Shown: piece after piece, positions 1 through 64,000 of the stretch
How the letters are laid out: each line of letters opens with the position of its first letter
Numbering within the stretch: the first letter of the stretch is position 1
DNA from: Escherichia phage phiWec179
Strand: one strand, 5' to 3'
DNA length: 64,000 bases
Sequence record: LC739533.1
Notes under the pieces: generated by a model
The model's input: the letters and a program-made list of their open reading frames with translations, nothing else
Databases searched by the model: none
Told to the model about the DNA's origin: nothing
Position numbers and translations under genes: made by a program

Positions 1-118
1 ACCCTACAGAAGAGCTAAACACGTCTTCCATAACAAGGCCCGTCTCGTCTCCATTTTCAGCCCAAGATAACCAAGCCTGATAAAAATCTAAAAGTAATTT
101 ACTTGATGCAATCTTCAT
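1..118 (-). CDS. paralog family A protein, N-terminal part only (gene runs off window start)
   Basis: ATG at 118 after GGAGAG; N-term MKIASSKLLLDFYQAWLSWAENG matches family A FYxxWLxW motif. Confidence 0.45.
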   Translation of the reverse strand, partial: MKIASSKLLLDFYQAWLSWAENGDETGLVMEDVFSSSVG

Positions 119-120
119 GC

Positions 121-309
121 TCACTCTCCTACACTTTCTGGTGTGCCATCCCAAGCACCTAAGACTTCTTTCAGGTGTGCACGGGGTTCTTTAAAATACT
201 CCTCCATTTTATCCAGAAGATCGTCTGTGTTTGGGCTGTATCCCAACATCCCACGTAAAACTCTTTCTTCTTGCAAGACCAACCATCTATGATAGCTTCG
301 AATCATAAT
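121..309 (-). CDS. hypothetical protein
   Basis: GGAGG + ATG at 309 (MIRSYHRW); tiled minus-strand ORF. Confidence 0.35.
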   Translation of the reverse strand: MMIRSYHRWLVLQEERVLRGMLGYSPNTDDLLDKMEEYFKEPRAHLKEVLGAWDGTPESVGE

Positions 310-721
310 ATTCCTCCAAGAGTTTCTCAATTCTCTGAACGGTCTTAGTATCCCAATAAACCTTATTAAAGTCAAGTGTTCCATGTGCATTTCTTTTTGT
401 TTCGAAGTAATAACCACCTTCCCGCTCCAAGCGATCACGGATCACTTCTATAAGATGATCCTTACCTATCTGCGTCAAACAATAATCATACTCTCCTTTT
501 AAGAGATCTATAGAAGGTTGACGGTTATCTCCAACCTGGGAAATCTTCCAATTTACCAATGATCCTTGTATACCAACGTCTGTCTGCTTCACAGCGAAGC
601 CTTTGGCACCCCAGCTACCCAACGTTACCACTAACAGGGCTTCTCCCGTCAGAGAGCGATTAAGCGTGTCGCTTCGGGGTTCACTTAAAGTTGAAAACCA
701 TTTAAGAATCTTTTTAAACAT
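287..721 (-). CDS. hypothetical protein
   Basis: GAGGAG + ATG at 721 (MFKKILKWF); tiled ORF. Confidence 0.45.
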   Translation of the reverse strand: MFKKILKWFSTLSEPRSDTLNRSLTGEALLVVTLGSWGAKGFAVKQTDVGIQGSLVNWKISQVGDNRQPSIDLLKGEYDYCLTQIGKDHLIEVIRDRLEREGGYYFETKRNAHGTLDFNKVYWDTKTVQRIEKLLEEYYDSKLS

Positions 722-782
722 TATATGCTCCTCTCGTTCAACATGCACAAACAATAACACCCTCCAAAGAGGGTGTCAATGA

Positions 783-992
783 TTAATCGATCACAAAAAA
801 CGTAGCGTTCAAACGTCTGAATGTCGCAGGGCTATATCCATGATCACACTCTTCAATGAACTGATCTGTAGTCTGATCGTAACTATAATACTGATCATTT
901 TGGAAATGGAAGGACGCACAGAACAAATCATTTCCTACAGTCCACACTGCCACAAAATTCTTACCGAACGGATAACCTTCAGCTACTTTCAT
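783..992 (-). CDS. hypothetical protein
   Basis: AGGAGGG + ATG at 992; tiled ORF. Confidence 0.4.
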   Translation of the reverse strand: MKVAEGYPFGKNFVAVWTVGNDLFCASFHFQNDQYYSYDQTTDQFIEECDHGYSPATFRRLNATFFVID

Positions 993-1003
993 TCTCCCTC
1001 CTC

Positions 1004-1273
1004 TTACCAAGAAACATACATAGAATACACAAAATCATTGCAGTCTGTCGTAAACGTCGCACTGCAACCTTGAGATCTGAATTTATCACAAATCCCGCGT
1101 ACAATCGAAGCTTGTAGTTCTTTACCTTTCGGTAGACCTAAAGCTTTTACTGGGTTCTGAATCGTCGTGCTGTAGTAACCCCCTTCTGCTGCCGTTGTAA
1201 TGAGGATTTCTGCTCGTTTGATATATTCAAAGTTCACAGAGTCAGCCAAAGCGTGTAAAGAATATGCATCCAT
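1004..1273 (-). CDS. hypothetical protein
   Basis: GAGGAGG + ATG at 1273. Confidence 0.45.
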   Translation of the reverse strand: MDAYSLHALADSVNFEYIKRAEILITTAAEGGYYSTTIQNPVKALGLPKGKELQASIVRGICDKFRSQGCSATFTTDCNDFVYSMYVSW

Positions 1274-1283
1274 TATAACCTCC

Positions 1284-1619
1284 TCAAGAACGATCGAGTT
1301 TCATTAAAAATACAATCATAGCTGCACGCAGTGGTTTATCGTCTTCACGGGACGGTACACCTTCTGTCTTCGCAAGCCAACCGCGAGGAAAACCATCTTC
1401 CCCTGTTACAGGGCTGATACAAATCCTATGTTTTACTATGATAGCCCAAGCATCTGCTGGATCATTGCAGTAATCATACCAAGTGTAATTGCCGTTGCAG
1501 TCATTCCCCACTGATCGTCCATCTGCATTGTGCGGATAACCTAAAGGCTTGACACCGTGGACTGCTGCAAACACACGCTTGTTGATTTCAAAATCACTCA
1601 TTACTCCATATTCTGTCAT
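1284..1619 (-). CDS. hypothetical protein
   Basis: AAGGAG + ATG at 1619; 111 aa, no motif recognised. Confidence 0.45.
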   Translation of the reverse strand: MTEYGVMSDFEINKRVFAAVHGVKPLGYPHNADGRSVGNDCNGNYTWYDYCNDPADAWAIIVKHRICISPVTGEDGFPRGWLAKTEGVPSREDDKPLRAAMIVFLMKLDRS

Positions 1620-1945
1620 GCTTTCTCCTTATCTTTGGATACTGGAAGGATATTGATCATAACAACCCCATCATATCCGTAGGTATCGTTGATTGTAGTT
1701 TCAACTTCACGTATGTCGGCTAAAGATGGAGGCCAATCTGTGAATTGCACATCAATATTACCTGTCCCGATAAAATTACCTTCTTCTGGTCTGTAGTTGT
1801 ATACAAACACAGCATCGTAACGAAACTCCTTCTGTTTGTTACGCTTCTTAAAAGTGCGGTCTAAGGCATAGATGCTTCCTATGACACATACCGCTACAGC
1901 AACAACAACAATGTTAAAATAGAGTTCTTGTAAAATTGCGCTCAT
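1616..1945 (-). CDS. hypothetical membrane-anchored protein
   Basis: N-terminal hydrophobic segment IVVVAVAVCVIGSIYAL; tiled ORF. Confidence 0.45.
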   Translation of the reverse strand: MSAILQELYFNIVVVAVAVCVIGSIYALDRTFKKRNKQKEFRYDAVFVYNYRPEEGNFIGTGNIDVQFTDWPPSLADIREVETTINDTYGYDGVVMINILPVSKDKEKA

Positions 1946-1947
1946 TG

Positions 1948-2277
1948 TTATTTACCCCCTTTCAGTTTTGATTTAACCCATGCCAACCGTTCTTTGTTCA
2001 TATGTTGCGTGCCGTGCTCATAATCCTGCATATAAGCTAAGTCACCAAATGGGTACAAGGTGTCTTGGAAATCTTTGAAAAGCATCTCTGCAAATGCTTC
2101 GTTAACTTCGTCAATTTCTTTTAATGAAAACCCTTGTTCCAGTAACCAGTAAGACAAAGAGTCGCAAAGCCTAACAAGTGTGCTGAAAGGTTTGACATTC
2201 TCTCTTTTCGGAGCCACTTTAGCCCAGGCTAACCATGCCTTAAGAAATTGTTGGATAATCACTTCGTTCTTTGTCAT
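1948..2277 (-). CDS. paralog family A protein (divergent member)
   Basis: AGGAG + ATG at 2277; FLKAWLAWAK...LYPF...KERLAWVKSKL resembles family A. Confidence 0.45.
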   Translation of the reverse strand: MTKNEVIIQQFLKAWLAWAKVAPKRENVKPFSTLVRLCDSLSYWLLEQGFSLKEIDEVNEAFAEMLFKDFQDTLYPFGDLAYMQDYEHGTQHMNKERLAWVKSKLKGGK

Positions 2278-2285
2278 TTTAGCTC

Positions 2286-2960
2286 CTATTTGATGTTCAG
2301 TTTGTTGAGCAGACGTTGAACCGTATAAGGGTGCCATGTGGTACTGCCACGAACGGTTTCAATTTTCTCTTCAGTAAAGATCTCTGCAATTCGAGTCAGA
2401 GATGCTCCTGCTTTCCTCATTAACGTCACTTTATCACGAAGCTTCTCTGCATACAAGACACTTTTATCATTTTTTCGAGGTTGTTTGTAGTCTTGACGTG
2501 ATTCTTTATACTTAGGGGAAGCAGATCCTAAAAGAACTCCTTTGCTCTTAGCTACTGCCAAACCTTTTTTGATACGATCTGCCATACCGCGAACTTCCTG
2601 TTCGGCGAGAACAGATAAAAGCTGGATAACCATCTTATCCGCATCTGGCATAATGGCGATCTTAACGTCGATCATTTCCAGCAAGATTGCTACCGAGGCG
2701 TTGTTACGACCTAAACGGTCCACTTTAGCTACCAGGAGGGTTGCTCCGGTAGCTTTACACATCTCAACAGCCTTGACAAGTTCTTTACGTTGCTTCCAGT
2801 CACCTTTACCTGAATAGAATTCAGAAAACTCTCCGATCACTTCAGCCTCCGGCACAGACTCCAAGAAGTAACGGATATCGTTCTCCTGACTCTGCATACC
2901 ATACTGGGCTTCGCCTTTCTTCTGTTTGGACAAACGGCTGTAAACAACAAACTTTTTCAT
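2286..2960 (-). CDS. serine recombinase (resolvase/invertase family)
   Basis: GAGGAG + ATG; YSRLS catalytic Ser box, VAKVDRLGR, MxIQLLSVLAEQE, C-terminal HTH; alignable by eye to gamma-delta resolvase. Confidence 0.8.
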   Translation of the reverse strand: MKKFVVYSRLSKQKKGEAQYGMQSQENDIRYFLESVPEAEVIGEFSEFYSGKGDWKQRKELVKAVEMCKATGATLLVAKVDRLGRNNASVAILLEMIDVKIAIMPDADKMVIQLLSVLAEQEVRGMADRIKKGLAVAKSKGVLLGSASPKYKESRQDYKQPRKNDKSVLYAEKLRDKVTLMRKAGASLTRIAEIFTEEKIETVRGSTTWHPYTVQRLLNKLNIK

Positions 2961-2970
2961 GATCAACTCC

Positions 2971-3177
2971 TCAATCGTTATTAGGCTTCCATTTTACAAA
3001 CTTGAAGCAGTTATTGTCAAGGAATTTATTGGCATCTTTTTCCTGTTTCCAAACGGTGCATTGTTCTTTAAGGGCTATCTGTTCATTCTGCACATCTGAT
3101 ACCACATCAGCAAGGAGGATCAGAAATCCCAAAAAGACCAACATCAATAACAGATTAAAGAAAGTTTGAAAACTCAT
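2971..3177 (-). CDS. small membrane protein
   Basis: GGAGG + ATG at 3177; hydrophobic FNLLLMLVFLGFLILL. Confidence 0.4.
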   Translation of the reverse strand: MSFQTFFNLLLMLVFLGFLILLADVVSDVQNEQIALKEQCTVWKQEKDANKFLDNNCFKFVKWKPNND

Positions 3178-3428
3178 GCGTCCTCCCATTTGATCCACAG
3201 AATCATTTCTTCAACGTAAACCTCTTTACCTTTGTTATTGATGAAAGTGTATTCTATGAACTCCGCTGTATACTTTTTGTTGTATTGCTCCGCTGCTGGG
3301 ATCGGACACTTTGTCATACGTGTCTCAACCCATTGACGATGAATCGTTGCCTTGTTTTTGGGGTCAAACGGGTGTAAATAGTGTGGTTCCCCACCCTGAC
3401 TTTGCCCCATCTTATTTTTCTTTGCCAT
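3174..3428 (-). CDS. hypothetical protein
   Basis: GGAGG + ATG at 3428 (MAKKNKMGQ). Confidence 0.4.
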   Translation of the reverse strand: MAKKNKMGQSQGGEPHYLHPFDPKNKATIHRQWVETRMTKCPIPAAEQYNKKYTAEFIEYTFINNKGKEVYVEEMILWIKWEDA

Positions 3429-3756
3429 GCTGCACCTCCTCCAGACGGTCATACACCCAAGCAAGACGATCGAAGTTTTTGTGTTGGGTGCCGGACTTCT
3501 TCTCAATCCAATAACAAGGAATCCAACCTGACAGATCCCACTCGCCATCGAACGGATAGTTCCATTCTAAACCTTCCGCTTCAAACTGCTCTACCATTTC
3601 ATCAGAAAGGGAAATATACAAATCTTGGTCTTCCCCGCAATACACTTCCACTGCATGACACAAACCGCAAGCTTTGATGTTTTCGTGCGGATCTTGGCCC
3701 ATAGCCTGATCCAACCACCACTCATAAAACTCCAGTAAAGCTTCACTTGATCTCAT
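3412..3756 (-). CDS. paralog family A protein
   Basis: GGAGGGG + ATG at 3756; LLEFYEWWL...GLCHAV...EQF...YPF...WV motif. Confidence 0.5.
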   Translation of the reverse strand: MRSSEALLEFYEWWLDQAMGQDPHENIKACGLCHAVEVYCGEDQDLYISLSDEMVEQFEAEGLEWNYPFDGEWDLSGWIPCYWIEKKSGTQHKNFDRLAWVYDRLEEVQHGKEK

Positions 3757-4129
3757 TTTCTTCCCCTCCCCCTTTTCCAATAAGCGGCGAAGCCGCGATC
3801 ATCGACTTATAGACAACTTCGGCTGTTCGGGTTAGCCCCGTCCAGTCCTTCGCTGCCTCCAACATTTCTGGGGTAGGCTCTTTCGGGACCAAGACATACC
3901 CTTCTGGGACACACATCCCACTCTCTTTCTTTTCGGCTTCTTCCGACATAACTTGCCACACTCCATAGCTGCAATTCTCGAACAAACAATAGAGTTCAGA
4001 TCCTTCATCATCCACGACAATGAAACAGTTCTCATCTGCTACTTTGGCATTATAGATCCGACCTATGGTCAAATAGTCTCGGACATTAATAAACTTAGAG
4101 GCAAGAAACTTCACACGAATGTTTTTCAT
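3743..4129 (-). CDS. hypothetical protein
   Basis: tiled minus-strand ORF, 128 aa. Confidence 0.45.
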   Translation of the reverse strand: MKNIRVKFLASKFINVRDYLTIGRIYNAKVADENCFIVVDDEGSELYCLFENCSYGVWQVMSEEAEKKESGMCVPEGYVLVPKEPTPEMLEAAKDWTGLTRTAEVVYKSMIAASPLIGKGGGEENEIK

Positions 4130-4365
4130 TTCTTAAACTCCGAAAAGCAACCCAAAGAGATGACCCCGCCATTATAGACGATAGCAAACTGGCACCCTGT
4201 CTTTGTGTCTGTGATGATGTAATCTAAAGCCCCAGTCATGCCAGTTTGAACAAAGCGATCCTTGGTTACAACTTTTGAGTCCGAGAAGCCGTTAACTTTC
4301 GGCACAGTGTCTGCCATAACAGTAGGAGTCACCAGAAACAATGCGATCAGTAATGCCTTTTTCAT
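4126..4365 (-). CDS. small secreted protein
   Basis: GGAGGG + ATG; signal-peptide-like MKKALLIALFLVTPTVMA. Confidence 0.5.
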   Translation of the reverse strand: MKKALLIALFLVTPTVMADTVPKVNGFSDSKVVTKDRFVQTGMTGALDYIITDTKTGCQFAIVYNGGVISLGCFSEFKK

Positions 4366-4376
4366 AAACCCTCCAG

Positions 4377-4691
4377 TTAGCCTTGAAATGAATTGCGACG
4401 ACCAATACGGGCACAGCGATCACCTTCATAAGAGGTGAAATCCAGACTCACTCGGAAGCCAGGGTGGGTATCAGAGATCCCCACATTCTTCACCCACATC
4501 TCGAAACTGCCGATATGTAAGGTCATAATGTTTACATACCATTCCAGCGTCACTTCTGTGCCGTCTACGCCTGTGATGTAGAAATCACGAGCGAAATGGG
4601 TGTCGTGCTTCTGTTTCTGACGCTCATACTTAGCGATTGCACCTTTCTCAACAGCCGCTTTCAGGATCACTTCTAACTCTTCTATTTGCAT
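4377..4691 (-). CDS. hypothetical protein
   Basis: AAGGAGAGAGA + ATG (MQIEE...). Confidence 0.45.
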   Translation of the reverse strand: MQIEELEVILKAAVEKGAIAKYERQKQKHDTHFARDFYITGVDGTEVTLEWYVNIMTLHIGSFEMWVKNVGISDTHPGFRVSLDFTSYEGDRCARIGRRNSFQG

Positions 4692-4745
4692 GTTCTCTCT
4701 CCTTTATTGTTGATGCAACCACTATAATATGTCTGACACTCTCTG

Positions 4746-4961
4746 TCAAATGTTTTCTGCTTCCAGCACTACTCTTTGGATCTGCACGTCATCAATGTTT
4801 GCGAGACAATTCCCTAAAATAAGCCCTGCTCGGAAAGGGGCTTGGAACTTGGAGGAAGCCCCCACTCGAATAGAATACTCCACACCGCACATAACATAAT
4901 CTACACGGTACATATTCAAGCCCATGAACATGAGTTCTTCTTCCGACTCTTCGATTTGCAT
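4746..4961 (-). CDS. hypothetical protein
   Basis: AAGAGGAG + ATG (MQIEE...), same initiation module as 4377..4691. Confidence 0.4.
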   Translation of the reverse strand: MQIEESEEELMFMGLNMYRVDYVMCGVEYSIRVGASSKFQAPFRAGLILGNCLANIDDVQIQRVVLEAENI

Positions 4962-4973
4962 TTTTATCTCCTC

Positions 4974-5528
4974 TTAGTTCCAACTAATAATGATGTGTTT
5001 GATAACCCCAAAAACGCTATATTCCGCTGTTGTCAACGTTACATCTAAACCTTTTGCACGCAACATTGCGGCTACTACATTCACCCCTTCTTTCTGTTTA
5101 TCCATCTCTTCGTAAGAAGAAGGGCTGTTACACAAACCAAAACTCGAAGGTTCAAAATATTTTTGGAATTTTCCCTGTTCTGCATAATCTTCAATCTCCA
5201 GCAGAACACAGTCTACCATTTCAGTAAAATGGGAATTTGCTTGCAGTGCTTTACTACGTAGTTTATCACGTAAACTTCCCACAAACCCTTCCTGATCTTC
5301 TGTTTGCTCTACTTCACAGAAAGGATGAAGTTCAGCCCAGTCCCAAACGTCTCCCTCTAAAGCAAACGTTGTGTTGTAGTTGAAGAAGGTGCAACGTGGA
5401 AGTTCCCCGTTGAAAGAATCCTTCAGCAAAATGTATTTCTTACCATTTGCGTGGAAGAGTTCCCCTTTGATAACCTTGCCTTTCTGGATATCGCTGTCGG
5501 TGGAACGGGTGCAGATAAACTGTTTCAT
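4974..5528 (-). CDS. hypothetical protein
   Basis: GAGGAG + ATG at 5528; 184 aa. Confidence 0.5.
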   Translation of the reverse strand: MKQFICTRSTDSDIQKGKVIKGELFHANGKKYILLKDSFNGELPRCTFFNYNTTFALEGDVWDWAELHPFCEVEQTEDQEGFVGSLRDKLRSKALQANSHFTEMVDCVLLEIEDYAEQGKFQKYFEPSSFGLCNSPSSYEEMDKQKEGVNVVAAMLRAKGLDVTLTTAEYSVFGVIKHIIISWN

Positions 5529-5582
5529 GATTTTCTCCTCTCTGTTTCGATGAGATGATTATGACAAAGACAGATCCTTCTG

Positions 5583-5903
5583 TCAACCAATTATTTCTTC
5601 TGCTATACGTTCTTTTACCCAGTTCACACGATCCACATTCAAATGACAACGGCTTCTTTCCGCTTCTAAGGTGTACTTTCCAAAATTACTGTTGAAAGGC
5701 AACACCATAACCAAATCTTTGCGGTAGAACTGCTCATGCATTTCATCCAGTACAGGTTCGTATCGTTCGCTTTCCCCCATATCGTAAAAATCATAGAGGT
5801 TCGAGCACAAACCTGTGCAACGGGTGAACGGTTCACCTTCAGGAGCACCAGCTTCCAACCATGCCAAATACGTGCGGTAAAATGTTAATAGTTCTTCGCT
5901 CAT
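5583..5903 (-). CDS. paralog family A protein
   Basis: AAGGAGAG + ATG at 5903; LLTFYRTYLAWLEAGAP...GLCSNL...HEQF...LPFN...HLNVDRVNWVKERI. Confidence 0.55.
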   Translation of the reverse strand: MSEELLTFYRTYLAWLEAGAPEGEPFTRCTGLCSNLYDFYDMGESERYEPVLDEMHEQFYRKDLVMVLPFNSNFGKYTLEAERSRCHLNVDRVNWVKERIAEEIIG

Positions 5904-6112
5904 TTCCACTCTCCTTCATGATAGTAAACCTCAAAAGAATAGTAAGTGAACATGCTCATTGTAACACCTCCCATTTCTGGATCAACGGAAGTGTTGTTAT
6001 ACATGTCAACTACTGCCTGACCCGCTGCTTTGGCATGTGCTGCCGAATCACAGGCACAAACATCTTTCTCCCACGGAAACTTGCCATCATACTTAAGACG
6101 GACAATCCACAT
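5900..6112 (-). CDS. hypothetical protein
   Basis: tiled ORF, 70 aa. Confidence 0.4.
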   Translation of the reverse strand: MWIVRLKYDGKFPWEKDVCACDSAAHAKAAGQAVVDMYNNTSVDPEMGGVTMSMFTYYSFEVYYHEGEWK

Positions 6113-6114
6113 GA

Positions 6115-6342
6115 TTATTCCTCCATCTTAAACCATTGAGGGAATACTTTACGGAAGACACGAGTTGCTTCCAAAAGGAATTCCAATTCTTTTTCCCGAT
6201 CTGCGTTCCAACCGTGTACTTTAACATTGATCGCCAGTGCATCAGCGCGCTGACTCAATGCTTGGCAAATCGGATCGCGCAACACTACCGCATCATAAAA
6301 CTGACAAACAGCTTCAAGTTCATACCAATTATAAGCAGCCAT
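6115..6342 (-). CDS. hypothetical protein
   Basis: tiled ORF, 75 aa. Confidence 0.4.
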   Translation of the reverse strand: MAAYNWYELEAVCQFYDAVVLRDPICQALSQRADALAINVKVHGWNADREKELEFLLEATRVFRKVFPQWFKMEE

Positions 6343-6668
6343 TATTCATTCTCCTCTGCAATACGATCTTTAACCCAATTAATCCTGTCCACGTTCAGGT
6401 GACAGGCATCTGCATCTGACTCTAAAACATATGCATCGTAGTTCTCATTGAAAGGGAGTTCTTGACTCAACCCTTTATAGTGGAACTGTGCGTGCATCTC
6501 ATCTGACAAGGTTATTATAATGAGATTGAAGCCATCCCTGTGCACATAATCGAACAAGTTGGCACACAAACCCACACTTGGCAGAAACGGTCTGCCATAA
6601 GGAGCACCATTTTCAATCCATGCCAGATACTTTTTGTAAAACTTCATCAACTCTTCACTTGTTTTCAT
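6342..6668 (-). CDS. paralog family A protein
   Basis: GAGGTGG + ATG; LMKFYKKYLAWIENGAP...GLCANL...HAQF...LPFN...HLNVDRINWVKDRI. Confidence 0.55.
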   Translation of the reverse strand: MKTSEELMKFYKKYLAWIENGAPYGRPFLPSVGLCANLFDYVHRDGFNLIIITLSDEMHAQFHYKGLSQELPFNENYDAYVLESDADACHLNVDRINWVKDRIAEENE

Positions 6669-6906
6669 TTAGCCACCTCGTCAGTTTTTCTTGCTCTTTG
6701 TTTGCGCGTTCTAAGCTTCTAAACTTTAAACAAAGGGGAAGAGTATCCACACCCATGCACAAGCTTTTATCTAAGCTGTGCTCCCCAACCAACCAAAGAG
6801 AATATGTTTGAACATCTAACCCATAGTTTCTGTCTTTCCATAATCTCACCCCAAGAACATCAAAAGGCGCTTCCGCGACTAAAGAAAGAAACCGATCTTT
6901 ATTCAT
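6655..6906 (-). CDS. hypothetical protein
   Basis: tiled ORF, 83 aa. Confidence 0.4.
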   Translation of the reverse strand: MNKDRFLSLVAEAPFDVLGVRLWKDRNYGLDVQTYSLWLVGEHSLDKSLCMGVDTLPLCLKFRSLERANKEQEKLTRWLNENK

Positions 6907-6907
6907 G

Positions 6908-7252
6908 TTACACCACCTCTACCACATGAATGGACACATCGTCACGGTAGTATTTATCATCCCCGTAAATCTGGCCCAAACGTACACATGCGTCGTAGAT
7001 AGAAAGGGCTGGGATCTGATAAGTTTTAATACTGCCGTTATCTTTTGTATACCGGATCTCAAAAAGACGCATCACATCTTCAGCTACCACCTCAAAAGTG
7101 GCGCAGCCCATTCTCAACTCAATAACACAATCTGTTCCGTCATCACTATTGATCCAGTAGTAGTCCACATCCTCGTCTGTATTTGTCACAGGGTATTGCT
7201 TACCAACAGTGAAATATGGAACGGAAGATGATACGCACAAAAGTTTAGTCAT
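6908..7252 (-). CDS. hypothetical protein
   Basis: GGAG + ATG at 7252 (MTKLLCVSSS). Confidence 0.4.
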   Translation of the reverse strand: MTKLLCVSSSVPYFTVGKQYPVTNTDEDVDYYWINSDDGTDCVIELRMGCATFEVVAEDVMRLFEIRYTKDNGSIKTYQIPALSIYDACVRLGQIYGDDKYYRDDVSIHVVEVV

Positions 7253-7312
7253 TTTTCTCTCCTTATTGTCTTGATGTGGTAAGCATACCATACAGAAATC
7301 AGGTGTCAAGCT

Positions 7313-7513
7313 TTATCGACACAGATAGTTGTAACGATCTGCTTTATCCTCTGCTTCAGCAAAGTCAGCAATCAAGGAAGTTTTGAGTTCTTCCAACTCT
7401 TTCACCCAAGAGTCGTAATCGCTCTGTGTTTCCCCGATGGTTTGGAGAAAACAATCGTCGTAGCCAATAGACATGGCTAACTCGATAATACGTTCCAGTT
7501 TTTCTTCCATCAT
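7313..7513 (-). CDS. hypothetical protein
   Basis: tiled ORF, 66 aa, acidic. Confidence 0.4.
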   Translation of the reverse strand: MMEEKLERIIELAMSIGYDDCFLQTIGETQSDYDSWVKELEELKTSLIADFAEAEDKADRYNYLCR

Positions 7514-8034
7514 TTCTCTCCTTCTACAGATTCTTGTTTAATATGATAATAGGCACCCCGTGCCAGATACACTTCGTGTTCTACATCGCTGATCGGGAAC
7601 CCATCAGGATTGGAAAGTCCTTGCTCAATAGTGAGAATAAGGCTTCGCAAACTAAGAGCCAGCAATTCTATACGTGCTTCAAGCACACGGTTGTGTTTAC
7701 GAGAAATATCGTAGTTGCACTGTGCTTCCTTCCATTGTTCGGTGGCATGTTCCGCTACACGCAGAAGAACAGCTTTCTCCTGTTCAGCTTTAGATACTTC
7801 CCAGTTCACAGAAGTGTCAGCAGGAACAAGAATGAAAGGTTCTTCTTTCTCTCCCACAACAGACCAACGCCCCAGCTTACTATCTTTCAATGTATCCCAC
7901 GCATAGTCCCCATCGTCACAAGTAAATCGGAATACCTCTCCTTCCTTGGCCTCCCATTCAGCCTCGTAAGTTTTACCAGTGGTAACAAAGGAATGTTTAG
8001 AGAGACTACAGTAAACAGCGAATACCTTGCTCAT
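7510..8034 (-). CDS. hypothetical protein
   Basis: tiled ORF, 174 aa. Confidence 0.5.
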   Translation of the reverse strand: MSKVFAVYCSLSKHSFVTTGKTYEAEWEAKEGEVFRFTCDDGDYAWDTLKDSKLGRWSVVGEKEEPFILVPADTSVNWEVSKAEQEKAVLLRVAEHATEQWKEAQCNYDISRKHNRVLEARIELLALSLRSLILTIEQGLSNPDGFPISDVEHEVYLARGAYYHIKQESVEGEK

Positions 8035-8276
8035 TCTACCTCCTCATTAGAAATTACAGACAAAGAGAGCGTAGCAAAACCTACAGAGATTGCTCGCCCC
8101 TCATCAATAGCTTCGTTAATCATATAACTTACCAAACTGGTAGTAGCAAAATCACCATCTTCAGTAAGGCGAAACACTTCTTGATCCGGTTCGGTGATGA
8201 AAGGCAGAAGGTATTCTTTCTTTGTATCCAGGAAACGTACTACATGGAATAAACGGGTTTTATTTCCGTAAGACAT
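8031..8276 (-). CDS. hypothetical protein
   Basis: AAGGAG + ATG at 8276 (MSYGNKTRLF). Confidence 0.4.
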   Translation of the reverse strand: MSYGNKTRLFHVVRFLDTKKEYLLPFITEPDQEVFRLTEDGDFATTSLVSYMINEAIDEGRAISVGFATLSLSVISNEEVE

Positions 8277-8541
8277 TCTTTCTCTCCTTTGCTTTTGGAT
8301 ACTCCCAACCCTCTGGGAGATCTTCGTTAAGCATCCACTCAAAAGGCCAGCGACAATAGCTATGCCACTTTCCATCCAAGTAGAGGCAATCTTCATCTAC
8401 TGGTCCACAAGGATTGATAACTACAACACACCCTTTTGCTCGCCAATACTGAACTATTTCGGGGTAAAAACAAGAAACATCAGTCCACTCCCAAATACGT
8501 TCATCATTCAAACGATACGCTGCTGGTAATGTTTCTTTCAT
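8260..8541 (-). CDS. hypothetical protein
   Basis: tiled ORF, 93 aa, Trp/Cys-rich. Confidence 0.4.
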   Translation of the reverse strand: MKETLPAAYRLNDERIWEWTDVSCFYPEIVQYWRAKGCVVVINPCGPVDEDCLYLDGKWHSYCRWPFEWMLNEDLPEGWEYPKAKERKNVLRK

Positions 8542-8545
8542 CCGA

Positions 8546-8992
8546 TCAAACCTCTGTCAAAGAGAAACGCCAATCTTTACTACTACCCACACCAAGGAAG
8601 TAATAGTCTCCGGTACTAACGGAAATACGCCAAGCGGAAATCCAGTCAGGAATCTCTGGCTTATGGCTGTAGCCATAGCGATCACCACTTGAATCTGTTG
8701 CAATATAATTAACAAATTCAGGCACATCTAAAGTTTCACCTTGATACTCTACACGCTTGAAGCCATCTTCCACTTGTTCCTCCCCTTCTACCAGAAGGGC
8801 AAGAAGCTGAATGTGCGGACAAGTGAAATCTTGCCCTGGATAACGTGAACGGATATCTGTAAGCAGAGCGATCACCGCGTCTGCCAGATTTTGGTAATCT
8901 TCATACTTCACGAACGTCCCTTTTGTAGGATCATCCGAACACAAAAGCCAAGCGTCGTTCGGATTCACTCCATAATGTTTAACTTTAGACAT
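8546..8992 (-). CDS. hypothetical protein
   Basis: tiled ORF, 148 aa. Confidence 0.5.
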   Translation of the reverse strand: MSKVKHYGVNPNDAWLLCSDDPTKGTFVKYEDYQNLADAVIALLTDIRSRYPGQDFTCPHIQLLALLVEGEEQVEDGFKRVEYQGETLDVPEFVNYIATDSSGDRYGYSHKPEIPDWISAWRISVSTGDYYFLGVGSSKDWRFSLTEV

Positions 8993-9072
8993 ACACCCTC
9001 CTATTCGTACATTAAGAAGCCCAAAATAATAATCAGGGCAGCGAAAATAATAATCTCTATCATATCACATTC

Positions 9073-9285
9073 TCACTTATTCATAGAAGCAGGAAGAATC
9101 GAATGACACTTCCTGCACACTTTCACTTTAACAAGATTATCACTCCCTTCTGCGTAAATCAAAGCTTCTTTCAACTTATTCCCACACGAACAATACTCTG
9201 TTAGGTCCAGGGGAACATCAAAAAGCCCGTAATCGCTCTCATATTGTTTCTTACACAACGAAACCACTCTTGTAAAGTAAGACAT
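9073..9285 (-). CDS. hypothetical Cys-rich protein (possible zinc ribbon)
   Basis: CSCGNK ... CRKCHS cysteine pairs. Confidence 0.4.
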   Translation of the reverse strand: MSYFTRVVSLCKKQYESDYGLFDVPLDLTEYCSCGNKLKEALIYAEGSDNLVKVKVCRKCHSILPASMNK

Positions 9286-9288
9286 TTC

Positions 9289-9510
9289 TTATTCCTCGAT
9301 CACTTCTACATCCCAAGAGAAGAATACATAGTCACAACCTTCCCAAACATCATCCTCCAGGATCTCACAACCTTCCACTTTAGCCATCTCTTCTTGGGAA
9401 ACGAAGAATGTTTGCAGATCATCGCTGAAAAGGTGTGCTTCAACAACAAAAGGAAGCTGAACGTTCTCGAAACCTACATAGCCTGTAACATCAATAATCT
9501 TAATTTTCAT
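9289..9510 (-). CDS. hypothetical protein
   Basis: tiled ORF, 73 aa. Confidence 0.4.
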   Translation of the reverse strand: MKIKIIDVTGYVGFENVQLPFVVEAHLFSDDLQTFFVSQEEMAKVEGCEILEDDVWEGCDYVFFSWDVEVIEE

Positions 9511-9701
9511 GATGGTTCTCCTTTATAAAGTAAACCTCTTAGTTCGCATTCTGCCACCAATAGACGGTTGGCTTGATTGTCCATAGACACGTCTATCTCC
9601 ACACTCCAAGCATTAATATACACTTCGTTGATCTTTGCGTCAAGCATTTGTGCAACTAAAGCTACGGCTCCAGCATATTCAAGTTTGATCTCTATAATCA
9701 T
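9507..9701 (-). CDS. hypothetical protein
   Basis: tiled ORF, 64 aa. Confidence 0.4.
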   Translation of the reverse strand: MIIEIKLEYAGAVALVAQMLDAKINEVYINAWSVEIDVSMDNQANRLLVAECELRGLLYKGEPS

Positions 9702-9985
9702 TTAAGATGATCCCTTACCCATTGGATACGGACAGCATTGAGATGAGAACCATCTTCCTTGTATTCTTTCGCGTAATCATCCCAATCCTTATTGAACGGG
9801 AGTTCTGGGTCCAACCCCGCAGCTTCAAACTGTTTTGACATTTCATACAGCAAATCATCATCACAATAACCGAAGAAATAGAGATTAGTACATAAACCCC
9901 ATTCACGGCGGAAAGGATTACCGTCTGGCGCTCCCGCGTCCACCCAATCTGCGTAAGCTTGATAGAACTCTCGTAATGTTTTCAT
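9698..9985 (-). CDS. paralog family A protein
   Basis: AAGGGGTGG + ATG at 9985; LREFYQAYADWVDAGAP...GLCTNL...SKQF...LPFN...HLNAVRIQWVRDHL. Confidence 0.55.
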   Translation of the reverse strand: MKTLREFYQAYADWVDAGAPDGNPFRREWGLCTNLYFFGYCDDDLLYEMSKQFEAAGLDPELPFNKDWDDYAKEYKEDGSHLNAVRIQWVRDHLK

Positions 9986-10140
9986 AACCACCCCTTATCT
10001 TGATAACCTTTAGAAAACCCTTCTTCCCACTCTTGAAACTGTTCAGGATGTTTATTGGGATCGTAAGGATTGTGGCGGCAAAACATGCCGAATTTATAAC
10101 CCTGTGCGTAGCCTTTATCGAATGCGTTCTTACTCTCCAT
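9982..10140 (-). CDS. small protein with ribosome-modulation-factor-like motif (tentative)
   Basis: GGAGAG + ATG at 10140; 52 aa; stop overlaps next start (TTATGA); KGYAQGY..G...NPY......W..GF pattern resembles Rmf. Confidence 0.35.
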   Translation of the reverse strand: MESKNAFDKGYAQGYKFGMFCRHNPYDPNKHPEQFQEWEEGFSKGYQDKGWL

Positions 10141-10152
10141 TGTTCTCTCCTC

Positions 10153-10425
10153 TTATTCAACGTTCCAGAAAACACCCCGTTTATCTGTAATGTCTATACG
10201 ATACTCCTCCCACATCTTAGTTACAAGAGGTCTTTTCACATAACCGTGAAAATAAACTTCAGAATGCACCCCGTAAGCTGTGTAATTGTCAACAGTCCCT
10301 TCTACCTTGAAGATCACCATGTCTCCACCTAAAAATCTTTCAAAAACCAAGGTGAAACAGTCGAACTTAACAACGTCTCCCTCGAAGAGGGAGATATCTT
10401 TCACCTTACAGAAATGTCCGATCAT
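10153..10425 (-). CDS. hypothetical protein
   Basis: tiled ORF, 90 aa. Confidence 0.45.
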   Translation of the reverse strand: MIGHFCKVKDISLFEGDVVKFDCFTLVFERFLGGDMVIFKVEGTVDNYTAYGVHSEVYFHGYVKRPLVTKMWEEYRIDITDKRGVFWNVE

Positions 10426-10434
10426 TTTCTCTCC

Positions 10435-10626
10435 TTAATACACATCACCTACAAACCAGATTTCTGGATCGCCATACTGATCCTTCTCGTAAGATTTGTA
10501 GACACTACAGCAATATTTCAAAACACCGTCCACAAGGATTGTTGATCTTTCTTCTGGAATCTCTGTGATCTCCCCTTTGCGGGTTTCGAAGATGGTATCA
10601 CCCTTTTCAATTAGTCGGATTTTCAT
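10435..10626 (-). CDS. hypothetical protein
   Basis: tiled ORF, 63 aa. Confidence 0.4.
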   Translation of the reverse strand: MKIRLIEKGDTIFETRKGEITEIPEERSTILVDGVLKYCCSVYKSYEKDQYGDPEIWFVGDVY

Positions 10627-10627
10627 A

Positions 10628-10825
10628 TCATACCTCCCTCAATGCGATTAGTGCGTTCACCAGATTATCAACACCTTGAGCATCCAGGGCAATAACATCA
10701 AAGTTAAACCCTGTATCAGTTGGGACTTTACGTGTTATGGTGTAATAATCCTCTGCATGACGTTCAACATATGCGTATGGGTAACTGGTGTTCGGATCAT
10801 GTTTTACGCGAATAGATGTTTTCAT
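10628..10825 (-). CDS. hypothetical protein
   Basis: tiled ORF, 65 aa. Confidence 0.4.
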   Translation of the reverse strand: MKTSIRVKHDPNTSYPYAYVERHAEDYYTITRKVPTDTGFNFDVIALDAQGVDNLVNALIALREV

Positions 10826-11295
10826 GTTTTGTTCTCCTCTTTAGTTGCAACACGGAACTTATTAGCTTCTCTCACCTGGAACATGAAGTCTTTCTTCTTC
10901 ATAATCCCGATGGACATTTCATCCAGTTCTTCTGGATGGATCTGGAGATTACGGCGATCGGACAGGAACCAAGATTTCTCCCACCAGAAGCGTTGATCCT
11001 CCTCCTTGTGGTGCTTGTATTCCTCTTTTTCTTTTTCTGTGAGGATCTTGAAGCGATTCTTTCCTTCCCAACGCATTGCTGTGTTAAAAGGAATACCGTT
11101 ATCCCCATTATACACTGCGGAAGTAGGAAGGCAATAGCCAGTTTCTGCGTCGATCATTTGGTAGTGAAATTCACATTCCAGTTCAACGTACTCTAAATCC
11201 CCATAAAAATCACTGATCAAGAAAGCAATGTAAGTTTCACCATGTTCGGGAACAAATTCTTGCTTTGTCAACATCTCCAGTTTCAAACCTGCCAT
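10822..11295 (-). CDS. hypothetical protein
   Basis: tiled ORF, 157 aa. Confidence 0.5.
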   Translation of the reverse strand: MAGLKLEMLTKQEFVPEHGETYIAFLISDFYGDLEYVELECEFHYQMIDAETGYCLPTSAVYNGDNGIPFNTAMRWEGKNRFKILTEKEKEEYKHHKEEDQRFWWEKSWFLSDRRNLQIHPEELDEMSIGIMKKKDFMFQVREANKFRVATKEENKT

Positions 11296-11307
11296 TGCTT
11301 TCTCCTT

Positions 11308-11541
11308 TTAGTCGAACCAGTTATATTCAGAAGGGTAACGCGCATAGTTTGGCTTATACCCCAGCCTTTTCATCTTAACAGACATACGAGTGAAGCCAAA
11401 GGTTTTTTTGCCCTTAGACATAAACTTCTTCCCACTCTTCATTGGCTTCTTAGGGTCTTTGATCGCCTGGTTTAACGCTCGCGCAAGCCACAAAGTGTAT
11501 GCGCTCGGTGCTTGGTTAACTTTCATCTTGTTACCCTTCAT
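11308..11541 (-). CDS. hypothetical basic protein
   Basis: 77 aa, Lys-rich. Confidence 0.45.
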   Translation of the reverse strand: MKGNKMKVNQAPSAYTLWLARALNQAIKDPKKPMKSGKKFMSKGKKTFGFTRMSVKMKRLGYKPNYARYPSEYNWFD

Positions 11542-11552
11542 ACGATCTCCTC

Positions 11553-11765
11553 TTATAAAATTTCAAGTTCTTCGAGTGTTTCTTTCAGGGAAACTGGCAA
11601 ATCACACTCCACATCCAGCATCGAAACCAACCAAGAGGTGGCTTCGGCTAACTTCTGGTAATCATCATACAACACATAACCCCCTTCGTCAACCTCTACG
11701 ATGCAACGATAAGATGCAAAAGGGTTTTTGCTCATTTCTTCAATGTCATAACGTTCAACAACCAT
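11553..11765 (-). CDS. hypothetical protein
   Basis: ATG at 11765 (MVVERYD); shares YxDYQxLAxA segment with 8546..8992. Confidence 0.4.
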   Translation of the reverse strand: MVVERYDIEEMSKNPFASYRCIVEVDEGGYVLYDDYQKLAEATSWLVSMLDVECDLPVSLKETLEELEIL

Positions 11766-12067
11766 TATTTCACCTCTGACCAATCAACAGTAATACATTG
11801 ATAAGCTTGATGATTTATGTCCAATTCAATATAAACCACAAGCCCACGCTCGCGGAGTGCTGTTACCACCATATACATTAACTCGCGCTGTCTGGCGATC
11901 CCATCTTGGGAAAGAGGACGATTACAGAAGCCAAAATCAGAGGGCGTGAAATCCCGTTGGTAATTTCCCGCCCGTGCTTCTGAAAAACACGTCTCAATAA
12001 CCTCTTCAATAGGAAAACCGATGGAAGCTTCTTTGGCAATACTGCGTAACTGTTCGGTCAAATTCAT
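11765..12067 (-). CDS. hypothetical protein
   Basis: tiled ORF, 100 aa. Confidence 0.45.
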   Translation of the reverse strand: MNLTEQLRSIAKEASIGFPIEEVIETCFSEARAGNYQRDFTPSDFGFCNRPLSQDGIARQRELMYMVVTALRERGLVVYIELDINHQAYQCITVDWSEVK

Positions 12068-12132
12068 TTCATTTCTCCTCTCGTCTGTGTATGCAAAGAT
12101 TATCTACCAACGTGATCCTTATGTCAAGCTAT

Positions 12133-12645
12133 TTATTCAAAATAAACTTTAACTTGTGCCGTGCTGTAGCGATTGTAAATCTCGACCACGGCTTTAGCAT
12201 TATCTTCTTTATAGGATTCTGCCAGATCTTCCGCATCTCGGATATTTCCGGCAACACCTACGAGAACAAGATCCACCATTACAAGATATTTTTTATCTTC
12301 TGGACTCTCTTGAGAAGGCTCTTGCACTGGTTCTTCCTTTGGTTCTGGTGGCAAACCAACCTCTGCCTCAACATAAGAGTCAAACCAAGTGATATCGTTA
12401 AAATGCTTTAACTCGTGTTTGGACAGCAGCATACCACAATCAACGAAAGCACCTGCATCAGCTTCAAAGACATGCCCTTCAAATGTTTGGAACTTAACCA
12501 CATCCCCTTTTTCTGTTGTCTCCAACACCAGGAAGTGTTTTGGCCCCAGCAGATCTGAAATCTTTCGGTTCAGATTGACAGCTTCACGGAACGCATTGTA
12601 CTCTTTTGTATTTTTGAATTTATAAGAATGCCCTTGAATAAACAT
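12133..12645 (-). CDS. hypothetical protein (tandem paralog 1)
   Basis: 170 aa; same layout as 12658..13176 (N-domain, GLPP linker, C-terminal VEIY..STA). Confidence 0.5.
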   Translation of the reverse strand: MFIQGHSYKFKNTKEYNAFREAVNLNRKISDLLGPKHFLVLETTEKGDVVKFQTFEGHVFEADAGAFVDCGMLLSKHELKHFNDITWFDSYVEAEVGLPPEPKEEPVQEPSQESPEDKKYLVMVDLVLVGVAGNIRDAEDLAESYKEDNAKAVVEIYNRYSTAQVKVYFE

Positions 12646-12657
12646 AGTAGTCTCCTC

Positions 12658-13176
12658 TTAGTCAAATATCACATTACTTACGAGTTTCGCTGTGCTACGC
12701 AGAGTATAAATCTCCACAAGCTTCCCTGGACTCTCTTTCTTCGCTTTCGTGGCTCTTTCTTGTGCCTCTGAAAAAGATGATACAGTATGCACTACTACGT
12801 AGTCAACAATAACTGCAAACTTTTTAGGCACAATATCGGCATCAGGACGATCGTCGTGCGCAGAAACATCCTTACCTGGCTGTGGTGCCAGCGGCGGCAA
12901 GCCTGTCATTAACAGTGCACCTCCATCAAAGAAATATCCGATTTCATCGTGTGCAATAAGGAAGCGATCCATTTGAGCATCACCTACTCCCTGATCCCAG
13001 AACACTTTCCTATCTTCTACGAAGATGATAAGGGACAGGACATTCCCATGAACATCCGTGTTAACTGGTTGGAACCAGTGATCCCCAATCGCTTCAGCCA
13101 ATTGTTTAGAGATTGATTGAAACAACTCTTGGTACGTGCCTTGTCTGAAACGATATACATTATTTGTTTTAAACAT
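12658..13176 (-). CDS. hypothetical protein (tandem paralog 2)
   Basis: 172 aa; paralog of 12133..12645. Confidence 0.5.
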   Translation of the reverse strand: MFKTNNVYRFRQGTYQELFQSISKQLAEAIGDHWFQPVNTDVHGNVLSLIIFVEDRKVFWDQGVGDAQMDRFLIAHDEIGYFFDGGALLMTGLPPLAPQPGKDVSAHDDRPDADIVPKKFAVIVDYVVVHTVSSFSEAQERATKAKKESPGKLVEIYTLRSTAKLVSNVIFD

Positions 13177-13198
13177 TAGTGTCTCCTCTTGTATTAAA

Positions 13199-13657
13199 TT
13201 ATTGTTCTACTTCACGCAGCCACGCTAAAGCCTCTTCTGGGGATTTATCGAAGTCGTTGAGCAGTTCCTGCTCCAACTCCTCTTTCATTTCATTCAGCAC
13301 TTGTAGTTGACGTGCCTTTTTCCACAAGGCTACACGATAATCAACACCTTGTGGTGCTTCTTCTGCCACTTTTACATTACCTGTCGGGCAGCGAGGAAGA
13401 TAGTCTTCAATATCTTCCAAGGCACGGCGATAATTGGGGTCCATGTAGTTCACACGAACACGATTACATTCTAACAAAGTGGCACGGAACACTTCATAAC
13501 GTGTTTCGGATAGAATGTGTTTCACACAGACAGCACCAGTATCTTCTGAAATTACGCTATACACTTCCAGTAGGCTGGAGTTTCTCTTGACATAATCTGT
13601 AACGCATTGCACATATGCTCCCAATATTGTGGAAGCTCTCGCTGGTTTTTCGCTCAT
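13199..13657 (-). CDS. hypothetical protein
   Basis: tiled ORF, 152 aa. Confidence 0.5.
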   Translation of the reverse strand: MSEKPARASTILGAYVQCVTDYVKRNSSLLEVYSVISEDTGAVCVKHILSETRYEVFRATLLECNRVRVNYMDPNYRRALEDIEDYLPRCPTGNVKVAEEAPQGVDYRVALWKKARQLQVLNEMKEELEQELLNDFDKSPEEALAWLREVEQ

Positions 13658-13893
13658 TTTCTACCTCCCCATAATGCCACCATTTTATTAAAGATGGAAG
13701 CGCGTCGTGCACGAGATGCTAACATACGATTGGCTTCTTCGTAGCCATAGAACAAACGATCTGTCAATACCAACGCCAGTGTCTTCTCTTGCAGAGACTG
13801 GCAATTATGTTCAGGACGACAGTCGTGCCCTGCATCGAAGTACAGATTGTTCAGATAGTTGTTTGCTCTCTCATTCTGCTTTGCAGTGATCAC
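13654..13893 (-). CDS. hypothetical protein
   Basis: tiled ORF, 79 aa. Confidence 0.4.
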   Translation of the reverse strand: MITAKQNERANNYLNNLYFDAGHDCRPEHNCQSLQEKTLALVLTDRLFYGYEEANRMLASRARRASIFNKMVALWGGRK

Positions 13894-13902
13894 GATCCCT
13901 CC

Positions 13903-14133
13903 TTAATGAACAATTTCATATTCGTGAGGAAGGAAAACATAATCTTCCCCTTCACCTGCATCTTCTTCATCCCAGAAGAAACCTGGTATCTCAATCATCT
14001 TCGAAAAGCGCACATGCGCCAACCCACTATACCCTATCTGTGCATTCAGCACAACGGGTAACTCTGCACCAATCAGACCTACATACCCGCAAGCGGTTTC
14101 AATACGAATTTTCATACGTTTTATGTTATGCAT
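13903..14133 (-). CDS. hypothetical protein
   Basis: tiled ORF, 76 aa. Confidence 0.4.
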   Translation of the reverse strand: MHNIKRMKIRIETACGYVGLIGAELPVVLNAQIGYSGLAHVRFSKMIEIPGFFWDEEDAGEGEDYVFLPHEYEIVH

Positions 14134-14335
14134 CTTTCATATTCTCCACGAAGTGACGAGCAACAGGATTCCCGTAGAAATATTCATTGATGAAATCGAT
14201 CACACAGGTTTCACTGCCTGTCACAACGGACGGTGCGAAGTTTCGGAACTGCACGAGTACACGACTTGCGTTAGCAAGGGCGTTCACACGATCAGTATTA
14301 GCTAAATACAAGGATACAGTTTTCATATTCGACAT
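14126..14335 (-). CDS. hypothetical protein
   Basis: tiled ORF, 69 aa. Confidence 0.4.
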   Translation of the reverse strand: MSNMKTVSLYLANTDRVNALANASRVLVQFRNFAPSVVTGSETCVIDFINEYFYGNPVARHFVENMKDA

Positions 14336-14406
14336 TTCAATCTCCTCATTGGCTATCTGTTATGCGCGGTATTGCGCCTCTCATGCAAACAAGTATACAG
14401 ACATTT

Positions 14407-14775
14407 TTATTCAATGCAAGCATTATTTGCATCTTCGATGCGATCTTTCACCCATTGAAGACGTAACGTGTTGGTATGACACGCCAAGTCTATACACTCT
14501 GAAAGGTAATCCATGCAATCTGCATTGAACGGAAGATTGTAGTCCAGTTTTGCACATGTAAATTGTTTCCTCATTTCGTATTTCAAACTATCCAACAAAC
14601 GATCACGCCATCTTTTATCTTCTTCTCTAATTACCTCACCAACAAAATCATCTACATAATCTACCAGACAACCACACAAGCCACTCGTTGTGCGATTCAT
14701 TGCCGGATGGTTGGCAATCCATGCTTTATAGAATCGTATTAATGTTGCACTGCTCAACGGAATGTTACTTTTCAT
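14407..14775 (-). CDS. paralog family A protein
   Basis: AAGGAGG + ATG at 14775; LIRFYKAWI...GLCGCL...RKQF...LPFN...RLQWVKDRI. Confidence 0.5.
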   Translation of the reverse strand: MKSNIPLSSATLIRFYKAWIANHPAMNRTTSGLCGCLVDYVDDFVGEVIREEDKRWRDRLLDSLKYEMRKQFTCAKLDYNLPFNADCMDYLSECIDLACHTNTLRLQWVKDRIEDANNACIE

Positions 14776-15130
14776 TATTGCCTCCTTCACAATCCTGGAT
14801 ACGATCTTCTACCCATTGCACACGCAGTCGGTTGAGATGACATTTTCTGTTTTCACATTCTTCCTCGTAGTCGAAGAAGTTGGTATTGAAAGGTGTGGTT
14901 TTAGACAACCCTGCATACATAAACTGTACCAGCATTTCATCAGCTAAAGCTTCACGCATCTCCCAAAACTGATCCACATCGGCACCATGTATCGGACACA
15001 ATACGTCCCATGCAAAATTGCCTAAACATACGCACAAGCCATTCGCTGTGTTCACCAACTCACTACGGTGAGCCATCCAATTCTTATAGAACATCAGAAG
15101 AGTATCACTACTCAAGGGAATATTTTTCAT
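14765..15130 (-). CDS. paralog family A protein
   Basis: AAGGAG + ATG; LLMFYKNWM...GLCVCL...VQF...TPFN...HLNRLRVQWVEDRI. Confidence 0.55.
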   Translation of the reverse strand: MKNIPLSSDTLLMFYKNWMAHRSELVNTANGLCVCLGNFAWDVLCPIHGADVDQFWEMREALADEMLVQFMYAGLSKTTPFNTNFFDYEEECENRKCHLNRLRVQWVEDRIQDCEGGNNEK

Positions 15131-15131
15131 A

Positions 15132-15512
15132 TCAGGCTCCTTTACGATTATGGAAACAATCTTTCACTCGCTCTTGCACCCACTCTACACGAAGCTTGTT
15201 TTCATGCGCTCTGTTGTGGTTATGCTCTTGCACATAGTCTTCGTAGTTCACATTAAAGGGAACACTGACAGACAATCCTGCACAACGAAATTGTTTCTTC
15301 ATTTCTTTTAATGTCGCATCACTTAGGGCACAAAGCTGATTTGCCTGTTCCTCACTGAAGTTACTGTCCCACATCTCATCCCAGATAAAACTATCCAAGC
15401 ATACACATAACCCATGCCTTGTGCGCTCTTTAGTATGATGATCAGCAAGCCAACTTTCATAGAAAGCTAACAACACCGGACTACTCAACGGAACATTTTT
15501 ACTCTCTTGCAT
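15132..15512 (-). CDS. paralog family A protein
   Basis: AGGAG + ATG at 15512; LLAFYESWL...GLCVCL...KKQF...VPFN...RVEWVQERV. Confidence 0.5.
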   Translation of the reverse strand: MQESKNVPLSSPVLLAFYESWLADHHTKERTRHGLCVCLDSFIWDEMWDSNFSEEQANQLCALSDATLKEMKKQFRCAGLSVSVPFNVNYEDYVQEHNHNRAHENKLRVEWVQERVKDCFHNRKGA

Positions 15513-15873
15513 GATAATCTCCTCTCTTGGTTTCATGACAAACATCCTAATTCTCAACGAGGAACATCTTACGATCAATCCTCGGCAATTACAATTCATT
15601 TATCATCGCTTTTCCCTATCAATTATTCTATATATACCTGTTATTTTTGACACCCCCTTTGGTCAAATATTAATCGGCAAAATATCTGGGGGTACTCTAT
15701 AAAATGATGCCCCCTGTTCCTGCAATTTATCGAGGAGAATATCATTCGACTATCATCGGCAAAGAGACAGAAAAGCCTTTGGTAGCAAGGATTTATGGCG
15801 AGTACGTCAGGACTGCTTAACGCGAATTTTTCGGCCCCTCCACTTCTGCGAGCCGGAATCCTCAAATATCAAT

Positions 15874-15892
15874 GAGAATAATTATCATTATC
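15874..15892. promoter_or_regulatory. Fur-box-like 19-bp site GAGAATAATTATCATTATC
   Basis: 16 of 19 matches to GATAATGATAATCATTATC by eye; half-site TGAGAAT shared with 30352..30465. Confidence 0.3.
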
Positions 15893-16055
15893 ATTCGTAT
15901 TCAATAACTTAGGCGATCTTTTCCCCTGCTATAAGGTCGGGCCTAACTTAACCATCACTTTTCAAACAATCCTTTATCAATCAACTACTTAACAACCTAA
16001 ACATATGATTACTACGGTGTAAAGGTGCCGCCCATAACAGACTACCTATAAAATA

Positions 16056-16075
16056 GATGAGAATGATTATTATTC
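16056..16075. promoter_or_regulatory. second operator-like site (GATGAGAATGATTATTATTC)
   Basis: same half-site family; preceded by CTATAAAAT as at 15687. Confidence 0.25.
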
Positions 16076-16269
16076 AGACAATTCTTACAACAAATCGACC
16101 AACAAATCAAGAATTTTCTTATTTTTATTCACGTTTAAGAGAACGTGCTCAACATTCCGCTACGCGTAACGGTTCGCCCCCAAAAGATTAGCCTTTGCTT
16201 TCCTGTATATTTATACACTATGTGCAAGGTGTCGCTACACGCTCGCCTTGCCCCGCATAATCCTTCACT

Positions 16270-16498
16270 GTGCTAATGATTTCATAGTGCAACAATAACA
16301 CTTATTATTATATTACGCTTAATTATTCTTACATACAATGCTAATAATAAGCCAGCGTAATTAGTGTAAGCGTAATACGCTTGCAATAATTGCAAGCTAC
16401 ATAATCACAAGAAATAACCATCACCGATGGTTATGATTGTGGGGGTGTAGTTGGCTTATTATTAGCTCGCTACGTGTCCGGCGTAGCGTGCTAATGAT
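16270..16498. repeat. nested repeat/palindrome element
   Basis: direct repeat GTGCTAATGAT at 16270 and 16488; 14-bp inverted repeat GCTAATAATAAGCC (16340-16353 / 16453-16466); perfect palindromes GCTTGCAATAATTGCAAGC (16379-16397) and ATAACCATCaccGATGGTTAT (16414-16434). Confidence 0.6.
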
Positions 16499-16577
16499 GA
16501 CTCTATGAATGATTCATTTTGCAATTATTACAGTCTTCACTATTTCGGCAATAGTTATTATTTTAATGGTTTCATTT

Positions 16578-16737
16578 GTTATCGTTAGTTAGTTGGTTGT
16601 TTTGTCGTGTTATCGTTATCTTGCTTAGTATTCATCATGGTTTGATTGTTTGTCGTTATCAATCATCTTTCTATTATTCCTTTGATTATGATTAGTTTGC
16701 TTATTGTTTTAAGTCGTTAGTTGGTTAGTTGTTGCGA
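16578..16737. repeat. iteron-like direct repeats
   Basis: TCGTTAGTT(AGTT)GGTT at 16581 and 16713; GTTATCGTTA / TGTCGTTATC recurring in T-rich ORF-free DNA. Confidence 0.45.
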
Positions 16738-17011
16738 ACTGTTATCAACATTATAGTTATGCACTTATATTGCATAGATACGCAAGGGTAGATGATAATG
16801 GTTATCATTGCACTGGAAAGGAAGAAAACAGCCTTTTTCGGTTGTTTGTTGTTGGTTGTTGATCGATTTTAACCGCTCTAAATAGCTCTCTAATAGCCTG
16901 TTGCCCTGGGGTGTATGGTTATTCGTTTAATGGTTGATTAGCTCGATACCGCGATCTATTCAGTTTTGTTCTGTGTCGGTTTTTCATAGGCGGAATCTAT
17001 CAACATTGTTC

Positions 17012-17052
17012 GGGCAAAAAGAAAGGGCGCTTTGTGCGCCCTTGTTTTGTTG
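17012..17052 (-). terminator. rho-independent terminator closing the minus-strand small-gene array
   Basis: hairpin AAGGGCGCtttgtGCGCCCTT flanked by T-runs on both strands, just past stop of 17057..17476. Confidence 0.6.
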
Positions 17053-17056
17053 TCAA

Positions 17057-17476
17057 TTATAACGCTTCATAGATTGAGTAGATCCGGTTTGCCAGGTCAT
17101 TACGAAAGCGGAATTTTTCATCACGTTTAATCATCAGATCCTTAAAACCGCATTCTTTCAAGGCTTCATTAACTTTACTGCGGCATACTTTCATATTGTC
17201 CTGCGCGTCACCAATAAACTTATTGCTATGATGCATTGTTTTGATCTCTTCCTCCAGGACCAGGGCAACTACACGGATCGGATCAAGCTGATACGCGGTA
17301 ACATCCATGCGGCATTGTAAACGGCTTTTAACATCGTTTACCGGATACACTGCAACCTCTTCCCCGTCAACGTTCACAATAACCAGCTTACCATCAATTT
17401 CGAAGCCTTTCGCGGCGCTACCGTGGCAAAAAGCGTTATCGAAGGAGTAAGCCGGATTATTTGATTTAATGTTCAT
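17057..17476 (-). CDS. hypothetical protein
   Basis: ATG at 17476; 139 aa. Confidence 0.5.
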   Translation of the reverse strand: MNIKSNNPAYSFDNAFCHGSAAKGFEIDGKLVIVNVDGEEVAVYPVNDVKSRLQCRMDVTAYQLDPIRVVALVLEEEIKTMHHSNKFIGDAQDNMKVCRSKVNEALKECGFKDLMIKRDEKFRFRNDLANRIYSIYEAL

Positions 17477-17521
17477 GTTGTTGTCCTTTGTTTCGTTTCG
17501 TTGTTTGCTGCCAGTGAGTTA

Positions 17522-17550
17522 AATATAATATAACGCCGATCCCCTGTCAA
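17522..17550 (-). promoter_or_regulatory. sigma70-like promoter
   Basis: minus strand TTGACA-N17-TATATT upstream of 17057..17476. Confidence 0.45.
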
Positions 17551-17585
17551 TAGGCGATAGCGCATTATTTACATTTCTTTACGTT

Positions 17586-17608
17586 AAAGGGCGCTTAGTG
17601 CGCCCCTT
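17586..17608 (-). terminator. intergenic hairpin (terminator-like)
   Basis: AAGGGCGCttagtGCGCCCCTT after stop of 17617..17985. Confidence 0.4.
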
Positions 17609-17616
17609 GTACAATC

Positions 17617-17985
17617 TTACTTTGTGCTGTTGTAAACGTTATCGCGTTCAACCATCAGGGCAAGGCGGATCAGTTGATCAGTTGTATCGCGTAAGCTGTC
17701 AGGCCATGTTTTATTGTTCCAGCTATCTAAATTTGATTGAATATAGGTTTCAATGGCTTGATCCATATTGTCGAACAAGTTTTCCTCCAAGCTCTCGGCT
17801 GTTTCACACTGGAAAGCATCAGCGACACTATTAATCAATAAGCAAGCCAGTAAATCAGCGTTGCGCCAATTTTTACGGATAGTTTCATCTGTCAGATAAC
17901 CAACGAGATTAACCTTTGCGCCAGTGGTGGACGTTGCGATCACTTCTTGCGCTTTTTCAACTGCTTTAATTGCTGATTTGCTCAT
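17617..17985 (-). CDS. hypothetical protein
   Basis: AAAGAGGAAAAG + ATG; 122 aa. Confidence 0.5.
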   Translation of the reverse strand: MSKSAIKAVEKAQEVIATSTTGAKVNLVGYLTDETIRKNWRNADLLACLLINSVADAFQCETAESLEENLFDNMDQAIETYIQSNLDSWNNKTWPDSLRDTTDQLIRLALMVERDNVYNSTK

Positions 17986-18063
17986 CTTCTTTTCCTCTTT
18001 GTGGGCTTGCTGTATTGCTTGCCCTACGCAATAACTATAAGTTAACAGGGTGTATAAAGCAAG

Positions 18064-18297
18064 CTATTTTTTATAAAATTTTTCTGCTGTGATATTCTTC
18101 CCTGTAGGCTTAACCGCTTGCAAGATCTTATCATGTGCCGAACGTCCAAAGGAATAAGATCCGTAAACGGTAAACCAATAATCCCCGTTCGGTTGAACGG
18201 TTACGGCGGCGTATGGTGTGCCTTTTTCATTATCACCAATAAAGTGTGAAACATTGCCGTTAACGTTCGGTTTAGTGCTTTTAATTTGTTCGATCAT
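18064..18297 (-). CDS. hypothetical protein
   Basis: AGGAG + ATG; preceded by cassette 18314..18374. Confidence 0.5.
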   Translation of the reverse strand: MIEQIKSTKPNVNGNVSHFIGDNEKGTPYAAVTVQPNGDYWFTVYGSYSFGRSAHDKILQAVKPTGKNITAEKFYKK

Positions 18298-18313
18298 GAT
18301 GTGACTCCTAAAT

Positions 18314-18374
18314 CAGGCGGGAAACATTCCCGCCCTACGTGATAAATAATAATATAAGGGTGATCCGGTGTCAA
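18314..18374 (-). promoter_or_regulatory. promoter + 5'UTR stem-loop cassette (PeSL-like)
   Basis: minus strand TTGACA-N17-TATTAT, hairpin CGGGAAACATTCCCG, SD, ATG. Confidence 0.55.
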
Positions 18375-18515
18375 TAGGTAGAATTGTAAAGATTTGATAG
18401 TTTATCTCTTTGATGTTTTGTTGTTTGATAGGTGTTAGCTATCAATATATAGCGGGGTCGTCCGGTGATTACCTCCCCCGTTGCCAGTGCCGCCCGTTCA
18501 GTAAGCATAACAAAA

Positions 18516-18545
18516 AACAGGACAAAAACAAGCCCTGTTTTGTAA
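18516..18545 (-). terminator. rho-independent terminator
   Basis: minus strand AACAGGgcttgtttttgtCCTGTT followed by TTTTTTG after stop of 18549..18752. Confidence 0.5.
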
Positions 18546-18548
18546 AGA

Positions 18549-18752
18549 TTAGATGATCTGCATATCCTCCACGATAATTTCTAATTTCCAAACAAGATGA
18601 TCTAAGCTCCCTGATAAAAATGATTCCGATACATAACCGCCATCGGACACCGTAGCAAGGATCTCGCCATTTGCTTGCTCTTTGATTTGAACATCCAGGC
18701 GGTTAGCCTTTGCTTTGTTCAGGACGGCGATCAAGCGGTTAGCTGTAGTCAT
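18549..18752 (-). CDS. hypothetical protein
   Basis: 67 aa; cassette upstream. Confidence 0.45.
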   Translation of the reverse strand: MTTANRLIAVLNKAKANRLDVQIKEQANGEILATVSDGGYVSESFLSGSLDHLVWKLEIIVEDMQII

Positions 18753-18770
18753 GGTGTTTTCCTTCCAGTC

Positions 18771-18830
18771 GTGAGCGGCACCATTGCCGCCCTACGTGAT
18801 ACATCTTACACTATCAGATACATTGTGCAA
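18771..18830 (-). promoter_or_regulatory. promoter + 5'UTR stem-loop cassette (PeSL-like)
   Basis: minus strand TTGCAC-N17-TAAGAT GTATCACGTAGG + hairpin GCGGCAATGGTGCCGC. Confidence 0.6.
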
Positions 18831-18836
18831 GCTATT

Positions 18837-19028
18837 TTAGATCTCGTCACCTATATAATCAGATCTGTTTTTCTCTGTCATACGCTTAAGCAATTCTTGC
18901 ATATGGCTTATAGCTTGCAATGTGTCTTCTTCCAGGCTTGAATCGAGATAATCAGGATCATTCTTTACCTTGCTATGGTTGTGATACCGCAACGCTGCTA
19001 ATACCTTTCTAACTTGTTCTGCATTCAT
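18837..19028 (-). CDS. hypothetical protein
   Basis: AAGGAG + ATG; 63 aa. Confidence 0.45.
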   Translation of the reverse strand: MNAEQVRKVLAALRYHNHSKVKNDPDYLDSSLEEDTLQAISHMQELLKRMTEKNRSDYIGDEI

Positions 19029-19171
19029 TTTTATTACTCCTTAAAACCAGGTGCCAACCGTTTCCAATAAGTCACTGACTACCAGAACAACATTGATTAG
19101 CACATATTTAATCAGGAAGGGGATTAGCGCCAGCGTCGCTACTATGATCCCCATTATGATGATTATTTTTC

Positions 19172-19462
19172 TCATGGTTGGCGGTTTACGTGGGCTTTAC
19201 CGTTTACGGTCATCGGTATGGCCTCAAGGTCTGGATCTTCCTTAAGGTCGCGTGCAAGCTCACCGCACCGGATACCCTCGAATCCGTGGTATTCTGTTTC
19301 CCCGTCCTTAAAAGTTTTAGCGGCAAGGCATAGGCGATAATTAACACCGATCCGGTTTACTGCGTTGATATCGGTTAACGTGATCGATTCCGGCAAATCG
19401 TTAGCCATTACAGGCGCGTTAATACCAACAACCAGGGCAACTACTGCGATCATCTTTTTCAT
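19172..19462 (-). CDS. small secreted protein
   Basis: signal-peptide-like MKKMIAVVALVVGINAPVMA. Confidence 0.5.
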   Translation of the reverse strand: MKKMIAVVALVVGINAPVMANDLPESITLTDINAVNRIGVNYRLCLAAKTFKDGETEYHGFEGIRCGELARDLKEDPDLEAIPMTVNGKAHVNRQP

Positions 19463-19491
19463 GTGTCTATCCTCTTCCTATTGCGTTTAAT

Positions 19492-19508
19492 GGGGGCGTT
19501 GCCGCCCC
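19492..19508 (-). promoter_or_regulatory. 5'UTR GC hairpin (no clear promoter)
   Basis: GGGGCGttgcCGCCCC upstream of 19172..19462. Confidence 0.4.
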
Positions 19509-19517
19509 GCTTATGGT

Positions 19518-19754
19518 TTATTGCTTGATGTTATGATGAAAGTTATTTTCTTCAACGGCTTTTAAAATAAAAGCCGTGATCGCTTTCGTGTCTACTTGTT
19601 CGAACGTATCAGAATAGCACCAATAATAATCATCCCCTACTTTCGGCGGGTAAACCTGGACAAGGAGATCCCCACCATGTTGATCTATAAGCTCAACATG
19701 TAAGCCGGATGATTCAGCGGTTTTAACGGCGTTTAATACTGTTGCAATACTCAT
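19518..19754 (-). CDS. hypothetical protein
   Basis: 78 aa. Confidence 0.45.
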   Translation of the reverse strand: MSIATVLNAVKTAESSGLHVELIDQHGGDLLVQVYPPKVGDDYYWCYSDTFEQVDTKAITAFILKAVEENNFHHNIKQ

Positions 19755-19773
19755 AATCTTTTCCTTTCTGATG

Positions 19774-19789
19774 TGGGGCGTTGCCGCCC
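19774..19789 (-). promoter_or_regulatory. 5'UTR GC hairpin (no promoter)
   Basis: GGGGCGttgcCGCCCC between 19799..20098 and 19518..19754. Confidence 0.4.
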
Positions 19790-19798
19790 CTTTGTTGA

Positions 19799-20098
19799 TT
19801 AGATCGCTGTTTCCAGTAGTTCGGCTAACGTCTTACCGCCTGATAGTTGGTCTAATGTTTGCTCTTCTGGCAAGAAATTAGCTGATATTAAACCGACTTG
19901 ATTCCCTTTGTGCCAGTTAGCCTGGCGGGTGATTCCATCCTTTAAGGATTTTACCGCCATTGTGCAACCGTCGCCAAATGATTCATTTTTATGGTCCATC
20001 ACTTCATAAGCGCCCAGCTTGCTGCTGTTAGGCACCATTAACGCGAATACATCACCAACAACCAGTTTTTCTACGGTAACAATAGCGATAGTTTCCAT
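19799..20098 (-). CDS. hypothetical protein
   Basis: 99 aa; cassette upstream. Confidence 0.5.
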   Translation of the reverse strand: METIAIVTVEKLVVGDVFALMVPNSSKLGAYEVMDHKNESFGDGCTMAVKSLKDGITRQANWHKGNQVGLISANFLPEEQTLDQLSGGKTLAELLETAI

Positions 20099-20116
20099 TT
20101 TGTTTTCCTCATTATC

Positions 20117-20173
20117 GGCGGCACCATTGCCGCCCTACGTGGTAAATATTATCACACTGGCGATCTGTGTCAA
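20117..20173 (-). promoter_or_regulatory. promoter + 5'UTR stem-loop cassette (PeSL-like)
   Basis: TTGACA-N17-TAATAT TTACCACGTAGG + hairpin GGCGGCAATGGTGCCGCC. Confidence 0.6.
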
Positions 20174-20179
20174 TACTTT

Positions 20180-20566
20180 TTATTCAATATAAATCAAATT
20201 ATCTTCACCAATGTAAGCCGACACGTCCGGCATGAATTTAGCGGCATTTGTTAGGCGGTTGGCTGTGTTAGTTGTGTATATTTCAGGGCGATCCCAAAAT
20301 CCTACGCCGTGACCGTTACGGGTAAAATGTAAATCATTGCCGATCTGGTTGGCTGTAGCGCCGTCGCTCATTGCCTCAGAGATAGCGGCAAGATTAGCAT
20401 TAATAAAGGCTGTTACATCTTGGGCGATTCGTTCATCCGCACCAGGAGAAAAATCATAATCGCCTAAGTTATCAATAAAATCACCTTCGTGATCCCTGGC
20501 TGATTCAGCAAAAATAAAAGCCTCTTTATAACCGTTGATGATTTCAATAATGATTTCTGTTTTCAT
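20180..20566 (-). CDS. hypothetical protein
   Basis: 128 aa. Confidence 0.5.
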   Translation of the reverse strand: MKTEIIIEIINGYKEAFIFAESARDHEGDFIDNLGDYDFSPGADERIAQDVTAFINANLAAISEAMSDGATANQIGNDLHFTRNGHGVGFWDRPEIYTTNTANRLTNAAKFMPDVSAYIGEDNLIYIE

Positions 20567-20787
20567 GCTGTACGCTCGACAATAATAATAGTTTGCGGGA
20601 TCTCGTTTTCTACTACTAACAAGGCTTTTTTCTGTGTGATAGATATTTTAACACGTTGTAAAGTAGCGGTAAAGTCTTTCATTTCGTTATGCGCCGACTT
20701 GCTGCAATGCCAGATCTCAGGCTTACCGACTTGTAAGCCGCGTAAAAATTCTGTTTTGCCTGTTTTGTTCGTGATCATCTGTTTCAC
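20563..20787 (-). CDS. hypothetical protein
   Basis: 74 aa. Confidence 0.45.
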   Translation of the reverse strand: MKQMITNKTGKTEFLRGLQVGKPEIWHCSKSAHNEMKDFTATLQRVKISITQKKALLVVENEIPQTIIIVERTA

Positions 20788-20788
20788 C

Positions 20789-20893
20789 TTAACCGATACC
20801 GTGGGAAGATAGGATCATATTAGCCATAGTTGCAACCACTCCAACCGATAACGCCAGGCCAACCACTGCAACCGTGAAAATTTTCTCTAACAT
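20789..20893 (-). CDS. small hydrophobic peptide (34 aa)
   Basis: GAGGG + ATG directly after cassette; MLEKIFTVAVVGLALSVGVVATMANMILSSHGIG; below ORF-track cutoff. Confidence 0.3.
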   Translation of the reverse strand: MLEKIFTVAVVGLALSVGVVATMANMILSSHGIG

Positions 20894-20911
20894 GATGCTA
20901 CCCTCATTAAT

Positions 20912-20974
20912 GGGCGTTGCCTTATTGCCCCGCCCTACAAGATGAATACTACGCGCTTATTTTGCTGTTGTCAA
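20912..20974 (-). promoter_or_regulatory. promoter + 5'UTR stem-loop cassette (PeSL-like, divergent)
   Basis: TTGACA-N17-TAGTAT + GC hairpin. Confidence 0.45.
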
Positions 20975-21139
20975 CAACGGGCGAAAAAACTTTTTGATCT
21001 GGCTTGCTGTTAGGCGCATATCTGCTTTGAGCGTTGCCAGGCGATAAGCTTTACCCTTAACCAGTTTATGGTGTCCGGTGCCGTTGCCGATGATAACATC
21101 AATTTCACACAATACGCGGGAAGCATCAATCTTTTTCAT
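20957..21139 (-). CDS. hypothetical protein
   Basis: 60 aa. Confidence 0.4.
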   Translation of the reverse strand: MKKIDASRVLCEIDVIIGNGTGHHKLVKGKAYRLATLKADMRLTASQIKKFFRPLLTTAK

Positions 21140-21159
21140 GTTGTTACCTTTCGTGTTAT

Positions 21160-21215
21160 GGGGCGCTTGTCGCCCCCTGTCTGATAAAGATAATCCCTTT
21201 CGGGATATCTGTCAA
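21160..21215 (-). promoter_or_regulatory. promoter + 5'UTR stem-loop cassette (PeSL-like)
   Basis: TTGACA-N17-TATCTT + hairpin GGGGCGACAAGCGCCCC. Confidence 0.5.
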
Positions 21216-21221
21216 CTATTT

Positions 21222-21407
21222 TTATTGTACGGTGTGGCGATCGCTGTATTCAGCGTAAAACTCACATCCATCGTCACGGCTATCAAGTTTAACGATGTAC
21301 CCGCTATTCCAACGTTCAACTGATACTACCGGATAATACTTCCCGTTAAGGATATTTTTCACCAGGTCGCCTTTTACCAGTTCTTTCGTTTTCTTATAAG
21401 TAGTCAT
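21222..21407 (-). CDS. hypothetical protein
   Basis: GAGAAAACATC + ATG at 21407 (MTTYKK). Confidence 0.45.
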   Translation of the reverse strand: MTTYKKTKELVKGDLVKNILNGKYYPVVSVERWNSGYIVKLDSRDDGCEFYAEYSDRHTVQ

Positions 21408-21427
21408 GATGTTTTCTCTTCTGTTTT

Positions 21428-21488
21428 GCGGTGGACCGTTCCGCCGCCCTATGTGGTAAACTATACGCGCCAACGTTCCAGGCGTCAA
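21428..21488 (-). promoter_or_regulatory. promoter + 5'UTR stem-loop cassette (PeSL-like)
   Basis: TTGACG-N17-TATAGT TTACCACATAGG + hairpin GCGGCGGAACGGTCCACCGC. Confidence 0.55.
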
Positions 21489-21606
21489 GCATATTTTTAA
21501 AATTATTTTCTACAACGTAAAACGCCCCAGCATAAGCCAGGGCGCACTAATTAAATCAGGTAGGGGGATTGCATTGCCTTACACCTTTTAGGCTGTTAGC
21601 TGGCGA

Positions 21607-21834
21607 TTAATAGCGTAGGATGTTTACACGCTCATCCCGCCCCAAGATATCCTCATATCTGTTTCCCCTTCCTTCGTACCAGATGATCACGGTATGAGGA
21701 TCAAACGGATTGTTTTCGATAGCCGTTACCTTGCAGAAGTCATAAGACGGGAACGGATAAACGCCAACCTGTAAACGCGCCCGATCTCCTGGGCGAATGG
21801 TAGCGGCACGATCTGCAATGATATTGTTATACAT
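21607..21834 (-). CDS. hypothetical protein
   Basis: 75 aa. Confidence 0.45.
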   Translation of the reverse strand: MYNNIIADRAATIRPGDRARLQVGVYPFPSYDFCKVTAIENNPFDPHTVIIWYEGRGNRYEDILGRDERVNILRY

Positions 21835-21958
21835 GGTGCACCCCCTTAATATTTTTCTTTTTCTTTGCTTCCGTTCGTCTAAGGTTACGGCTTGACTTGT
21901 TACGCAAGGCGCTCAAATCATCATAACCTTTAAAAGGTTGCATATTGTTCGGATTCAT
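21827..21958 (-). CDS. small basic protein (start uncertain)
   Basis: AAGGGG + ATG at 21958; Lys/Arg-rich C-terminus. Confidence 0.3.
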   Translation of the reverse strand: MNPNNMQPFKGYDDLSALRNKSSRNLRRTEAKKKKNIKGVHHV

Positions 21959-21968
21959 GCTACGCCCC

Positions 21969-22247
21969 TTAACGGTTATAGATATTGTGGATAGTGATAA
22001 AGGCGCTACGGTCATAAGCTGCCAAATCGGGATTGATCCAAGTGTTATCTAATAGTGTTTCAAGGATAATAGACTCATCATGAATAGCATCATAGAAATC
22101 AGGGTTAATAATGGTGTCAATGTCGCTTTCTGTTAACTCTACATTCAGCTTGCAAACCGCTTGCAAATCGGCTTCACGCTTCCAATCTTGCAGATTAGTA
22201 GTCAGAATGTTGGTGATCTCTTCGGTAGATAATTTGGTGATGGTCAT
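21969..22247 (-). CDS. hypothetical protein
   Basis: 92 aa; cassette upstream. Confidence 0.5.
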   Translation of the reverse strand: MTITKLSTEEITNILTTNLQDWKREADLQAVCKLNVELTESDIDTIINPDFYDAIHDESIILETLLDNTWINPDLAAYDRSAFITIHNIYNR

Positions 22248-22265
22248 GATATTTTCTCTCTGTTA

Positions 22266-22323
22266 GGCGGGGCGCTTGTCGCCCCTATGTGATACATCTT
22301 ATCAGGTTGATTCAGCTTGTCAA
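22266..22323 (-). promoter_or_regulatory. promoter + 5'UTR stem-loop cassette (PeSL-like)
   Basis: TTGACA-N17-TAAGAT GTATCACATAGG + hairpin GGCGACAAGCGCCCCGCC. Confidence 0.6.
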
Positions 22324-22329
22324 TACTTT

Positions 22330-22536
22330 TTAACGTGTCGCGTAAATAATATTACTTGCCGGACTACTGCAAACCAGGTTAAGCGGCTTGCTGTTATATT
22401 GCATCTTGTCGGCTTGTTTGCTTGCTGCGATGATTCCATCTATTACACGTTGCAAACTAACCTTTACCGCCTTTTTTGCCAACCGTTGACGCTTTACCAG
22501 TGCCTGGATCTTTTTCTTGTCTGCGTTGCTTAACAT
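22330..22536 (-). CDS. hypothetical protein
   Basis: 68 aa. Confidence 0.45.
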   Translation of the reverse strand: MLSNADKKKIQALVKRQRLAKKAVKVSLQRVIDGIIAASKQADKMQYNSKPLNLVCSSPASNIIYATR

Positions 22537-22545
22537 GGTGCGCCC

Positions 22546-22725
22546 TTACTTGTTAGCCGGATTGTATGCCAGGATCGCGCCGCTTGCTTTCACGCTTTCA
22601 TCTTCATAGTTGCGCAGATCGTTTTCTGTAAGATTGAGCGCGATCACTTCCTCGATCTCAATGCCAGTGGCAAGGGCGATCTCTTTAATGATGTTTGATG
22701 ATCTGATAACGTTTACTGTTTTCAT
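22546..22725 (-). CDS. hypothetical protein
   Basis: AAGGTG + ATG at 22725 (MKTVNVIRSS). Confidence 0.4.
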   Translation of the reverse strand: MKTVNVIRSSNIIKEIALATGIEIEEVIALNLTENDLRNYEDESVKASGAILAYNPANK

Positions 22726-22735
22726 GGTGTGCACC

Positions 22736-22855
22736 TTATAAGATGATTGATAAGATAGTGATAACGAAAGCGATAACACCAACGGCGATCGTAGTCTTAC
22801 GCCCTTCGGATACTGCCGGATTCTCTACCGTGTATTCTACTGTGTATTTGTTCAT
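22736..22855 (-). CDS. small membrane peptide (39 aa)
   Basis: GAGAGGATAACACA + ATG; hydrophobic C-terminus IAVGVIAFVITILSIIL; below ORF-track cutoff. Confidence 0.3.
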   Translation of the reverse strand: MNKYTVEYTVENPAVSEGRKTTIAVGVIAFVITILSIIL

Positions 22856-22878
22856 TGTGTTATCCTCTCGCTTGCTTT

Positions 22879-22935
22879 GAGAACTATTCCCGCCGCCCTA
22901 TGAATTAAATATACACTATCCCAAAATGATTGCAA
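22879..22935 (-). promoter_or_regulatory. promoter + 5'UTR structured cassette (divergent)
   Basis: TTGCAA-N17-ATATTT AATTCATAGGGCGGCGGG. Confidence 0.4.
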
Positions 22936-22954
22936 GCCTTTTTCTAAATTATTT

Positions 22955-23239
22955 TTATGCAGTAAACAGACCATCATTTACAACGGCGGCGATGATCTCC
23001 CGTGCCATTGATTCAGGGAACGGGGCGCTATAGTCCTGGCTTGTCTCGTCGCTGTCTGTTACCCAATGATAAGCCAACGAGTAAAAGCCTTTACTCCCTG
23101 TTTTCAGTGAAACGATGATCACTCGGTTAAGTCCATCGGTAAACGTTGCCGTTAATGTGTTATCATCTTGCGTCATGTTGGACAAGTAAGCGGCATCATT
23201 AACCAGGGAAAACAGTAGCACCGTGTTAGCTTTAACCAT
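22955..23239 (-). CDS. hypothetical protein
   Basis: GAGGAT + ATG at 23239 (MVKANTVLLF). Confidence 0.45.
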   Translation of the reverse strand: MVKANTVLLFSLVNDAAYLSNMTQDDNTLTATFTDGLNRVIIVSLKTGSKGFYSLAYHWVTDSDETSQDYSAPFPESMAREIIAAVVNDGLFTA

Positions 23240-23258
23240 GATTTGATCCTCAAACGGG

Positions 23259-23310
23259 CGCGGCACCATTGCCGCCCTACGTAATACACTTTACCTTATT
23301 TCTTCCAAAA
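23259..23310 (-). promoter_or_regulatory. promoter + 5'UTR stem-loop cassette (PeSL-like)
   Basis: TAAAGT -10, GTATTACGTAGG + hairpin GCGGCAATGGTGCCGC; -35 weak, overlaps upstream gene end. Confidence 0.45.
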
Positions 23311-23496
23311 AGCAAGTTTATTTGCAATTGGTGACAAATAACGTTTACCCGCGTAAAACAGTACAGCGACACTAACCACGGCGGCGATCTCATGCATAGC
23401 CGACGGGAAACGAGTATCATAATAAGATCCAATAATAGCAATAGCGGCAACGGCTGCAACGTCGATAATGATTTTTTCTTGTTTTGCGGTGATCAT
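23296..23496 (-). CDS. small membrane protein
   Basis: hydrophobic VAAVAAIAIIGSYY and VVSVAVLFYAG. Confidence 0.45.
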   Translation of the reverse strand: MITAKQEKIIIDVAAVAAIAIIGSYYDTRFPSAMHEIAAVVSVAVLFYAGKRYLSPIANKLAFWKK

Positions 23497-23516
23497 AATA
23501 TTTACCTTTTTGTATG

Positions 23517-23578
23517 GTGGGGGGAACTATTCCCCGCCCTGATGTAATACAGTTTAACAGATCCGGTTATAGTGTCAA
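23517..23578 (-). promoter_or_regulatory. promoter + 5'UTR stem-loop cassette (PeSL-like)
   Basis: TTGACA-N17-TAAACT GTATTACATCAGGGCGG + hairpin GGGAATAGTTCCCC. Confidence 0.55.
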
Positions 23579-23584
23579 CCACTT

Positions 23585-23770
23585 TTAAAGATATTTTATA
23601 CTGATAACATTTTCCGGTTTAACCTGGTTGTGATAAGCATCAATGTAAATCAAACCATCGTTAGAAACGCCCAGGATCACGCCTTGCGCAATAAAACCGT
23701 ATCGGTCGCGGTAACGTGCCGCCACTTTGTTCGCTGCGTTGTAGGCTGTTTTAATCTCGTTTAAGGTCAT
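23585..23770 (-). CDS. hypothetical protein
   Basis: 61 aa. Confidence 0.45.
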   Translation of the reverse strand: MTLNEIKTAYNAANKVAARYRDRYGFIAQGVILGVSNDGLIYIDAYHNQVKPENVISIKYL

Positions 23771-23797
23771 GTGCTGTTATCCTCTCGTTAGATATAA

Positions 23798-23828
23798 GAA
23801 AGGGCGCTATTTGCGCCCTTGATTTGTT
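23798..23828 (-). terminator. intergenic hairpin (terminator/attenuator-like)
   Basis: AAGGGCGCtatttGCGCCCTT, same motif family as 17023 and 17588. Confidence 0.4.
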
Positions 23829-23975
23829 TTAGTCTTCCAGGTCCATCCATGCACGTTTCTCGGTGCGGTCGCGCTTAGTTTTGTTGCGCTTGTCGCCCTT
23901 GCGGATCACTTCTTCATTCCACGCTGCGCGTGTTTTAGAAGATTGGATTTTTTCGGCGCGATTAGATGTATTCAT
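23829..23975 (-). CDS. small basic protein (48 aa)
   Basis: GAGGAAACATC + ATG after cassette; MNTSNRAEKIQSSKTRAAW...; below ORF-track cutoff. Confidence 0.35.
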   Translation of the reverse strand: MNTSNRAEKIQSSKTRAAWNEEVIRKGDKRNKTKRDRTEKRAWMDLED

Positions 23976-23995
23976 GATGTTTCCTCTTTTTAGTT

Positions 23996-24056
23996 GTGAG
24001 CGGCACCATTGCCGCCCTACGTGTTTTAATTTACTTTATTGTTTGATGCCTGTCAA
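23996..24056 (-). promoter_or_regulatory. promoter + 5'UTR stem-loop cassette (PeSL-like)
   Basis: TTGACA-N17-TAAATT + hairpin GCGGCAATGGTGCCGC. Confidence 0.55.
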
Positions 24057-24073
24057 CTACTTTTAAAAACTTT

Positions 24074-24427
24074 TTATTCGTGGGAAAGTGTAAGGATCAC
24101 ACCTGCAATATATAACCAATAGTTTTCCCTTTCTTTCTGGATCTTGTTTTCGCTACTACGCTCGTTAATGTACCCCCAGGATGTTAACAACCGATCTACT
24201 TCCCAATACTCGAAAGCTATATTAATATTTGACGGTAAACCTTGTAACCATGATGCTATTGCTCTGATAATGTTATGATCGTAACGTTTTTGATTATCGG
24301 TGTACCAATATTCAGATTTAAAACAGCGCATCAATTCCGCGATCTTCTCTTTCTCTTCTGTGATGCCATACTCGCTATAATCAATTGAGGCCAGAATATA
24401 AAGTTTAATTGCATTTTGTGCTTTCAT
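24074..24427 (-). CDS. hypothetical protein
   Basis: 117 aa; cassette upstream. Confidence 0.5.
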   Translation of the reverse strand: MKAQNAIKLYILASIDYSEYGITEEKEKIAELMRCFKSEYWYTDNQKRYDHNIIRAIASWLQGLPSNINIAFEYWEVDRLLTSWGYINERSSENKIQKERENYWLYIAGVILTLSHE

Positions 24428-24444
24428 GGTGTCTCTCTTCTGTT

Positions 24445-24504
24445 GTGAGCGGCACCATTGCCGCCCTATGTGTTACATCTTACCGGATTTTTAAAACTTG
24501 TCAA
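24445..24504 (-). promoter_or_regulatory. promoter + 5'UTR stem-loop cassette (PeSL-like)
   Basis: TTGACA-N17-TAAGAT GTAACACATAGG + hairpin GCGGCAATGGTGCCGC. Confidence 0.6.
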
Positions 24505-24726
24505 TCATTTTTCTACTATCATTTGATAACCTGTTTCAAGGTTAGTAAACACCGTGATCCCGTCCTGGCGTTCACTCATAAGCAAGCAAGGCGCTAACAT
24601 CCTTCCTACTTCCTTGCACTCGTTATAAGCGGCGGTAATGTCTCCCGCTGCTTTGTCTTCTGTGGTGAATGTATCGTTTACGTAAACTTTACCAGCGACA
24701 ACGGCGACAATAGCAAAAGTGATCAT
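24505..24726 (-). CDS. hypothetical protein
   Basis: GAGGAAAACATC + ATG at 24726 (MITFAIVAV). Confidence 0.45.
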   Translation of the reverse strand: MITFAIVAVVAGKVYVNDTFTTEDKAAGDITAAYNECKEVGRMLAPCLLMSERQDGITVFTNLETGYQMIVEK

Positions 24727-24804
24727 GATGTTTTCCTCTTTGTGTTTTTCGTTTTGATTAGTTGATAATACAGCAATTCGCAGATTAGTCTTTAGCAATT
24801 CATG

Positions 24805-25023
24805 CTATTTACTCACAACAGTATCGAAAACAAATTTTTCTTTGTTGTCGAAGCTAACATATCCGATTCGACCACGCAAGCCGCCAGTAGTGCCGTATTC
24901 GTAACCATCAAGGCCTTTAACCTTCCAATCCGTACCCATTAAAACCGCATTATATTTCTGACCAACTACAAACGCGCCACCAGTTGATTCAATGCAAACA
25001 ACTTTAATTTTACGGATTGCCAT
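24805..25023 (-). CDS. hypothetical protein
   Basis: 72 aa. Confidence 0.45.
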   Translation of the reverse strand: MAIRKIKVVCIESTGGAFVVGQKYNAVLMGTDWKVKGLDGYEYGTTGGLRGRIGYVSFDNKEKFVFDTVVSK

Positions 25024-25101
25024 TTTCTTTCTCTCTTTGTGGTGATTGGTTTCTCTTCTCTATAGCGCCCATTATAAGGCGCTATAACGAAAAGTCAACG
25101 A

Positions 25102-25269
25102 TTATTTTTTACGGCTTAAGGTGCCCAAGTTATCAGCGTGACGCAGACCAGGGAAGATCCAAGCGCCGGATTCATCTTTTACAGGTGCCTTAACACTTGC
25201 GCCCAGGTTGGCGGCGTTAACTTTACGTGCTACGTTGCGAGCGGCTTCACGGGTAGTAAAAGTAATCAT
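25102..25269 (-). CDS. small protein (55 aa)
   Basis: GAGGAAAACATC + ATG (MITFTTREAARNV...), same initiation module as 24505..24726; below ORF-track cutoff. Confidence 0.35.
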   Translation of the reverse strand: MITFTTREAARNVARKVNAANLGASVKAPVKDESGAWIFPGLRHADNLGTLSRKK

Positions 25270-25293
25270 GATGTTTTCCTCTTCTCTTTGTTA

Positions 25294-25355
25294 GGCGGTG
25301 GACCATTCCGCCGCCTTGATGTAATACAGTTTACTCTATTTTTATTTCTTTGCAA
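25294..25355 (-). promoter_or_regulatory. promoter + 5'UTR stem-loop cassette (PeSL-like)
   Basis: TTGCAA-N17-TAAACT GTATTACATCAAGG + hairpin CGGCGGAATGGTCCACCGCC. Confidence 0.55.
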
Positions 25356-25500
25356 CTACTTTTATATTTTCTTTCTTTGCCTCTTCCACCTGGTCCGCCC
25401 ACTGCTTACCCCACGTTTGAGCGTTATAGTGATATTGACAAAGAGCAACACCACGTTTTAAACCAGCGATAGACTTTTTACCACATTGACAAGTTTTCAT
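25345..25500 (-). CDS. small Cys-containing protein (51 aa, tentative)
   Basis: ATG at 25500 (MKTCQCGKKS...); weak SD; 3' end overlaps cassette. Confidence 0.25.
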
Positions 25501-25511
25501 TTTGTGATCCC

Positions 25512-25724
25512 TTAGTTGATGATAGTCAGTGTAAAATTATAATCACCATTCTTATATAACACCATATTACCGAAGGTGCCGACTCGACGCATATCCATAC
25601 GGATACCTATAACATCTTTAACGTCTTTAATGTTTTTAACGCCCGTGATATCTTTATTAAAATATTCCTCGTCTGAAAATAAAACTTGACTTGCATTTTT
25701 TAACAGTGTGCGGATATTAGCCAT
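25512..25724 (-). CDS. hypothetical protein
   Basis: 70 aa; cassette upstream. Confidence 0.45.
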   Translation of the reverse strand: MANIRTLLKNASQVLFSDEEYFNKDITGVKNIKDVKDVIGIRMDMRRVGTFGNMVLYKNGDYNFTLTIIN

Positions 25725-25745
25725 CGTGATAATCTCTCTTCTGTT

Positions 25746-25805
25746 GTGAGCGGCACCATTGCCGCCCTACGTAATACAGTTTACTCTTTTTCTTTCCGGT
25801 GTCAA
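25746..25805 (-). promoter_or_regulatory. promoter + 5'UTR stem-loop cassette (PeSL-like)
   Basis: TTGACA-N17-TAAACT GTATTACGTAGG + hairpin GCGGCAATGGTGCCGC. Confidence 0.6.
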
Positions 25806-25813
25806 CAATCTTT

Positions 25814-26041
25814 TTAGATTAATTCGTCCAGGCATAACAGGCGATCAACGTTGAGATCGGTCAGGCTGATGGTTGGCACCTGATAAGATTCGATGTACTC
25901 GACGCTTGCATATTCCCCAAAGTTAGCAATAGCCCACTTATTCAAGATCTCACATACATCATTAATCTTTTTGTTTGTTACAACTGCAATAACCTGGGAA
26001 GTGCCAACGGTGCCGGATACGCGAACAATATTGATAGCCAT
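25814..26041 (-). CDS. hypothetical protein
   Basis: 75 aa; cassette upstream. Confidence 0.45.
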   Translation of the reverse strand: MAINIVRVSGTVGTSQVIAVVTNKKINDVCEILNKWAIANFGEYASVEYIESYQVPTISLTDLNVDRLLCLDELI

Positions 26042-26061
26042 GATTTTTCTCTCTTCTGTTA

Positions 26062-26119
26062 GGCGGGGCGCTTGTCGCCCCTATGTGATACATCTTACAC
26101 TAATTTAAAACTTTGTCAA
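26062..26119 (-). promoter_or_regulatory. promoter + 5'UTR stem-loop cassette (PeSL-like)
   Basis: TTGACA-N17-TAAGAT GTATCACATAGG + hairpin GGCGACAAGCGCCCCGCC. Confidence 0.6.
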
Positions 26120-26214
26120 ATTATTTTCTATTTCTTCCGTAATAGCCCAATTTATGATCTAAGCTAAAACGTTTTGTGAGATAGGTCGAACGATGTTTCA
26201 TTTTTATGTCTCCT

Positions 26215-26454
26215 TTACATTCCAACCATAGCGGCGCGGATCGCGGTAGTGCTATACTTGAAACCGTCTGGAGTTTTATCTTGTCCAGTCTGTTCCAGAA
26301 AGAGCATCATATCACGCGCCGCATCGTTACGGTTAGAATTATAACTAATAAATTCTTTCGCGGTGCGGTATAATGATTCATCGTTATTAATCCAAAGGCT
26401 TACATTCCAATGAGTTTTGTTTTTGTGACCTAAGAACATTTTTGATTTAGCCAT
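26215..26454 (-). CDS. hypothetical protein
   Basis: 79 aa; cassette upstream. Confidence 0.45.
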   Translation of the reverse strand: MAKSKMFLGHKNKTHWNVSLWINNDESLYRTAKEFISYNSNRNDAARDMMLFLEQTGQDKTPDGFKYSTTAIRAAMVGM

Positions 26455-26475
26455 GATGTTAATCTCTTTTTCAGT

Positions 26476-26537
26476 GAGGCGGGAACTATTCCCGCGCCCT
26501 ATGTAATACAGTTTACTCTTTTTATTCGTGCTGTCAA
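26476..26537 (-). promoter_or_regulatory. promoter + 5'UTR stem-loop cassette (PeSL-like)
   Basis: TTGACA-N17-TAAACT GTATTACATAGG + hairpin CGGGAATAGTTCCCGCC. Confidence 0.55.
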
Positions 26538-26543
26538 TGCTTT

Positions 26544-26897
26544 TTATAAATCTTTTTTACGTTTTACATCGCTTGCATGACTGTATACAGCGATCCCATT
26601 ATCACGACAAAAACGGGTAAGGTATGATCCGCGTGAAAACTCTTTCCCTTCCAGGTCAACAACCTTGCTAAATTCTTCCAGGGCAACGGTATCAAAATGA
26701 TCACCATAACCATATTGAAACGGCACGTTAACAACTTCAATCAATTTACCGCCGATCTCAACGTCCACGCTTAAAGAAAAATATGTGTTACCGTAGGACT
26801 GTTGAAACCAGCGACGGGCGCTAATGTGAACGGCTTCAATCTCACCAATTTTAAATTGAGTGTTACCCAGGATCGCAACGTTGATATTTTTAGCCAT
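26544..26897 (-). CDS. hypothetical protein
   Basis: 117 aa; cassette upstream. Confidence 0.5.
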   Translation of the reverse strand: MAKNINVAILGNTQFKIGEIEAVHISARRWFQQSYGNTYFSLSVDVEIGGKLIEVVNVPFQYGYGDHFDTVALEEFSKVVDLEGKEFSRGSYLTRFCRDNGIAVYSHASDVKRKKDL

Positions 26898-26920
26898 GAT
26901 TTTTTCTCTCTTTTTGGTTA

Positions 26921-26974
26921 GTGGGAAGTGTTCCCGATAAAAGTTATTATGCTTATACTATCGTTTTTTGTCAA
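26921..26974 (-). promoter_or_regulatory. promoter + 5'UTR stem-loop cassette (divergent)
   Basis: TTGACA-N18-ATAATA + hairpin GGGAACACTTCCC. Confidence 0.45.
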
Positions 26975-26993
26975 TAGTATAAGACTAAAACTT

Positions 26994-27173
26994 TTAACGA
27001 TAATCATCGTAGGCTTTATTAACCTGGCGAATATAACATTCGAAAGCGAGATCAATAGAATCATATTCCCGCACATAATCCCCGTAAGAAACTACATACA
27101 CACCTTTTTGATCCTCAAACGTCATGATGATAGAATCCAGGCCGATGATTTCAGTTTTAGCGATGATAGTCAT
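26994..27173 (-). CDS. small protein (59 aa)
   Basis: ATG at 27173 after cassette (MTIIAKTEIIGLD...); below ORF-track cutoff. Confidence 0.35.
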   Translation of the reverse strand: MTIIAKTEIIGLDSIIMTFEDQKGVYVVSYGDYVREYDSIDLAFECYIRQVNKAYDDYR

Positions 27174-27194
27174 AATAATAACCTTTTTATTGTT

Positions 27195-27251
27195 GGCGGC
27201 ACCATTGCCGCCCTACGTGATAAACTATACCAGAATTTTAAACAGTGTCAA
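27195..27251 (-). promoter_or_regulatory. promoter + 5'UTR stem-loop cassette (PeSL-like)
   Basis: TTGACA-N17-TATAGT TTATCACGTAGG + hairpin GGCGGCAATGGTGCCGCC. Confidence 0.6.
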
Positions 27252-27261
27252 ACGTTTTTTC

Positions 27262-27507
27262 TTAGTTTGCGAAATATGGCGCGGCGGCTGATGCCGTTAA
27301 TCTCCAAGTGATTTGGCTATCGATCAAGTATTCTTCATTCTTGATCCGCACGGTATCAATCGAGAAGTTACTGAAAGGCTTGCTCTTGATTTTACGAACA
27401 ACCGTTACACGACGGTTATTTTTCATCTCTTTTAACTGAATCCAGGCGTAACCTTTTTCATTGACAAATATTTCATTGTGATTGGTGATAGATGATAAGT
27501 GTTTCAT
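27262..27507 (-). CDS. hypothetical protein
   Basis: 81 aa; cassette upstream. Confidence 0.45.
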   Translation of the reverse strand: MKHLSSITNHNEIFVNEKGYAWIQLKEMKNNRRVTVVRKIKSKPFSNFSIDTVRIKNEEYLIDSQITWRLTASAAAPYFAN

Positions 27508-27528
27508 GATTTTTCTCTCTTCTGTTTT

Positions 27529-27590
27529 GAGCGGTGGACCATTCCGCCGCCCTATGTGTTACATCTTACTACTTTTTTAAACATTGTCAA
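27529..27590 (-). promoter_or_regulatory. promoter + 5'UTR stem-loop cassette (PeSL-like)
   Basis: TTGACA-N17-TAAGAT GTAACACATAGG + hairpin GGCGGCGGAATGGTCCACCGC. Confidence 0.6.
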
Positions 27591-27598
27591 GGATATTT

Positions 27599-27880
27599 TT
27601 AACTATATGATCCACATCGTTCGCAGTAGTGATCATCGTCGTCATCTGCTACCTGGCTGATAAAATGATCTACCTTTGCTTTCAAATTATTATAATTGCT
27701 TTCTACTTCCTGTAGTCGTCGTTGGTAGTATTCCAGGGCTTGCACATAGGCCATTTGTTCGGTTTTAGCTTGCATAGCTAAATTCATGCCACGCGTTTCA
27801 TCGTATAACCAATAACCATCATTACATTCACTAATAGATAGTGTAGGGCTTAGTTTTTCGTGACGGATAACCTTGCTCAT
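27599..27880 (-). CDS. hypothetical protein
   Basis: 93 aa; C-terminal CERCGS. Confidence 0.45.
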   Translation of the reverse strand: MSKVIRHEKLSPTLSISECNDGYWLYDETRGMNLAMQAKTEQMAYVQALEYYQRRLQEVESNYNNLKAKVDHFISQVADDDDDHYCERCGSYS

Positions 27881-27890
27881 AGTGTGCCCC

Positions 27891-28001
27891 TTACTTCAAA
27901 ATGATTGTTGTGATAACTGCTACGGTGATCCAGAATGGAACAACTAAGATAATAGCGTTAATCGTTCCAACTGTCAAACTATTTTCTTTCTTGATCATCA
28001 T
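27891..28001 (-). CDS. small membrane peptide (36 aa)
   Basis: AAGGAAAAC + ATGATG; hydrophobic GTINAIILVVPFWITVAVITTIILK. Confidence 0.35.
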   Translation of the reverse strand: MMIKKENSLTVGTINAIILVVPFWITVAVITTIILK

Positions 28002-28008
28002 GTTTTCC

Positions 28009-28092
28009 TTACAGTGTCCAAAGAATGATTTCAAGTGCAGCACGGAAACCAGGAATAAAATTGATTGCAAAAAACAGGGAAGTAGTAAACAT
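28009..28092 (-). CDS. tiny hydrophobic peptide (27 aa, tentative)
   Basis: AAAGGA + ATG right after cassette; MFTTSLFFAINFIPGFRAALEIILWTL. Confidence 0.25.
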   Translation of the reverse strand: MFTTSLFFAINFIPGFRAALEIILWTL

Positions 28093-28110
28093 TTTTCTAT
28101 CCTTTCAGTT

Positions 28111-28170
28111 GTGAGCGGCACCATTGCCGCCTGATGAGTTAACTATAAGGGATCACGTTTTACCTGTCAA
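28111..28170 (-). promoter_or_regulatory. promoter + 5'UTR stem-loop cassette (PeSL-like)
   Basis: TTGACA-N17-TATAGT TAACTCATCAGG + hairpin CGGCAATGGTGCCG. Confidence 0.55.
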
Positions 28171-28724
28171 CCTAAATCATCAAAATAAAGATAATTTTTT
28201 TCGGCTTCTTTCTTCTCTTCCTGTGATGCCTCAAAGACTGGGAGAAAGTGATCAAAGGCGACGCACTCAACCGCTTGATCGTCTTCCTCTTCCTGGTCTT
28301 CCTCCTGGGCTATGGCTGCAATTTTGGCTAATTTCCTTTCAGCCTGGATCAGCTTACCATCTAAAACGCTTTTAGCGGTGCTGTACGCCGTCCAAGTGAT
28401 GCGCTTACTTTCCAGCGCGGCATCAAGCGCCGCTATCTTGCTGGGGTATTCATCCAGGACACGAAAAGCCGGATCTACCTTGTACAGCGGATTATCTTTC
28501 GCGCCGTCGCTATCATCTGCGGCGCTTGCAATGTCAGCGTTACCATTCGCCAGCCAACCAGGGCGATCGCTGCGTGTTTTGGTATTCCCATGACTACGCG
28601 CCGATCTGTTGCCTACTTGCTCGCCACTATAGCCAGGAGCATGATCGATCATGTCGTCCGGTATAATGCGCGGATCATTAACGTCATGTTTTACCCAGGA
28701 CTGGATCACATATTCGCGCCCCAT
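28167..28724 (-). CDS. hypothetical acidic protein
   Basis: 185 aa; higher GC than neighbours; EEDQEEEDDQ tract. Confidence 0.5.
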   Translation of the reverse strand: MGREYVIQSWVKHDVNDPRIIPDDMIDHAPGYSGEQVGNRSARSHGNTKTRSDRPGWLANGNADIASAADDSDGAKDNPLYKVDPAFRVLDEYPSKIAALDAALESKRITWTAYSTAKSVLDGKLIQAERKLAKIAAIAQEEDQEEEDDQAVECVAFDHFLPVFEASQEEKKEAEKNYLYFDDLG

Positions 28725-28984
28725 TATACACCCCTTTTAACAATCATTTCACACACAAGAAATAAGCTGGCGGAATCACGGCAAGGATAGAAAGATGTAC
28801 GATAATCTCTCACCCCTGCTTTTATGATCTCCGTGGTTTTACCTGATAGCACATTGTAAATAGTGTAACTTGTCGGACTGTTTTTATATACCTTGCCAGG
28901 GTAGATCATAACATAACGAGCAAGGTTATAAAATTCCTCGTTACGAAAGGCTATGATCTTCCCGCATACCTTAAGAAAGTGCAC
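28724..28984 (-). CDS. hypothetical protein
   Basis: 86 aa. Confidence 0.45.
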   Translation of the reverse strand: MHFLKVCGKIIAFRNEEFYNLARYVMIYPGKVYKNSPTSYTIYNVLSGKTTEIIKAGVRDYRTSFYPCRDSASLFLVCEMIVKRGV

Positions 28985-28994
28985 GTTAGCCCCC

Positions 28995-29267
28995 TTACAG
29001 CAAAAAGTTTACTTGTCTTGCTGTTAATGTAGTATCAACCATTTTCGGGCTTTTATAATTGACAAAACGCGCGGTTTTTTCAATAGCGAAGCCGAGATAA
29101 TCTTGTTTGTTGAAATTACATTCTTTCTTAAATGTTTCCCGTGCAATGGCGATCGCTGCGTCCAGGGATAAACGCCCGTCAATATTGATATTTGCGAAAG
29201 ATCCGCCACCGCTCATAGGTTTACCAGTGGTGCCCGTTACGATCATTGTTGCGCTATATGATGCCAT
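28995..29267 (-). CDS. hypothetical protein
   Basis: AGAGATTATCATC + ATG at 29267 (MASYSATMIV). Confidence 0.45.
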   Translation of the reverse strand: MASYSATMIVTGTTGKPMSGGGSFANINIDGRLSLDAAIAIARETFKKECNFNKQDYLGFAIEKTARFVNYKSPKMVDTTLTARQVNFLL

Positions 29268-29287
29268 GATGATAATCTCTCTTAGTT

Positions 29288-29351
29288 GTGAGCGGTGGAC
29301 CATTCCGCCGCTCTACGTGATACATCTTATCAGGTTGTTGCCTGTTGTCAA
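29288..29351 (-). promoter_or_regulatory. promoter + 5'UTR stem-loop cassette (PeSL-like)
   Basis: TTGACA-N17-TAAGAT GTATCACGTAGAG + hairpin CGGCGGAATGGTCCACCGC. Confidence 0.6.
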
Positions 29352-29357
29352 TACTTT

Positions 29358-29555
29358 TTATTCAAGCCCTACGATATGTAAGACACGGCGATTAGCAATA
29401 GCGTGCTGGTCTTCTGTTATAACGCCCATTTCTACCAGTGAATCAAGAAAGGAAAGCACCGTGATATATTCGTCATCGGGTACACTCATTTCATTAGTAC
29501 CGTTTACCACTACGTTGATTTGTCCTGCTTTCGCTACAATGTGCAATGTTGCCAT
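29358..29555 (-). CDS. hypothetical protein
   Basis: 65 aa; long GC-rich leader upstream. Confidence 0.45.
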   Translation of the reverse strand: MATLHIVAKAGQINVVVNGTNEMSVPDDEYITVLSFLDSLVEMGVITEDQHAIANRRVLHIVGLE

Positions 29556-29829
29556 GATCTTAACTCCAGGTGATGAATGATGTTTTTTGTTGGTTGACGG
29601 TGGATTATGGAGATCCTCACCTTTGCCCGTCCTGCATTGCGCCCTCCTGTTGTTTATTGTCGTTGTGCCTCGCCCCCCTCGACAAGATTAATACTACGCT
29701 ACCAGGTGCGGAACGTCAACGACTTTTTCAATCTTTTTTATTTTCTTTTTGCTTGCTATATATAAAGGAAAGGGCTATCATCTTTCTACCGCGCCAACCA
29801 GGGCGCACAACAGAAGAAAGGGCGACACC

Positions 29830-30096
29830 ATGACAACTACTACATTACACCTTATGCACTCGTTAGGCTGGCAAGGCGGCACGGTCCACCAGGTAGCAAG
29901 CGCAACGGGCTTAAAGGTTGAAACAGTTCTCAACCTGGGCGATCATAAAGTGGAAGAGATAGACCATTTTGATCCGTTCGCTGATGGTTATCTCTGGGCT
30001 TGCAGTGGCGGCGGGGAAAGCAAGATACCGCCAGCCGCGCGGGGCGATATGCATTTTTGGTTAGGTGTTCTCTCCTGGCAAGAAAACAAAAAATAA
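29830..30096 (+). CDS. hypothetical protein in GC-rich island (tentative)
   Basis: ATG at 29830 (MTTTTLHLMHSLGWQGG...); only plus-strand ORF between two minus-strand arrays; overlapping ORFs in other frames. Confidence 0.3.
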   Translation: MTTTTLHLMHSLGWQGGTVHQVASATGLKVETVLNLGDHKVEEIDHFDPFADGYLWACSGGGESKIPPAARGDMHFWLGVLSWQENKK

Positions 30097-30098
30097 TC

Positions 30099-30127
30099 TT
30101 GACAAGCCCAGGGATCGGGCTTATACT
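30099..30127 (+). promoter_or_regulatory. sigma70-like promoter before a GC-rich structured segment
   Basis: TTGACA-N17-TATACT, then about 110 nt GC-rich sequence with no convincing ORF. Confidence 0.4.
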
Positions 30128-30351
30128 GTTTTACATACAGAAGAGGAAGCGCCACCCCACGGCGTAAAGGCGGGGCTAACATACCAGGGGCACTGGTTGG
30201 AAGGTCGATCGCCGGGAGGCTGGGCGCTATATATTTGTAAAGAAATGTAAAGATAAAATAATCGCTTGCTTTCCTGGCTGGATCTGTTATTCTTATTACA
30301 TGGCGAGGGGACACGGGAGCGCGAGACAATCACCGGACCTGCCCGTCATTC

Positions 30352-30465
30352 TGCAAATGAGAAAAATTCTCATTTGCAAATAAGACTCATTCGCATTTAA
30401 TAATTGAATGAGAATCATTCTCATTCTCATTCGTATTTCGATTTTAAGTGAGAATAATTCTCATT
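30352..30465. promoter_or_regulatory. three operator-like palindromes sharing half-site AATGAGAA
   Basis: TGCAAATGAGAAaaaTTCTCATTTGCA (30352-30378, perfect 12-3-12); AATGAGAATcATTCTCATT (30407-30425); TGAGAATaATTCTCA (about 30449-30463). Confidence 0.5.
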
Positions 30466-30476
30466 TCGGTAATTTT

Positions 30477-30680
30477 CACGTAAACTTTAGAATTTGCTTT
30501 TCAACTTTCACTTTTGTAAAAGCAAAAAAACTTTAAATACCTGGTGCGCGCGACTTTTTAAAAAATTTTTCTCGGTTTTTTGCTTTGAAATCTGGCCCAC
30601 CAATTTGAGATAGTGTACGTAAACTTTAGAATTTGGTTTTGGATTCTCACTTTTGTAAACTCGTAAAAAGTTTAAATAAT
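30477..30680. repeat. imperfect ~64-bp direct repeat (two copies)
   Basis: ACGTAAACTTTAGAATTTG..CACTTTTGTAAA..TTTAAATA at 30477-30539 and 30616-30680. Confidence 0.5.
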
Positions 30681-30805
30681 TGTAGGGATTTTGAGATAGT
30701 TTGCTTGTAAGGTTTGAGATAATCCTTCCCGAAGATGTTACGCAGCCTACAGCCTACCTGAATGCTCGTCTAACGAGATTAACTCTAAAAGATGAGTGTT
30801 GGTGT

Positions 30806-30846
30806 AGCTAAAGAGAAAAGGCTCTCTACGGTGTTGTAGGAGCCTT
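30806..30846 (-). terminator. rho-independent-like terminator after NADAR gene
   Basis: minus strand hairpin AAGGCTC..GAGCCTT followed by TTCTCTTT, about 70 nt past stop of 30917..31444. Confidence 0.4.
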
Positions 30847-30916
30847 ATTTCTGTGGCACAAAGTTGACGTATTCTTTTTAAAAACGAATTTTTTCAAAAT
30901 ATCACGAATATCGCCT

Positions 30917-31444
30917 TTATGGTATTTTGGCTGGGAACAGGATTTTAATCAGATTGTTGTGGTATTGTCCTAAAAGATTCTGCCCTTTCCAGTTGGCAGG
31001 ATTAAGCACCCCTGGTTCGTACATACCCATTCCAATTCCGTAAACCTTATCATAAGGACTCGCCTCAACGAACGTTTTGAATTGGTACAGTCGCAAGTCA
31101 GAATAAAGATCAGGGTTCTGTGTATACTTCAAGCATAAGCCTCGCATTACGATACGCTCTCGGTACTCTTCCCACATGTCATTATTAAAACCAGACACCG
31201 CTCGACCCATGCGCTTGTAGTATGCCTGTCCCTTCTCGTCGTCACGCTTCATTGAGTGATCAAGGATAGCTGCTGCGATTACCTGATCCTTGAACAGCAA
31301 AGCCTTACGCCACATCATGTATTGCTCTACACAACAGAAAGTTTCATTGTACCCTGGTTCCGTCTCTGTGAATGGTGCAATGTACCAATTGCTAAACACA
31401 TCTTTATGTGAAAAGAAGAATACATATTCATTAGTTATTCGCAT
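30917..31444 (-). CDS. NADAR (YbiA-like) family protein
   Basis: FFFSHKDVFSNW...ETFCCVEQYMMWRKALLFKD...MWEEYRERIVMRGL..KYTQNPDL...FVEASPYDKVYGIGMG...NWKGQNLLGQ matches NADAR signature. Confidence 0.8.
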   Translation of the reverse strand: MRITNEYVFFFSHKDVFSNWYIAPFTETEPGYNETFCCVEQYMMWRKALLFKDQVIAAAILDHSMKRDDEKGQAYYKRMGRAVSGFNNDMWEEYRERIVMRGLCLKYTQNPDLYSDLRLYQFKTFVEASPYDKVYGIGMGMYEPGVLNPANWKGQNLLGQYHNNLIKILFPAKIP

Positions 31445-31619
31445 TTTTCATGCCTCTTAAGACTTCAGCTTGCCCGTCTTGAAAAGCTTTCATCAGAACT
31501 ATCTTAAGATTGACTTCCAAGCGTTCTTCATCCTCTTTATAACAATCCAACACTGCCTTAAGTTCATCATAGTGGTTCAGAATAGGTTTAAAGATTTCAT
31601 GATCTGCTAAACGTGCCAT
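31431..31619 (-). CDS. hypothetical protein
   Basis: AAAGGAGAAACT + ATG at 31619 (MARLADHEIF). Confidence 0.4.
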   Translation of the reverse strand: MARLADHEIFKPILNHYDELKAVLDCYKEDEERLEVNLKIVLMKAFQDGQAEVLRGMKNANN

Positions 31620-31632
31620 AGTTTCTCCTTTG

Positions 31633-31998
31633 TTAGTCCATCCACCAGTAGCCATAAACTGCGTCTGCGTCGATGAGTTTGTGTTTGTTGTTCCGCATGT
31701 AGTCTAAGATAAGTAGACGTTTATTGTATCTGGAGAGATTATGACCCTCTTTTCCGCCATAGTCAAAATATTTTGCAAGACTTTTACACTCAAACAAAAT
31801 CAGTTCGGGAGTTTCTTCACATTGGTCTGTCTGGTACACTTGACGGATGATCATGTATACGTCATCGTCTTCCGCTAAGTGCTCTACTGGTCCACACCCA
31901 GCAGGAATAAATTCATAGTCCCATCGAATCAGATGTTTCTCTACTGCTTCAAAGAAATCCATTTTTTCGCTACGCATGATCTGAACATCAATTAACAT
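31633..31998 (-). CDS. hypothetical protein
   Basis: 121 aa. Confidence 0.5.
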   Translation of the reverse strand: MLIDVQIMRSEKMDFFEAVEKHLIRWDYEFIPAGCGPVEHLAEDDDVYMIIRQVYQTDQCEETPELILFECKSLAKYFDYGGKEGHNLSRYNKRLLILDYMRNNKHKLIDADAVYGYWWMD

Positions 31999-33004
31999 AA
32001 TTTTCCTCCTGTCTCATTATTCCACCTGCTTGGTTGATAGCACTTAAGACAACAGCCAAATCCTCACGCAGGAAGGTTTCACTATGACCGTCTTTCATGT
32101 GCAACGCTTCCACACAGCCGATAGACGGTAGGATCTGATCAGTCTTAGATTTTAGCTTACTCTCTAACGCCCTGCAAGCCTGGTAGGACGGCAGATCAAA
32201 CAATGCTACACGTTGCATAAAGTAGTTATTATTTGCATTCTGAATCTTCAAACGTATATCACTATCCTTTGCAATCCCCAGCTTGAAAGCTCCCGTATCT
32301 TCTCCATACTCATCAAGGATAACGTTGATGTAAAATTCTTGCTGTGATCTGCCTTTACATTCAGAACAACCATTCCCACTTAGATACTTATTAGGTGTTA
32401 TCGTTTGTTCTCCGTGCTCACTACATAAATATTTAAACTTAGACATGGTTCCCACCTTACCAACGAACCCTATAAACTGGTCCCCTCGTTCCTGGCAAGC
32501 TTCAGTCATACGGAAAATCCATTGCGCAGGAGTGTAACGATGGTTTTTAGAACAACGGCAAGCAAGCAGCCCATCTCTAAGACTGCTCCTCGTTACTTCA
32601 AACCTACCGTTACACACGCCAGCCTTTACATATTCGTCATGAGAACATACGGAACACTTAACTATCCAATAAGCCGCCCATCCTTTACTATCTAATCTAT
32701 CACTACGATAATACTCACGCGGAACGTTATCAGGACACGCTTTGTTAAAGGTTGTGATATGGATTGAATCATCAATTAAACATGTTTGCCTTATTGCTTC
32801 CACCCTACAACCTTTACAACCACTTCCTATTTTAGCATTATCTATAGAAGTTGTTCTCCATTCCCCATGTATAGAACATTCACAGGTTAGTTTAGTGCGT
32901 GCCCCCTTCCATTCACCATGCCACCCCGTAATGGTCCACGGTTTATCCTGGTAAGCTTGTTCTATTTCTTCCTGATATTCCTCCCAACTTTTAGCCCTCA
33001 TCAT
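31988..33004 (-). CDS. zinc-ribbon repeat + T5orf172 (GIY-YIG-like) domain protein, homing-endonuclease-like
   Basis: repeated C..C...G.GC..C zinc-ribbon units; C-terminal FKLGIAKDSDIRLK...HMKDGHSETF; paralog of 36572..37525. Confidence 0.5.
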   Translation of the reverse strand: MMRAKSWEEYQEEIEQAYQDKPWTITGWHGEWKGARTKLTCECSIHGEWRTTSIDNAKIGSGCKGCRVEAIRQTCLIDDSIHITTFNKACPDNVPREYYRSDRLDSKGWAAYWIVKCSVCSHDEYVKAGVCNGRFEVTRSSLRDGLLACRCSKNHRYTPAQWIFRMTEACQERGDQFIGFVGKVGTMSKFKYLCSEHGEQTITPNKYLSGNGCSECKGRSQQEFYINVILDEYGEDTGAFKLGIAKDSDIRLKIQNANNNYFMQRVALFDLPSYQACRALESKLKSKTDQILPSIGCVEALHMKDGHSETFLREDLAVVLSAINQAGGIMRQEENYVN

Positions 33005-33041
33005 CCCCCCTACAACAAATGCCCCTTGCGGGGCATCTTTA

Positions 33042-34181
33042 TTAGAACACGCTACTTAAGGTTGCAGATCGTGTAGTGGTTGGTTCCAGAACCACACGGA
33101 ACGTATCCCCAGGTTTATCGCTCACTACTACAATCTTACCACCTTCGATCAGGTCACACTTCAAACCTTCGGCAGTAGCTTTCAGGTCGATGCGTGGATC
33201 GCCATCATCATCCAGGATAACGTAGCTGCTATCTTCGAGAGGCTCCAGTTCTTCGTCTTTCACGGCTTCCAGGTAGATGTTCAGTTCACATGCACCAGAC
33301 AAGAACTTGGTAGGAGTGAACTCATGCCAGTTGTTGACCCAGTTAGGCTTGATAGCTTTACCGTTGACAACAATAGAGCTAATCGTCCAGCGTGCATCGT
33401 TACCCAGAGAGATACCCATCATCTCCAGACAGGTCTTGAACGTCATTTTCGGATAGAAGTTTAACTCTTCTACGATCCCTTGAATAACATCGAAAGACAG
33501 TTCAGTGCTAACATCCCACAAACGTTGGAAGCTTTCAACATGTTTGCGATTCTTCAGATTCTTGTCCAGGTAGTCCAGCATAGTTTCAATAGACAGTTTG
33601 TCGTAGTTGAAGCTATAGAAGATACGGCTCGGACGGTTGACGAAGTATTCCGAGATGTATCCGCTGTTCTTTGTCAGCATGAACAGTTTGTTACCGCTAC
33701 CTGTGCCATCCAGCAGAGTCAGCAGTGCTTCCTGATCTTCCTTCTTGGAATACACTTTGTCGAACTCATCGAACAGTACTACTGCGCGTTCAGAGATCTT
33801 ACTCATGAACTCCAGGAAATTGGCATCAGAATATGGCTGCGTTACCAGAATAGTTGGGATTCCCAGGTCTTCCGCTTCCAACAGAGTGTTACTGATCAGT
33901 TTTGCCAGCATTGTCTTGCCACTGCCTTTTGTACCCGACAACAGGACACCTGTGTTCTTACCTTCTTTACTACGACGAGCGAAGGTACGGATAACGTGGG
34001 CTGCACGTTCTTTGGTTTCCCCGTACAGGCGATCAGGAATCGTGAACTTATCAGCGCGACTAAGAGAATAGTTACCATGTGGATCACAATTGACAGTCCA
34101 AACGCCAGCGGGGAGTTTATCAACCTCTACACCAAAATCTTTATTAACAATTGCAACATCCCCATAAACTGTGTATTTCAT
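33042..34181 (-). CDS. P-loop NTPase (AAA+-like ATPase)
   Basis: Walker A GTKGSGKT, Walker B VVLFDEFD; 379 aa. Confidence 0.6.
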   Translation of the reverse strand: MKYTVYGDVAIVNKDFGVEVDKLPAGVWTVNCDPHGNYSLSRADKFTIPDRLYGETKERAAHVIRTFARRSKEGKNTGVLLSGTKGSGKTMLAKLISNTLLEAEDLGIPTILVTQPYSDANFLEFMSKISERAVVLFDEFDKVYSKKEDQEALLTLLDGTGSGNKLFMLTKNSGYISEYFVNRPSRIFYSFNYDKLSIETMLDYLDKNLKNRKHVESFQRLWDVSTELSFDVIQGIVEELNFYPKMTFKTCLEMMGISLGNDARWTISSIVVNGKAIKPNWVNNWHEFTPTKFLSGACELNIYLEAVKDEELEPLEDSSYVILDDDGDPRIDLKATAEGLKCDLIEGGKIVVVSDKPGDTFRVVLEPTTTRSATLSSVF

Positions 34182-34249
34182 TTACTTTCTCCTCTTCTGT
34201 TGGAATAGACGTATTATCTCTTGTCTAATACGTCTTGTCAATACTTGTT

Positions 34250-34609
34250 TTAGATCCCTTCGCCTTTAGTGATGATAGCTTCCATCACCACAGCTTTCTT
34301 CTTACGTTGAACATCTTGACGGATCAGGAGGCTACCACCTTGATCATCCTTATACTGCTTCATGATGATGAAGTTGTTGCCACACACAGCGCCGATAGCC
34401 ACGTATGGGCGATTAGAATTATCCACATCCGCAGATGGGGTTACATCCGTGCAAGTAAAGAACTTGCCATCAGGATCAGTATAAGCAAAGTGGCCTTTAG
34501 CAGTTACTGCAACTTCTCCGGTGCTTGTGGACTGTGCAGCCACAAACGGTGCAGCAGATGCTACGAAACTTGCAGACAGCAGGGCTACAGCTAAAATAAT
34601 CTTTTTCAT
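34250..34609 (-). CDS. secreted protein
   Basis: signal-peptide-like MKKIILAVALLSASFVASA. Confidence 0.5.
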   Translation of the reverse strand: MKKIILAVALLSASFVASAAPFVAAQSTSTGEVAVTAKGHFAYTDPDGKFFTCTDVTPSADVDNSNRPYVAIGAVCGNNFIIMKQYKDDQGGSLLIRQDVQRKKKAVVMEAIITKGEGI

Positions 34610-34619
34610 GGTGATCTCC

Positions 34620-34781
34620 TCTTATTCCAACAACATACACAATGCAGCTACAACCAAGAACAGAGTAGCCACGCTTAAAGCGATAAACATTCCTAATTGA
34701 GAATGAAATTCGCCTATGATAGGTGCAGACAACGCACTTAGCAAACAACCTGTCAAACTTGCTTTGATAATAAGATCTAAC
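34620..34781 (-). CDS. small membrane protein (53 aa)
   Basis: AGGAGG + ATG; two hydrophobic segments; below ORF-track cutoff. Confidence 0.35.
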
Positions 34782-34791
34782 ATATTACCTC

Positions 34792-35043
34792 CTACAATTC
34801 CACAATAGTTTTATCTAAGTGGTGTGCCTCAACTTGAGATAAGGTTAGCACTTCAACCAAACCTCTGTCAATACCTAATTTGATCACTTGCAAATAATCA
34901 CCGAAAAGATCAGAGATTTCAATCTGGTGTTCAGTAACCACCACGACCTCGTTACCCTTGGTATACTCTCTCCAGATTCGTCCACACTTATAAATGAAAT
35001 CTTTCTGGTCTTCACTGATCATCTTAGGCTTAACGCTTAACAT
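34792..35043 (-). CDS. hypothetical protein
   Basis: 83 aa. Confidence 0.45.
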   Translation of the reverse strand: MLSVKPKMISEDQKDFIYKCGRIWREYTKGNEVVVVTEHQIEISDLFGDYLQVIKLGIDRGLVEVLTLSQVEAHHLDKTIVEL

Positions 35044-35411
35044 TACATACTCCCGTAGTCTGGTTCAATATGGTGTTTACGACAAATAGCATCCCAACGT
35101 TCACTACCGAAACCCCGTCCGTGTAGTGCATCGTATGCGAAATGTTCTGCCAACCACAATACTACACCATCTGGTTCAGTGTCAAGCGGAATTCGAAATT
35201 CTCGATCATAACGCATACGGAGAACAAACTCATTACCGTCTTCCAGGAGATGCATGTGACTTTTCGCTCGTGATGCCAAGTCAAAGAAAGGTGCCTCGTC
35301 TTTCCAAACCTGGCGCTCAACCTCAATACCGTGATCAACTACCAGGGTAGCAATCACATCTTTCATTTCTTTACTAAACATATTCCCTCCTAATAATGTT
35401 TTAAAGTCCAC
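35043..35411 (-). CDS. hypothetical protein
   Basis: 122 aa. Confidence 0.5.
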   Translation of the reverse strand: MDFKTLLGGNMFSKEMKDVIATLVVDHGIEVERQVWKDEAPFFDLASRAKSHMHLLEDGNEFVLRMRYDREFRIPLDTEPDGVVLWLAEHFAYDALHGRGFGSERWDAICRKHHIEPDYGSM

Positions 35412-35635
35412 TCAATACCTGACGGGTAACTGCCTCGACAAATCTTACCATCGGAATGCCAGTTAATGCTATCAGGGAAAGTATGATTTAGTGTTTTTTC
35501 ATGAGGAAGCCATTCTGTAGGCTTCTCTCCACCATTGATCCATACAAAACCTTCGTCTTCCAGTAAACCTAAAGCAAACTCCATCTCTTCTGCATCGTGA
35601 ACCGTTACTTTCTGACCTTTCTGTAATTTAATCAT
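35390..35635 (-). CDS. hypothetical protein
   Basis: 81 aa. Confidence 0.45.
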   Translation of the reverse strand: MIKLQKGQKVTVHDAEEMEFALGLLEDEGFVWINGGEKPTEWLPHEKTLNHTFPDSINWHSDGKICRGSYPSGIEWTLKHY

Positions 35636-35644
35636 ATTACCCCC

Positions 35645-35830
35645 TTAACCAATTAGTTGGACTGCCTTGCAGATGTAAATCCAAACAGGACTAAGCATAA
35701 GTGCTACAATACTGGGGTAAATCCCTTTTGGCTCTATCTCAATTATTGATAAGATTAAGGTGACAGCACTGATAAACATATAAGCTCCCAAGAAAGCCAG
35801 CGTCAAGAATTCAGACATAATTAGCTCCAC
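35645..35830 (-). CDS. small membrane protein
   Basis: hydrophobic FLTLAFLGAYMFISAVTLILSI. Confidence 0.4.
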   Translation of the reverse strand: MELIMSEFLTLAFLGAYMFISAVTLILSIIEIEPKGIYPSIVALMLSPVWIYICKAVQLIG

Positions 35831-36153
35831 AAGTTATGAAAATATTCAGCAAACAGGCAACGACCTTCGATTTTATCCGTTTTGGTCATAACGGATTCAG
35901 GTTTAAAACCTTCAATCATTTGATCAATAATGGATAACCACTCCACTGTAGCTTCCCGCTCCTGCTCTTCTGTTAGTTTACGGTAATCTGACACATATTT
36001 AGCCCAAATCTTAGATGGGATAAGGATATCCCCTCGTTCCACAATACGTGCCTTGAACGCGTACAGTCCAGCACAGATAATCGCGGAGAACGTATCATCC
36101 AGGTCTTGCAGATCTTCTACGCCAAATTGTAATTCATCATGGATAATTTTCAT
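35821..36153 (-). CDS. hypothetical protein
   Basis: 110 aa. Confidence 0.5.
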   Translation of the reverse strand: MKIIHDELQFGVEDLQDLDDTFSAIICAGLYAFKARIVERGDILIPSKIWAKYVSDYRKLTEEQEREATVEWLSIIDQMIEGFKPESVMTKTDKIEGRCLFAEYFHNLWS

Positions 36154-36437
36154 TTTGTTTCTCCCCGCTCTGCGTCTAATTTCAATAAGAAGGCTGCATA
36201 CTCTTCCGAACCTTTGTGTAAGAACATACGATAAGAACTCACCAGTTTCTTCGTTGTTGTATAACGCTCCATTCCGCCGACAACCCCTGTACCGAGAGTG
36301 TAGAGAACAACACCTTCAACCCCAACATGGGTTACGACTTCAACCATGTCCGTGTTATCCCAGTGATATTTAGGGGATACAATAAGATCGCCAACTGCTA
36401 ATTTGATGTTTGCCGCTTCGTCTTGTGAATAGTACAT
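36150..36437 (-). CDS. hypothetical protein
   Basis: GAGAGGAGAACAAA + ATG; first gene of leftward unit. Confidence 0.5.
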   Translation of the reverse strand: MYYSQDEAANIKLAVGDLIVSPKYHWDNTDMVEVVTHVGVEGVVLYTLGTGVVGGMERYTTTKKLVSSYRMFLHKGSEEYAAFLLKLDAERGETK

Positions 36438-36482
36438 TTTGTTCTCCTCTCACATTAGGACACGTTTTGTGTCGATGGGTGT

Positions 36483-36511
36483 AGATTACGTGAGCACAAA
36501 GGGGTTGTCAA
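36483..36511 (-). promoter_or_regulatory. sigma70-like promoter (leftward)
   Basis: minus strand TTGACA-N17-TAATCT, back-to-back with rightward promoter. Confidence 0.45.
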
Positions 36512-36516
36512 CTACT

Positions 36517-36545
36517 TATTGACAAAAATTTCTAAACGTTGTAAA
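36517..36545 (+). promoter_or_regulatory. sigma70-like promoter (rightward)
   Basis: TTGACA-N17-TAAATT, 27 nt before AAGGAGG + ATG of 36572. Confidence 0.5.
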
Positions 36546-36571
36546 TTAAAAACATCTACAAAGGAGGAAAC

Positions 36572-37525
36572 ATGAAATACGAAGATTTTAAACAAATAGT
36601 TAAAGACGATGTGGTATTTGAGAACTTACAGGAAGGTTGTGAAGTCTTAGGTTGGACAGAAAGAGATAGAAACTTTGCAAAAATATACGTAATACGTTGT
36701 AGTGTTTGTGCCAAAGACCCCGAAATGTATGGAGATGGTCTTTTTACAGCTACAAAAGGGCGTTTAGTGAAAGGTCAGAAATGTTGCGCGTGCGCTGTAT
36801 CCTTTAAATACAGTCAAAACCAACACCTAATTCTGCTAAACAGGCATTTAAGTGTCGCAGGGTACAGCATAGTTTCTATTGGTGCTTGGGAGTGTTCTAA
36901 GACGAGAATAGAGTTTAGTTGTGAGAATGGACACACGAAGAACAGAACCCTGGCTCAAGCAAAGGTAGTAGAACCTTGTAAACAGTGTCTTGAAGAAGGC
37001 TGTACAAAACACAAACAAGATGAGGCAGAGGCAAAAATTATGAAGATAATAGAAGATAAATGTTTACCTTATGTATTTGTAGGGTGGGATACTTCTTACA
37101 AGAATGTAACTTCAAAATTCAACCTCATCTGTTCGGATCACGGTTTAAAAACAATAAGATACGCTTGTTTCCTAAATGGTCATTTTTGTAACGAGTGTTC
37201 TGGTAGAAATTGCCTAAGTCTTTATTTATTAGGAGTTTATGATAGAGACTTGTTGGTAGGTTTAAAATTTGGCATCTCTCAGAGTCCAGTAAGAAGGGTT
37301 CAACAGTTAAATAAAAGGAACTTATTTAAATGTAAAATACTACAGATTTGGACTTTTACATCACATGATCAAGCTGTACGGATGGAAACATTATTAAAGA
37401 ACACATTGCGAACTGGAATATTTACTAAAAGAGAGATGAAAGATGGTCATACAGAAACCACAGAAGTTACTAATTTAGAAACCATAATGGACCTTATGAC
37501 CTCATCTCATGGATTGGTTAGTTAA
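36572..37525 (+). CDS. zinc-ribbon repeat + T5orf172 (GIY-YIG-like) domain protein, homing-endonuclease-like
   Basis: CSVCAKDP..CCAC, CKQCLEEGC, CNECSG cysteine pairs; C-terminal LKFGISQSPVRRVQQL...EMKDGHTETTEV. Confidence 0.5.
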   Translation: MKYEDFKQIVKDDVVFENLQEGCEVLGWTERDRNFAKIYVIRCSVCAKDPEMYGDGLFTATKGRLVKGQKCCACAVSFKYSQNQHLILLNRHLSVAGYSIVSIGAWECSKTRIEFSCENGHTKNRTLAQAKVVEPCKQCLEEGCTKHKQDEAEAKIMKIIEDKCLPYVFVGWDTSYKNVTSKFNLICSDHGLKTIRYACFLNGHFCNECSGRNCLSLYLLGVYDRDLLVGLKFGISQSPVRRVQQLNKRNLFKCKILQIWTFTSHDQAVRMETLLKNTLRTGIFTKREMKDGHTETTEVTNLETIMDLMTSSHGLVS

Positions 37526-37820
37526 CAAAAACCTTAACATTTCCGATGTTCTTGCTGACTTCTTGTGAGAACATTGAAAGTACCTTGTCAAGCAGTTTTA
37601 CTAATTCATTTGTAATTTGTTCCTCTGAACGAGAAGAAGTAAGTACCTTACTCTCACCAACGATGTGCATCACCTTGATAGGAGCATTCAGGATAACATT
37701 GTGCTTTTCATCTTCTTCGAAAGATGCTAACCACTTCTCATTATTCCCGTGCAAAGCCACGATAACACCAAAACCGTTAATAGTTTGTGAAATGTTCTTA
37801 GTTGCTAATGTAATGTTCAT
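37518..37820 (-). CDS. hypothetical protein (lone minus-strand gene)
   Basis: AGAGAGG + ATG; own promoter TTGACC-N16-TACAAT at 37849..37876. Confidence 0.45.
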   Translation of the reverse strand: MNITLATKNISQTINGFGVIVALHGNNEKWLASFEEDEKHNVILNAPIKVMHIVGESKVLTSSRSEEQITNELVKLLDKVLSMFSQEVSKNIGNVKVFVN

Positions 37821-37848
37821 TGTTCACCTCTCTTAATAATGTAGGGCT

Positions 37849-37876
37849 ATTGTACACTAAAAATATTTCAGGTCAA
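37849..37876 (-). promoter_or_regulatory. sigma70-like promoter
   Basis: minus strand TTGACC-N16-TACAAT. Confidence 0.4.
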
Positions 37877-37879
37877 GTG

Positions 37880-37907
37880 TTGACAAGCTTTTTGGTTCTG
37901 TTATGAT
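37880..37907 (+). promoter_or_regulatory. sigma70-like promoter
   Basis: TTGACA-N16-TATGAT upstream of 37938. Confidence 0.45.
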
Positions 37908-37937
37908 TAGCTCATACTAAATGAGAGGAGAAAACAA

Positions 37938-38375
37938 ATGCAAAACATCAAACTGACTTGGACCGAAGCTAAAGAAGCAATGAAGGAAGGTAGACGTGTT
38001 AAACACGAGTATTTCTGTGGTGGGGAATGGTTTGAGATGCAATATGGTGTTATTCTGGACGAACATGGTTATAATATGACTGATTGGTATCGTGACGAAG
38101 CTTGGCAGGATGATGGTTGGTCTGTGGTTGAGAAAGAAGGTAATGAGGAAGAAGGACTGTTGTCTAATGTAGAGCGCGAAATGCGGGAAACAAAGGTGCC
38201 CGAACTGGACTACCATCACCTGGAACTTCTTGTGGCAGCATCTTTCGCTACTGGAGATACAATGTGGCAAACTCCGGTGTCCCGTGTCGATAACCAAAAT
38301 AAACCGTCTGCCCGTAATCACAAGCTTTACAAAGGTAAAGGTCATAACAAACTGAAGAAAGGAAAGAAGAAATGA
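37938..38375 (+). CDS. hypothetical protein
   Basis: GAGAGGAG + ATG; 145 aa, Lys-rich C-terminus. Confidence 0.5.
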   Translation: MQNIKLTWTEAKEAMKEGRRVKHEYFCGGEWFEMQYGVILDEHGYNMTDWYRDEAWQDDGWSVVEKEGNEEEGLLSNVEREMRETKVPELDYHHLELLVAASFATGDTMWQTPVSRVDNQNKPSARNHKLYKGKGHNKLKKGKKK

Positions 38376-38518
38376 TCTACAAAAACAAGTTCACTGGTTG
38401 TCTACGTAAGTTTGTCGATAAAAAAGGTTATGTTTCGCTTGACAACGGGACTACATGGGTGCAGAATGGGACTTCAGAACAATTGATCAAGGCTCTGCCT
38501 TACTACGAGGAGGTTTAA
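38372..38518 (+). CDS. small protein (48 aa)
   Basis: ATGA overlap with upstream stop; stop overlaps next ATG; below ORF-track cutoff. Confidence 0.35.
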   Translation: MIYKNKFTGCLRKFVDKKGYVSLDNGTTWVQNGTSEQLIKALPYYEEV

Positions 38519-38842
38519 ATGTCCAACAATCTGTTTAGCGTGTCAATCGCACCGCGTGTTAATATTCGCTGTCAGTTTGTTACCTTGCCAGGCGTGACAC
38601 ACATTACTTTAGAGTATGATCCTCGTTCACGAGAGAACCCAATTACAGGCAAGATTGATTCAGCCTACGGCGACTTCCTAATGGATCACCAAGCGATCTT
38701 ATGTTGTGTGCAACGCTTACAGGCAGGGTCTTTATACATCTTTAAGAAGTCTGTGTTCCAAGAGATTGCTCAAGCAGTTGAAAGCGGTATGGAGACTCTT
38801 AACGCTATGATTGAAGCAGCCAACAAGAAGGAGGTTTTATGA
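38519..38842 (+). CDS. hypothetical protein
   Basis: 107 aa; translationally coupled chain. Confidence 0.5.
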   Translation: MSNNLFSVSIAPRVNIRCQFVTLPGVTHITLEYDPRSRENPITGKIDSAYGDFLMDHQAILCCVQRLQAGSLYIFKKSVFQEIAQAVESGMETLNAMIEAANKKEVL

Positions 38843-39096
38843 CACTCTATCACGTAACCACTGAAGGCGATACCGAAGGTCGTACTACAAAAGACTTAGG
38901 GTATGTTGAAGCAGATTCGCCTGAACATGCAATCAAGTATCTGCACTCTATAGGGAAGTATGCAGGGTATAAATATGACATTCAAGAAGTTGAAGTCAAC
39001 CCTGTACAAGTGGCAACACCTATGGTAGAGTTGCAGTATCTTAAAGCCAAGGTTACACCTGGGCCTTTGGGCGGTTATAAGGGAGAGGTAAAATGA
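38839..39096 (+). CDS. hypothetical protein
   Basis: 85 aa; ATGA overlap. Confidence 0.5.
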   Translation: MTLYHVTTEGDTEGRTTKDLGYVEADSPEHAIKYLHSIGKYAGYKYDIQEVEVNPVQVATPMVELQYLKAKVTPGPLGGYKGEVK

Positions 39097-39302
39097 GCGG
39101 TTGGATTAAGGTATCTGGCACCGAAGATGTTCCTGTAGGAGAGTGGCTTGTCATCATGGCAGACGGCAAGAAGGGCTTCTGTGAGGTGCACAAAGCCGCA
39201 AAAGGGACAATAGCAGTCATTAACCGTTTATTTTACTTTGACTGTGAACCTGTAATAGCGTATCATGCATTACCAACTTATGAAGAGGAGACTAACAAAT
39301 GA
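39093..39302 (+). CDS. hypothetical protein
   Basis: 69 aa; ATGA overlap. Confidence 0.45.
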   Translation: MSGWIKVSGTEDVPVGEWLVIMADGKKGFCEVHKAAKGTIAVINRLFYFDCEPVIAYHALPTYEEETNK

Positions 39303-39595
39303 GCCTTACCACTATGCACAAAACACTGCTCAAACTATTTAACAATCAACGTAATCTTTTGATCGAAGATTTCCGTAGCTTTAAACGTAACAAGGTCAAT
39401 CGTGCCTACATGCCTCATTCAGCCTTTGATGCCACGTTAAAAGAGTTTCGTAACCGTATCTCTGAAATGGATGCTTACATCCGTGGCACAAAGCTTGCAC
39501 GCACAGTAACTATCCAAACAGGATTGTTGCACTTTTATGATGGAACTACCGGATCGATCTACAATCCAGACAGCATAGAGAATTATTTAAAATAG
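39299..39595 (+). CDS. hypothetical protein
   Basis: 98 aa; ATGA overlap. Confidence 0.5.
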   Translation: MSLTTMHKTLLKLFNNQRNLLIEDFRSFKRNKVNRAYMPHSAFDATLKEFRNRISEMDAYIRGTKLARTVTIQTGLLHFYDGTTGSIYNPDSIENYLK

Positions 39596-39604
39596 TTGTT
39601 GACT

Positions 39605-39690
39605 TTGATATACGAAGTATGCTACCCTACCCACGAAGTGCCGAGCGGGAGCGAGGTATAAGTGTTACCCTCCCGTTAGGGTAGAGGGTA
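39605..39690. other. GC-rich palindromic element between operons
   Basis: CTACCCTACCC ... GTTACCCTCCCGTTAGGGTAGAGGGTAG inverted repeats, followed by direct repeats TATCGTTAGAT x2. Confidence 0.35.
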
Positions 39691-39797
39691 GTAATTATAG
39701 TTTCTATCGTTAGATTGTTCGAAGAACAGAAACTTAGATCTTGTTCTTATCGTTAGATGATCGTAAGATCAAGAACATAATATAGAGGAGATAAAGA

Positions 39798-40334
39798 ATG
39801 AAATTGTTAGACTATGCGATGGTTATGGATCTTAGTGTGCTTCGTGACGATGCTCAATACATGACACAGAACCAGGATGGCACCTTAAACCTGTATTCTG
39901 CCTATCCACGTAATCATGGTCCAGTTACAACTTACGGTTGGGGTGATAGCAACTTCCTGGATTACTACCCAGCACCACGTAGCCTGGAAACTGCTGAAGA
40001 TTGGTTCCACTCTATTATCAACTTGCAAGCAATCCGTGACTACCAAGAGAGTGGGTCAGATAGCAACCTGGCAAATACATTGGGAACGTTGAATACCATC
40101 TCTTACAAAGAGAAGCCGCCTAAGCTTTACTTCCTGCGGGATATTCCAGAAGGCACTTTCTTTGTCTATGGCGGTGCTGACGCTTCTGGTGAGCCTCCTA
40201 TCTGGCAGAAAGTAGATGGCGGTTTAGCAGTTATGTTTGATACAGGGATCACTTCTCCGCAAGATACTTTCTCTCAAGATCGTGTGTGGAAAATCTTGAA
40301 AGCGCATCTGACTGTTAGCCCAATCCGAGAATAA
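39798..40334 (+). CDS. hypothetical protein
   Basis: AGAGGAG + ATG; 178 aa. Confidence 0.5.
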   Translation: MKLLDYAMVMDLSVLRDDAQYMTQNQDGTLNLYSAYPRNHGPVTTYGWGDSNFLDYYPAPRSLETAEDWFHSIINLQAIRDYQESGSDSNLANTLGTLNTISYKEKPPKLYFLRDIPEGTFFVYGGADASGEPPIWQKVDGGLAVMFDTGITSPQDTFSQDRVWKILKAHLTVSPIRE

Positions 40335-40412
40335 TCCTAATCTGCAAATAAGTCTTGATCACGAGGTTGTATTCTGATAGAATGCAATCTCACTAAACAA
40401 AAGGAGATTTAA

Positions 40413-40610
40413 ATGGCTACGAAGAAACAAAAAATGAAGTGTCTGTCACTGACTCAACTGGGGCATAGTTCTGGTTGTGTGACGATCGGAAAAACCTACT
40501 CCACCACTTTGAATAAAGAGAACAACAGCTTTACATTCAAAGATGACAATGGTAACATGCAAGTGGGGATTTACCCTGAGTGTGCATTCGGTACTTGGGA
40601 AAAAGTTTAA
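40413..40610 (+). CDS. hypothetical protein
   Basis: AAGGAG + ATG; 65 aa. Confidence 0.45.
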   Translation: MATKKQKMKCLSLTQLGHSSGCVTIGKTYSTTLNKENNSFTFKDDNGNMQVGIYPECAFGTWEKV

Positions 40611-40629
40611 TTAACTGATCGGAGGGAGT

Positions 40630-40803
40630 ATGCAAGACAAGAAAAACAATGTTCGTTATGCTTTGTACGGACGTATGGGCGTAGACTGCGAATGGAGACT
40701 TCTGTTACAGCGTATTCCCTCTTATCAAGAAGCTATGACGAAGAGAGAACATTATAAGAAGACGTGGAGACACGTTGTTTGCAAACATTACGAGGAGGCA
40801 TAA
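40630..40803 (+). CDS. small protein (57 aa)
   Basis: GGAGGGAGT + ATG; stop TAA overlaps next ATG (TAATG); below ORF-track cutoff. Confidence 0.35.
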   Translation: MQDKKNNVRYALYGRMGVDCEWRLLLQRIPSYQEAMTKREHYKKTWRHVVCKHYEEA

Positions 40804-41111
40804 TGAGCACATTATCAACAGCAGTCAAGTTCCACCAGGATTATGAAGAAGCTGTCAAAGATGCTGACAATCCTTCCTCATTAGTGTTTGAGGATCGTAC
40901 AGGTTTGAAGTGGGTTAAATCTTTCGATGAGATCTATTTCTGGTATCCGCAGGGAGCCACAAGCAATAGTTCTCTGTATAGCTACGAACTGGAATACCGT
41001 GGCCCTGTAGACGAAGATGAAAACTTTATCATGTATTTCGTAAATAATGGTTGCGGTGAAACGTTTAATGTTGTATTCTCTAAAGCAGATGAGTCTGACG
41101 AGGAGGTGTAA
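40803..41111 (+). CDS. hypothetical protein (tandem paralog 1)
   Basis: GAGGAGG + ATG at 40803; FIMYFVNNGCGETFNVVF shared with next gene. Confidence 0.5.
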   Translation: MSTLSTAVKFHQDYEEAVKDADNPSSLVFEDRTGLKWVKSFDEIYFWYPQGATSNSSLYSYELEYRGPVDEDENFIMYFVNNGCGETFNVVFSKADESDEEV

Positions 41112-41416
41112 TGCAGTACAATACGACTTTAAGTTTGGCAGTTGCAGCCCACATGCTGTACAATGATTCTGTGAAGGATGAGTTGTCGCCTGTGAGTTTA
41201 GCTTTCTATCTGATAGAAAGGGATTGGATGTTCTCTGGTGAGGACGAAATCTACTACGTAAATTCGCGCGGTTTTATTGAAAGTTTTGAACTTGAACATC
41301 GCGCACCGACAGCAGAAGATGATCGTTTTATTATGTTCTGTGTAAATGATGGTTACGGAGAGGTATATGACGTAGTATTCTTCAAAAACCGACAGAAGAC
41401 TGAAGAGGAATTCTAA
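41111..41416 (+). CDS. hypothetical protein (tandem paralog 2)
   Basis: FIMFCVNDGYGEVYDVVFF; paralog of 40803..41111. Confidence 0.5.
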   Translation: MQYNTTLSLAVAAHMLYNDSVKDELSPVSLAFYLIERDWMFSGEDEIYYVNSRGFIESFELEHRAPTAEDDRFIMFCVNDGYGEVYDVVFFKNRQKTEEEF

Positions 41417-41779
41417 ATGAAAAAGCTACTTTGTGTCCTGATGTTGATGATTGCCACCAATGCTACAGCCGCCCGTGACGGTTTCAAGATTGGGGTGGAA
41501 GGTAGCCAATTCTTCACTTGGTACGGTGGTGAAGCTGTCTACCAGGTGGATGATAAAAAGTATAACTGTAAGTTTGATCGTATAGATCGTGGAGTAGATA
41601 ATTGGGGCGACGCTTATAAAGCAACAGGTTTTTATTGCACCAAAGAAATCTACATTACGGTCAAAGAACCACAAGACAACAGAAAGGTGTTGTTTATTGT
41701 GATAAACCCTGCTAAATTTGAAGAACGTAAAGCTTACTATGCAGATATGTTCATTGAATACAAAAAGGAGGAAAAATGA
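41417..41779 (+). CDS. secreted protein
   Basis: signal-peptide-like MKKLLCVLMLMIATNATAA. Confidence 0.5.
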   Translation: MKKLLCVLMLMIATNATAARDGFKIGVEGSQFFTWYGGEAVYQVDDKKYNCKFDRIDRGVDNWGDAYKATGFYCTKEIYITVKEPQDNRKVLFIVINPAKFEERKAYYADMFIEYKKEEK

Positions 41780-42138
41780 GAGAAACAATCGTAGATGTTG
41801 TTATTAATGGACAACGTTATGTACCTGTTATAGAGAAAGCTGAACCAGACGCTTTAGATGTTGTCTTTGAAGATGATGATCTTGGCACTGTTACTGTGCG
41901 TGAATATTTCAGACGACTACTCTCTACACTTTGGGAAGAAGAAGACAGTTTTAGTGGAAAACGACCTTTTGGTAACTCTTGCTGGCAGTTCGATTTGATT
42001 ATCGGTTTGATCGATGCTGGCTACCTGGAGGGTAAAGTTTATCGTGACGAAGATGGAGGTATAGAAGATACCGACTATGATCGTGAAGAAGCAGATAAAC
42101 TCATTCAAGGTCTAATTTCACGTATGTGTTTGGGGTAA
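41776..42138 (+). CDS. hypothetical protein
   Basis: AAGGAGG + ATG; 120 aa. Confidence 0.5.
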   Translation: MRETIVDVVINGQRYVPVIEKAEPDALDVVFEDDDLGTVTVREYFRRLLSTLWEEEDSFSGKRPFGNSCWQFDLIIGLIDAGYLEGKVYRDEDGGIEDTDYDREEADKLIQGLISRMCLG

Positions 42139-42139
42139 T

Positions 42140-42508
42140 ATGAAAGTCTTGAACTTCTACCATTTAGGTAAAGTTGTTCCCGACACTGCAATATACATTG
42201 GACGCGCGATGCCCCACTTCGGGTTGAAAGCGTCAAAGTTTGCCAACCCGTTCAAACTGAAAGAGGATGAACCAAGAGGTGCTACCATTCAAAGATACAA
42301 AGAGTGGTTGTGGGATCAGATCCGTTCTGGTAAGATAACTCTTGAAGATTTGTTGGAGTTGGAAGGTAAAGATGTAGTCTGCTTTTGCTCGCCCCAGAAA
42401 TGTCATGGAGATGTGCTCGTTGCAGCCGTGGCATGGGCGCGAAGGGAATACGATAGACGTAATCCACCGTTTACGGATGGGTATTGGAACTGGGAGGAAA
42501 ATCTATGA
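42140..42508 (+). CDS. DUF4326-like protein (tentative)
   Basis: IYIGR...FANPF...Y..WL...GKDVVCFCSPQKCHGDVL pattern recalled for DUF4326. Confidence 0.4.
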   Translation: MKVLNFYHLGKVVPDTAIYIGRAMPHFGLKASKFANPFKLKEDEPRGATIQRYKEWLWDQIRSGKITLEDLLELEGKDVVCFCSPQKCHGDVLVAAVAWARREYDRRNPPFTDGYWNWEENL

Positions 42509-42858
42509 AGAATATTATTGCGGTGGATGTATTTGGTGCAAGCGTCTTGCAAGACAAGCAAGCTATGCTGTACCACTATGAAGAAGATAAGCTTACGTAC
42601 ATTTATGTCGGGTCAGAAAAGTATCGTATCTTTGATTTGGCTTTGTTGAAAGAGGGTGATCTCCCTTTAACAGAGAAGCTATATGGCTTCAAATTCAGAC
42701 GAGATGTAAAGCTTGATGGGAAGATTGCAGTGATTCAAGTTGACGCGTATTATATCATTACCTTTGTCACCCCTGTGTTCAGCGATCTGAACGGAGAAGG
42801 TGCTATTAATGATGTGATCGTCCTGAAAGTAGGTAATGCATTGCACGATGTGAAATAA
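42505..42858 (+). CDS. hypothetical protein
   Basis: GGAGG + ATG at 42505 (MKNIIAVDVF). Confidence 0.45.
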   Translation: MKNIIAVDVFGASVLQDKQAMLYHYEEDKLTYIYVGSEKYRIFDLALLKEGDLPLTEKLYGFKFRRDVKLDGKIAVIQVDAYYIITFVTPVFSDLNGEGAINDVIVLKVGNALHDVK

Positions 42859-42869
42859 CAGGAGGTAGT

Positions 42870-43379
42870 ATGTTCTTTGACGTAGATTCCTTATTCGTTG
42901 CCACTGCTGGACAATCTGCGGTTAACGCAGAGTTTGAAGAAAGGGAGGCGTGGATTGATGCTCATAACTATGATCCTACAAACCTAAACTGGTGCTGTAT
43001 GGATATCAAAGGTATGAGCAGGGATAGTGCGTTTAGGGCATACTACGCTGTATATACTCTTGACAATCTTTATCAGTATTTTGTATTCCGTAATATGATT
43101 GTCAACCTTAATCTTGCTGGGAGACTAAAGAACAAAAAAGAGTTTACTTTAGGGCACTACATACCGTTCAAAAAAGGTGGTGAACATTTTCCTTCCAACT
43201 GGACAGTGCAAATAAGAGTTGAAAATAACAACGCAGGTGATACAATACCAAAAGTCAAAACAAAATGGTCATGGGAGAAACAGGAACGTTATATACGTTC
43301 CCATCTCCCACCAAACCTGAGAGAGCCGTATGCGAGTCGGGCCTTTCATTTAATGAATATTGTCAAGAGTTTTTACTAA
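42870..43379 (+). CDS. hypothetical protein
   Basis: AGGAGG + ATG; 169 aa. Confidence 0.5.
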   Translation: MFFDVDSLFVATAGQSAVNAEFEEREAWIDAHNYDPTNLNWCCMDIKGMSRDSAFRAYYAVYTLDNLYQYFVFRNMIVNLNLAGRLKNKKEFTLGHYIPFKKGGEHFPSNWTVQIRVENNNAGDTIPKVKTKWSWEKQERYIRSHLPPNLREPYASRAFHLMNIVKSFY

Positions 43380-43389
43380 GGAGGATTTA

Positions 43390-52785: not shown

Positions 52786-53760
52786 ATGCAACTTGGTTTT
52801 CCAATCATTGATGTAGTGGTGTTGGTAGGTATTCTTGTTCTGTCGATCTGTGTTGACTTTTTTGGTCATCGTGAAAACAAGGAGATCTCTTTCAAATCCG
52901 CTGTGGCTTGGTCAGTATTCTGGATTGGTGTGTCTTTAGCCTACTACGGTTTTGTATACTTCCAGCACGGCGCAGCTTTTGCAAACTTATTCTTGAGTGG
53001 ATATGTGTTAGAGAAGTCGCTCTCGGTAGATAACTTGGTAGTGTTTGTAGCAGTGTTCTCCAGTTTCGGGATTAAGAGCACACACTTACAACACAAAATT
53101 CTACTCTGGGGTATTGCAGGTGCGATTGTCTTCCGAGGTGTGTTTGTAGCAGCAGGGACTTATCTGCTAAGTTTGGGTTGGTTTGTTAATATCATCTTCG
53201 GTGCTGTTATCCTGTTCTGTGCTTTTAAAATGGTAATGGCTGGCGGTGATGATGAAGAAGTGGATTACTCTAAACATTGGGCGACACGCTTTGTACGTAA
53301 ACTATTCCCAGTATCGGATCAGATGGATGGCGAGAAGTTCTTCACAATTAAGAATGGTGTTCGTGTAGCAACTCCGGCTCTGGTTTGTGTGTTCGTGATG
53401 GAAATGGTGGATGTGATCTTTGCAGTAGACTCGGTTCCGGCTGTAATTGCAGTGACACAAGAACCACTGCTTGTATTCTCTTCGATGCTCTGTGCAATCT
53501 TAGGCTTACGTGCTCTGTTCTTTGTTCTTAGTGTGGCCCTGAAGTATCTGGTTCACCTGGAAAAAGCAGTTATCGCAGTCCTGGTGTTTGTTGGTGTGAA
53601 ACTGATGTATCACCCGTTTGCAGAAACGCTGCACGCAAAAGTGAGCTTCCTGCCAGCGCATATTGACCCGACGATCAGCATGTATATCGTGCTTGGTACT
53701 CTGACCCTGGGCGTGATTGCAAGTTTCATCTTCCCTGAAAAAGAAGAAGCTACCGCTTAA
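52786..53760 (+). CDS. terC: TerC-family integral membrane protein
   Basis: multiple TM helices; two TerC-type motifs EKSLSVDNLVVF and AVDSVPAVIAV. Confidence 0.7.
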   Translation: MQLGFPIIDVVVLVGILVLSICVDFFGHRENKEISFKSAVAWSVFWIGVSLAYYGFVYFQHGAAFANLFLSGYVLEKSLSVDNLVVFVAVFSSFGIKSTHLQHKILLWGIAGAIVFRGVFVAAGTYLLSLGWFVNIIFGAVILFCAFKMVMAGGDDEEVDYSKHWATRFVRKLFPVSDQMDGEKFFTIKNGVRVATPALVCVFVMEMVDVIFAVDSVPAVIAVTQEPLLVFSSMLCAILGLRALFFVLSVALKYLVHLEKAVIAVLVFVGVKLMYHPFAETLHAKVSFLPAHIDPTISMYIVLGTLTLGVIASFIFPEKEEATA

Positions 53761-53767
53761 TACCAAT

Positions 53768-53792
53768 GAACCTCCTTCGGGAGGTTTCTTAC
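53768..53792 (+). terminator. hairpin terminator after TerC-family gene
   Basis: GAACCTCCttcgGGAGGTTTCTT. Confidence 0.5.
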
Positions 53793-53808
53793 TAACATAG
53801 GAGGAATT

Positions 53809-54159
53809 ATGTCTGTATATTTTGACGATGTTCAGGAATATGTTTGGTGTCTTTCTGGCACAATCTCGGAAGTAGAAGCTGCGATTCAAGAGGTTTTTCC
53901 TTACGCTTATGTAGAAGTTAAACAGGCACCTCCTATGGATCTTCCCCCTAATGTGGAAGCTTGTTGTGGTTCCGGCGAGGGTACAGTCATCCCAGTTCTG
54001 CGTTACGAACTACAAGCAGCAAGTGCAAATGTCGATGATATTATTACAGAAATTAAGGCGTATGGTTTCTGGACCTCTCCTTACGCTAAATGGGATAACT
54101 CTGACACTTGGGATTTATTCTTCTGGGATAATGAGACAGATGACGAGGTATTTCTGTAA
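53809..54159 (+). CDS. hypothetical protein
   Basis: AGGAGG + ATG; 116 aa. Confidence 0.5.
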   Translation: MSVYFDDVQEYVWCLSGTISEVEAAIQEVFPYAYVEVKQAPPMDLPPNVEACCGSGEGTVIPVLRYELQAASANVDDIITEIKAYGFWTSPYAKWDNSDTWDLFFWDNETDDEVFL

Positions 54160-54401
54160 TGAAAGTTGTTTGGGTTGTGTTTGAAAATATTTGTTTTGCA
54201 ATAGGTTTGTTCGTCATACTTTTTGTGTTGACAAACGTGATCAATGGTAGTAAAGTATCCCTATACAAAGACGGGGAGCAGATTTACTGCTTCTCTGGAG
54301 ATTTCAAACACACCTGTGTTAATATGCAGAAAGAAGAAACTCCACACCAGAAGTCAAGAGAAGATTTTGATTGGTGGTCACTACTTAATAACTTAAGATG
54401 A
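54159..54401 (+). CDS. small membrane protein
   Basis: N-terminal TM VFENICFAIGLFVILFVL. Confidence 0.45.
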   Translation: MKVVWVVFENICFAIGLFVILFVLTNVINGSKVSLYKDGEQIYCFSGDFKHTCVNMQKEETPHQKSREDFDWWSLLNNLR

Positions 54402-54410
54402 GGAGAAAAT

Positions 54411-55280
54411 ATGAAAAATATTCAGCCATTACCTGTAGTTGGGGATTTGTATTTCTTATCTGGTACGGGTTATTCCCCAGAAGCATTAGAAGTTAACAAG
54501 AACGTCTTCCGAGTGAAAGAAATAAGAGAAGAATGTAATGAAATTGTTTTCGAAGGTATTACTAATGGAGTTCTTCAGTATGCAGAGATGCGTAGCTGCT
54601 TCCAGCAACCTTTCCGCCCGTTGGCAGACGAGTATAAGATTGCGGTAAATATTGATGATCTTAAAAAAGAACCAGGGTTCGAAGCGTTCTCTACTTTTAT
54701 GGAAGATACGTATGTGGATGTAAAGAGATCTAACCTTTTCGCGGGGGATAATTTCCCTCACTTTGTGTCAGAGAAAAGTGATGGTTTTTCCGACTACGTG
54801 GATGCTGTAAACTATGATGTTTCTGAATTGACAGGAGAGCAGGATTATCTTCTGCTGTCTCCTAAAGATTTCATGCGCGTAATGTATGCCGTAGCCGAAC
54901 AGAAAAAGAAGAAAGAAAAGCTTGTAGCCAAAAAAGTTAAAAAGGTTAAAGGTAAACGTGCCAAAGGTGTTCCAGAACGTAAGCGCACCGTAAATAAGGC
55001 GACAGTCTTCTTTACCAGCGGTGAGCAATATACGATCAAAGGTTTTAAAGAAGTGGGTTACACTGCTGGCGGAAACCTTCTGTTCTTCACAGTTGCAGAA
55101 GAAGGAGAAACTTTTATCCGTTTTTCCAATATGTGGGAAATGTCTGTAGAAGATATTAAAAGTGTTGTTGTTTTAGGTGTACATAAGAGTTTCATTATTA
55201 ATCAAATCTCTGATTTCAGTGCACACTTGACAGCACCAGATTTCGAAACTACCACAACAAGCTTTAACTTCAAGGTGTAA
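54411..55280 (+). CDS. hypothetical protein
   Basis: GAGGAG + ATG; 289 aa; Lys-rich internal tract. Confidence 0.5.
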   Translation: MKNIQPLPVVGDLYFLSGTGYSPEALEVNKNVFRVKEIREECNEIVFEGITNGVLQYAEMRSCFQQPFRPLADEYKIAVNIDDLKKEPGFEAFSTFMEDTYVDVKRSNLFAGDNFPHFVSEKSDGFSDYVDAVNYDVSELTGEQDYLLLSPKDFMRVMYAVAEQKKKKEKLVAKKVKKVKGKRAKGVPERKRTVNKATVFFTSGEQYTIKGFKEVGYTAGGNLLFFTVAEEGETFIRFSNMWEMSVEDIKSVVVLGVHKSFIINQISDFSAHLTAPDFETTTTSFNFKV

Positions 55281-55283
55281 TGC

Positions 55284-55874
55284 ATGAATACCGAGAGAGA
55301 TTTAAAACTCTTGTGGTGGGAAGTGATGCAGGAGATCAAGGAGGATTTCCCTGTTTACTACAACATGCTACGTGAAGCTGGATATACGGCTTGCGTTAGG
55401 AACAAAGTGAATAACTCTTTCGGTTGGTGCAACTACCGAGAAAAGATTGTTGTTGTGAATTGGCACTTGCATAAAAACTCCACAAGGGATATGATAGTGG
55501 ACACAATGAAGCATGAGATTGCTCATGCGATCGACGGTTGTATGGGTAAGTTCAGTCGTCATGGACCACACTGGCAAAAGCTGGCAGCAGAGTTGGGAGC
55601 CAATCCTAAAGCTACTTCCAAAGAACCGTTAAACCATGAGTACAAATATGTTCTTGTTTTGGTGGACAGATTTGCCACAAGATGTGTTAGAGGGTATAAT
55701 CGTAAACCTAACCGTATGACTCCAGGGAAACAACCACATATTTGGTTGAAGAGTGATAAAGAGGGGACAGAAGGAAAAATATGGTTGTATAAATGGGAAG
55801 ATTGGGTTAAAGTAGCTAAAGAATATGGTGTTTCACCTTACACAAGAGAAATAGAAGAGGAGAATGAAGAATGA
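55284..55874 (+). CDS. SprT-like zinc metalloprotease domain protein
   Basis: HExxH in MKHEIAHAID; N-terminal SFGWCNYREKIVVVNWHL typical of SprT. Confidence 0.55.
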   Translation: MNTERDLKLLWWEVMQEIKEDFPVYYNMLREAGYTACVRNKVNNSFGWCNYREKIVVVNWHLHKNSTRDMIVDTMKHEIAHAIDGCMGKFSRHGPHWQKLAAELGANPKATSKEPLNHEYKYVLVLVDRFATRCVRGYNRKPNRMTPGKQPHIWLKSDKEGTEGKIWLYKWEDWVKVAKEYGVSPYTREIEEENEE

Positions 55875-56983
55875 CAAGTCCATTTTTGAAAGCGGCAACT
55901 GGTGGTCAAAAGAAATCTGAAACGAGTGTACTGACTGCTACTACAGATGCAAGCAAGTCCGTGTTCGCTCCGAGTGTCCTGGATGCAAGTCCAGTGTATG
56001 CTCCAGCAGCGCCAAAAGCTGTGCCTACCTTGCCAACAATGTCTCGTAAAGAGATTGAAGAAGTGGGTGCAGAAGCAGGTTTAACTCTCCGCACGCTGAA
56101 TGCCGAAGTGTTAAAGCACCAACGTAGCAATCAAGGCGATGAAATGAGCCAACGCCTTACCGCGCTGATTAAACAAGCCAAACAGCTTGATCCTGCTTCT
56201 ATCAAGCAGAGCAAAGGTGTAGGCAAACTTATCAAGAAACTGATGGGTATGAAGGAAGATCTGTTCGGGGAATTCGATAATGTGAACAACCGTATCGAAG
56301 AACTCGTTAAGAATCTTCAGATGGATATTCGTAAAGAAGAAGATTCTCTGGTGTACCTGGAGAAGCTGCACCAGGCGATCGGACAGTACGCCGCAAGCCT
56401 GAATCGTGATATGGAATTACTCACAGCAGCTTATGAGCAAGAACTGGCTAACTTTGAAGCTACGCCAGAAGATGACGTAGAAGCCCGTCAACGCGTCCGT
56501 GACACGCTTGATCTTCTGGAGATACGTATTGCTGACTTGAAGGCATTACGCTTGCTGTGCGTGCAAATGGGTCCGCGTGTATTGGGTATGCAGAAAGTAT
56601 CTGCCAGCCTCATGCGTTCTGCTCGTAATATTGTGAACAATGTGATTCCTGCTTACTCGGCAAACTTCTCGATGTATATTGAAAGTCTGCGCCAGAAGAA
56701 AGCAGCAGAAACACAGAACAACGTTCTGGACGAGTTCAACCTGGCAATCAAACTGGGTAGCGATCTTGCCACACAGAACCAGATCGAAGCAGCAGCACTG
56801 GCTAACCGCCAAGTGTTGGATATCGAAACTCTGCGTCACGATCAGGAGAACTTGGTTAAGATGTTGGAAGAAACTAACCGCATCAATACGGAAGCCCGTG
56901 CTGCCCGTGTTGATTACATCAATGAAGTTCAATCTCTCGAAGATGGGATGGTTGACGCTGTTAAGAAGGGGTTGGGTAAATGA
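55871..56983 (+). CDS. TelA-like (toxic anion resistance family) protein, tentative
   Basis: 370 aa, predicted long helices/coiled coil; size and Ter context fit TelA; no single diagnostic motif verified. Confidence 0.45.
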   Translation: MTSPFLKAATGGQKKSETSVLTATTDASKSVFAPSVLDASPVYAPAAPKAVPTLPTMSRKEIEEVGAEAGLTLRTLNAEVLKHQRSNQGDEMSQRLTALIKQAKQLDPASIKQSKGVGKLIKKLMGMKEDLFGEFDNVNNRIEELVKNLQMDIRKEEDSLVYLEKLHQAIGQYAASLNRDMELLTAAYEQELANFEATPEDDVEARQRVRDTLDLLEIRIADLKALRLLCVQMGPRVLGMQKVSASLMRSARNIVNNVIPAYSANFSMYIESLRQKKAAETQNNVLDEFNLAIKLGSDLATQNQIEAAALANRQVLDIETLRHDQENLVKMLEETNRINTEARAARVDYINEVQSLEDGMVDAVKKGLGK

Positions 56984-57186
56984 GAATCCGTGTATACATG
57001 CTTGACGAACAAGCTGGAGAAATAGGTGTTCGTTATGATGAAGAGAAACGCTTTGCCCCAATGACCCAGCTACAAACTCCAGATATTTTTGCAGCTTGTC
57101 GTGACGGATATATCTATGAAGGTTGTCGCAACTTTGGCAGATTTAAAGTTATTTCTGATGTGGAATTTAACGAGGAGGAAGAATGA
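56980..57186 (+). CDS. hypothetical protein
   Basis: 68 aa; ATGA overlap. Confidence 0.45.
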   Translation: MRIRVYMLDEQAGEIGVRYDEEKRFAPMTQLQTPDIFAACRDGYIYEGCRNFGRFKVISDVEFNEEEE

Positions 57187-57353
57187 AAACATTGCGTGTG
57201 AACATCGAAACTACCTGGCGAGATTTCGAGGTTGTTGATATTGAGATTGAAGACGATATGTCTCAAGAAGATATCGAAGATCTTGCAAAAGAAACATTTC
57301 AGGACTATTGTAATTACGGGTTCCATATTTTAGGGGAGGAAGAAGATGTTTAA
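57183..57353 (+). CDS. small acidic protein (56 aa)
   Basis: GAGGAGG + ATG; stop overlaps next ATG; below ORF-track cutoff. Confidence 0.4.
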   Translation: MKTLRVNIETTWRDFEVVDIEIEDDMSQEDIEDLAKETFQDYCNYGFHILGEEEDV

Positions 57354-57744
57354 ACACACAAACGTAAACTTGAAATTAACAGTAACAGATCCGACTCTTT
57401 TCATCAATCTTACAAGCGGGGAAGTTTATGAAGTTATCACAGACGAGGATGGTTCTTGCTTCCTTAAAGGTTATTATCTCTGTGAATCTGATGAGTTGGT
57501 ATCTATTATCACCTTGGGAGAATACGAAGAACCAGGCTTCCGTGTGGAGGTTGTTAAGAATCCCGATATTATCCAGTTGACTCGCCAAGAACTGATCACA
57601 ATCATGGAAGACGCTTTTATTGATGGATGGAAGACTCAAAACTATGATTGGAGTGGCCCAGAAGACTTCCTGCGTCTTCATAAAGAGTATGACGATTCCA
57701 GCGAAACTACTATTGCCATTGATAGTATTAAGGCTGGTGTGTAA
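57346..57744 (+). CDS. hypothetical protein
   Basis: 132 aa. Confidence 0.5.
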   Translation: MFKHTNVNLKLTVTDPTLFINLTSGEVYEVITDEDGSCFLKGYYLCESDELVSIITLGEYEEPGFRVEVVKNPDIIQLTRQELITIMEDAFIDGWKTQNYDWSGPEDFLRLHKEYDDSSETTIAIDSIKAGV

Positions 57745-57762
57745 TGAAAAGTGTTGACAACA

Positions 57763-57812
57763 ATCTCCATAAGATGGATAATACCTCCATCGAAAAAACG
57801 GGAGGAGATAAG
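57763..57812 (+). promoter_or_regulatory. promoter + leader hairpin
   Basis: TTGACA-N17-TAATAC, CCTCCatcgaaaaaacGGGAGG, then ATG 57814. Confidence 0.4.
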
Positions 57813-57813
57813 A

Positions 57814-58086
57814 ATGTTTGATTTTAAAATAAAGGATTCAAAACCCCAAGATGTAGCAGTTCGTTTCGAAGAGTTGGGGATTGGTGAAACTTTCATGTAT
57901 TATTCAGCATATGAAGAAAATGGTTTGGATACATTTGCAAACTTAGTATTCCTTAAAAGCGGCGGCGCGACTGCTGTTTGTTTGAATAGTTCATCAAGAG
58001 GGAGTGTCCATACCGTATCCCCAGATGTGCCGATGGTTGCAGTTCGTTTAGTAGTTACTGATATTACACTTACAGAGGAGAAATAA
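57814..58086 (+). CDS. small protein, paralog B1 (pairs with vWA gene)
   Basis: ATG at 57814 (MFDFKIKDSKPQ); paralog of 59108..59389. Confidence 0.45.
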   Translation: MFDFKIKDSKPQDVAVRFEELGIGETFMYYSAYEENGLDTFANLVFLKSGGATAVCLNSSSRGSVHTVSPDVPMVAVRLVVTDITLTEEK

Positions 58087-58087
58087 T

Positions 58088-58888
58088 ATGTCCAATAAAA
58101 TTAGCCTGAAGAAACGCCAAGACACCCTGACCATTTCACTGAAGAAAAAGAAAATTGTCAACGAAGATCAAAAGATCGTTCTGCGTGTTGCAAGCGCACT
58201 GGATATCTCCGGCAGCATGTCCAGCCTGTATCGTAACGGTACTGTAAGTGAGTTTGTTGGTAAGCTGCTTCCGTTTGGTATGCTGTTCGATGATAACGCG
58301 CAGATCGATATGTGGGCTTTCAACAATAGCTCTCGTGAAATCACTCCAGCAACTGCTGATGTGTATGATGATTACGTTGGTAAATGCATTAATGGTCGTG
58401 TAACAGTCCAGGGTGGCACAAGCTATGCACCTGTTATGCAGGATATTTACGATTCCTACTTCGGTAGCACCACTAAATATGAAACTGTAGAAACCCCTGT
58501 AACCAAAGAAGTTCCTAAGAAAGGTTTCTTCAACCGTTTACTGGGTAAAACCGAAACTGTAGAAGCTATTGTAGAAAAAACTGTAGCCGTTGCTGTGCCT
58601 GGTGTAGACGTTACTCCGGCAGTTGTGTTCTTCCAGACAGATGGAGAGAACGATGATCCGAGCCGTGTACTCTCCGTACTGGAAAAGAACAAGGGTAAAC
58701 CTATTTACTGGTTCATGGTGGGTGTTGGTAGTGCTCGTTTCTCTTTCCTGAAAGATTTGGCTGAAGCTTACGACAACGTAGCATTCATTGGTCTGAACGA
58801 TCTTTCCTTGACAGACGAGCAGCTTTACGATAAACTCTTGTCTGAAGAGTTCGGTGAGTGGGTTGAAAAGGTTGGTGCTAAGAAATGA
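58088..58888 (+). CDS. vWA-domain protein with TerD-like N-terminus (TerY/TerF-like)
   Basis: N-terminal KISLKK..ISLKKK; MIDAS DISGSM, GGTSYAP, QTDGEND. Confidence 0.65.
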   Translation: MSNKISLKKRQDTLTISLKKKKIVNEDQKIVLRVASALDISGSMSSLYRNGTVSEFVGKLLPFGMLFDDNAQIDMWAFNNSSREITPATADVYDDYVGKCINGRVTVQGGTSYAPVMQDIYDSYFGSTTKYETVETPVTKEVPKKGFFNRLLGKTETVEAIVEKTVAVAVPGVDVTPAVVFFQTDGENDDPSRVLSVLEKNKGKPIYWFMVGVGSARFSFLKDLAEAYDNVAFIGLNDLSLTDEQLYDKLLSEEFGEWVEKVGAKK

Positions 58889-59127
58889 TCGACACGCTGA
58901 TCTCTCAAACGGTGTTGCAAGTGATGCGTGAGAGAGAAGCTTTCATCATGAAGGGTCTTAAAGATTATTTTGGGACTCTTTCTTTGGAAGAACTCAAACT
59001 ACGCGTTGAGATCCATGCGTATCCTTCTTATGAAGAATGGATTGACAAAGCAAATAAAGCTGTTATAATGCGTATCAACAAACCAGAAATCACGACAGGA
59101 GGACAAGATGTTAAATTTCGCCATTAA
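58885..59127 (+). CDS. hypothetical protein
   Basis: 80 aa; ATGA overlap. Confidence 0.45.
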   Translation: MIDTLISQTVLQVMREREAFIMKGLKDYFGTLSLEELKLRVEIHAYPSYEEWIDKANKAVIMRINKPEITTGGQDVKFRH

Positions 59128-59389
59128 GAAAGATAGCAAACCAAAGATTCAGACTTGTCGCATTGCAAATCTTACACATGGTGATTTGTTTGTTCTGAAA
59201 AGTGCCTACGACGAAGACGGTCTTGATCCAGAAGCAGTCGTCGTTTATATGGTGTTGCGGCGAGATGAAGACACCAAGCACCCATACAATGCGGTAGAGA
59301 TGAATTACAATGCAATGTTGTGCTCAATACACTATACGGCAGAGTTGGTGCAGGTAGAGTTAACAGTTAACGAAATTAAACTTAAATAA
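59108..59389 (+). CDS. small protein, paralog B2 (pairs with TerD gene)
   Basis: AGGAGG + ATG (MLNFAIKKDSKPK); paralog of 57814..58086. Confidence 0.45.
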   Translation: MLNFAIKKDSKPKIQTCRIANLTHGDLFVLKSAYDEDGLDPEAVVVYMVLRRDEDTKHPYNAVEMNYNAMLCSIHYTAELVQVELTVNEIKLK

Positions 59390-59404
59390 TAGAGGAGACA
59401 CATA

Positions 59405-60007
59405 ATGAGCGATAAAATTTCCCTGAAAAAAGGTTCCACCGAGAAGATTTCCCTGAAGAAAGTTGCTCCGGCACTGAAAGAACTGCGTCTGGAGTTCTCC
59501 TGGAAATCAAACTCTAAACTGGATCTGGATGTAAGCGCACTTGTATGCCGACACAACGCCTCTGGCAACCCTGAAATGCTGTCTGCACGTCATCTGGTTT
59601 GTTATGCTAACAAGTTTGATCCAGAACGTTCTGTATTCGCAGGTGATGATGTTCGTGACGGTACTGGTCAAATGGAACAAATCGATGTAACCTTGGCTAA
59701 GATCTCCGATAAAGCCGAAGAGATTGCTTTTGTCCTAACTATTGATGATGAAACGGGTCAGAAACGTCTGGGTCACGCTACTGAAGGTATGCTGAAGATC
59801 TTTGATGCCGAGCGTAACGTTGAGATCCTGGACTTCGACTTCTTGGCTCCTGAAGTGGCTGGTAATACCATCTGCCACGTAGCTTCCCTGGTTCGTGAAG
59901 ACGGTGAATGGAAACTGAAAGCTTACGGTGTTGGTAAAGCAGGTATGGATATCTGTGATGTGGTTATGGCCTTCGGTGGTCAGAAAGAATGGTACGATTG
60001 CCCGTAA
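59405..60007 (+). CDS. terD: TerD-family (tellurium resistance / Ca-binding) protein
   Basis: alignable by eye over full length to canonical TerD: N-terminal ISLKKG..ISLKK, LDLDVSAL, GDDVRDGTGQMEQIDV, IAFVLTIDD, GEWKLKAYGVG. Confidence 0.9.
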   Translation: MSDKISLKKGSTEKISLKKVAPALKELRLEFSWKSNSKLDLDVSALVCRHNASGNPEMLSARHLVCYANKFDPERSVFAGDDVRDGTGQMEQIDVTLAKISDKAEEIAFVLTIDDETGQKRLGHATEGMLKIFDAERNVEILDFDFLAPEVAGNTICHVASLVREDGEWKLKAYGVGKAGMDICDVVMAFGGQKEWYDCP

Positions 60008-60027
60008 GATTTAACTGAAATGTTGTT

Positions 60028-60043
60028 GGGGGAGAAATCCCCC
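60028..60043 (+). terminator. hairpin after TerD gene
   Basis: GGGGGAgaaaTCCCCC, 20 nt past stop. Confidence 0.4.
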
Positions 60044-60044
60044 A

Positions 60045-60073
60045 TTGCAAAAACGCCTCTCATGTGTTATACT
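60045..60073 (+). promoter_or_regulatory. sigma70-like promoter
   Basis: TTGCAA-N17-TATACT upstream of 60105. Confidence 0.45.
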
Positions 60074-60104
60074 GGTAGTTCATTCACCCAAAAGGAGGCA
60101 AAAT

Positions 60105-60626
60105 TTGCTGATAAAAAACTTTGTAACAGTTGCGTTACTATCCTTAACTGCTTTTACATTTACACCTGTCACGGCAACCGCCGAAGCTGCAAACGTAAAG
60201 ACTGCTAAAGTAGTTCACAAATGTGCAAAGCAAGATACTAAAGAAAATCTCTTGGCTTGTGCAATTTACGCTGAAAGTCGTAATCAGGGTAAACGTGGGA
60301 TGTATGCTGTAGGTAATGTAGTATTGAACAGGAAAGGTGATGATTACTTCCCTGATAATATTAAAGATATTCTCTTCCAACGAGGACAATTCTCTTACAG
60401 GAAGAAGTTTAACGTTACCGAAGCAGAGCGATGGAAAGAAGCTAAAGCTATCGCAAAACGACTTATATACCTGGATACACACTTCCCTACACTTAGAGAA
60501 GCCCAGGACATGACAAAAGGTGCGACATTTTTTAAGAAAGTAAAAACCCGTGCACACTGGACAAAAGATATGGTCTTAGTGTATCGTTATAAAGAACATC
60601 AGTTCTACCTACCGACAAGGAGCTAA
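60105..60626 (+). CDS. SleB-like cell wall hydrolase with signal peptide
   Basis: AAGGAGG + TTG start; signal-like FVTVALLSLTAFTFTPVTATAEA; LACAIYAESRNQGKRGMYAVGNVVLNRKGDDYFP...QRGQFSY. Confidence 0.7.
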   Translation: MLIKNFVTVALLSLTAFTFTPVTATAEAANVKTAKVVHKCAKQDTKENLLACAIYAESRNQGKRGMYAVGNVVLNRKGDDYFPDNIKDILFQRGQFSYRKKFNVTEAERWKEAKAIAKRLIYLDTHFPTLREAQDMTKGATFFKKVKTRAHWTKDMVLVYRYKEHQFYLPTRS

Positions 60627-60627
60627 T

Positions 60628-60912
60628 ATGCGAGAAGATAATACTGTTGTTGTTGCGAGCTATCTCGTTATCGGTTTAACCGAAGAAGATGTGTACTACA
60701 TTCGTAAAGGTTTGGAAGCTTACGCTACCCTCTTCATGGAAGACGAAAGCGATGTTGATAAATATTCCGTGGAGTTGATCAACGACAGTATTTATCCTTG
60801 CATAGCTCTTAAAGTAGATGCTGTTCTGTGGGAGCGTTTTGCAAGAAGTCACGATGCTATTGAATCTTCAATGGTTATGACACAAAACAACATTTTGGGG
60901 GTGATTCACTAA
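60628..60912 (+). CDS. hypothetical protein
   Basis: AAGGAG + ATG; 94 aa. Confidence 0.45.
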   Translation: MREDNTVVVASYLVIGLTEEDVYYIRKGLEAYATLFMEDESDVDKYSVELINDSIYPCIALKVDAVLWERFARSHDAIESSMVMTQNNILGVIH

Positions 60913-61142
60913 TGGCAGATATCATTGAGGTAAACTTCCGTACTCGGAAGAAAGTAGAGAAATATACAATATTGAAAAGTGTTTGCGTTGTTTGTTTCAA
61001 TAGTGTAATCTACGATTCAAGAAAGGGCGAAGACGGTAATGAGCCGTATATCGAACTGTCAAAGGGCAACGGTAGTTGCATTTGTAAAGCTTGTGCTGTT
61101 CAGATTAAGGGGGTTGTTGATGAAAACGAATGGGATAAATAA
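60912..61142 (+). CDS. hypothetical Cys-rich protein
   Basis: CVVCFNS ... CICKAC cysteine pairs. Confidence 0.4.
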   Translation: MADIIEVNFRTRKKVEKYTILKSVCVVCFNSVIYDSRKGEDGNEPYIELSKGNGSCICKACAVQIKGVVDENEWDK

Positions 61143-61314
61143 TACAGGGGAACTTTCTCTTGAGAACGTAACAAACGACAAACTGATTAAAATGCGAGAT
61201 GTAGCTTTGGATCATCTCCAAGACTCCTTCAAGGAATATATGGAAGCACGGGATCGTGTGCTTGAGATTCGTCAAGCAATGGTTAAACGCGGAATGGTGG
61301 TGGATTCTAAATAA
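61120..61314 (+). CDS. hypothetical protein
   Basis: AAGGGGG + ATG at 61120 (MKTNGINNTG). Confidence 0.4.
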   Translation: MKTNGINNTGELSLENVTNDKLIKMRDVALDHLQDSFKEYMEARDRVLEIRQAMVKRGMVVDSK

Positions 61315-61323
61315 GGGGTCAGT

Positions 61324-61887
61324 ATGATTTATTATATTACCCCCTATCTAAGTGGAGATATCGGCAAAGCAATTAACGATGCTATTGCCGTTCTTCACGA
61401 AGATAGTTGGGTCTGTTTACGTGATATCGATACCATGTTCTTACTGCCAGACCAACCTTCTATGTTGGAAGATTTGGTAGCAACCAATCCACCGTTTGAT
61501 GTGATCGGTGCGTCTTGTAATCGTTTAGGTAGTGGTTATCAACTTCTCGGTGGAAAGATTGATGATGATCCTAACATTCTGAACCATATTTCTCATGCCA
61601 AAGTTGCTCGTGATTACTATGGTGATGAAATTGAAGAAGTCCCACAAGGCACTCCCTTAGCAGGTTTCTTTCTATTGTTCAGGAAATCATTATGGAAGGA
61701 GATCCCTTTTGAAGAACGTACCATCCAGTTCGATATAATCTTCTCAAACACTTTACATGAACGAGGAAAAAGGTTAGGATTGATGCGTGGGATGTATCTC
61801 TTCCATATTTACCGTTTAGGTCAAAAAGATCCTCAACGGGCAATATCACACCTTATGCATTGTCATGATCACCGGAAAACTATTTAG
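61324..61887 (+). CDS. hypothetical protein
   Basis: AAGGGG + ATG; 187 aa. Confidence 0.5.
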   Translation: MIYYITPYLSGDIGKAINDAIAVLHEDSWVCLRDIDTMFLLPDQPSMLEDLVATNPPFDVIGASCNRLGSGYQLLGGKIDDDPNILNHISHAKVARDYYGDEIEEVPQGTPLAGFFLLFRKSLWKEIPFEERTIQFDIIFSNTLHERGKRLGLMRGMYLFHIYRLGQKDPQRAISHLMHCHDHRKTI

Positions 61888-61895
61888 GGGGAAAG

Positions 61896-62579
61896 ATGGA
61901 AAATATTAAAATTGGGGTTGGCGTTATCACTGTAGGTGTTCGTCCACTTAAAGATTACATGGTTGCACCTGGTGTAGACTTCAAAGTGTTTCACGATCCC
62001 GATCGTAAAGGTGTAGCTTATGCTCGCAACCAATTAATGAAACAGTTCTACGATGAAGGTTTTGACTACTGGTTCATTTTTGACGATGATTGCTATCCGG
62101 TTAAACGTGGCTGGGAAGAATACTTCGTTAACCAGGCTGTCGAGAATGGTTGGGACTTCTTCGGTATGCCAGAATACTTCAAAGATACTGTGATAGGTTG
62201 TTCTGGAGAAGTAGTCTTCTGGGAATTGGCTATGTGTCAGTTTGCAATGTATTCTCGTGCAACTGTTGAGACGATGGGTTATTTCCGTCCTTATACACAC
62301 GGATATGGTTTCGAAGATGCAGAATGGACTAATCGTCTGAAAGCTTCAGGTTTGAATAAAGGACTCCAGGGCGTACCTTGTCCGATGCGCATTATGGCGT
62401 ACATTCACCCCGACGATGTTTTCGGTGATAACCCTTTACCTTTTGCTAATCTGACAAAAGAAGAGAAAGAATCAGCAATCGGGATCAATTGGGAAGAATA
62501 CAAACTGTCTTTGGAGGATATTAATAATGGCAAAACACACATCTCTTTTGAAGAGGCTGAAGGATATGGCGTTAAATAA
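61896..62579 (+). CDS. GT-A-fold glycosyltransferase-like protein
   Basis: N-terminal IGVGVITVG, DxD-type FIFDDDCYP, downstream GYGFEDAEWTNRL. Confidence 0.5.
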   Translation: MENIKIGVGVITVGVRPLKDYMVAPGVDFKVFHDPDRKGVAYARNQLMKQFYDEGFDYWFIFDDDCYPVKRGWEEYFVNQAVENGWDFFGMPEYFKDTVIGCSGEVVFWELAMCQFAMYSRATVETMGYFRPYTHGYGFEDAEWTNRLKASGLNKGLQGVPCPMRIMAYIHPDDVFGDNPLPFANLTKEEKESAIGINWEEYKLSLEDINNGKTHISFEEAEGYGVK

Positions 62580-63513
62580 GAAACCAACCCTACTGTGTGA
62601 CAACAAATTCAACAGTGGTTGTGATTACCATCGCATTGTCATGCCATTTTCTAACACAGAGATCAAGCCACGTACTGATGTACTGGTCTTTAACCGCATC
62701 TTCTCGAAGGGTGCTGATGAAGTAGCCAAACTTAAGCGCCAAGGTGTTAAGATTGTTGTAGATTTGGATGATTTCTATCAATTGAATCCAGAACACTACC
62801 TGGCGCATCTGTACGCGCCAAACACCCGCACAATCGTGGAAATGGTTAAAATAGCAGATATTGTCATTGTCACAACCGAATACCTGGCGTACAAAGTTCG
62901 TCACTTAAACTCTAACGTTGTTGTGATCCGAAATGCTCTACCGTTTGATGATGGTCAATTCACTCTCTCGAATGATCGTACTTCGGGTACGCCTATCATT
63001 TGGGCTGGAGGTGCGAGTCATGAACCGGATTTACGTTTGCTTTCAAACACTTTTGATGATAGTTTATTGTCTATCGCAGGGTATGAAGCGAGCAGCACAG
63101 TGACAGGGCAAGAGTGGGTTAAGATCCGCCGTAGTTTGCCTAATGCGCAGTATAAACCTGCTGTAGATTCTTTGAATCATTATATGTCTGCATACGATGG
63201 TCATGCTATGGCTGTAGCTCCGTTAGTAGATAACGACTTCAACCATTGCAAGAGCAACCTGAAAGTATTAGAAGCTGGTGCTAAAGGCATTCCAATCGTT
63301 TGTTCTAAGGTATTACCTTACTACAACCCGATCGATGCCCGTGCAGTAACCTTCGCAGATAGCAAAGCAGAGTGGCACTATGAAGTTGTAAAACTACTTC
63401 GTAATCCAAACTACCGCGAAGATCGTGGACTGTTCTTGGCTGAACATGTTCGTACTCACTACAACTTGAAGGATGCAAACGAATTGCGTCGTCAAGTGAT
63501 CGAAAGTCTGTAG
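62566..63513 (+). CDS. glycosyltransferase-like protein (tandem paralog 1; start uncertain)
   Basis: start at 62566 chosen by alignment to paralog N-terminus (alternative 62527); CDYHRIVMPF, DLDDFYQ, NALPFDDGQFTLSNDRTSGTPIIWAGGASHEPDL. Confidence 0.45.
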   Translation: MALNKKPTLLCDNKFNSGCDYHRIVMPFSNTEIKPRTDVLVFNRIFSKGADEVAKLKRQGVKIVVDLDDFYQLNPEHYLAHLYAPNTRTIVEMVKIADIVIVTTEYLAYKVRHLNSNVVVIRNALPFDDGQFTLSNDRTSGTPIIWAGGASHEPDLRLLSNTFDDSLLSIAGYEASSTVTGQEWVKIRRSLPNAQYKPAVDSLNHYMSAYDGHAMAVAPLVDNDFNHCKSNLKVLEAGAKGIPIVCSKVLPYYNPIDARAVTFADSKAEWHYEVVKLLRNPNYREDRGLFLAEHVRTHYNLKDANELRRQVIESL

Positions 63514-63519
63514 GTGTTT

Positions 63520-64000
63520 ATGGGACAAATTATTCTTGACAATCGTGGTGGAAAAGAATATAGTGTCTGTGATTATCACCGAGTAATGCTGCCTTACACA
63601 AGGCAGTTCTCGGCCCAACCGTCACAGAACGTATATGTCTTTAACGGTGTCCCTACGAAAGGGAAACAAGGCTTCATAGCCCTTAAGAGCATGGGCTTTA
63701 AGATGGTAATGGATTTGGATGACTCTTTAAACATTCCCCAAGGCCATATGCTGGAAGACATTTTTGATGCAGGTATTCGAGAAGACTTGCAATGGTTCCT
63801 CGAACGCAGTGATCTTGTAACGACAACAACCCCTGCTCTCCAGGTGGAATTGTCCCAGTACAATCCTAACGTGCATATTATCCCAAATGGTTTACCGTTT
63901 GACGAGGATCAGTTTACGTTAACTCGTGATCGCTACTCCAAGTCCCCTGTAGTTTGGGCTGGAAGTGAAACACACAAGCAAGACCTGGCTCTACTACCGA
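63520..64000 (+). CDS. glycosyltransferase-like protein (tandem paralog 2; 3' end beyond window)
   Basis: AGGTG + ATG; CDYHRVMLPY, DLDDSLN, NGLPFDEDQFTLTRDRYSKSPVVWAGSETHKQDL. Confidence 0.45.
   Translation, partial: MGQIILDNRGGKEYSVCDYHRVMLPYTRQFSAQPSQNVYVFNGVPTKGKQGFIALKSMGFKMVMDLDDSLNIPQGHMLEDIFDAGIREDLQWFLERSDLVTTTTPALQVELSQYNPNVHIIPNGLPFDEDQFTLTRDRYSKSPVVWAGSETHKQDLALLP

Follow-up and report, generated by a model that had tools for sequence, protein, structure and literature searches.

A nine-member family of N4 gp3-like small proteins in one gene arm of an Escherichia phage

Nine related genes in one leftward arm

The window analysed here is a stretch of 64,000 nucleotides of phage DNA, and its first 15,512 positions hold nine related genes within one leftward arm of small genes. 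All nine are minus-strand open reading frames that coincide exactly with GenBank coding sequences of Escherichia phage phiWec181 (LC739534.1, Phapecoctavirus), where each is labelled 'hypothetical protein'. Every one of the eight complete copies has an ATG start with a Shine-Dalgarno-like motif ahead of it. The members are as follows, with E values for the match to the PHROG profile phrog_2510.

Member 1, 1-118, minus strand: N-terminal 39 codons; the gene continues outside the window, the full 117-aa form being LC739534.1 21333-21686.
Member 2, 1948-2277, minus strand: 109 aa; the most divergent copy, with VRLC replacing GLC; E 4e-20.
Member 3, 3412-3756, minus strand: 114 aa; a small insertion ahead of helix 4; E 2e-22.
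Member 4, 5583-5903, minus strand: 106 aa; 54% identity with member 5; E 3e-30.
Member 5, 6342-6668, minus strand: 108 aa; the most central copy, modelled with AlphaFold2; E 2e-30.
Member 6, 9698-9985, minus strand: 95 aa, the shortest copy; E 4e-27.
Member 7, 14407-14775, minus strand: 122 aa; third gene of a three-gene head-to-tail array; E 9e-24.
Member 8, 14765-15130, minus strand: 121 aa; middle gene of the array; E 2e-19.
Member 9, 15132-15512, minus strand: 126 aa; first gene of the arm, with a long-helix-3 form of the fold; E 2e-18.

A 1.5-kb non-coding region adjoins member 9, and the array formed by members 7 to 9 is the first unit to follow it. Within the array, the start of member 7 and the end of member 8 overlap by 11 nt, and member 8 shares 43% identity with both of its partners. 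Immediately upstream of member 2 is a serine recombinase gene, and the same arm also encodes a homologue of P22 NinX. A promoter scan around the start of the arm gave no enrichment over shuffled background.

The set appears to be complete. A six-frame translation of the window searched with the family HMM yielded no tenth member (next best E 0.84), and tblastn against the whole phage genome found the same number, nine family places. The fragment at 1-118 by itself reaches only E 2e-4 against the family HMM, and its full 117-aa protein matches an HMM built without member 1 at E 4.6e-26.

Homology, signature and predicted fold

The original prediction of a nine-member paralogous family is borne out. 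All-against-all BLASTP of the eight complete copies gave significant matches for every pair, at identities of 23-54%, from members 2 and 7 (E 2e-3) to members 4 and 5 (E 1e-38); member 2 matches member 5 at E 2e-9 and N4 gp3 at E 2e-8. All eight complete copies also match phrog_2510 over residues 1 to about 110 (E 2e-18 to 2e-30), independently of any model built in this analysis, and most match the related phrog_6418, phrog_27059 and phrog_2176. The full gene brings the member 1 fragment into the set. The motif first proposed agrees with the alignment consensus.

It was also not recognised as a named family, and for Pfam, NCBIfam and PADLOC it indeed has no name. The same family is, however, already catalogued as PHROG 2510 and its three relatives, whose entries read 'unknown function' and carry neither a name nor a structure. 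Pfam-A and NCBIfam assigned no family to the window proteins (no hit at E <0.03, and none at all in NCBIfam). Across 121 family members, Pfam matches below 0.01 were isolated, one member each, with no recurring family, and extending the Pfam, NCBIfam and PADLOC scans to multi-domain relatives added nothing. No PADLOC-DB profile matched any copy at E <= 1, the best profile match among PDB sequences had E 0.22, and Foldseek against the PDB returned nothing at E <= 0.001. The Pfam, NCBIfam, PADLOC and PDB searches gave no enzyme or defence family. Literature on Phapecoctavirus paralogues, phrog_2510, N4 early proteins, Stephanstirmvirinae early genes and the rV5 genome offered no functional description, and HHpred annotation of the PTXU04 homologues by others reads 'Unknown' (PMC11879866).

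In the numbering of member 5, twelve positions are invariant among the window copies: F10, L34, C35, E57, P72, F73, Y80, H90, N92, R95, W98 and V99, except that the full member 1 protein has D at the N92 position. The family signature reads F10-Y11, G33-L34-C35, E57/Q61-F62, P72-F73, Y80 and (H/Y)90-x-N92-x-x-R95-x-x-W98-V99. In a profile of 121 diverse family sequences, C35, P72, F73 and R95, which all window copies carry, occur in every one, followed by Q61 (116), N92 (115), E57 (111) and Y80 (more than 90%). Position 90 is His in 101 of the 121, with Tyr, Phe or Arg in some members. N4 gp3, phiAp1 gp09 and every repeat of the three-domain protein P0045 retain the conserved residues.

Structure prediction gave confident AlphaFold2 models for member 5 (pLDDT 95.3, five helices) and member 9 (pLDDT 90.6), both all-helical with the same topology. 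Their difference in length falls in the helix 2-helix 3 hairpin, where an insertion in member 9 lengthens helix 3. Predicted helix 2 has Cys35 at its N-terminal end, and, when the model helices are combined with the alignment, conserved polar and conserved hydrophobic residues occupy the same helical faces. Calculated pI values span 4.3-6.7. The copies are predicted to be soluble, mostly acidic proteins of about 100 aa that fold as a compact five-helix bundle with a conserved aromatic core.

For such deep conservation of polar residues across very distant phages, a single common ligand or a catalytic site is no worse an account than separate targets for separate copies. Cys35, Glu57, Gln61, Tyr80, His/Tyr90, Asn92 and Arg95 could form a pocket, so that the domain would act as a small-molecule 'sponge', for instance for an immune signalling nucleotide, or perform Cys-dependent chemistry, with paralogues differing in ligand preference. 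The residues found in all 121 sequences or in more than 90% of them, and their retention in distant members, speak for such a site. At 25-30% overall identity, a lone invariant Cys, here at the end of a helix, is also unusual for a residue whose part is only structural, and polypeptides with several domains in tandem would raise the capacity of a sponge. Against it, no similarity in fold or sequence connects the family to any enzyme or to the solved sponges in the searched PDB (Acb2, Tad1 and Tad2), and a structural network of salt bridges and hydrogen bonds would give the same pattern of polar and hydrophobic residues on shared faces. Because some members have Tyr, Phe or Arg in place of His90, a Cys-His catalytic pair is unlikely. 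On balance, the pocket is rather unlikely as an account of the family. The Fic motif HxFx[D/E]GNGRxxR and the HEPN motif Rx4-6H were considered and set aside, since (H/Y)xNxxR differs from them in spacing and order, its His is variable, and no fold match was found.

Distribution, genomic settings and turnover

An exhaustive profile search recovered 1,900 clusters (50% identity) at E <= 1e-3, of which 853 remain at E <= 1e-10, and tblastn placed the family in 259 phage records with hosts across the alpha-, beta- and gamma-proteobacteria. Members include N4 gp3 (YP_950481; HMM E 1e-16), phi92 gp010, PTXU04 gp85-87 (E 1e-27 to 1e-33) and genes of E. coli prophages; the carriers also include the BASEL phage PaulScherrer and podoviruses of 42-75 kb. 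Two or three tandem domains occur in 19 of the 180 family proteins examined, and in some proteins the domain is fused to DUF551 or to variable C-terminal modules. Av-05 gp48, for example, has DUF551 at residues 14-73 (E 4e-9) and the family domain as its C-terminal half. The tandem domains and fusions were counted as modular, binder-like behaviour.

The settings of these genes are early or accessory in character. N4 gp3 is found between gp2 and gp15/16, which are early genes, and Ralstonia phiAp1 gp09 between the primase gene and the annotated host promoters. E. coli lambdoid prophages have the family gene next to hok, with the replication genes on one side and the Q antiterminator on the other, in a nin region that also holds RusA, NinX-type, DUF968 and Q genes. 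No gene other than the family itself consistently adjoins it in N4, phiAp1, the prophages and the present arm. YbcN of E. coli DLP12, a 'DNA base-flipping protein', was considered as a homologue because it shares the nin-region position, and was rejected when the DLP12 nin-region ORFs gave no match to either of two family HMMs. In PTXU04, CRISPRi-ART knock-down scored PTXU04_00085, 86 and 87 each as 'Not Fit', that is, individually dispensable (PMC11879866), although this score could reflect redundancy instead of an accessory role.

These surroundings also raise the idea that the proteins serve the phage's own programme, assisting its transcription, replication or recombination as small regulators or chaperones whose copies differ in phage target or time. 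Many nin-region genes are regulators or chaperones of phage processes, and the placement with RusA, NinX-type, DUF968 and Q genes agrees with this, as do the NinX homologue and serine recombinase of the present arm. In N4, the early genes around the family gene are those that build the middle transcription machinery, and opening of N4 middle promoters needs one factor still to be identified. Nevertheless, this reading is improbable. The acidic pI speaks against nucleic-acid binding, and no helix-turn-helix or other DNA-binding family was detected; no neighbour gene is constant across phages; three PTXU04 copies were knocked down without a fitness cost; and copy sets vary among near-identical phages, which is unexpected for core regulators.

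That variation is evident in close relatives. The phage phiWec188 has nine copies in a different set, lacking member 7, and ESCO13 has seven, including member 7 at 90% identity and a member 3 orthologue at 93% identity (dN/dS 0.14). Overall, three of eight family copies have an ESCO13 orthologue compared with 16 of 40 unrelated neighbours. The whole arm is mosaic, with about 40% of genes, family or other, having such an orthologue; family turnover is no greater than that of unrelated neighbours, and the family is not specially fast-evolving within the arm. Between relatives, alleles are either at least 95% or less than 60% identical. The member 6 allele is present at 95% identity or above in only five phage records, the next best being PTXU04 gp87 at 51%; it is nearer to a gene of an unrelated phage than to any paralogue in its own genome. 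The member 9 allele reaches at least 90% identity in seven records and stays below 50% elsewhere. Judged by these sequence comparisons, the nine copies are old, divergent lineages swapped as cassettes between related phages. The expansion within one arm that had been noted is real as a count of nine copies, but with identities of at most 54% it is not a recent duplication burst within the genome.

Orthologues are under purifying selection. With orthologue dN/dS values of 0.02-0.61, all below 1, none of the copies shows gene-wide positive selection, a result that counts against the term 'diversifying' in the original prediction. The family median is nevertheless above that of its neighbours (0.36 vs 0.12; Mann-Whitney p 0.03; n=7 and 38). 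This raised median, the mosaic state of the whole arm and the dispensability of the PTXU04 homologues would suit filler cassettes, meaning mobile, mildly constrained genes of little or no benefit that recombination spreads through a permissive non-essential region. Such an origin is quite improbable, however, given that dN/dS is still well below 1, that up to nine copies are kept per genome, and that phages of very different types, among them podoviruses whose genomes of 42-75 kb leave limited space, strictly keep the signature across the 1,900 clusters.

Proposed role and comparison with known systems

The window copies are real, translated paralogues of a large phage accessory domain (PHROG 2510, 'N4 gp3-like'), as their ATG starts with Shine-Dalgarno-like motifs, their dN/dS and their agreement with the GenBank coding sequences attest. 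Tentatively, they are read as early, accessory, host-directed binding modules in the cytoplasm, a reading that falls somewhat short of probable. Such modules would be produced early in infection and would contact host proteins, either targets of phage take-over or immunity proteins and toxins. Conserved residues would maintain the scaffold, and specificity would come from the variable parts, namely the loop that follows helix 1, the hairpin of helices 2 and 3, the helix 4-helix 5 linker and the C-terminal tail. Phages would collect, lose and exchange the copies as cassettes, and any single copy should be dispensable on a laboratory host. Early expression is suggested by gene position, at the N4 left end, in phiAp1 and after the 1.5-kb non-coding region here; from the evidence above, we infer binding to proteins and a target in the host or its defences.

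The host-interaction or anti-defence function first proposed, with a target for each copy, is compatible with the evidence as a putative role, and an anti-defence role is plausible. Counted in favour of the idea were the early or accessory placement, the differences in copy sets among close relatives and the dispensability in PTXU04. Counted against it were dN/dS below 1, turnover like that of neighbours, the age of the copies and the restriction-modification (RM) sensitivity of relatives. Relatives of phiWec181 have been reported to be exceptionally sensitive to RM systems, which speaks against an anti-restriction role, at least a general one. Proteins that are small, acidic, multi-copy and encoded in an early region could in principle act as acidic DNA mimics of the Ocr or ArdA type and block RM or BREX enzymes. 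This is very unlikely, since the relatives are sensitive although phi92 and PaulScherrer carry the family, searches by sequence and by fold matched neither Ocr nor ArdA nor any other solved anti-restriction protein, and the net charge is modest, with one copy at pI 6.7.

A bolder version is a long shot, namely that the N4 gp3-like domain is a new widespread phage fold whose putative Cys/Arg-centred pocket captures or modifies a conserved host molecule, so that up to nine specialised versions would give large virulent phages like phiWec181 a broad-spectrum counter-defence toolkit. Such a molecule might be a nucleotide used in immune signalling or a host protein that is conserved universally. 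If true, few anti-immunity families without a Pfam entry would be larger. The family is in any case large (1,900 clusters), absent from Pfam and NCBIfam and without a solved structural relative. It is also tractable, with confident structure predictions, a sharp signature containing an invariant Cys and Arg, and members in genetically accessible phages (N4 gp3, PTXU04 gp85-87 and BASEL isolates). Establishing the function of one member would annotate thousands of phage genes and explain why up to nine divergent copies are carried. A host immune target would add a major counter-defence family; otherwise, the family would still define a building block common to the early and nin regions of phages.

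Close known relatives are N4 gp3, phi92 gp010 and PTXU04 gp85, gp86 and gp87, homologous single-domain proteins of 95-104 aa. They share the C...PF...HxNxxRxxW signature and an early or left-end accessory placement, and PTXU04 has a three-copy head-to-tail array like the one at 14407-15512; these phages carry one to three copies, whereas nine are present here. In the 158-210-aa 'putative prophage protein' of E. coli, the N-terminal half is the family domain. Lambdoid and Vequintavirinae proteins of the DUF551 type are modular, while the window copies stand alone and do not match the DUF551 profile (PF04448); the fusion partners in the nin-region and Vequintavirinae proteins, DUF551 included, are likewise of 'unknown function'.

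Compared with proteins of established role, the family shows no similarity to any solved anti-defence protein, and PDB sequence and fold searches gave no match to Ocr, ArdA, Acb2, Tad1/2, AsiA or anti-CRISPRs. It is far more widely spread than typical anti-CRISPR or anti-RM proteins, and its signature is more strongly conserved. Virulent phages carry accessory multigene families and hypervariable early accessory regions with anti-defence genes. The present family resembles these in its small, early-placed genes, in its presence/absence and allele swaps, and in its dispensability on a laboratory host, as seen for PTXU04.

Nine paralogous genes in the leftward arm

The first 16 kb of the window are 100% identical to phage phiWec181 (LC739534.1, Phapecoctavirus, Stephanstirmvirinae), with window position 1 corresponding to position 21569 of that record. 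Its leftward arm (1-15512) holds 49 small, densely packed genes, all annotated as 'hypothetical protein', and the GC skew is negative throughout the arm, shifting at about 16 kb. The original prediction of a nine-member paralogous family within this arm is confirmed. Its nine intervals agree exactly with GenBank minus-strand CDSs, and all eight complete genes have an ATG start with a Shine-Dalgarno-like motif ahead of it.

1-118, minus strand, family copy (partial)
1948-2277, 3412-3756, 5583-5903, 6342-6668 and 9698-9985, minus strand, complete family copies
14407-14775, 14765-15130 and 15132-15512, minus strand, three adjoining complete copies (the array)

Shared ancestry, which had been proposed from a common motif, is borne out by all-versus-all BLASTP of the eight complete proteins: every pair is significant (E 2e-3 to 1e-38), at 23-54% identity, and the motif itself matches the consensus of the family alignment. 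Each of the eight also matches phrog_2510 along its entire length, with E 2e-18 to 2e-30, a result independent of any model made in this analysis. The truncated gene at 1-118 scores weakly against the family HMM as a fragment (E 2e-4), and its complete 117-aa protein, taken from the phage record, reaches E 4.6e-26 with an HMM built without that protein. Beyond these nine, the family HMM revealed no copies in the 64-kb window translated in six frames, nor in the 21.5 kb that precede it, and tblastn places the family at nine sites in the whole phage genome.

Old lineages in a mosaic arm

The nine copies did not arise by recent duplication: even the two most similar share no more than 54% identity, and the array genes are 40-43% identical to one another. 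Copy 9698-9985 is closer to gp87 of the unrelated podophage PTXU04 (51% identity) than to any of the other phiWec181 copies. Copy sets also differ among close relatives of phiWec181: phiWec188 (94% nucleotide identity) has nine copies, lacking 14407-14775 and carrying one additional copy elsewhere, and ESCO13 (87%) has seven, only three of them orthologous to phiWec181 copies. Across the phage database, tblastn with 9698-9985 found 5 records at or above 95% identity and with 15132-15512 found 8 at or above 80%, all others falling below 60% in both cases; for these two copies, the ones examined, the bimodal identity looks like cassette-like allele replacement. This turnover is not family-specific, because about 40% of the other arm genes have an ESCO13 orthologue, the same share as in the family. 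It is established that the nine copies are old lineages and that the accessory arm which retains them is mosaic.

Comparison of orthologues shows purifying selection on every copy (dN/dS 0.02-0.61 against phiWec188), with a somewhat higher median for the family than for its neighbours (0.36 versus 0.12; Mann-Whitney p 0.03, small samples). In a transcriptome-wide CRISPRi-ART screen, PTXU04_00085, 86 and 87 were all 'Not Fit' (gene fitness -1.99, -1.51 and -2.32), and knocking down the copies one at a time left the phage unimpaired on its laboratory host (PMC11879866, supplementary files 8 and 16). That the copies are near-neutral mobile filler is improbable, and less likely than either a binding or a ligand-pocket function.

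Other features of the arm and its border are as follows.

1284-1619, minus strand, homologue of P22 NinX (PF10765, E 4e-12)
2286-2960, minus strand, serine recombinase / DNA invertase (Pfam Resolvase N-terminal domain, E 6e-17; phrog_125 'DNA invertase')
4974-5528 and 11765-12067, paralogous pair in the arm (BLASTP E 2e-11)
9289-9510 and 13903-14133, paralogous pair in the arm (BLASTP E 3e-9)
12133-12645 and 12658-13176, adjacent paralogous pair in the arm (BLASTP E 2e-9)
15513-17057, non-coding stretch of about 1.5 kb between the array and the next gene, with no annotated gene

The NinX homologue indicates gene content common to the arm and the nin regions of lambdoid phages, which also carry the domain of the nine-copy family. 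The serine recombinase gene lies amid the accessory arm of a virulent myovirus, immediately upstream of family copy 1948-2277. For 12133-12645, PHROGs give a weak match to 'goF mRNA metabolism modulator' (E 7e-6). The remaining non-family arm genes belong to PHROGs of unknown function.

Within 15513-17057 ORFs do not exceed 74 aa, and neither a tRNA nor an Rfam match is present. The stretch contains inverted repeats, perfect or near-perfect (16340-16532), T/G-rich direct repeats with units such as TCGTTAGTTAGTTGGTTG and GTTATCGTTA (16550-16750), a bidirectional terminator-like hairpin (17023-17043) and the shift in GC skew. It may hold a genome end, an origin or the early control region, since several related genome records start inside it.

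Adjoining the arm on the opposite strand, LC739534.1 1-17000, upstream of the window, is annotated with rfbA-, rfbC- and rfbD-like genes and a partial dTDP-glucose 4,6-dehydratase, which the record annotation assigns to the dTDP-rhamnose pathway, as well as a Ser/Thr phosphatase and a CobB/Sir2-type NAD-dependent deacylase. DNA or surface-sugar modification together with host manipulation is a possible role for these genes. Sequences 87-93% identical to the arm also occur in several phage records of 146-151 kb under the labels 'Campylobacter phage' (B15, C3 and A145, for example), 'Pseudomonas phage PsgM04F' and 'Acinetobacter phage vB_AbaM_ABPW7'; these host labels look doubtful, or like contamination or enrichment artefacts.

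Expression timing, predicted fold and function

The array genes run head-to-tail from 15132-15512 through 14765-15130 to 14407-14775, separated by 1 nt at the first junction and overlapping by 11 nt at the second, and are the first genes past the ORF-less stretch. The N4 homologue is placed among the left-end early genes, and that of phiAp1 has annotated host promoters upstream of it and the primase gene downstream. Gene positions in these two phages and at the arm start suggest early expression; a sigma-70 consensus scan showed no enrichment over shuffled sequence. A regulatory role internal to the phage is rather unlikely, less so than filler but behind the binding and pocket functions.

The AlphaFold2 model of copy 6342-6668, whose residue numbering is used here, is very confident (mean pLDDT 95.3, pTM 0.88; 42-sequence alignment) and predicts helices at residues 5-19, 34-45, 50-64, 77-85 and 93-107. 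A second model, of the longest copy, 15132-15512 (pLDDT 90.6), has the same topology; its extra residues lengthen helix 3, and its shorter first loop forms a small helix. Good matches in a viral predicted-structure library were limited to other uncharacterised phage proteins (TM-scores up to 0.89), and HHpred gave the PTXU04 copies no annotation in the CRISPRi-ART study (PMC11879866).

Among 121 diverse sequences, C35, P72, F73 and R95 are invariant, and F10, Y11, W98, G33, L34, L7, V99, Q61, N92 and F62 show 95% conservation or more. For E57 and Y80 the figure is 92%, and position 90 is His in 83%, with mostly Tyr or Phe in the rest. The conserved aromatics fall on the predicted helices with i, i+3/4, i+7 spacing, as a core would be expected to show, and conserved polar residues share these helical faces, where they may make up either a structural network or a pocket. 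The main rival explanation, which we consider unlikely, sees the invariant residues centred on Cys and Arg as a pocket that would bind a common small ligand or carry out catalysis. With a pI of 4.3-6.7, the proteins are mostly acidic; a DNA-mimic anti-restriction function is very improbable, well behind the binding and pocket functions.

The preferred reading, held tentatively and with its mechanism inferred, is that each protein works as a cytoplasmic binding module, small and helical, which is produced early and targets proteins of the host or of its defences. The conserved signature would keep the scaffold together, and specificity would come from the variable loops and from the helix 2-helix 3 hairpin.

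Family spread and relation to known systems

It is established that the nine copies are genuine genes and that they belong to a domain family which is large, uncharacterised and specific to phages. The original prediction recognised no named family, which holds for Pfam-A, NCBIfam and PADLOC, where no family model matched even when 121 diverse members were scanned singly, but not for PHROGs, where the family is covered by 2510, 6418, 27059 and 2176, each labelled 'unknown function'. A profile of the family, searched exhaustively against 1.84 billion cluster representatives, matched 1,900 proteins with E <= 1e-3, of which 853 had E <= 1e-10. With a single copy, tblastn matched 259 phage records, whose hosts are Escherichia, Klebsiella, Salmonella, Citrobacter, Erwinia, Pectobacterium, Rhizobium, Achromobacter, Delftia, Burkholderia, Ralstonia, Xanthomonas and Pseudomonas.

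Members include N4 gp3 (HMM E 1e-16), Ralstonia phiAp1 gp09, phi92 gp010 and PTXU04 gp85, gp86 and gp87 (HMM E 1e-27 to 1e-33). A literature search found no functional description of N4 gp3 or other family members. Two or three tandem domains occur in one polypeptide in 19 of 180 family proteins, and in vequintavirus Av-05 the family domain follows a DUF551 domain. In E. coli lambdoid prophages, the domain forms the N-terminal half of 158-210-aa 'putative prophage proteins', whose C-terminal halves are shuffled from strain to strain and whose genes occupy the interval from the replication genes to the Q antiterminator, adjoining hok.

The family merits experiment: it is large and found in model phages, its invariant signature is sharp, a genome can carry as many as nine copies, and it has neither a Pfam entry nor a structural relative. 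As a cluster it is not new, having already been catalogued, and phages are well known to carry accessory multigene families in their early regions.

Follow-up and report, generated by a model that had tools for sequence, protein, structure and literature searches.

Small serine recombinases of the Tn3, gamma-delta and Sin type resolve cointegrates or plasmid multimers, and multimer resolvases are classically encoded on plasmids, in the neighbourhood of ParA and Rep genes. The large serine recombinases typically exceed 400 amino acids in length, and their zinc ribbon and coiled coil define attP/attB selectivity. Among serine recombinases in general, the DNA-binding domains diverge faster than the catalytic domains.

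Here we examine a small serine recombinase gene in Escherichia phage phiWec179 (LC739533.1); throughout, the window denotes the whole 64,000-nucleotide stretch of this phage that was analysed. Phages of this group have been described as virulent, and two papers on close relatives state that a recombinase is absent (PMC5374246, PMC10269720). Neither the type of gene nor its occurrence in these phages is new; the phAPEC8 entry is annotated as a 'putative site-specific recombinase', and the sole published statement on its role is a guess, made without data for the orthologue in SKA64, that the protein keeps concatemers as single genomes (PMC10282059). Newly noted in the present work are the replacement of the recombinase DNA-binding domain as a unit, and the relocation of the gene between two genomic loci.

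Genomic setting and distribution of the recombinase gene

Over its first 6 kb the window is 100% identical to Escherichia phage phiWec181 (LC739534.1), a lytic myovirus of the genus Phapecoctavirus (Stephanstirmvirinae) with a 154.5-kb genome, recovered from pig-farm sewage; a 148-bp terminal overlap in its record points to a circular assembly. A few small genes are replaced at ~20.5–22.3 kb, and the rest of the window is colinear with phiWec181 on one strand. The ORFs flanking the recombinase gene (10/10) fall into PHROGs of unknown function, and together with the Phapecoctavirus match this bears out the description of the surroundings, made beforehand from the sequence alone, as the small-gene array of a lytic phage. 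The identical protein recurs in ten independent metagenomic or isolate assemblies, each with the same tightly packed small-gene array, and 83 blocks of a public collection contain exact matches to it on contigs of phage size. In phiWec181 the protein is deposited as BDU12347.1 and labelled 'hypothetical protein'.

The ORF runs from an ATG at 2960–2958 to a stop codon at 2288–2286 (Table 1). An alternative TTG start at 2966 would give a protein of 226 amino acids; we favour the ATG because the GAGGAG ribosome-binding site, which overlaps the stop codon of the upstream ORF, sits 6 nt in front of it.

Table 1 Features of the recombinase locus in window coordinates.
Feature	Position	Strand	Extent and basis
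Small serine recombinase CDS	2286..2960	-	224 aa; ORF list, Pfam, PHROG and PDB matches
Catalytic domain and long helix E	2523..2960	-	Residues 1–146; alignments, Foldseek
Basic linker and C-terminal helical DNA-binding domain (predicted)	2289..2522	-	Residues 147–224; PF07508, SPbeta integrase alignment, AlphaFold2
Ribosome-binding site GAGGAG	2967..2972	-	Read from the sequence; 6 nt before the ATG
Sigma-70-type promoter TTGACA-18 nt-TAAAAT	2991..3020	-	Sequence scan; 11/12 consensus positions

A tblastn search recovered exactly one copy of the gene per record in 162 phage records, 106 of which are from Escherichia phages. A parallel search with the tail and structural module returned 107 Escherichia records, and because 106 of these phages carry the gene as against 107 with the structural module, we regard the recombinase as effectively core to Stephanstirmvirinae; it is present as a single copy in essentially all members of the subfamily in the phage collection. 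At 97% identity or more the protein is confined to five records of the phiWec181 clade, including one named Pseudomonas phage PsgM04F, while the phAPEC8-type Phapecoctavirus isolates (~60) are all 74.6% identical to it. Identity is 55% in Justusliebigvirus, 50–56% in Klebsiella and Serratia relatives, and 36–39% in Vibrio and Shewanella phages; in some ICP1 isolates the match is confined to the catalytic domain. In phage Schickermooser the gene is split, with tblastn matching in two pieces and a product of 128 amino acids, which suggests that it may be dispensable, at least in the laboratory. GenBank labels across these records range from hypothetical protein, DNA invertase, resolvase, serine recombinase and integrase to 'methionine ABC transporter ATP-binding protein', the last of which is wrong.

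A conserved catalytic domain

Assignment of the protein to the serine recombinases is secure at the level of profile searches. The Pfam Resolvase family (PF00239) matches residues 5–142 over profile positions 2–144 of 145 (E=6e-17; 62.5 bits against a cut-off of 23.3 bits), PHROG 125 matches residues 1–223 on profile positions 19–205 of 254 (E=5.2e-32), and the Tn3 and gamma-delta resolvases are the best matches in a PDB sequence search. PHROG 125 bears the name 'DNA invertase', an annotation label and not a tested function. The motifs that had been picked out by eye are all present, with YSRLS at residues 7–11, VAKVDRLGR at residues 77–85 and MVIQLLSVLAEQE at residues 110–122, so the sequence-only reading of the gene as a serine recombinase is upheld.

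The protein was aligned first with gamma-delta resolvase, Gin and 16 homologues, and later with 46 homologues. In the larger alignment R9, S11, D81, R82, R85, E122 and R129 are invariant, and R9, S11, D81, R82 and R85 align with R8, S10, D67, R68 and R71 of gamma-delta resolvase. The catalytic serine region thus stands up to formal comparison, with S11 as the predicted nucleophile. An AlphaFold2 model built from 46 sequences has a mean pLDDT of 90.4, and among PDB structures Foldseek places it closest to the catalytic domains of Sin, gamma-delta resolvase, and the large serine recombinases or integrases. An IS607-type serine transposase, considered as a candidate identity, would be expected to carry an N-terminal MerR-like HTH followed by a C-terminal catalytic domain; the catalytic domain here is N-terminal (residues 5–142), so the architecture is not of that type. 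NCBIfam yielded no equivalog for the protein (YneB scored 34 bits against a cut-off of 175, and XisF 28 against 375), PADLOC gave no match for it, and an Rfam scan of the window was likewise without a match.

Taken together, the window gene encodes a genuine serine recombinase with a full set of catalytic residues, and the enzyme is apparently active. Its sequence places it in what we take to be a distinct subfamily of small serine recombinases, predicted to be catalytically competent.

The promoter upstream of the gene is dedicated to the recombinase and lies within the 3'-terminal part of the preceding ORF. A TTGACA/-10 promoter lies 35–70 nt upstream of the recombinase gene in 6/6 lineages examined, at both of the genomic loci described below, and between phiWec181 and phAPEC8 the promoter is kept while the further flanks are unrelated. 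A promoter immediately upstream at all loci would suit a protein that acts mainly as a DNA-binding regulator, for instance by autorepression, or as a promoter of modular exchange between phages, with recombination secondary or lost. Klebsiella phage phi1_175008 offers a possible operator, since in its recombinase promoter a perfect inverted repeat of 10 bp covers the -10 element; this repeat is not conserved in sister lineages, and we rejected it both as an operator and as a crossover site. Moreover, the invariance of every catalytic residue among the 46 homologues argues for retained chemistry, and we consider a mainly regulatory or exchange-promoting protein very unlikely.

Replacement of the DNA-binding domain

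The C-terminal DNA-binding domain anticipated from the sequence is recovered in the AlphaFold2 model as a set of helices at residues 149–221 with high pLDDT. The only C-terminal Pfam match is to PF07508 ('Recombinase'), at residues 181–219 over profile positions 13–50 of 102 and 16.2 bits, a weak match below the 21.1-bit cut-off; the Hin-type HTH_7 gives no Pfam match even at E<=1. Positions 111–218 of the family profile align to residues 135–245 of the SPbeta integrase (9dxh), with a whole-sequence E-value of 2.4e-4 and no single stretch passing the threshold; the same large serine integrase structure has the top query-normalised TM-score in Foldseek (0.51). By these comparisons the DNA-binding unit resembles the opening portion of the 'recombinase domain' found in large serine recombinases. 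A compact 224-residue recombinase with such a unit could interest recombinase engineers.

Comparison of the phiWec181-type allele with the phAPEC8 allele points to a replacement within the gene. The catalytic parts are 95% identical in amino acid sequence, whereas the C-terminal 78 residues are 36% identical. At the nucleotide level, identity is ~81–85% from the promoter to about codon 145, near which the breakpoint lies, then falls to ~45% and recovers only in the last ~19 nt. Across all pairs among the 46 homologues, those with at least 90% catalytic identity otherwise retain 69–100% identity in the DNA-binding domain, which leaves the phAPEC8 pair as a clear outlier. At least three DNA-binding-domain types are joined to catalytic domains that are more than 82% identical. 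The phiWec181-type domain was found by tblastn in the five phiWec181-clade genomes only, together with a 49% identical relative in Citrobacter phage Tr1. Across the whole family, evolution is more rapid in the DNA-binding domain than in the catalytic domain; relative to the phAPEC8 allele, the alignments indicate that it was replaced as a unit. Two alleles that share a catalytic domain and differ in their DNA-binding domain constitute a natural experiment for target finding.

Two genomic loci

In Justusliebigvirus PaulScherrer, Klebsiella phage phi1_175008, a 157-kb metagenomic phage and Shewanella phage 1/4, whose recombinase is distant (37% identity), the gene lies within a block that runs lysozyme-PhoH-...-recombinase-...-DprA-like. 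The block is on the same strand as the recombinase and includes a phosphatase, joined in Shewanella phage 1/4 by a DNA ligase. We regard this DNA-metabolism neighbourhood as ancestral for the recombinase. In phiWec181 the block is present with identical gene order, and a 64-bp gap occupies the position of the recombinase, retaining a promoter-like sequence and the AGGAGGGTAT ribosome-binding site. The phiWec181 recombinase is instead found ~16 kb from the lysozyme/PhoH block, inside the early small-gene array, and within Phapecoctavirus its flanks are non-homologous between clades. The locus in Phapecoctavirus thus differs from that in the sampled sister lineages and, judged from gene order, the gene has moved.

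Self-mobilisation was considered as the route and rejected: the empty site is an ORF-precise gap between two ribosome-binding sites, devoid of terminal repeats or element ends. Insertion or deletion that is precise to the ORF and lacks element ends fits ordinary short-homology gene shuffling.

The occupation of two loci within one subfamily raises the prospect that the recombinase is a selfish or vestigial passenger, shuffled between loci and contributing nothing to lytic growth. The promoter-like sequence and ribosome-binding site left behind in the empty phiWec181 locus, the non-homologous Phapecoctavirus flanks and the disrupted copy in one isolate would all accord with such a history. Weighing against it, virtually all members of the subfamily carry a single copy of the gene, Shewanella phage 1/4 has it in the same DNA-metabolism neighbourhood as the sister lineages, its catalytic residues are invariant, it occupies two loci only and not many, and the insertion or deletion is ORF-precise with no terminal repeats or element ends. 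A passenger role is, in our assessment, unlikely.

Searches for target sites and inversions

The sequence-only reading had offered two activities, DNA inversion and resolution, and had found no cognate inverted-repeat site by eye. Program searches came to the same result. In the window and in the whole 154-kb phiWec181 genome, the longest inverted repeats are only sigma-70 promoter units (TTGACA...TAAGAT...) and terminators, with the proviso that two short crossover sites sharing less than ~20 bp could escape repeat searches of this kind; similar imperfect palindrome pairs genome-wide are all GC hairpins followed by T runs. The gix/hix-like sites that had been suggested as flanks of an invertible segment did not emerge from these scans, which returned promoters and terminators alone. 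In viral contigs, 77 of 80 loci of the family are free of inverted repeats of at least 18 bp in the 4 kb to either side, and at none of the 80 does such a repeat lie near the gene.

Orientation was then compared among relatives. In the 25-kb tail and baseplate region, which matches 134 records, no inversion was seen among the matches listed, 60/60 of which are single colinear places. Within 10 kb on either side of the recombinase gene, 10 distinct places drawn from 24 contigs are identical in gene order and orientation. The window contains no inversion relative to phiWec181, its closest relative. Its first 6 kb match 70 places in 69 records, and in every close relative four large query blocks agree with one another in strand; between 6 and 31 kb, repeated promoters produce extra matches in many records, which makes the inversion check less clean there.

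These results bear directly on whether the enzyme is an invertase of the Hin/Gin/Cin type that flips a tail-fibre or promoter segment. Such an activity would agree with the PHROG 125 label, with the presence of Gin among the best PDB profile matches for the catalytic domain, and with a homologue in an Aeromonas prophage that lies beside a baseplate-family gene. It is opposed by the missing HTH_7, by genome-wide inverted repeats that resolve into promoters and terminators, by the colinearity of the tail region and of the surrounding 10 kb, by the strand consistency across relatives and the colinearity of the window with phiWec181, and by the 77 of 80 family loci that lack inverted repeats. The invertase half of the earlier proposal finds no support, with neither the Hin-type domain, nor inverted crossover repeats, nor any inversion polymorphism found, and we judge inversion highly improbable.

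A site like that of a resolvase was also sought. Beside the recombinase gene none was found; the distance to the upstream ORF is only 10 nt, and the sole conserved upstream element is the promoter. None was found elsewhere in the phage genome either. Two candidates were followed up and rejected. The first comprises three Fur-box-like palindromes, AATGAGAA-N3-TTCTCATT, at window positions ~30350–30470 in an 820-bp non-coding gap, with a spacing of 53 bp and 39 bp that recalls res. This DNA is kept in 406 phage records, including rV5-like, PVP-SE1, CR3, phiTE and T5-like phages; it is carried in Salmonella (59 records), Cronobacter and Pectobacterium, which are yet essentially absent among the recombinase matches, and the centre of the palindrome is of odd length. 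The second is a cluster of AATAAC with an 11-bp inverted pair, CATCAATAACA, upstream of the recombinase gene (window positions 2977–3243), in the 300-bp interval that ranks top for AATAAC. Close relatives differ freely in these copies, and chance alone should produce ~1.5 inverted pairs of 11 bp within 100 bp in a sequence of 64 kb.

A genome in which no cognate site was detected invites the thought that the targets lie elsewhere. The recombinase might act early on non-self DNA, that is, on the host chromosome, prophages, plasmids or co-infecting phages, with the swapped DNA-binding domain retargeting the catalytic module. A sigma-70 promoter of its own at every locus is consistent with expression by the host polymerase, and the DNA-binding domain is the faster-evolving part, with at least three types and one outright replacement (95% versus 36%). 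However, the DNA-binding domains of serine recombinases diverge faster than the catalytic domains in any case, the ancestral neighbourhood is one of phage DNA metabolism, PADLOC returned no match, and we know of no precedent for a phage serine recombinase aimed at non-self DNA. Action on non-self DNA is, on this evidence, improbable. A broader formulation, in which a core, early-transcribed recombinase of strictly lytic phages, naturally retargetable because lineages exchange its DNA-binding domain as a unit, is used on non-self DNA or drives modular exchange among co-infecting relatives in place of the classical resolvase, invertase or integrase roles, strikes us as decidedly improbable.

Lysogeny and plasmid context

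None of 5,426 complete E. coli genomes matches the 6-kb recombinase region, and 72,556 plasmids contain no close copy of the recombinase, all matches being below 60% identity. An integrase serving a hidden lysogenic or plasmid-like carrier state is suggested by the naming of some homologues as 'integrase' in database records, and therapeutic-phage screening tools flag resolvase domains. The searches run counter to it, with nothing in the E. coli genomes and no Phapecoctavirus-like copy among the plasmids; the protein also ends at residue 224 and lacks the zinc ribbon and coiled coil of serine integrases, and the phages have been described as virulent (PMC5374246, PMC10269720). The earlier view that this is not a lysogeny integrase is therefore borne out by the genome and plasmid searches and by the missing serine-integrase domains. 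For E. coli the integrase explanation is effectively refuted, and overall we consider it exceedingly improbable.

This outcome has some practical weight. Phages of the genera Phapecoctavirus and Justusliebigvirus are candidate agents in therapy and biocontrol, and screening pipelines read a recombinase or 'integrase' domain as a sign of temperance; recognition of the gene as a conserved orphan recombinase without any trace of lysogeny clarifies the issue.

More distant homologues occur in other replicons. Full-length homologues (33–39% identity, 97–99% coverage) are encoded on non-mobilizable plasmids of 5.8–7.3 kb, where they adjoin ParA and Rep genes at the level of annotation. In viral contigs the neighbours of homologues are heterogeneous and include ParB, RepA and small terminases; a separate tyrosine integrase is present nine times, and in those contigs the small recombinase is thus not the sole candidate integrase. 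The homologue in the Aeromonas prophage adjoins a baseplate-family gene, as mentioned above.

A tentative resolvase-type function

That an intact site-specific recombinase is retained across a whole subfamily of virulent myoviruses raises the biologically interesting question of why it is kept. In line with the resolution half of the earlier proposal, which the setting of distant homologues makes plausible, the explanation we put first, tentatively, is that the recombinase performs a resolvase-type reaction on the phage's own replicating DNA, and neither inversion nor integration. We favour this explanation because the plasmid homologues lie beside ParA and Rep genes, the ancestral neighbourhood is one of DNA metabolism, the catalytic residues are invariant, and no repeated site is found.

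In the proposed scheme, a dimer of the recombinase would bind an imperfect palindrome of ~26–30 bp that occurs once per genome, which would account for the failure to find a repeated site. Two copies of the site, brought together on a multimer, would synapse, S11 would make cuts staggered by 2 bp, and rotation of the subunits would follow. The two copies of a single site would thereby recombine in a deletion or resolution reaction. Its outcome might be the monomerisation of circular or multimeric replication intermediates, or assistance in circularising a terminally redundant genome, as Cre/lox does in P1.

Several points count against a resolvase-type function. It is not obvious why a phage packaging from concatemers would need to resolve multimers, and the split copy in Schickermooser hints that the gene may be dispensable. 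The DNA-binding domain was swapped between close relatives, which implies that the putative site must have changed too. No res-like site was found, and the plasmid context comes from homologues at 33–39% identity.

Comparison with known recombination systems

Among described systems, the Tn3, gamma-delta and Sin resolvases come closest: the recombinase shares their catalytic fold and residues, is similar in size, and finds in them its best PDB sequence and Foldseek matches. Resolvases of the Sin/ParA type sit beside partition genes on plasmids, as do the distant full-length homologues of the phage protein. Relative to gamma-delta resolvase and Gin, the recombinase has an insertion of ~10 residues after the nucleophile (SKQKKGEAQYGMQSQ), as in the large serine recombinases, is shortened before helix E, and ends in a different C-terminus that is not HTH_7. 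Unlike the Tn3- and Sin-type enzymes, it has no multi-subsite res upstream and is accompanied by neither a transposase nor a plasmid replicon, the replicon here being a 154-kb lytic phage.

The Hin, Gin, Cin and Pin invertases of Mu, P1 and e14 are likewise phage-borne small serine recombinases, and theirs is the name that databases often apply. The Gin structures 4m6f and 3uj3 align with the catalytic domain of the recombinase at an E-value of about 1e-15 when the family profile is used. In contrast to these invertases, the recombinase lacks a Hin-type HTH, flanking inverted sites, an adjoining invertible tail-fibre segment and orientation polymorphism.

With the large serine recombinases (SPbeta SprA, Bxb1 and phiC31), the protein shares the post-serine insertion, and its C-terminal helical unit aligns with the first ~65 residues of the recombinase domain in those enzymes. 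It ends at residue 224, however, so that the rest of that domain, the zinc ribbon and the coiled coil are absent, and it is not associated with lysogeny. The likeness to Cre/loxP of P1 would be one of function only, in that a single site per genome is proposed to serve the cyclisation of terminally redundant DNA and the resolution of multimers; Cre is a tyrosine recombinase of a temperate plasmid-prophage, whereas the window enzyme is a serine recombinase of a lytic phage.

Genomic context and annotation of the recombinase

The gene for the 224-aa small serine recombinase is bracketed by four genes encoding small paralogous proteins (window 1948-6668, minus strand). These proteins share the motifs FY..YLAW and N.DR..WVK.R, and both of the paralogues that we scanned matched PHROG 2510, which is labelled as being of unknown function. 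In phiWec181 (LC739534.1), the closest relative, the position at which sister genera carry the recombinase is empty; the gap there is ORF-precise, lies between a 67-aa gene and a 63-aa gene, and retains a degenerate promoter together with the ribosome-binding site AGGAGGGTAT, which in the sister genera is positioned directly upstream of the recombinase.

Some database labels of the orthologues are misleading. At least nine GenBank records of relatives name the orthologue a "methionine ABC transporter ATP-binding protein", and that of Klebsiella phage KP2025 an "integrase"; both names are misannotations that have spread from record to record. The recombinase gene of phage Schickermooser is split, with a 128-aa product.

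Coordinates of features in the window and in the phiWec181 record
Feature	Position	Strand	Remarks
Four paralogous small proteins	1948-2277, 3412-3756, 5583-5909, 6342-6668	-	~108-114 aa
Small-gene array	~18700-29500 (phiWec181 record 40-51 kb)		about 40 very small genes
Non-coding gap	30100-30916		~820 bp
Strong promoter, TTGACA-17-TATACT	~30099	+	inside the gap
GC-rich stretch	30140-30230		inside the gap; possibly structured
Three Fur-box-like palindromes, AATGAGAA-N3-TTCTCATT	centres ~30366, 30419, 30458		inside the gap
"Empty" ancestral recombinase locus	L002 7494-7557 (stretch of the phiWec181 record, outside the window)		64-bp gap

The small-gene array and its differences from phiWec181

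Genes of the early array are spaced by near-identical direct repeats of 23-56 nt. These repeats are GGCGGTGGACCATTCCGCCGCC hairpins and promoter units, the latter reading TTGACA..TAAGAT and then a stretch similar to GTAACACATAGGGCGG. At window 52708-52751, a single promoter unit points in the opposite direction. Comparison with LC739534.1 demonstrated colinearity at 99-99.9% identity outside window 20571-22330, the region in which the two phages are not identical and the window lacks a few small genes of phiWec181 or has others in their place. Because this region differs while the remainder is near-identical, the window represents a sibling isolate of phiWec181 whose early array differs at the level of whole genes.

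A non-coding gap that is widely conserved in part

The non-coding gap contains repeated elements: the first Fur-box-like palindrome is a perfect 12+3+12, two direct repeats of 43 nt each are spaced by 139 bp, and TTTGAGATA occurs three times. The DNA of one part of the gap (window ~30130-30440) is conserved across 406 phage records, which range from rV5-like phages, PVP-SE1, CR3, and phiTE even to T5-like phages; in the T5-like Salmonella phage bobsandoy, the match falls inside an annotated repeat_region near the start of the record. A comparison of the gap with Rfam gave no match. The gap might serve as an origin, as a regulatory hub, or as a shared binding region for host factors.

Homologues in ICP1, an Aeromonas prophage and a plasmid

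Some Vibrio phage ICP1 isolates (MW794143/6/9, ~18.98-19.47 kb) possess a catalytic-domain-only match, annotated as hypothetical, with 34.5% identity over residues 1-152. In an Aeromonas prophage (L006 1780-3131 and 8194-11374), a homologue of 42% identity adjoins a T4_baseplate-family gene and is separated by two small genes from a 448-aa large serine integrase at the prophage end. Three copies of a 34-nt element that contains a palindrome, TAGCGTCTGAAATAGAGGTGTATTTCAGATGGTA, are located 5-6 kb away. The homologue on the Synechococcus plasmid pIITB3_2 has directly upstream of it (L105 4794-4857) an inverted repeat of 16 bp without mismatches, CTTGTAACACCCTCAA ... TTGAGGGTGTTACAAG, and a third copy, TGTTACAC; as a candidate, this set of repeats could act as a res site or an operator for the recombinase subfamily.

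Follow-up and report, generated by a model that had tools for sequence, protein, structure and literature searches.

Small proteins with predicted signal peptides and conserved tiny membrane-type peptides in the accessory gene arrays of Escherichia phage phiWec179

Escherichia phage phiWec179 encodes four small proteins, here called A to D, that very probably begin with real Sec signal peptides (Table 1). The analysis covered a stretch of 64,000 nucleotides of the phage sequence (LC739533.1), referred to throughout as the window. Export of A–D to the envelope is predicted with high confidence; that they are exported, envelope-acting accessory binding proteins is the reading that we favour with moderate confidence, and superinfection exclusion, drawn by analogy, is a tentative and rather doubtful proposal for their purpose. 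A sequence-only reading of the same DNA had offered these four open reading frames (ORFs), with many tiny hydrophobic ones of which it gave three as examples, as candidates for envelope-directed functions. The four and the three examples exist at the positions that it gave, and its inference was sound, because the Sec signal peptides are very probably real and the tiny ORFs are real, conserved and of membrane type.

Table 1. Features of the window discussed in the text (signal peptides and transmembrane segments are predictions; a slash marks the predicted cleavage site).
Feature	Position	Strand	Description
A	4126..4365	-	79-aa precursor; signal peptide residues 1-18 (VMA/D); 61-aa mature DUF6440-like module
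B	19172..19462	-	96-aa precursor; signal peptide residues 1-20 (VMA/N); phrog_9845
C	34250..34609	-	119-aa precursor; signal peptide 1-19 (ASA/A) or 1-25 (VAA/Q); phrog_5474
D	41417..41779	+	120-aa precursor; signal peptide 1-18 (ATA/A); 102-aa mature domain; phrog_5474
E (outside the A-D set)	60105..60626	+	173 aa; signal peptide about 28 residues (AEA/A); SleB-type cell-wall hydrolase domain
TM44	19041..19175	-	44-aa hydrophobic peptide; phrog_16005
TM53	34622..34783	-	hydrophobic protein of 53 aa, directly upstream of C; phrog_27459
34-aa peptide	20789..20893	-	N-terminal transmembrane segment; phrog_14631; pN/pS 0.35-0.47
39-aa peptide	22736..22855	-	C-terminal transmembrane segment; phrog_10979 'membrane protein'; pN/pS 0.30-0.38
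35/36-aa peptide	27891..28001	-	C-terminal transmembrane segment; pN/pS 0.15-0.19 at pS about 0.6

The T4-type framework in which these genes had been placed did not hold. The window matches Escherichia phage phiWec181 (Stephanstirmvirinae) at 97% identity, and the source genome is a virulent, phAPEC8-like Phapecoctavirus, outside the T4-type phages. Secreted small proteins and tiny membrane peptides are ordinary equipment for a large virulent phage. The description of the surroundings as early-gene arrays fared better: the arrays are dense in sigma-70-type promoter matches (65 versus 34 expected within 16–31 kb of the window), near-perfect TTGACA-N16/17 boxes precede most genes there, and the same promoter type was reported in the rV5 paper (PMC3606486). 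The accessory arrays would thus appear to be driven by host sigma-70, and early expression of the cited genes is read from the promoter-consensus matches only.

About 161 genes were called in the window and were scored for signal peptides with a purpose-built heuristic, not with SignalP or DeepTMHMM. Signal peptide prediction had been suggested as a check on the sequence-only reading, and it supports export: A–D gave the four best scores (each at least 5.6), every one having an n-region with basic residues, a hydrophobic core free of charge and a cleavage motif of the small-x-small type. Residue-shuffled proteomes yielded a mean of 0.1 scores as high (maximum 2 in 300 shuffles), an excess of about 40-fold for the observed proteome, and none of 250 internal-Met fragments reached the signal-peptide score. 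All four genes have homologs in relatives and are annotated CDSs in phiWec181, a Shine-Dalgarno sequence precedes every cited ORF except TM44, and the mature parts of A–D each contain exactly two Cys. The four proteins fall into three unrelated families (A; B; C with D), and an enzymatic signature was absent from all three.

The predicted signal peptide of A is MKKALLIALFLVTPTVMA, followed by DTVP; the stop codon of A and the start of the following gene overlap (ATGA). In the family alignment a signal peptide was present in 10/10 members, one of which (Klebsiella phage phi1_175008 only) has a lipobox, LSGC, instead; the two Cys (Cys58 and Cys73 of A) were invariant, within the motif ITDxKTGCQ...LGCFxEYKK. 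Nine of the ten members matched Pfam DUF6440 (best E 1.2e-5; core RF...ITDxKTG...GG..L), to which the A family adds the signal peptide and the invariant Cys pair. A itself scored 14.9 bits, under the gathering cut-off of 26.5, and had two weak PHROG matches (E about 0.005–0.01). Its spread comprised only 7 Phapecoctavirus records, together with jumbo phages and 7 IMG/VR loci; it was not found in any bacterial species genome. A is classed as a rare DUF6440-like secreted module, a sporadic accessory gene that jumbo phages of many genera carry as well.

For B the predicted signal peptide is MKKMIAVVALVVGINAPVMA, followed by NDLP; the 76-aa mature part is acidic, and its Cys45 and Cys66 are near-invariant in the family. 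Homologs at 77% identity or more (range 77–98%) were present in 172 phage records, rV5-like Vequintavirus included, a distribution that assigns B to the core genes of Phapecoctavirus and rV5-like phages. Conservation at this level is a poor fit for an arms-race exclusion factor. AF2 modelling of B was unstable (two of five models good, three poor), with pLDDT about 84 for the mature part; the predicted fold is a beta-sheet with one helix, and no fold match to the model was found in the PDB. The ATG of TM44 overlaps the TGA of B (ATGA); the two genes are translationally coupled. TM44 was 66–86% identical in relatives, including rV5-like JohannBauhin, in which it is annotated; it always lies directly after B, and its pN/pS was 0.25–0.39. 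B and TM44 probably form a two-component module that has been kept across two phage subfamilies.

C and D align at 25% identity with their Cys in register (Cys53 and Cys76 in the mature part of C; Cys51 and Cys74 in that of D), both match the same PHROG family (E 5.6e-19 and 4.6e-32, respectively), and by sequence they are distant paralogs. Their predicted signal peptides are MKKIILAVALLSASFVASA, followed by APFV (with the alternative cleavage VAA/Q), and MKKLLCVLMLMIATNATA, followed by ARDG; the stop codon of D overlaps the start of the next gene. Among 25 family members with only 17–77% identity to D, nearly all kept the signal peptide, and the two Cys were the sole invariant columns while the remaining sequence drifts. 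One true homolog of D, the uncharacterised phrog_5474 protein gp204 of phi92 (46% identity over the full length), already has a signal peptide annotated in its GenBank record (SignalP 3.0 P=0.998, cleavage 0.990), and rV5/PVP-SE1-type homologs exist for its downstream neighbours. In the AF2 model of D a signal helix was followed by eight consecutive beta strands (pLDDT 84.8, pTM 0.73); C and D represent a very small family for which an eight-stranded all-beta domain is predicted. The nearest PDB neighbours of the D model by Foldseek, all non-significant, were lipocalin-like beta-barrels and a T6SS immunity protein.

The alleles at these loci were strongly diverged. Syntenic orthologs in Schickermooser were 38% (C), 47% (TM53, pN/pS 0.5) and 54% (D) identical, most neighbours being at 80–98%; synteny of the C locus was inspected at this one locus. 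Across the collection, the neighbour of D was at least 95% identical in 69 records, and D itself reached 90% or more in only 36 and fell short of 60% in 90. At the C locus the neighbour reached at least 95% in 28 records; the C allele of phiWec179, by the same threshold, was present in only 5 phage records, and 65 others hold a homolog below 60% identity. These diverged C and D alleles within otherwise near-identical genomes are the only hint toward exclusion or lysis control. Several non-exported neighbours were as divergent from Schickermooser (35821–36153, 38%; 39299–39595, 41%; 41111–41416, 43%), therefore the divergence is not specific to exported genes, and simple mosaicism may be its cause. 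C and TM53 probably form a second two-component module; neither TM53 nor TM44 had been listed by the sequence-only reading.

The tiny ORFs, including TM44 and TM53, were 47–100% identical in relatives, with substitutions of hydrophobic for hydrophobic residues and pN/pS of 0.15–0.5, i.e., under purifying selection. The JohannBauhin ortholog of the 34-aa peptide is MKQKLIDAVILVIALGIGLIATMSNMILSSNGIG, encoded two genes upstream of B. In phiWec181 the 39-aa peptide is an annotated CDS, and both Schickermooser and anhysbys label it 'membrane protein'; the remaining tiny ORFs carry annotations only in relatives other than phiWec181, or in none. No PHROG match was found for 27891–28001, which Schickermooser and anhysbys annotate as a CDS of 31 aa; the second ATG (27998) is probably its true start, because relatives begin at the second Met.

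The data thus support the signal-peptide anatomy, conservation of both signal peptide and Cys pair throughout the families, constraint on the coding sequences, the coupling of genes and the C/D allele divergence. From these we infer that A–D would be secretory precursors that host Sec translocates and signal peptidase I cleaves. They would then be set free in the periplasm, where the host Dsb system would most likely lock each mature domain (61–102 aa) with one disulfide. With at least five conserved inner-membrane peptides of 34–53 aa they would make up that share of the accessory gene arrays which is directed at the envelope. They would most likely act by stoichiometric binding of an envelope component. 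That component may belong to the host (a receptor or porin), to the peptidoglycan machinery or to an incoming phage; the most plausible purpose would be to keep secondary infection or damage to the envelope away from the infected cell. Lysis control, also mentioned in the sequence-only reading, would be an analogy.

A–D would then work like T4 Spackle (gp61.3), without homology to it. Spackle, an early protein, has a localisation signal that is cleaved off and a 75-aa mature form containing one disulfide; it has no enzymatic motif and blocks superinfection through binding the gp5 tail lysozyme (PMC7677548). It shares with A–D small size, origin in a virulent myovirus, an N-terminal periplasmic signal and a compact mature domain (about 75 aa with a single disulfide, versus 61–102 aa with two Cys each). 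However, Pfam and PHROGs showed no sequence similarity, Spackle is an alpha-helical bundle whereas D is predicted to be all-beta and B a beta-sheet with one helix, and its host phage belongs to Tevenvirinae, not Stephanstirmvirinae. T5 Llp and Cor are likewise small, phage-encoded, envelope-exported, made soon after infection and receptor-binding; they are lipoproteins with a lipobox Cys, whereas A–D have signal peptidase I sites with no Cys at +1, and again no similarity was seen in Pfam or PHROGs. Pfam, PHROGs, NCBIfam, PADLOC, PDB profile and Foldseek searches gave no match to a known exclusion factor; homology to Imm, Spackle, RI, Cor/Llp, MliC/PliC or defence models was not found for A–D or the tiny peptides, nor functional homology of any kind for A–D.

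C and D (perhaps A or B as well) could instead be periplasmic inhibitors of peptidoglycan hydrolases serving the phage's own lysis programme, e.g., by restraining the SleB-like hydrolase E or tuning lysis timing as an analogue of lysis inhibition; we think this unlikely. E is a fifth candidate for export, scoring slightly weaker than A–D and with two Cys in its mature part (Pfam Hydrolase_2, 5.7e-17; PHROG 'endolysin' families; TIGR02869 SleB, 7.7e-11, under its cut-off), and such an enzyme, if uncontrolled, would attack the wall once exported. The bacterial lysozyme inhibitors Ivy, MliC, PliC, PliG as well as PliI are primarily beta-sheet (PMC7677548), and those of MliC/PliC type resemble the predicted eight-stranded D in being small periplasmic proteins or lipoproteins, beta-rich and of roughly 100 aa; the T6SS immunity protein among the weak PDB neighbours of D, and a BFVD neighbour labelled 'Putative lysozyme inhibitor' (Serratia phage Moabite; E 2.6e-6, TM 0.66), also fit. 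However, that label is the depositor's annotation and the Moabite genome paper gives it no support. Pfam MliC, PliC, Ivy and PliG were unmatched in the 25 C/D-family members at E up to 1, no PDB sequence match appeared at E up to 10, and the top 50 Foldseek PDB matches, all at E >0.01, contained no lysozyme inhibitor. The MliC/PliC and Ivy signature motifs are absent, and the E gene lies 18–26 kb away from C and D.

It is also improbable that A–D are mobile-element cargo that changes the physiology of the host envelope for purposes other than phage competition, such as blocking a host sensor of envelope stress or defence, or giving protection from colicins, antibiotics or the host's lysozyme. 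Some distant C/D relatives do lie on small plasmids (two mobilizable Aeromonas plasmids) or beside resolvase and MerR genes, and not in phages; A has the sporadic jumbo-phage distribution described above, and the window also contains a Ter-like stress cluster (TerC, vWA-TerF, TerD), which shows this phage to carry envelope/stress cargo. Yet no particular target is indicated, Pfam gave no support for the name 'RcsF' that the Kc263 homolog of A bears, and PADLOC defence-system models matched none of A–D.

Less probable still, the N-termini could be uncleaved signal anchors or SAR-like domains, leaving A–D membrane-tethered (type II) and not soluble in the periplasm; the proteins would still face the envelope, with another topology and release behaviour, as T4 RI. 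Their hydrophobic cores are also weak transmembrane segments (1.8–2.2 in a 19-residue Kyte-Doolittle window), in C cleavage is possible at two sites and the h/c region is long and Ala/Ser-rich, and AF2 makes the D N-terminus a helix. The h-regions are short, however (about 10–13 residues), Leu/Ile/Val-rich where the SAR type is Gly/Ala-rich, and followed by canonical V/A-x-A motifs conserved in homologs, and the cleavage probability for phi92 gp204 cited above favours processing.

That the signal-peptide-like starts and tiny hydrophobic ORFs are functionless chance features of short ORFs where a genome is AT-rich is effectively refuted by the conservation data and has next to no probability: at a loose Kyte-Doolittle threshold (>=1.6) the transmembrane count was indeed 20 observed versus 21 in shuffled proteomes, and the hydrophobic ORF 28009–28092, which adjoins 27891–28001, is not conserved beyond the 97% identical phiWec181 and is probably no gene; but the strong signal-peptide scores far exceed the shuffle expectation, all cited ORFs are conserved (pN/pS up to 0.5) with ribosome-binding sites or translational coupling, all but 27891–28001 match PHROG families (A weakly), and signal peptide and Cys pair persist together at 17–50% identity.

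Four small open reading frames, A to D (table), had been picked out by a sequence-only reading for their signal-peptide-like N-termini, and all four are present, far above chance. A Sec signal cleaved by signal peptidase I is tripartite: the n-region is basic, the h-region is hydrophobic, without charge and about 7-15 residues long, and small residues occupy -3 and -1, within about 15-30 residues of the start. Each of A-D opens with MKK, followed by an uncharged hydrophobic core of 10-13 residues and a small-x-small motif. Scored with a purpose-written heuristic for the n-, h- and c-regions, A-D took the four highest values in the window, and a fifth, slightly weaker score fell to a secreted hydrolase. 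Shuffling the proteome 300 times gave a mean of 0.1 strong matches (maximum 2), and 0 of 250 internal-Met fragments scored as signal peptides. The signal is retained in divergent homologs while its sequence drifts, as seen in alignments of the C/D family (25 sequences), the B family (21) and the A family (10). Given these scores against the chance level, and signals kept in the homologs, the proposal that the proteins are directed to the envelope was sound, and their predicted export, to the periplasm or the inner membrane, is well supported. Shine-Dalgarno sequences precede all four genes, and the stop codons of A and D each overlap the start codon of the next gene. The mature part of each of the five predicted exported proteins holds exactly two cysteines, which is the expectation for small periplasmic domains held by one disulfide, and the two conserved cysteines of each probably form a single disulfide. 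An ORF at 37518-37820 was rejected as a signal-peptide gene (weak score, 4.3), as were, on inspection, lipobox regex matches at 5900-6112, 16798-16872, 34622-34783, 38372-38518 and 49239-49679, which were without a proper hydrophobic signal.

Features of the window with coordinates, predicted signal cleavage and matches
Feature	Coordinates	Strand	Predicted cleavage	Match or remark
A, small predicted secreted protein	4126-4365	-	VMA/D after residue 18	
B, small predicted secreted protein	19172-19462	-	VMA/N after residue 20	phrog_9845, E 5.2e-57 (full-length HMM)
C, small predicted secreted protein	34250-34609	-	ASA/A after residue 19, or VAA/Q after residue 25	phrog_5474, E 5.6e-19 (full-length HMM)
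D, small predicted secreted protein	41417-41779	+	ATA/A after residue 18	phrog_5474, E 4.6e-32 (full-length HMM)
Fifth Sec-signal protein, 173 aa, SleB-type cell-wall hydrolase	60105-60626	+	AEA/A, signal of about 28 residues	Pfam Hydrolase_2, 5.7e-17; PHROG 'endolysin' families
TM44, 44-aa hydrophobic peptide	19041-19175	-		phrog_16005, E 4.9e-26
TM53, 53-aa hydrophobic protein	34622-34783	-		phrog_27459, E 1.1e-11
34-aa peptide	20789-20893	-		phrog_14631, E 8.5e-22
39-aa peptide	22736-22855	-		phrog_10979, E 9.2e-20
35/36-aa peptide	27891-28001	-		
Further membrane proteins	1616-1945, 2971-3177, 23296-23496, 35645-35818	-		no Pfam match
Ter-like (tellurite-resistance-type) stress cluster	52786-53760, 58088-58888, 59405-60007	+		just upstream of the secreted hydrolase
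Eight paralogs, about 95-126 aa	1948-2277, 3412-3756, 5583-5903, 6342-6668, 9698-9985, 14407-14775, 14765-15130, 15132-15512	-		27-54% mutual identity
Paralogs of about 320-340 aa	31988-33004	-		counterpart labelled 'endonuclease' in relatives
	36572-37525	+		
Repeat-bearing region, about 1.5 kb	15513-17056			no credible ORF, tRNA or Rfam match

A-D are three unrelated families, each of the unknown-function class, and are already catalogued as such (PHROGs, GenBank hypotheticals), one homolog carrying a SignalP annotation. Searches of Pfam, PHROGs, NCBIfam and PADLOC with A-D, the SleB-like protein and five tiny peptides returned only unknown-function PHROGs, a weak DUF6440 match and Hydrolase_2; the PHROGs matched by the A-D-type and tiny proteins (phrog_5474, 9845, 16005, 27459, 14631, 10979) are all labelled 'unknown function' or 'membrane protein'. 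A six-frame search of the window turned up no additional paralog of A, B or C/D. Because A-D are small, without a catalytic signature and with two conserved cysteines, binding to a component of the envelope is their most likely mode of action.

C and D are 25% identical, with both cysteines in register, and belong to a tiny family, with 7 matches in a large word-indexed homolog search; an exhaustive profile search covering 1.8 billion representatives gave 23 clusters. The aligned members are 17-77% identical to D; nearly all have an MKK-hydrophobic-AxA N-terminus, and the only invariant columns are the two cysteines. The phi92 homolog, gp204 (46% identical to D), was deposited with a SignalP 3.0 P of 0.998 and a cleavage probability of 0.990. 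Distant relatives are also found on two Aeromonas plasmids and next to resolvase genes, which makes the family mobile-element cargo in general and not an exclusively phage-borne one. The D model built from the 25-sequence alignment is confident (pLDDT 84.8, pTM 0.73) and predicts a signal helix, then eight consecutive beta strands. Among the best 50 Foldseek matches to the PDB none was significant (best E 0.012, TM <0.5), the weak neighbours being generic lipocalin-like barrels (DUF4251, YodA/ZinT) and one T6SS immunity protein, and the family profile gave zero matches to PDB sequences at E up to 10.

B is found in 172 phage records at 77-98% identity, rV5-like Vequintavirus among them, and its signal peptide and both cysteines are essentially invariant in the family. 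Its AF2 model is moderately reliable (mature part pLDDT about 84, agreement in only 2 of 5 models) and predicts three long strands and one helix; Foldseek returned no PDB fold match, the neighbours (HIV reverse transcriptase and RNase H fragments) being noise, and a profile match to Evasin (E 0.09) was likewise dismissed. The ATG of TM44, which has no Shine-Dalgarno sequence of its own, overlaps the TGA of B. In rV5-like JohannBauhin the gene order is a 34-aa TM peptide, a 71-aa protein, B, TM44 and a 63-aa protein; a secreted protein and a membrane partner have therefore been kept together across two phage subfamilies. TM53 stands in a similar position immediately before C, and the adjoining pair is syntenic in the related phage Schickermooser.

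Unlike B, which has no strong allele divergence, C and D differ sharply between related phages. Compared with their syntenic Schickermooser orthologs, C is 38%, TM53 47% and D 54% identical; most of their neighbours are 80-98% identical. The downstream neighbour of D is at least 95% identical in 69 phage-collection records, and D itself at least 90% identical in 36 and below 60% in 90; the upstream neighbour of C is at least 95% identical in 28 records, and C at least 95% in 5 and below 60% in 65, these counts apparently coming from overlapping genome sets. Genes under diversifying or frequency-dependent selection show patterns of this kind. A joint reading, which we consider improbable as a whole, is that phages and plasmids carry, in phrog_5474, a hitherto overlooked class of periplasmic beta-barrel binding proteins in which the allele sets who is excluded, and that B with TM44 forms a conserved two-component envelope module common to Stephanstirmvirinae and Vequintavirinae. 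Each C/D allele would then neutralise the matching envelope-penetration component of related superinfecting phages, for which the tail lysozyme or tip protein would be candidate targets; such allele-matched exclusion would explain why Phapecoctavirus genomes that are otherwise near-identical carry deeply diverged alleles at these syntenic loci.

The main rival to exclusion, attractive but speculative, is that C and D would hold in check the Sec-exported SleB-like hydrolase of the phage itself; this protein merits attention because a peptidoglycan hydrolase that is exported, and distinct from the usual endolysin, would need some control. As for the divergence itself, it may reflect ordinary mosaicism: three non-exported neighbours are just as divergent (38-43% identity to Schickermooser), so that mosaicism is a candidate beside diversifying or frequency-dependent selection. 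The BFVD neighbours of D are uncharacterised phage proteins and one Serratia phage Moabite protein labelled 'Putative lysozyme inhibitor' (E 2.6e-6, TM 0.66). The MliC/PliC inhibitors have conserved loop motifs, SxSGAxY and YxxxTKG. Regular-expression search of all aligned C/D members found neither SGAxY nor YxxxTKG, and 0 of 25 matched Pfam MliC, PliC, Ivy or PliG at E up to 1; for D, eight strands are predicted, the solved inhibitors being eight-stranded beta-barrels, but no lysozyme inhibitor is among its best 50 Foldseek PDB matches. The Moabite label, which does not appear in the Moabite genome paper, could not be substantiated, with no Pfam or PDB match and the motifs absent. The pairs B+TM44 and C+TM53 were rejected as two-component spanins, B and C being without a lipobox and TM44 and TM53 being nearly all hydrophobic, without a periplasmic domain.

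By architecture, the closest characterised analogue of A-D is T4 Spackle (gp61.3), an early protein with a cleaved signal, a 75-aa mature form and one disulfide, which blocks the tail lysozyme of a superinfecting phage (PMC7677548). In terms of fold, the single Cys pair is the only feature that A-D have in common with it; Spackle is helical, whereas D is predicted to be all-beta and B to have three strands and a helix. No Spackle-family homology was found for A-D and the five tiny peptides in Pfam, PHROG or NCBIfam, and the profiles of the three families gave zero Spackle sequence matches in the PDB. The same set showed no homology to other exclusion or lysis-inhibition factors, namely T4 Imm, T4 RI, Cor and Llp (Pfam E<=0.1, PHROGs <=0.01, NCBIfam/PADLOC <=0.1).

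A is a sporadic accessory gene, occurring in 7 Phapecoctavirus records and 7 IMG/VR loci, and its family was not found when 185,579 bacterial species genomes were scanned with pattern-level sensitivity. The alignment includes 40-50% identical relatives from jumbo phages of Edwardsiella, Serratia, Pseudomonas, Kosakonia and Shewanella. All 10 members have a signal peptide, which in one Klebsiella phage version is an LSGC lipobox instead, and both cysteines are invariant, within the motif ITDxKTGCQ...LGCFxEYKK. Although A falls below the Pfam DUF6440 gathering cut-off (14.9 against 26.5 bits), 9 of the 10 members match the model (best E 1.2e-5), which suggests that A is a divergent DUF6440 relative, not a certified member. 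The 'RcsF' label on the Kc263 homolog was rejected, the RcsF model being unmatched in 10 of 10 members at E up to 1.

The tiny hydrophobic peptides that the sequence-only reading had also listed (34, 39 and 35/36 aa) proved to be conserved in relatives with 88% DNA identity over 18-30 kb, and their hydrophobic residues stay hydrophobic. The first two match PHROGs, each of the three is annotated in at least one relative, and the set gains TM44, immediately after B, and TM53. For all five, codon comparisons gave pN/pS of 0.15-0.50; synonymous divergence reached 0.6 in the 35/36-aa ORF, so that its conservation is at the protein level and not just that of an overlapping promoter match. An ORF at 28009-28092 was discarded, with no conservation past 97%-identical phiWec181. 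A loose Kyte-Doolittle TM threshold of 1.6 did not discriminate (20 observed against 21 in shuffles) and was replaced by conservation tests and a threshold of 2.2; at >=2.2, membrane-type proteins make up 7 of the 50 of <=70 aa. The four further membrane proteins comprise two (109 and 68 aa) with an N-terminal signal-anchor-like TM and two (66 and 57 aa) with two hydrophobic segments.

The arrays had been called early, and envelope roles in exclusion and lysis inhibition had been suggested by comparison with T4-type phages. The T4 framing was wrong: taxonomy places the phage in Caudoviricetes; Stephanstirmvirinae; Phapecoctavirus, and it is therefore not a T4-type phage; exclusion or lysis inhibition would be candidate functions by analogy. 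As to timing, sigma-70 consensus promoter matches in 16-31 kb number 65, against 34 ± 6 expected, with near-perfect TTGACA-N16/17 boxes upstream of most small genes, and C and D lie in operon-like runs flanking a divergent promoter region at about 36.5-37.9 kb. For rV5, the genome paper (PMC3606486) likewise describes promoters of the E. coli consensus all along that array, together with 15 proteins that have transmembrane domains. Early expression is therefore plausible, judging from promoter-consensus matches; literature searches on this phage group turned up neither transcriptome data nor data on exclusion. From 17 to 30 kb the leftward genes form a regular array, in which spacers of 80-90 bp between nearly all small genes carry a near-consensus TTGACA-N16/17 -35 box and a weaker -10 box. 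GC-rich hairpins are repeated in identical form: GGGGCGTTGCCGCCCC at 19493-19508 and 19775-19790, and AAGGGCGC....GCGCCCTT at 17023-17043 and 23800-23820.

Phages of the phAPEC8-like and rV5-like groups are widely used in therapeutic and biocontrol cocktails, and about 80% of their genes are 'hypothetical'. A list of envelope-bound products narrows the hunt for factors of superinfection, cocktail compatibility (mutual exclusion of related phages) and lysis timing. For testing, C and D come first, since their alleles differ sharply between near-identical genomes, followed by the B-TM44 pair for its conservation across two subfamilies. Should these prove to be exclusion factors, their families would be new ones with no relation to the T4, T5 or P1 paradigms; for the present the value is a solid annotation gain, incremental and without surprise.

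Our own gene call gave about 161 genes in the window, leftward from 1 to 36.4 kb and rightward thereafter, with no tRNA or Rfam match. A 12-kb piece is 97.5% identical in Escherichia phage phiWec181, where almost all genes are labelled 'hypothetical protein', and 88-93% identical in other phAPEC8-like phages. Several records near-identical to these coliphages are labelled as Campylobacter, Pseudomonas, Acinetobacter or Serratia phages (for example PsgM04F, vB_AbaM_ABPW7 and Campylobacter phage A140), and these are probably host mis-assignments or contaminants. Short direct repeats of the GTT/GTTATC type and small inverted repeats abound in the repeat-bearing region, where GC skew also shifts; the region is probably the counterpart of the 'non-coding' box drawn for rV5 (PMC3606486) and possibly an origin or regulatory region. 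The Ter-like cluster matches TerC membrane protein (1.1e-39), vWA-TerF-like (2.7e-37) and TerD (1.8e-29), and small membrane proteins lie nearby at 52483-52704 and 54159-54401. The eight-member paralog family is dispersed through the leftward array, three members standing in tandem at 14.4-15.5 kb, and further paralog pairs are found at 12133/12658, 9289/13903, 40803/41111, 57814/59108 and 31988/36572. The last pair, on opposite strands, flanks the C-containing block; with DUF723/CapR domains on a related contig, the two may be homing-type endonucleases adding to local mosaicism.

Follow-up and report, generated by a model that had tools for sequence, protein, structure and literature searches.

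The bacterial ribosome modulation factor Rmf is the closest described counterpart of the protein analyzed here. The E. coli factor (PF04957, NF011162; PDB 6H4N, 4V8G and 2JRM) is a strongly basic protein of 55 aa encoded by a chromosomal gene that is induced in stationary phase. It attaches to the 30S subunit and, jointly with HPF, turns 70S ribosomes into 100S particles. In the ribosome, its residues Arg3, Lys5, Arg8, Arg11 and Arg15 form hydrogen bonds with the backbone of the 16S rRNA, its N-terminal extension intertwines with S7, and Arg37, Glu10 and Gln39 contact domain 4 of S1 (Beckert et al., bioRxiv 10.1101/382572). Proteins with the same fold-core motif are also found on mobile elements, such as CrpP of the P. 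aeruginosa plasmids and ICEs, and are similarly small (about 45-70 aa). The existing NCBIfam models for these proteins bear the names "Rmf/CrpP family protein" and "Rmf/CrpP fold protein" (Rmf_like_phage); CrpP is the one "characterised" member other than Rmf, and its function is disputed. Our search of the literature on phage-encoded Rmf, "Rmf-like" phage proteins and viral hibernation factors found nothing pertinent.

Here we describe a gene of this type in a 64,000-nt stretch of DNA of Escherichia phage phiWec179 (LC739533.1), which is referred to below as the window. The gene encodes a 52-aa protein and occupies positions 9982..10140 on the minus strand. The initial annotation, which was made from the sequence alone, had pointed out that the product resembles the GY.AG...CPY....W..GW core of Rmf. 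The direct family of the protein is PHROG 26347, represented by gp249 of phage phAPEC8 (UniProt K7QKG1), together with counterparts from Vequintavirinae. Based on the comparisons presented below, we assign the 52-aa protein to the Rmf/CrpP-fold superfamily, as a phage representative belonging to PHROG 26347, and do not regard it as an equivalent of Rmf.

Structure and conservation of the gene

The open reading frame (ORF) starts with the ATG codon at 10140..10138, ends with the TGA codon at 9984..9982 and encodes the product MESKNAFDKGYAQGYKFGMFCRHNPYDPNKHPEQFQEWEEGFSKGYQDKGWL. The region 5′ of the ORF reads TAA-GAGGAGAG-AACA-ATG, and the Shine-Dalgarno (SD) sequence (10145..10152, minus strand) is therefore placed directly behind the stop codon of the upstream gene (TAA, 10155..10153) and 4 nt in front of the ATG. 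This SD sequence is strong, its spacing is optimal, and it includes the GGAGAG motif (10150..10145) that had been rated as a good SD at the outset. The upstream gene itself is a 90-aa CDS without any family match (10153..10425, minus strand), which ends 12 nt before the start codon. On the other side, the ORF is followed by a 95-aa CDS (9698..9985, minus strand) belonging to PHROG 2510, a family without assigned function. The ATG codon of this downstream gene (9985..9983) overlaps the stop codon of the 52-aa ORF. The TTATGA overlap described earlier is indeed present, in the form of an ATGA stop/start overlap (9982..9985, minus strand) embedded in TTATGA, and it is from this arrangement that we infer translational coupling of the two genes.

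The DNA of the window is 100% identical to that of Escherichia phages phiWec181 and phiWec186 (Phapecoctavirus, Stephanstirmvirinae). In the GenBank record LC739534, the ORF is already entered as CDS BDU12371.1 and labelled "hypothetical protein", and its earlier description as unannotated therefore applied to the gene track used at that time and not to the public record. In a large protein collection, the identical protein constitutes a 14-member cluster that carries the JGI label "ribosome modulation factor", and a word-indexed protein search with the single query sequence recovered only this cluster.

A tblastn search revealed a homologue in 83 phage records, with exactly one locus per record. 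The homologue was 98-100% identical in five Phapecoctavirus records and about 66% identical in approximately 70 further records of the same genus, while the identity reached 50-63% in the Vequintavirinae phages W70, A73, KaOmega and PcCB7V. Two weak matches (E values of 3-8), in Acinetobacter phage Lazarus and Klebsiella phage Kmi2C, were left out of the family. It should be noted that phage records labelled Pseudomonas (OR584014, PsgM04F), Acinetobacter (OP562383, ABPW7) and Campylobacter contain DNA that is 90-95% identical to E. coli Phapecoctaviruses, and these host labels look doubtful.

In codon alignments of the homologues, the synonymous sites were saturated, with pS values of 0.67-1.1 versus pN values of 0.24-0.33. 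One close pair, KaOmega and PcCB7V, was unsaturated and yielded a dN/dS ratio of 0.05. The PHROG 26347 profile aligned residues 6-52 of the protein with positions 8-54 of 54 (E value of 1.5e-21, 77 bits), and the homologues from phAPEC8, W70 and P0002 shared 62-69% identity with it. Collectively, the ORF list, the GenBank entry, the PHROG and NF011162 matches, the homologues and the purifying selection identify the CDS, and the 52-aa ORF is a genuine conserved phage gene.

Relationship to Rmf and the predicted fold

The profile search against the Rmf family proposed in the initial annotation gave a divided answer. The NCBIfam Rmf equivalog model NF011162 was the sole family match of the protein among the NCBIfam models and aligned residues 4-48 with the full model length (positions 3-47 of 47) at an E value of 1.2e-5, but the score of 25 bits was below the 40-bit cut-off and the Pfam scan gave no match to RMF (PF04957) even at E ≤ 10, only noise (GDH_HM2 and Yae1_N). 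The models NF041886, NF041856 and NF041887 did not match the protein at E ≤ 10 either, and no relevant match was obtained among PDB sequences with phmmer of the query or with a narrow profile of six sequences.

The relatives of the protein proved more informative. Half of the 12 close relatives were also matched by NF011162, and an exhaustive search of 1.84 billion representatives with a 12-member family profile retrieved 61 proteins at E ≤ 1e-3. When 50 single-domain relatives were aligned, Pfam RMF matched 32 of them at E ≤ 1 (best E value of 2e-8) and NF011162 matched 28, while NF041886 (Rmf_CrpP_fam), NF041856 (CrpP_rel_fam) and NF041887 (Rmf_like_phage) matched seven, five and one, respectively. 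Several of the retrieved multi-domain proteins even exceeded the Pfam RMF gathering score, e.g., P0023 with 69.9 bits. The protein itself fits the description of a small Rmf-type helical hairpin encoded on a mobile element, in this case a phage; nevertheless, its link to the Rmf/CrpP mobile-element superfamily is transitive, since it is the relatives and not the query that match the models. The query belongs to a subfamily distinct from these models, which is characterized by the turn NPY, F35, an invariant F42 and a C-terminal (G/E)-W-L.

Comparison of profiles pointed in the same direction. Using hhalign, the wide family of 50 sequences aligned with 20 bona fide γ-proteobacterial Rmf sequences over 44 columns (P = 4.1e-5), whereas the narrow family of 12 sequences gave a weak result against narrow Rmf (P = 0.068). 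The best two matches of the wide-family profile among PDB sequences were E. coli RMF (E values of 0.11-0.13). Finally, the query scored 8.7 bits with an HMM restricted to bona fide Rmf proteins, and this score was reached by 4 of 5000 composition-preserving shuffles. The Rmf-like motif is thus statistically real, though weak. Several independent lines converge in supporting the view that the 52-aa protein is a distant homologue of bacterial Rmf, and the resemblance noted at first sight reflects genuine, if distant, homology as well as a common fold.

AlphaFold2 predicted a hairpin of two helices, as in Rmf, and the five models agreed with one another (pLDDT of 83.5-86.9). The predicted helix 1 spans codons 6-20 (10081..10125, minus strand) and, as judged from the models, the alignments and hhalign, presents a glycine face G10-x3-G14-x3-G18 that corresponds to G16, G20 and G23 of Rmf. 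The loop between the helices has 11 residues in the model, compared with about 11-13 in the RMF fold, and the alignments place in it an N-P-Y turn (codons 24-26; 10063..10071, minus strand) that does not vary within the phage family and corresponds to C29-P30-Y31 of Rmf. The predicted helix 2 (codons 32-50; 9991..10047, minus strand; models and alignments) carries F35, W38, G41, F42 and G45. In a Foldseek search with the model, RMF entries took the first three places and RMF was the best structural match in the PDB; K7QKG1 of phAPEC8 gave a TM score of 0.89.

The two proteins have several conserved positions in common, i.e., G16/G10, Y17/Y11, G20/G14, G23/G18, P30-Y31/P25-Y26, W40/W38, G43/G41 and W44/F42 (Rmf/query). 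Of the Rmf core motif G-Y-x-A-G...C-P-Y...W-L-G-G-W-R, the query therefore keeps G, Y, G, G, P-Y, W, G and one aromatic residue, while C29 is replaced by N, which is invariant in the phage family, L41-G42 by E-E, W44 by F and R45 by S. The residues shared with Rmf are determinants of the hairpin fold, namely the helix-packing glycines, the aromatic core and the Pro-Tyr turn.

The residues through which Rmf contacts the ribosome show a different picture. The N terminus of the 52-aa protein is 6 residues shorter than that of Rmf and the basic arm is absent. There are no equivalents of R3 and K5, and R8, R11 and R15 correspond to E2, N5 and K9, so that four of the five basic residues contacting 16S rRNA are missing. 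The S1-contacting residues R37, E10 and Q39 correspond to F35, K4 and E37. In the phage-family sequences, the Rmf contact columns are basic in 0-58% of cases (8-58% for the columns of the 16S-binding residues), and position 35, the counterpart of R37, is always aromatic or His/Ser. The net charge of the protein is −1 and its pI 6.0, i.e., near neutral, as opposed to +5 to +8 and 10.1-10.9 in the 20 Rmf sequences. The net charge varies from −4 to +5 in the close family and averages −1.6 in the wide family. Some close members are basic, with a net charge of up to +5 and a pI of 9.7, and nucleic-acid binding is therefore possible for the family. Since the conserved positions make up the fold core, while the contact residues and the charge are not kept, the motif recognized in the initial annotation is a fold signature and not a ribosome-binding signature. 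For the same reason, the automatic JGI label "ribosome modulation factor" over-interprets the protein, as the ribosome-binding determinants are not conserved.

The fold itself is widely distributed. In metagenomic proteins of 100-800 aa, the Rmf-like hairpin occurs as 2-5 tandem repeats, as in P0023 (637 aa), P0027 (798 aa), P0034 (505 aa), P0038 (586 aa) and P0024 (200 aa), and also in P0026, P0030 and P0037. It is difficult to see how proteins built in this way could bind in the RMF pocket of the 30S subunit, which is a single site. The excluded Klebsiella phage vB_KmiS-Kmi2C encodes a weak relative of 92 aa (L007, 2968-3246), in which an N-terminal G-x3-G / NPY / W-x2-GF motif is followed by a C-terminal hydrophobic and probably transmembrane helix. 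BFVD contains dozens of uncharacterised proteins with the same hairpin, encoded by unrelated phages. One of these proteins, L7TKK0 of Haloarcula vallismortis tailed virus 1 (HVTV-1), has the same two-helix fold with a TM score of 0.64 over 44 residues, and the fold is therefore not tied to γ-proteobacterial ribosomes. A second haloarchaeal tailed virus, Halogranum tailed virus 1 (H113), encodes a homologue of CCA tRNA nucleotidyltransferase. Given the generality of the fold and the disputed function of CrpP, membership in the fold does not transfer any function.

Genomic context and relocation

The left 31 kb of the window consist almost entirely of small, tightly packed genes on the minus strand without family annotation. 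Pfam and PHROG scans of nine genes neighbouring the 52-aa ORF yielded no functional annotation, and no tRNA was found by a tRNA scan of the 64-kb window. The ORF belongs to a run of genes (9073..12067), upstream of which there is a single sizeable gap of 65 nt. A consensus scan identified in this gap a candidate sigma-70-type promoter, TTGACA-17-GATAAT, that agrees with the consensus at 11 of 12 positions (12099..12127, minus strand). The location of this near-consensus promoter upstream of the gene run suggests that the run may be transcribed early by the host RNA polymerase.

The gene does not occupy the same place as in other Phapecoctaviruses. The family member of phAPEC8 and Mt1B1_P17 is flanked by homologues of the window genes 34792..35043 and 34622..34783 (2980-3144 in both L010 and L003, the loci of the relatives). 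At the same junction of the window (34784-34791, minus strand), there is an 8-nt gap and the Rmf-like gene is cleanly absent; the single copy in the window (9982..10140) is located about 24.7 kb from this usual locus. Conversely, the segment of Mt1B1_P17 that matches the site of the window copy holds an unrelated ORF of 58 aa. The DNA of the window copy was found in only five Phapecoctavirus records, and its next-best DNA matches come from Vequintavirinae (76-80%). This looks like a relocation or replacement in which one copy per genome was kept, and the retention of one copy despite the relocation argues that the product is useful whatever its neighbours.

The region beside the vacated locus (34250-34783, minus strand) encodes a hydrophobic (membrane) protein of 53 aa and a protein of 119 aa whose N terminus resembles a signal peptide. 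Both genes are located upstream of the gene for a 379-aa AAA-type ATPase (33042..34181), and this trio is kept in phAPEC8 and Mt1B1_P17.

Possible functions of the 52-aa protein

Taken together, we consider it rather probable that the ORF is an early phage gene whose product, a distant homologue of Rmf with the Rmf/CrpP fold but not its equivalent, acts as a stoichiometric binder. According to this reading, the gene would be expressed from the long run of small, tightly packed and probably early genes, presumably coupled in translation to its downstream neighbour. The product is predicted to fold into the helical hairpin of the Rmf/CrpP-fold superfamily, with helices at residues 6-20 and 32-50 and the invariant N-P-Y in the 11-residue loop, and lacks what makes Rmf a hibernation factor that binds rRNA and S1: the basic arm at the N terminus, the residues R3/K5/R8/R11 and R37, and a positive net charge. 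Such a protein could serve as a small binding module made early in infection, i.e., as a protein-protein adaptor or inhibitor whose partner would be other than rRNA. Binding to a protein is the most likely mode of action in view of the features that the product lacks. In the absence of the rRNA- and S1-binding residues and of the positive charge, the protein would not be expected to induce 100S particles in the manner of Rmf.

A different connection to translation is suggested by the genes found next to the family member in other phages. In phages of the Vequintavirinae type, the Rmf-like gene either overlaps the gene for CCA tRNA nucleotidyltransferase or lies shortly upstream of it (L002, 2992-4445; L004, 2983-4442; L005, 2968-4427; L014, 5001-6478; L017, 404-2125), and related metagenomic contigs have the same arrangement. 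The block with the CCA gene also carries ClpP, Dam methylase and RlaP and, in PcCB7V, peptidyl-tRNA hydrolase (Pth). The 52-aa protein could then be an accessory of the translation apparatus, either by assisting or regulating tRNA repair (CCA-adding enzyme, RlaP or Pth) or as an anti-hibernation decoy through which the ribosomes of stationary-phase hosts stay active, and the greater similarity of the window copy to the Vequintavirinae-type copies than to the usual Phapecoctavirus copy at the DNA level would agree with this. We nevertheless regard this explanation as unlikely. The adjacency to the CCA enzyme is limited to one syntenic phage lineage, and there is no other sign that the neighbourhood has to do with translation. 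The neighbours of the gene, both at its place in the window and at the locus usual for Phapecoctavirus, are unrelated proteins without assigned function. Furthermore, no homologue of the CCA enzyme was found in the 64-kb window, and among the Escherichia phage records 50 contain such a homologue versus 64 with the Rmf-like gene, which shows that the pairing is not obligatory. As the gene persists without that neighbour, we rejected the idea that the CCA-adding enzyme is its obligate partner. In Klebsiella phage phi1_175008, the gene for a divergent member with 34% identity (L006, 1811-3405) overlaps the beginning of another gene, whose 477-aa product bears the annotation dATP/dGTP pyrophosphohydrolase; this downstream partner differs from the CCA-adding enzyme.

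The initial annotation had gone further and proposed that the protein could promote ribosome hibernation. A functional mimic of Rmf would occupy the RMF pocket of the 30S subunit (the ring of S2/S7/S9/S21 and the anti-SD region) and, in the course of host takeover, would either cause hibernation with formation of 100S particles or block SD-dependent initiation. The homology, the match of the predicted fold to RMF and the JGI cluster name speak for such a role, which we find improbable all the same. The score remained below the NF011162 cut-off without a Pfam RMF match, the N-terminal arm and most of the 16S-contacting basic residues are absent, the S1-contacting R37 is replaced by Phe, the protein is slightly acidic where Rmf is strongly basic, and the same fold is used by a haloarchaeal virus and by repeat proteins. 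In addition, the phage's own genes, the 52-aa ORF included, carry strong SD sequences, and sequestration of the anti-SD would therefore harm the phage. The proposal of ribosome hibernation is thus unsupported, even though the protein may bind the ribosome via a surface different from that used by Rmf.

A broader version of this idea, to which we attach little credence, holds that phage Rmf-fold mini-proteins represent a widespread translation-targeting class and that the 52-aa protein docks to the S1/S7/S21 side of the 30S subunit or to tRNA-repair enzymes and thereby prevents or reverses hibernation. If this were true, Rmf-fold mini-proteins would counter the hibernation of the host and allow phage replication in stationary-phase cells. 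Last, a chance ORF or non-coding spacer with an accidental likeness to the motif is scarcely tenable: short ORFs are common and other ORFs overlap this one on both strands, but we rejected this reading on account of the conservation across diverged phages (83 records) and purifying selection, to which the SD sequence, the ATGA overlap, the confident predicted fold and the profile matches can be added.

The homology of the 52-aa protein to Rmf is already implicit in the public annotation, and it implies no new mechanism. The Rmf-like motif should be taken with caution, as the underlying fold is a simple helical hairpin that phages, plasmids and ICEs commonly encode. If the protein did make contact with the ribosome, a relative of a hibernation factor from γ-proteobacteria would be encoded by a phage, and this would be relevant to the way in which phages deal with dormancy of their hosts. 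Because the family is widespread and a single copy was kept after the gene had moved, the protein is a reasonable, if not urgent, target for functional screening.
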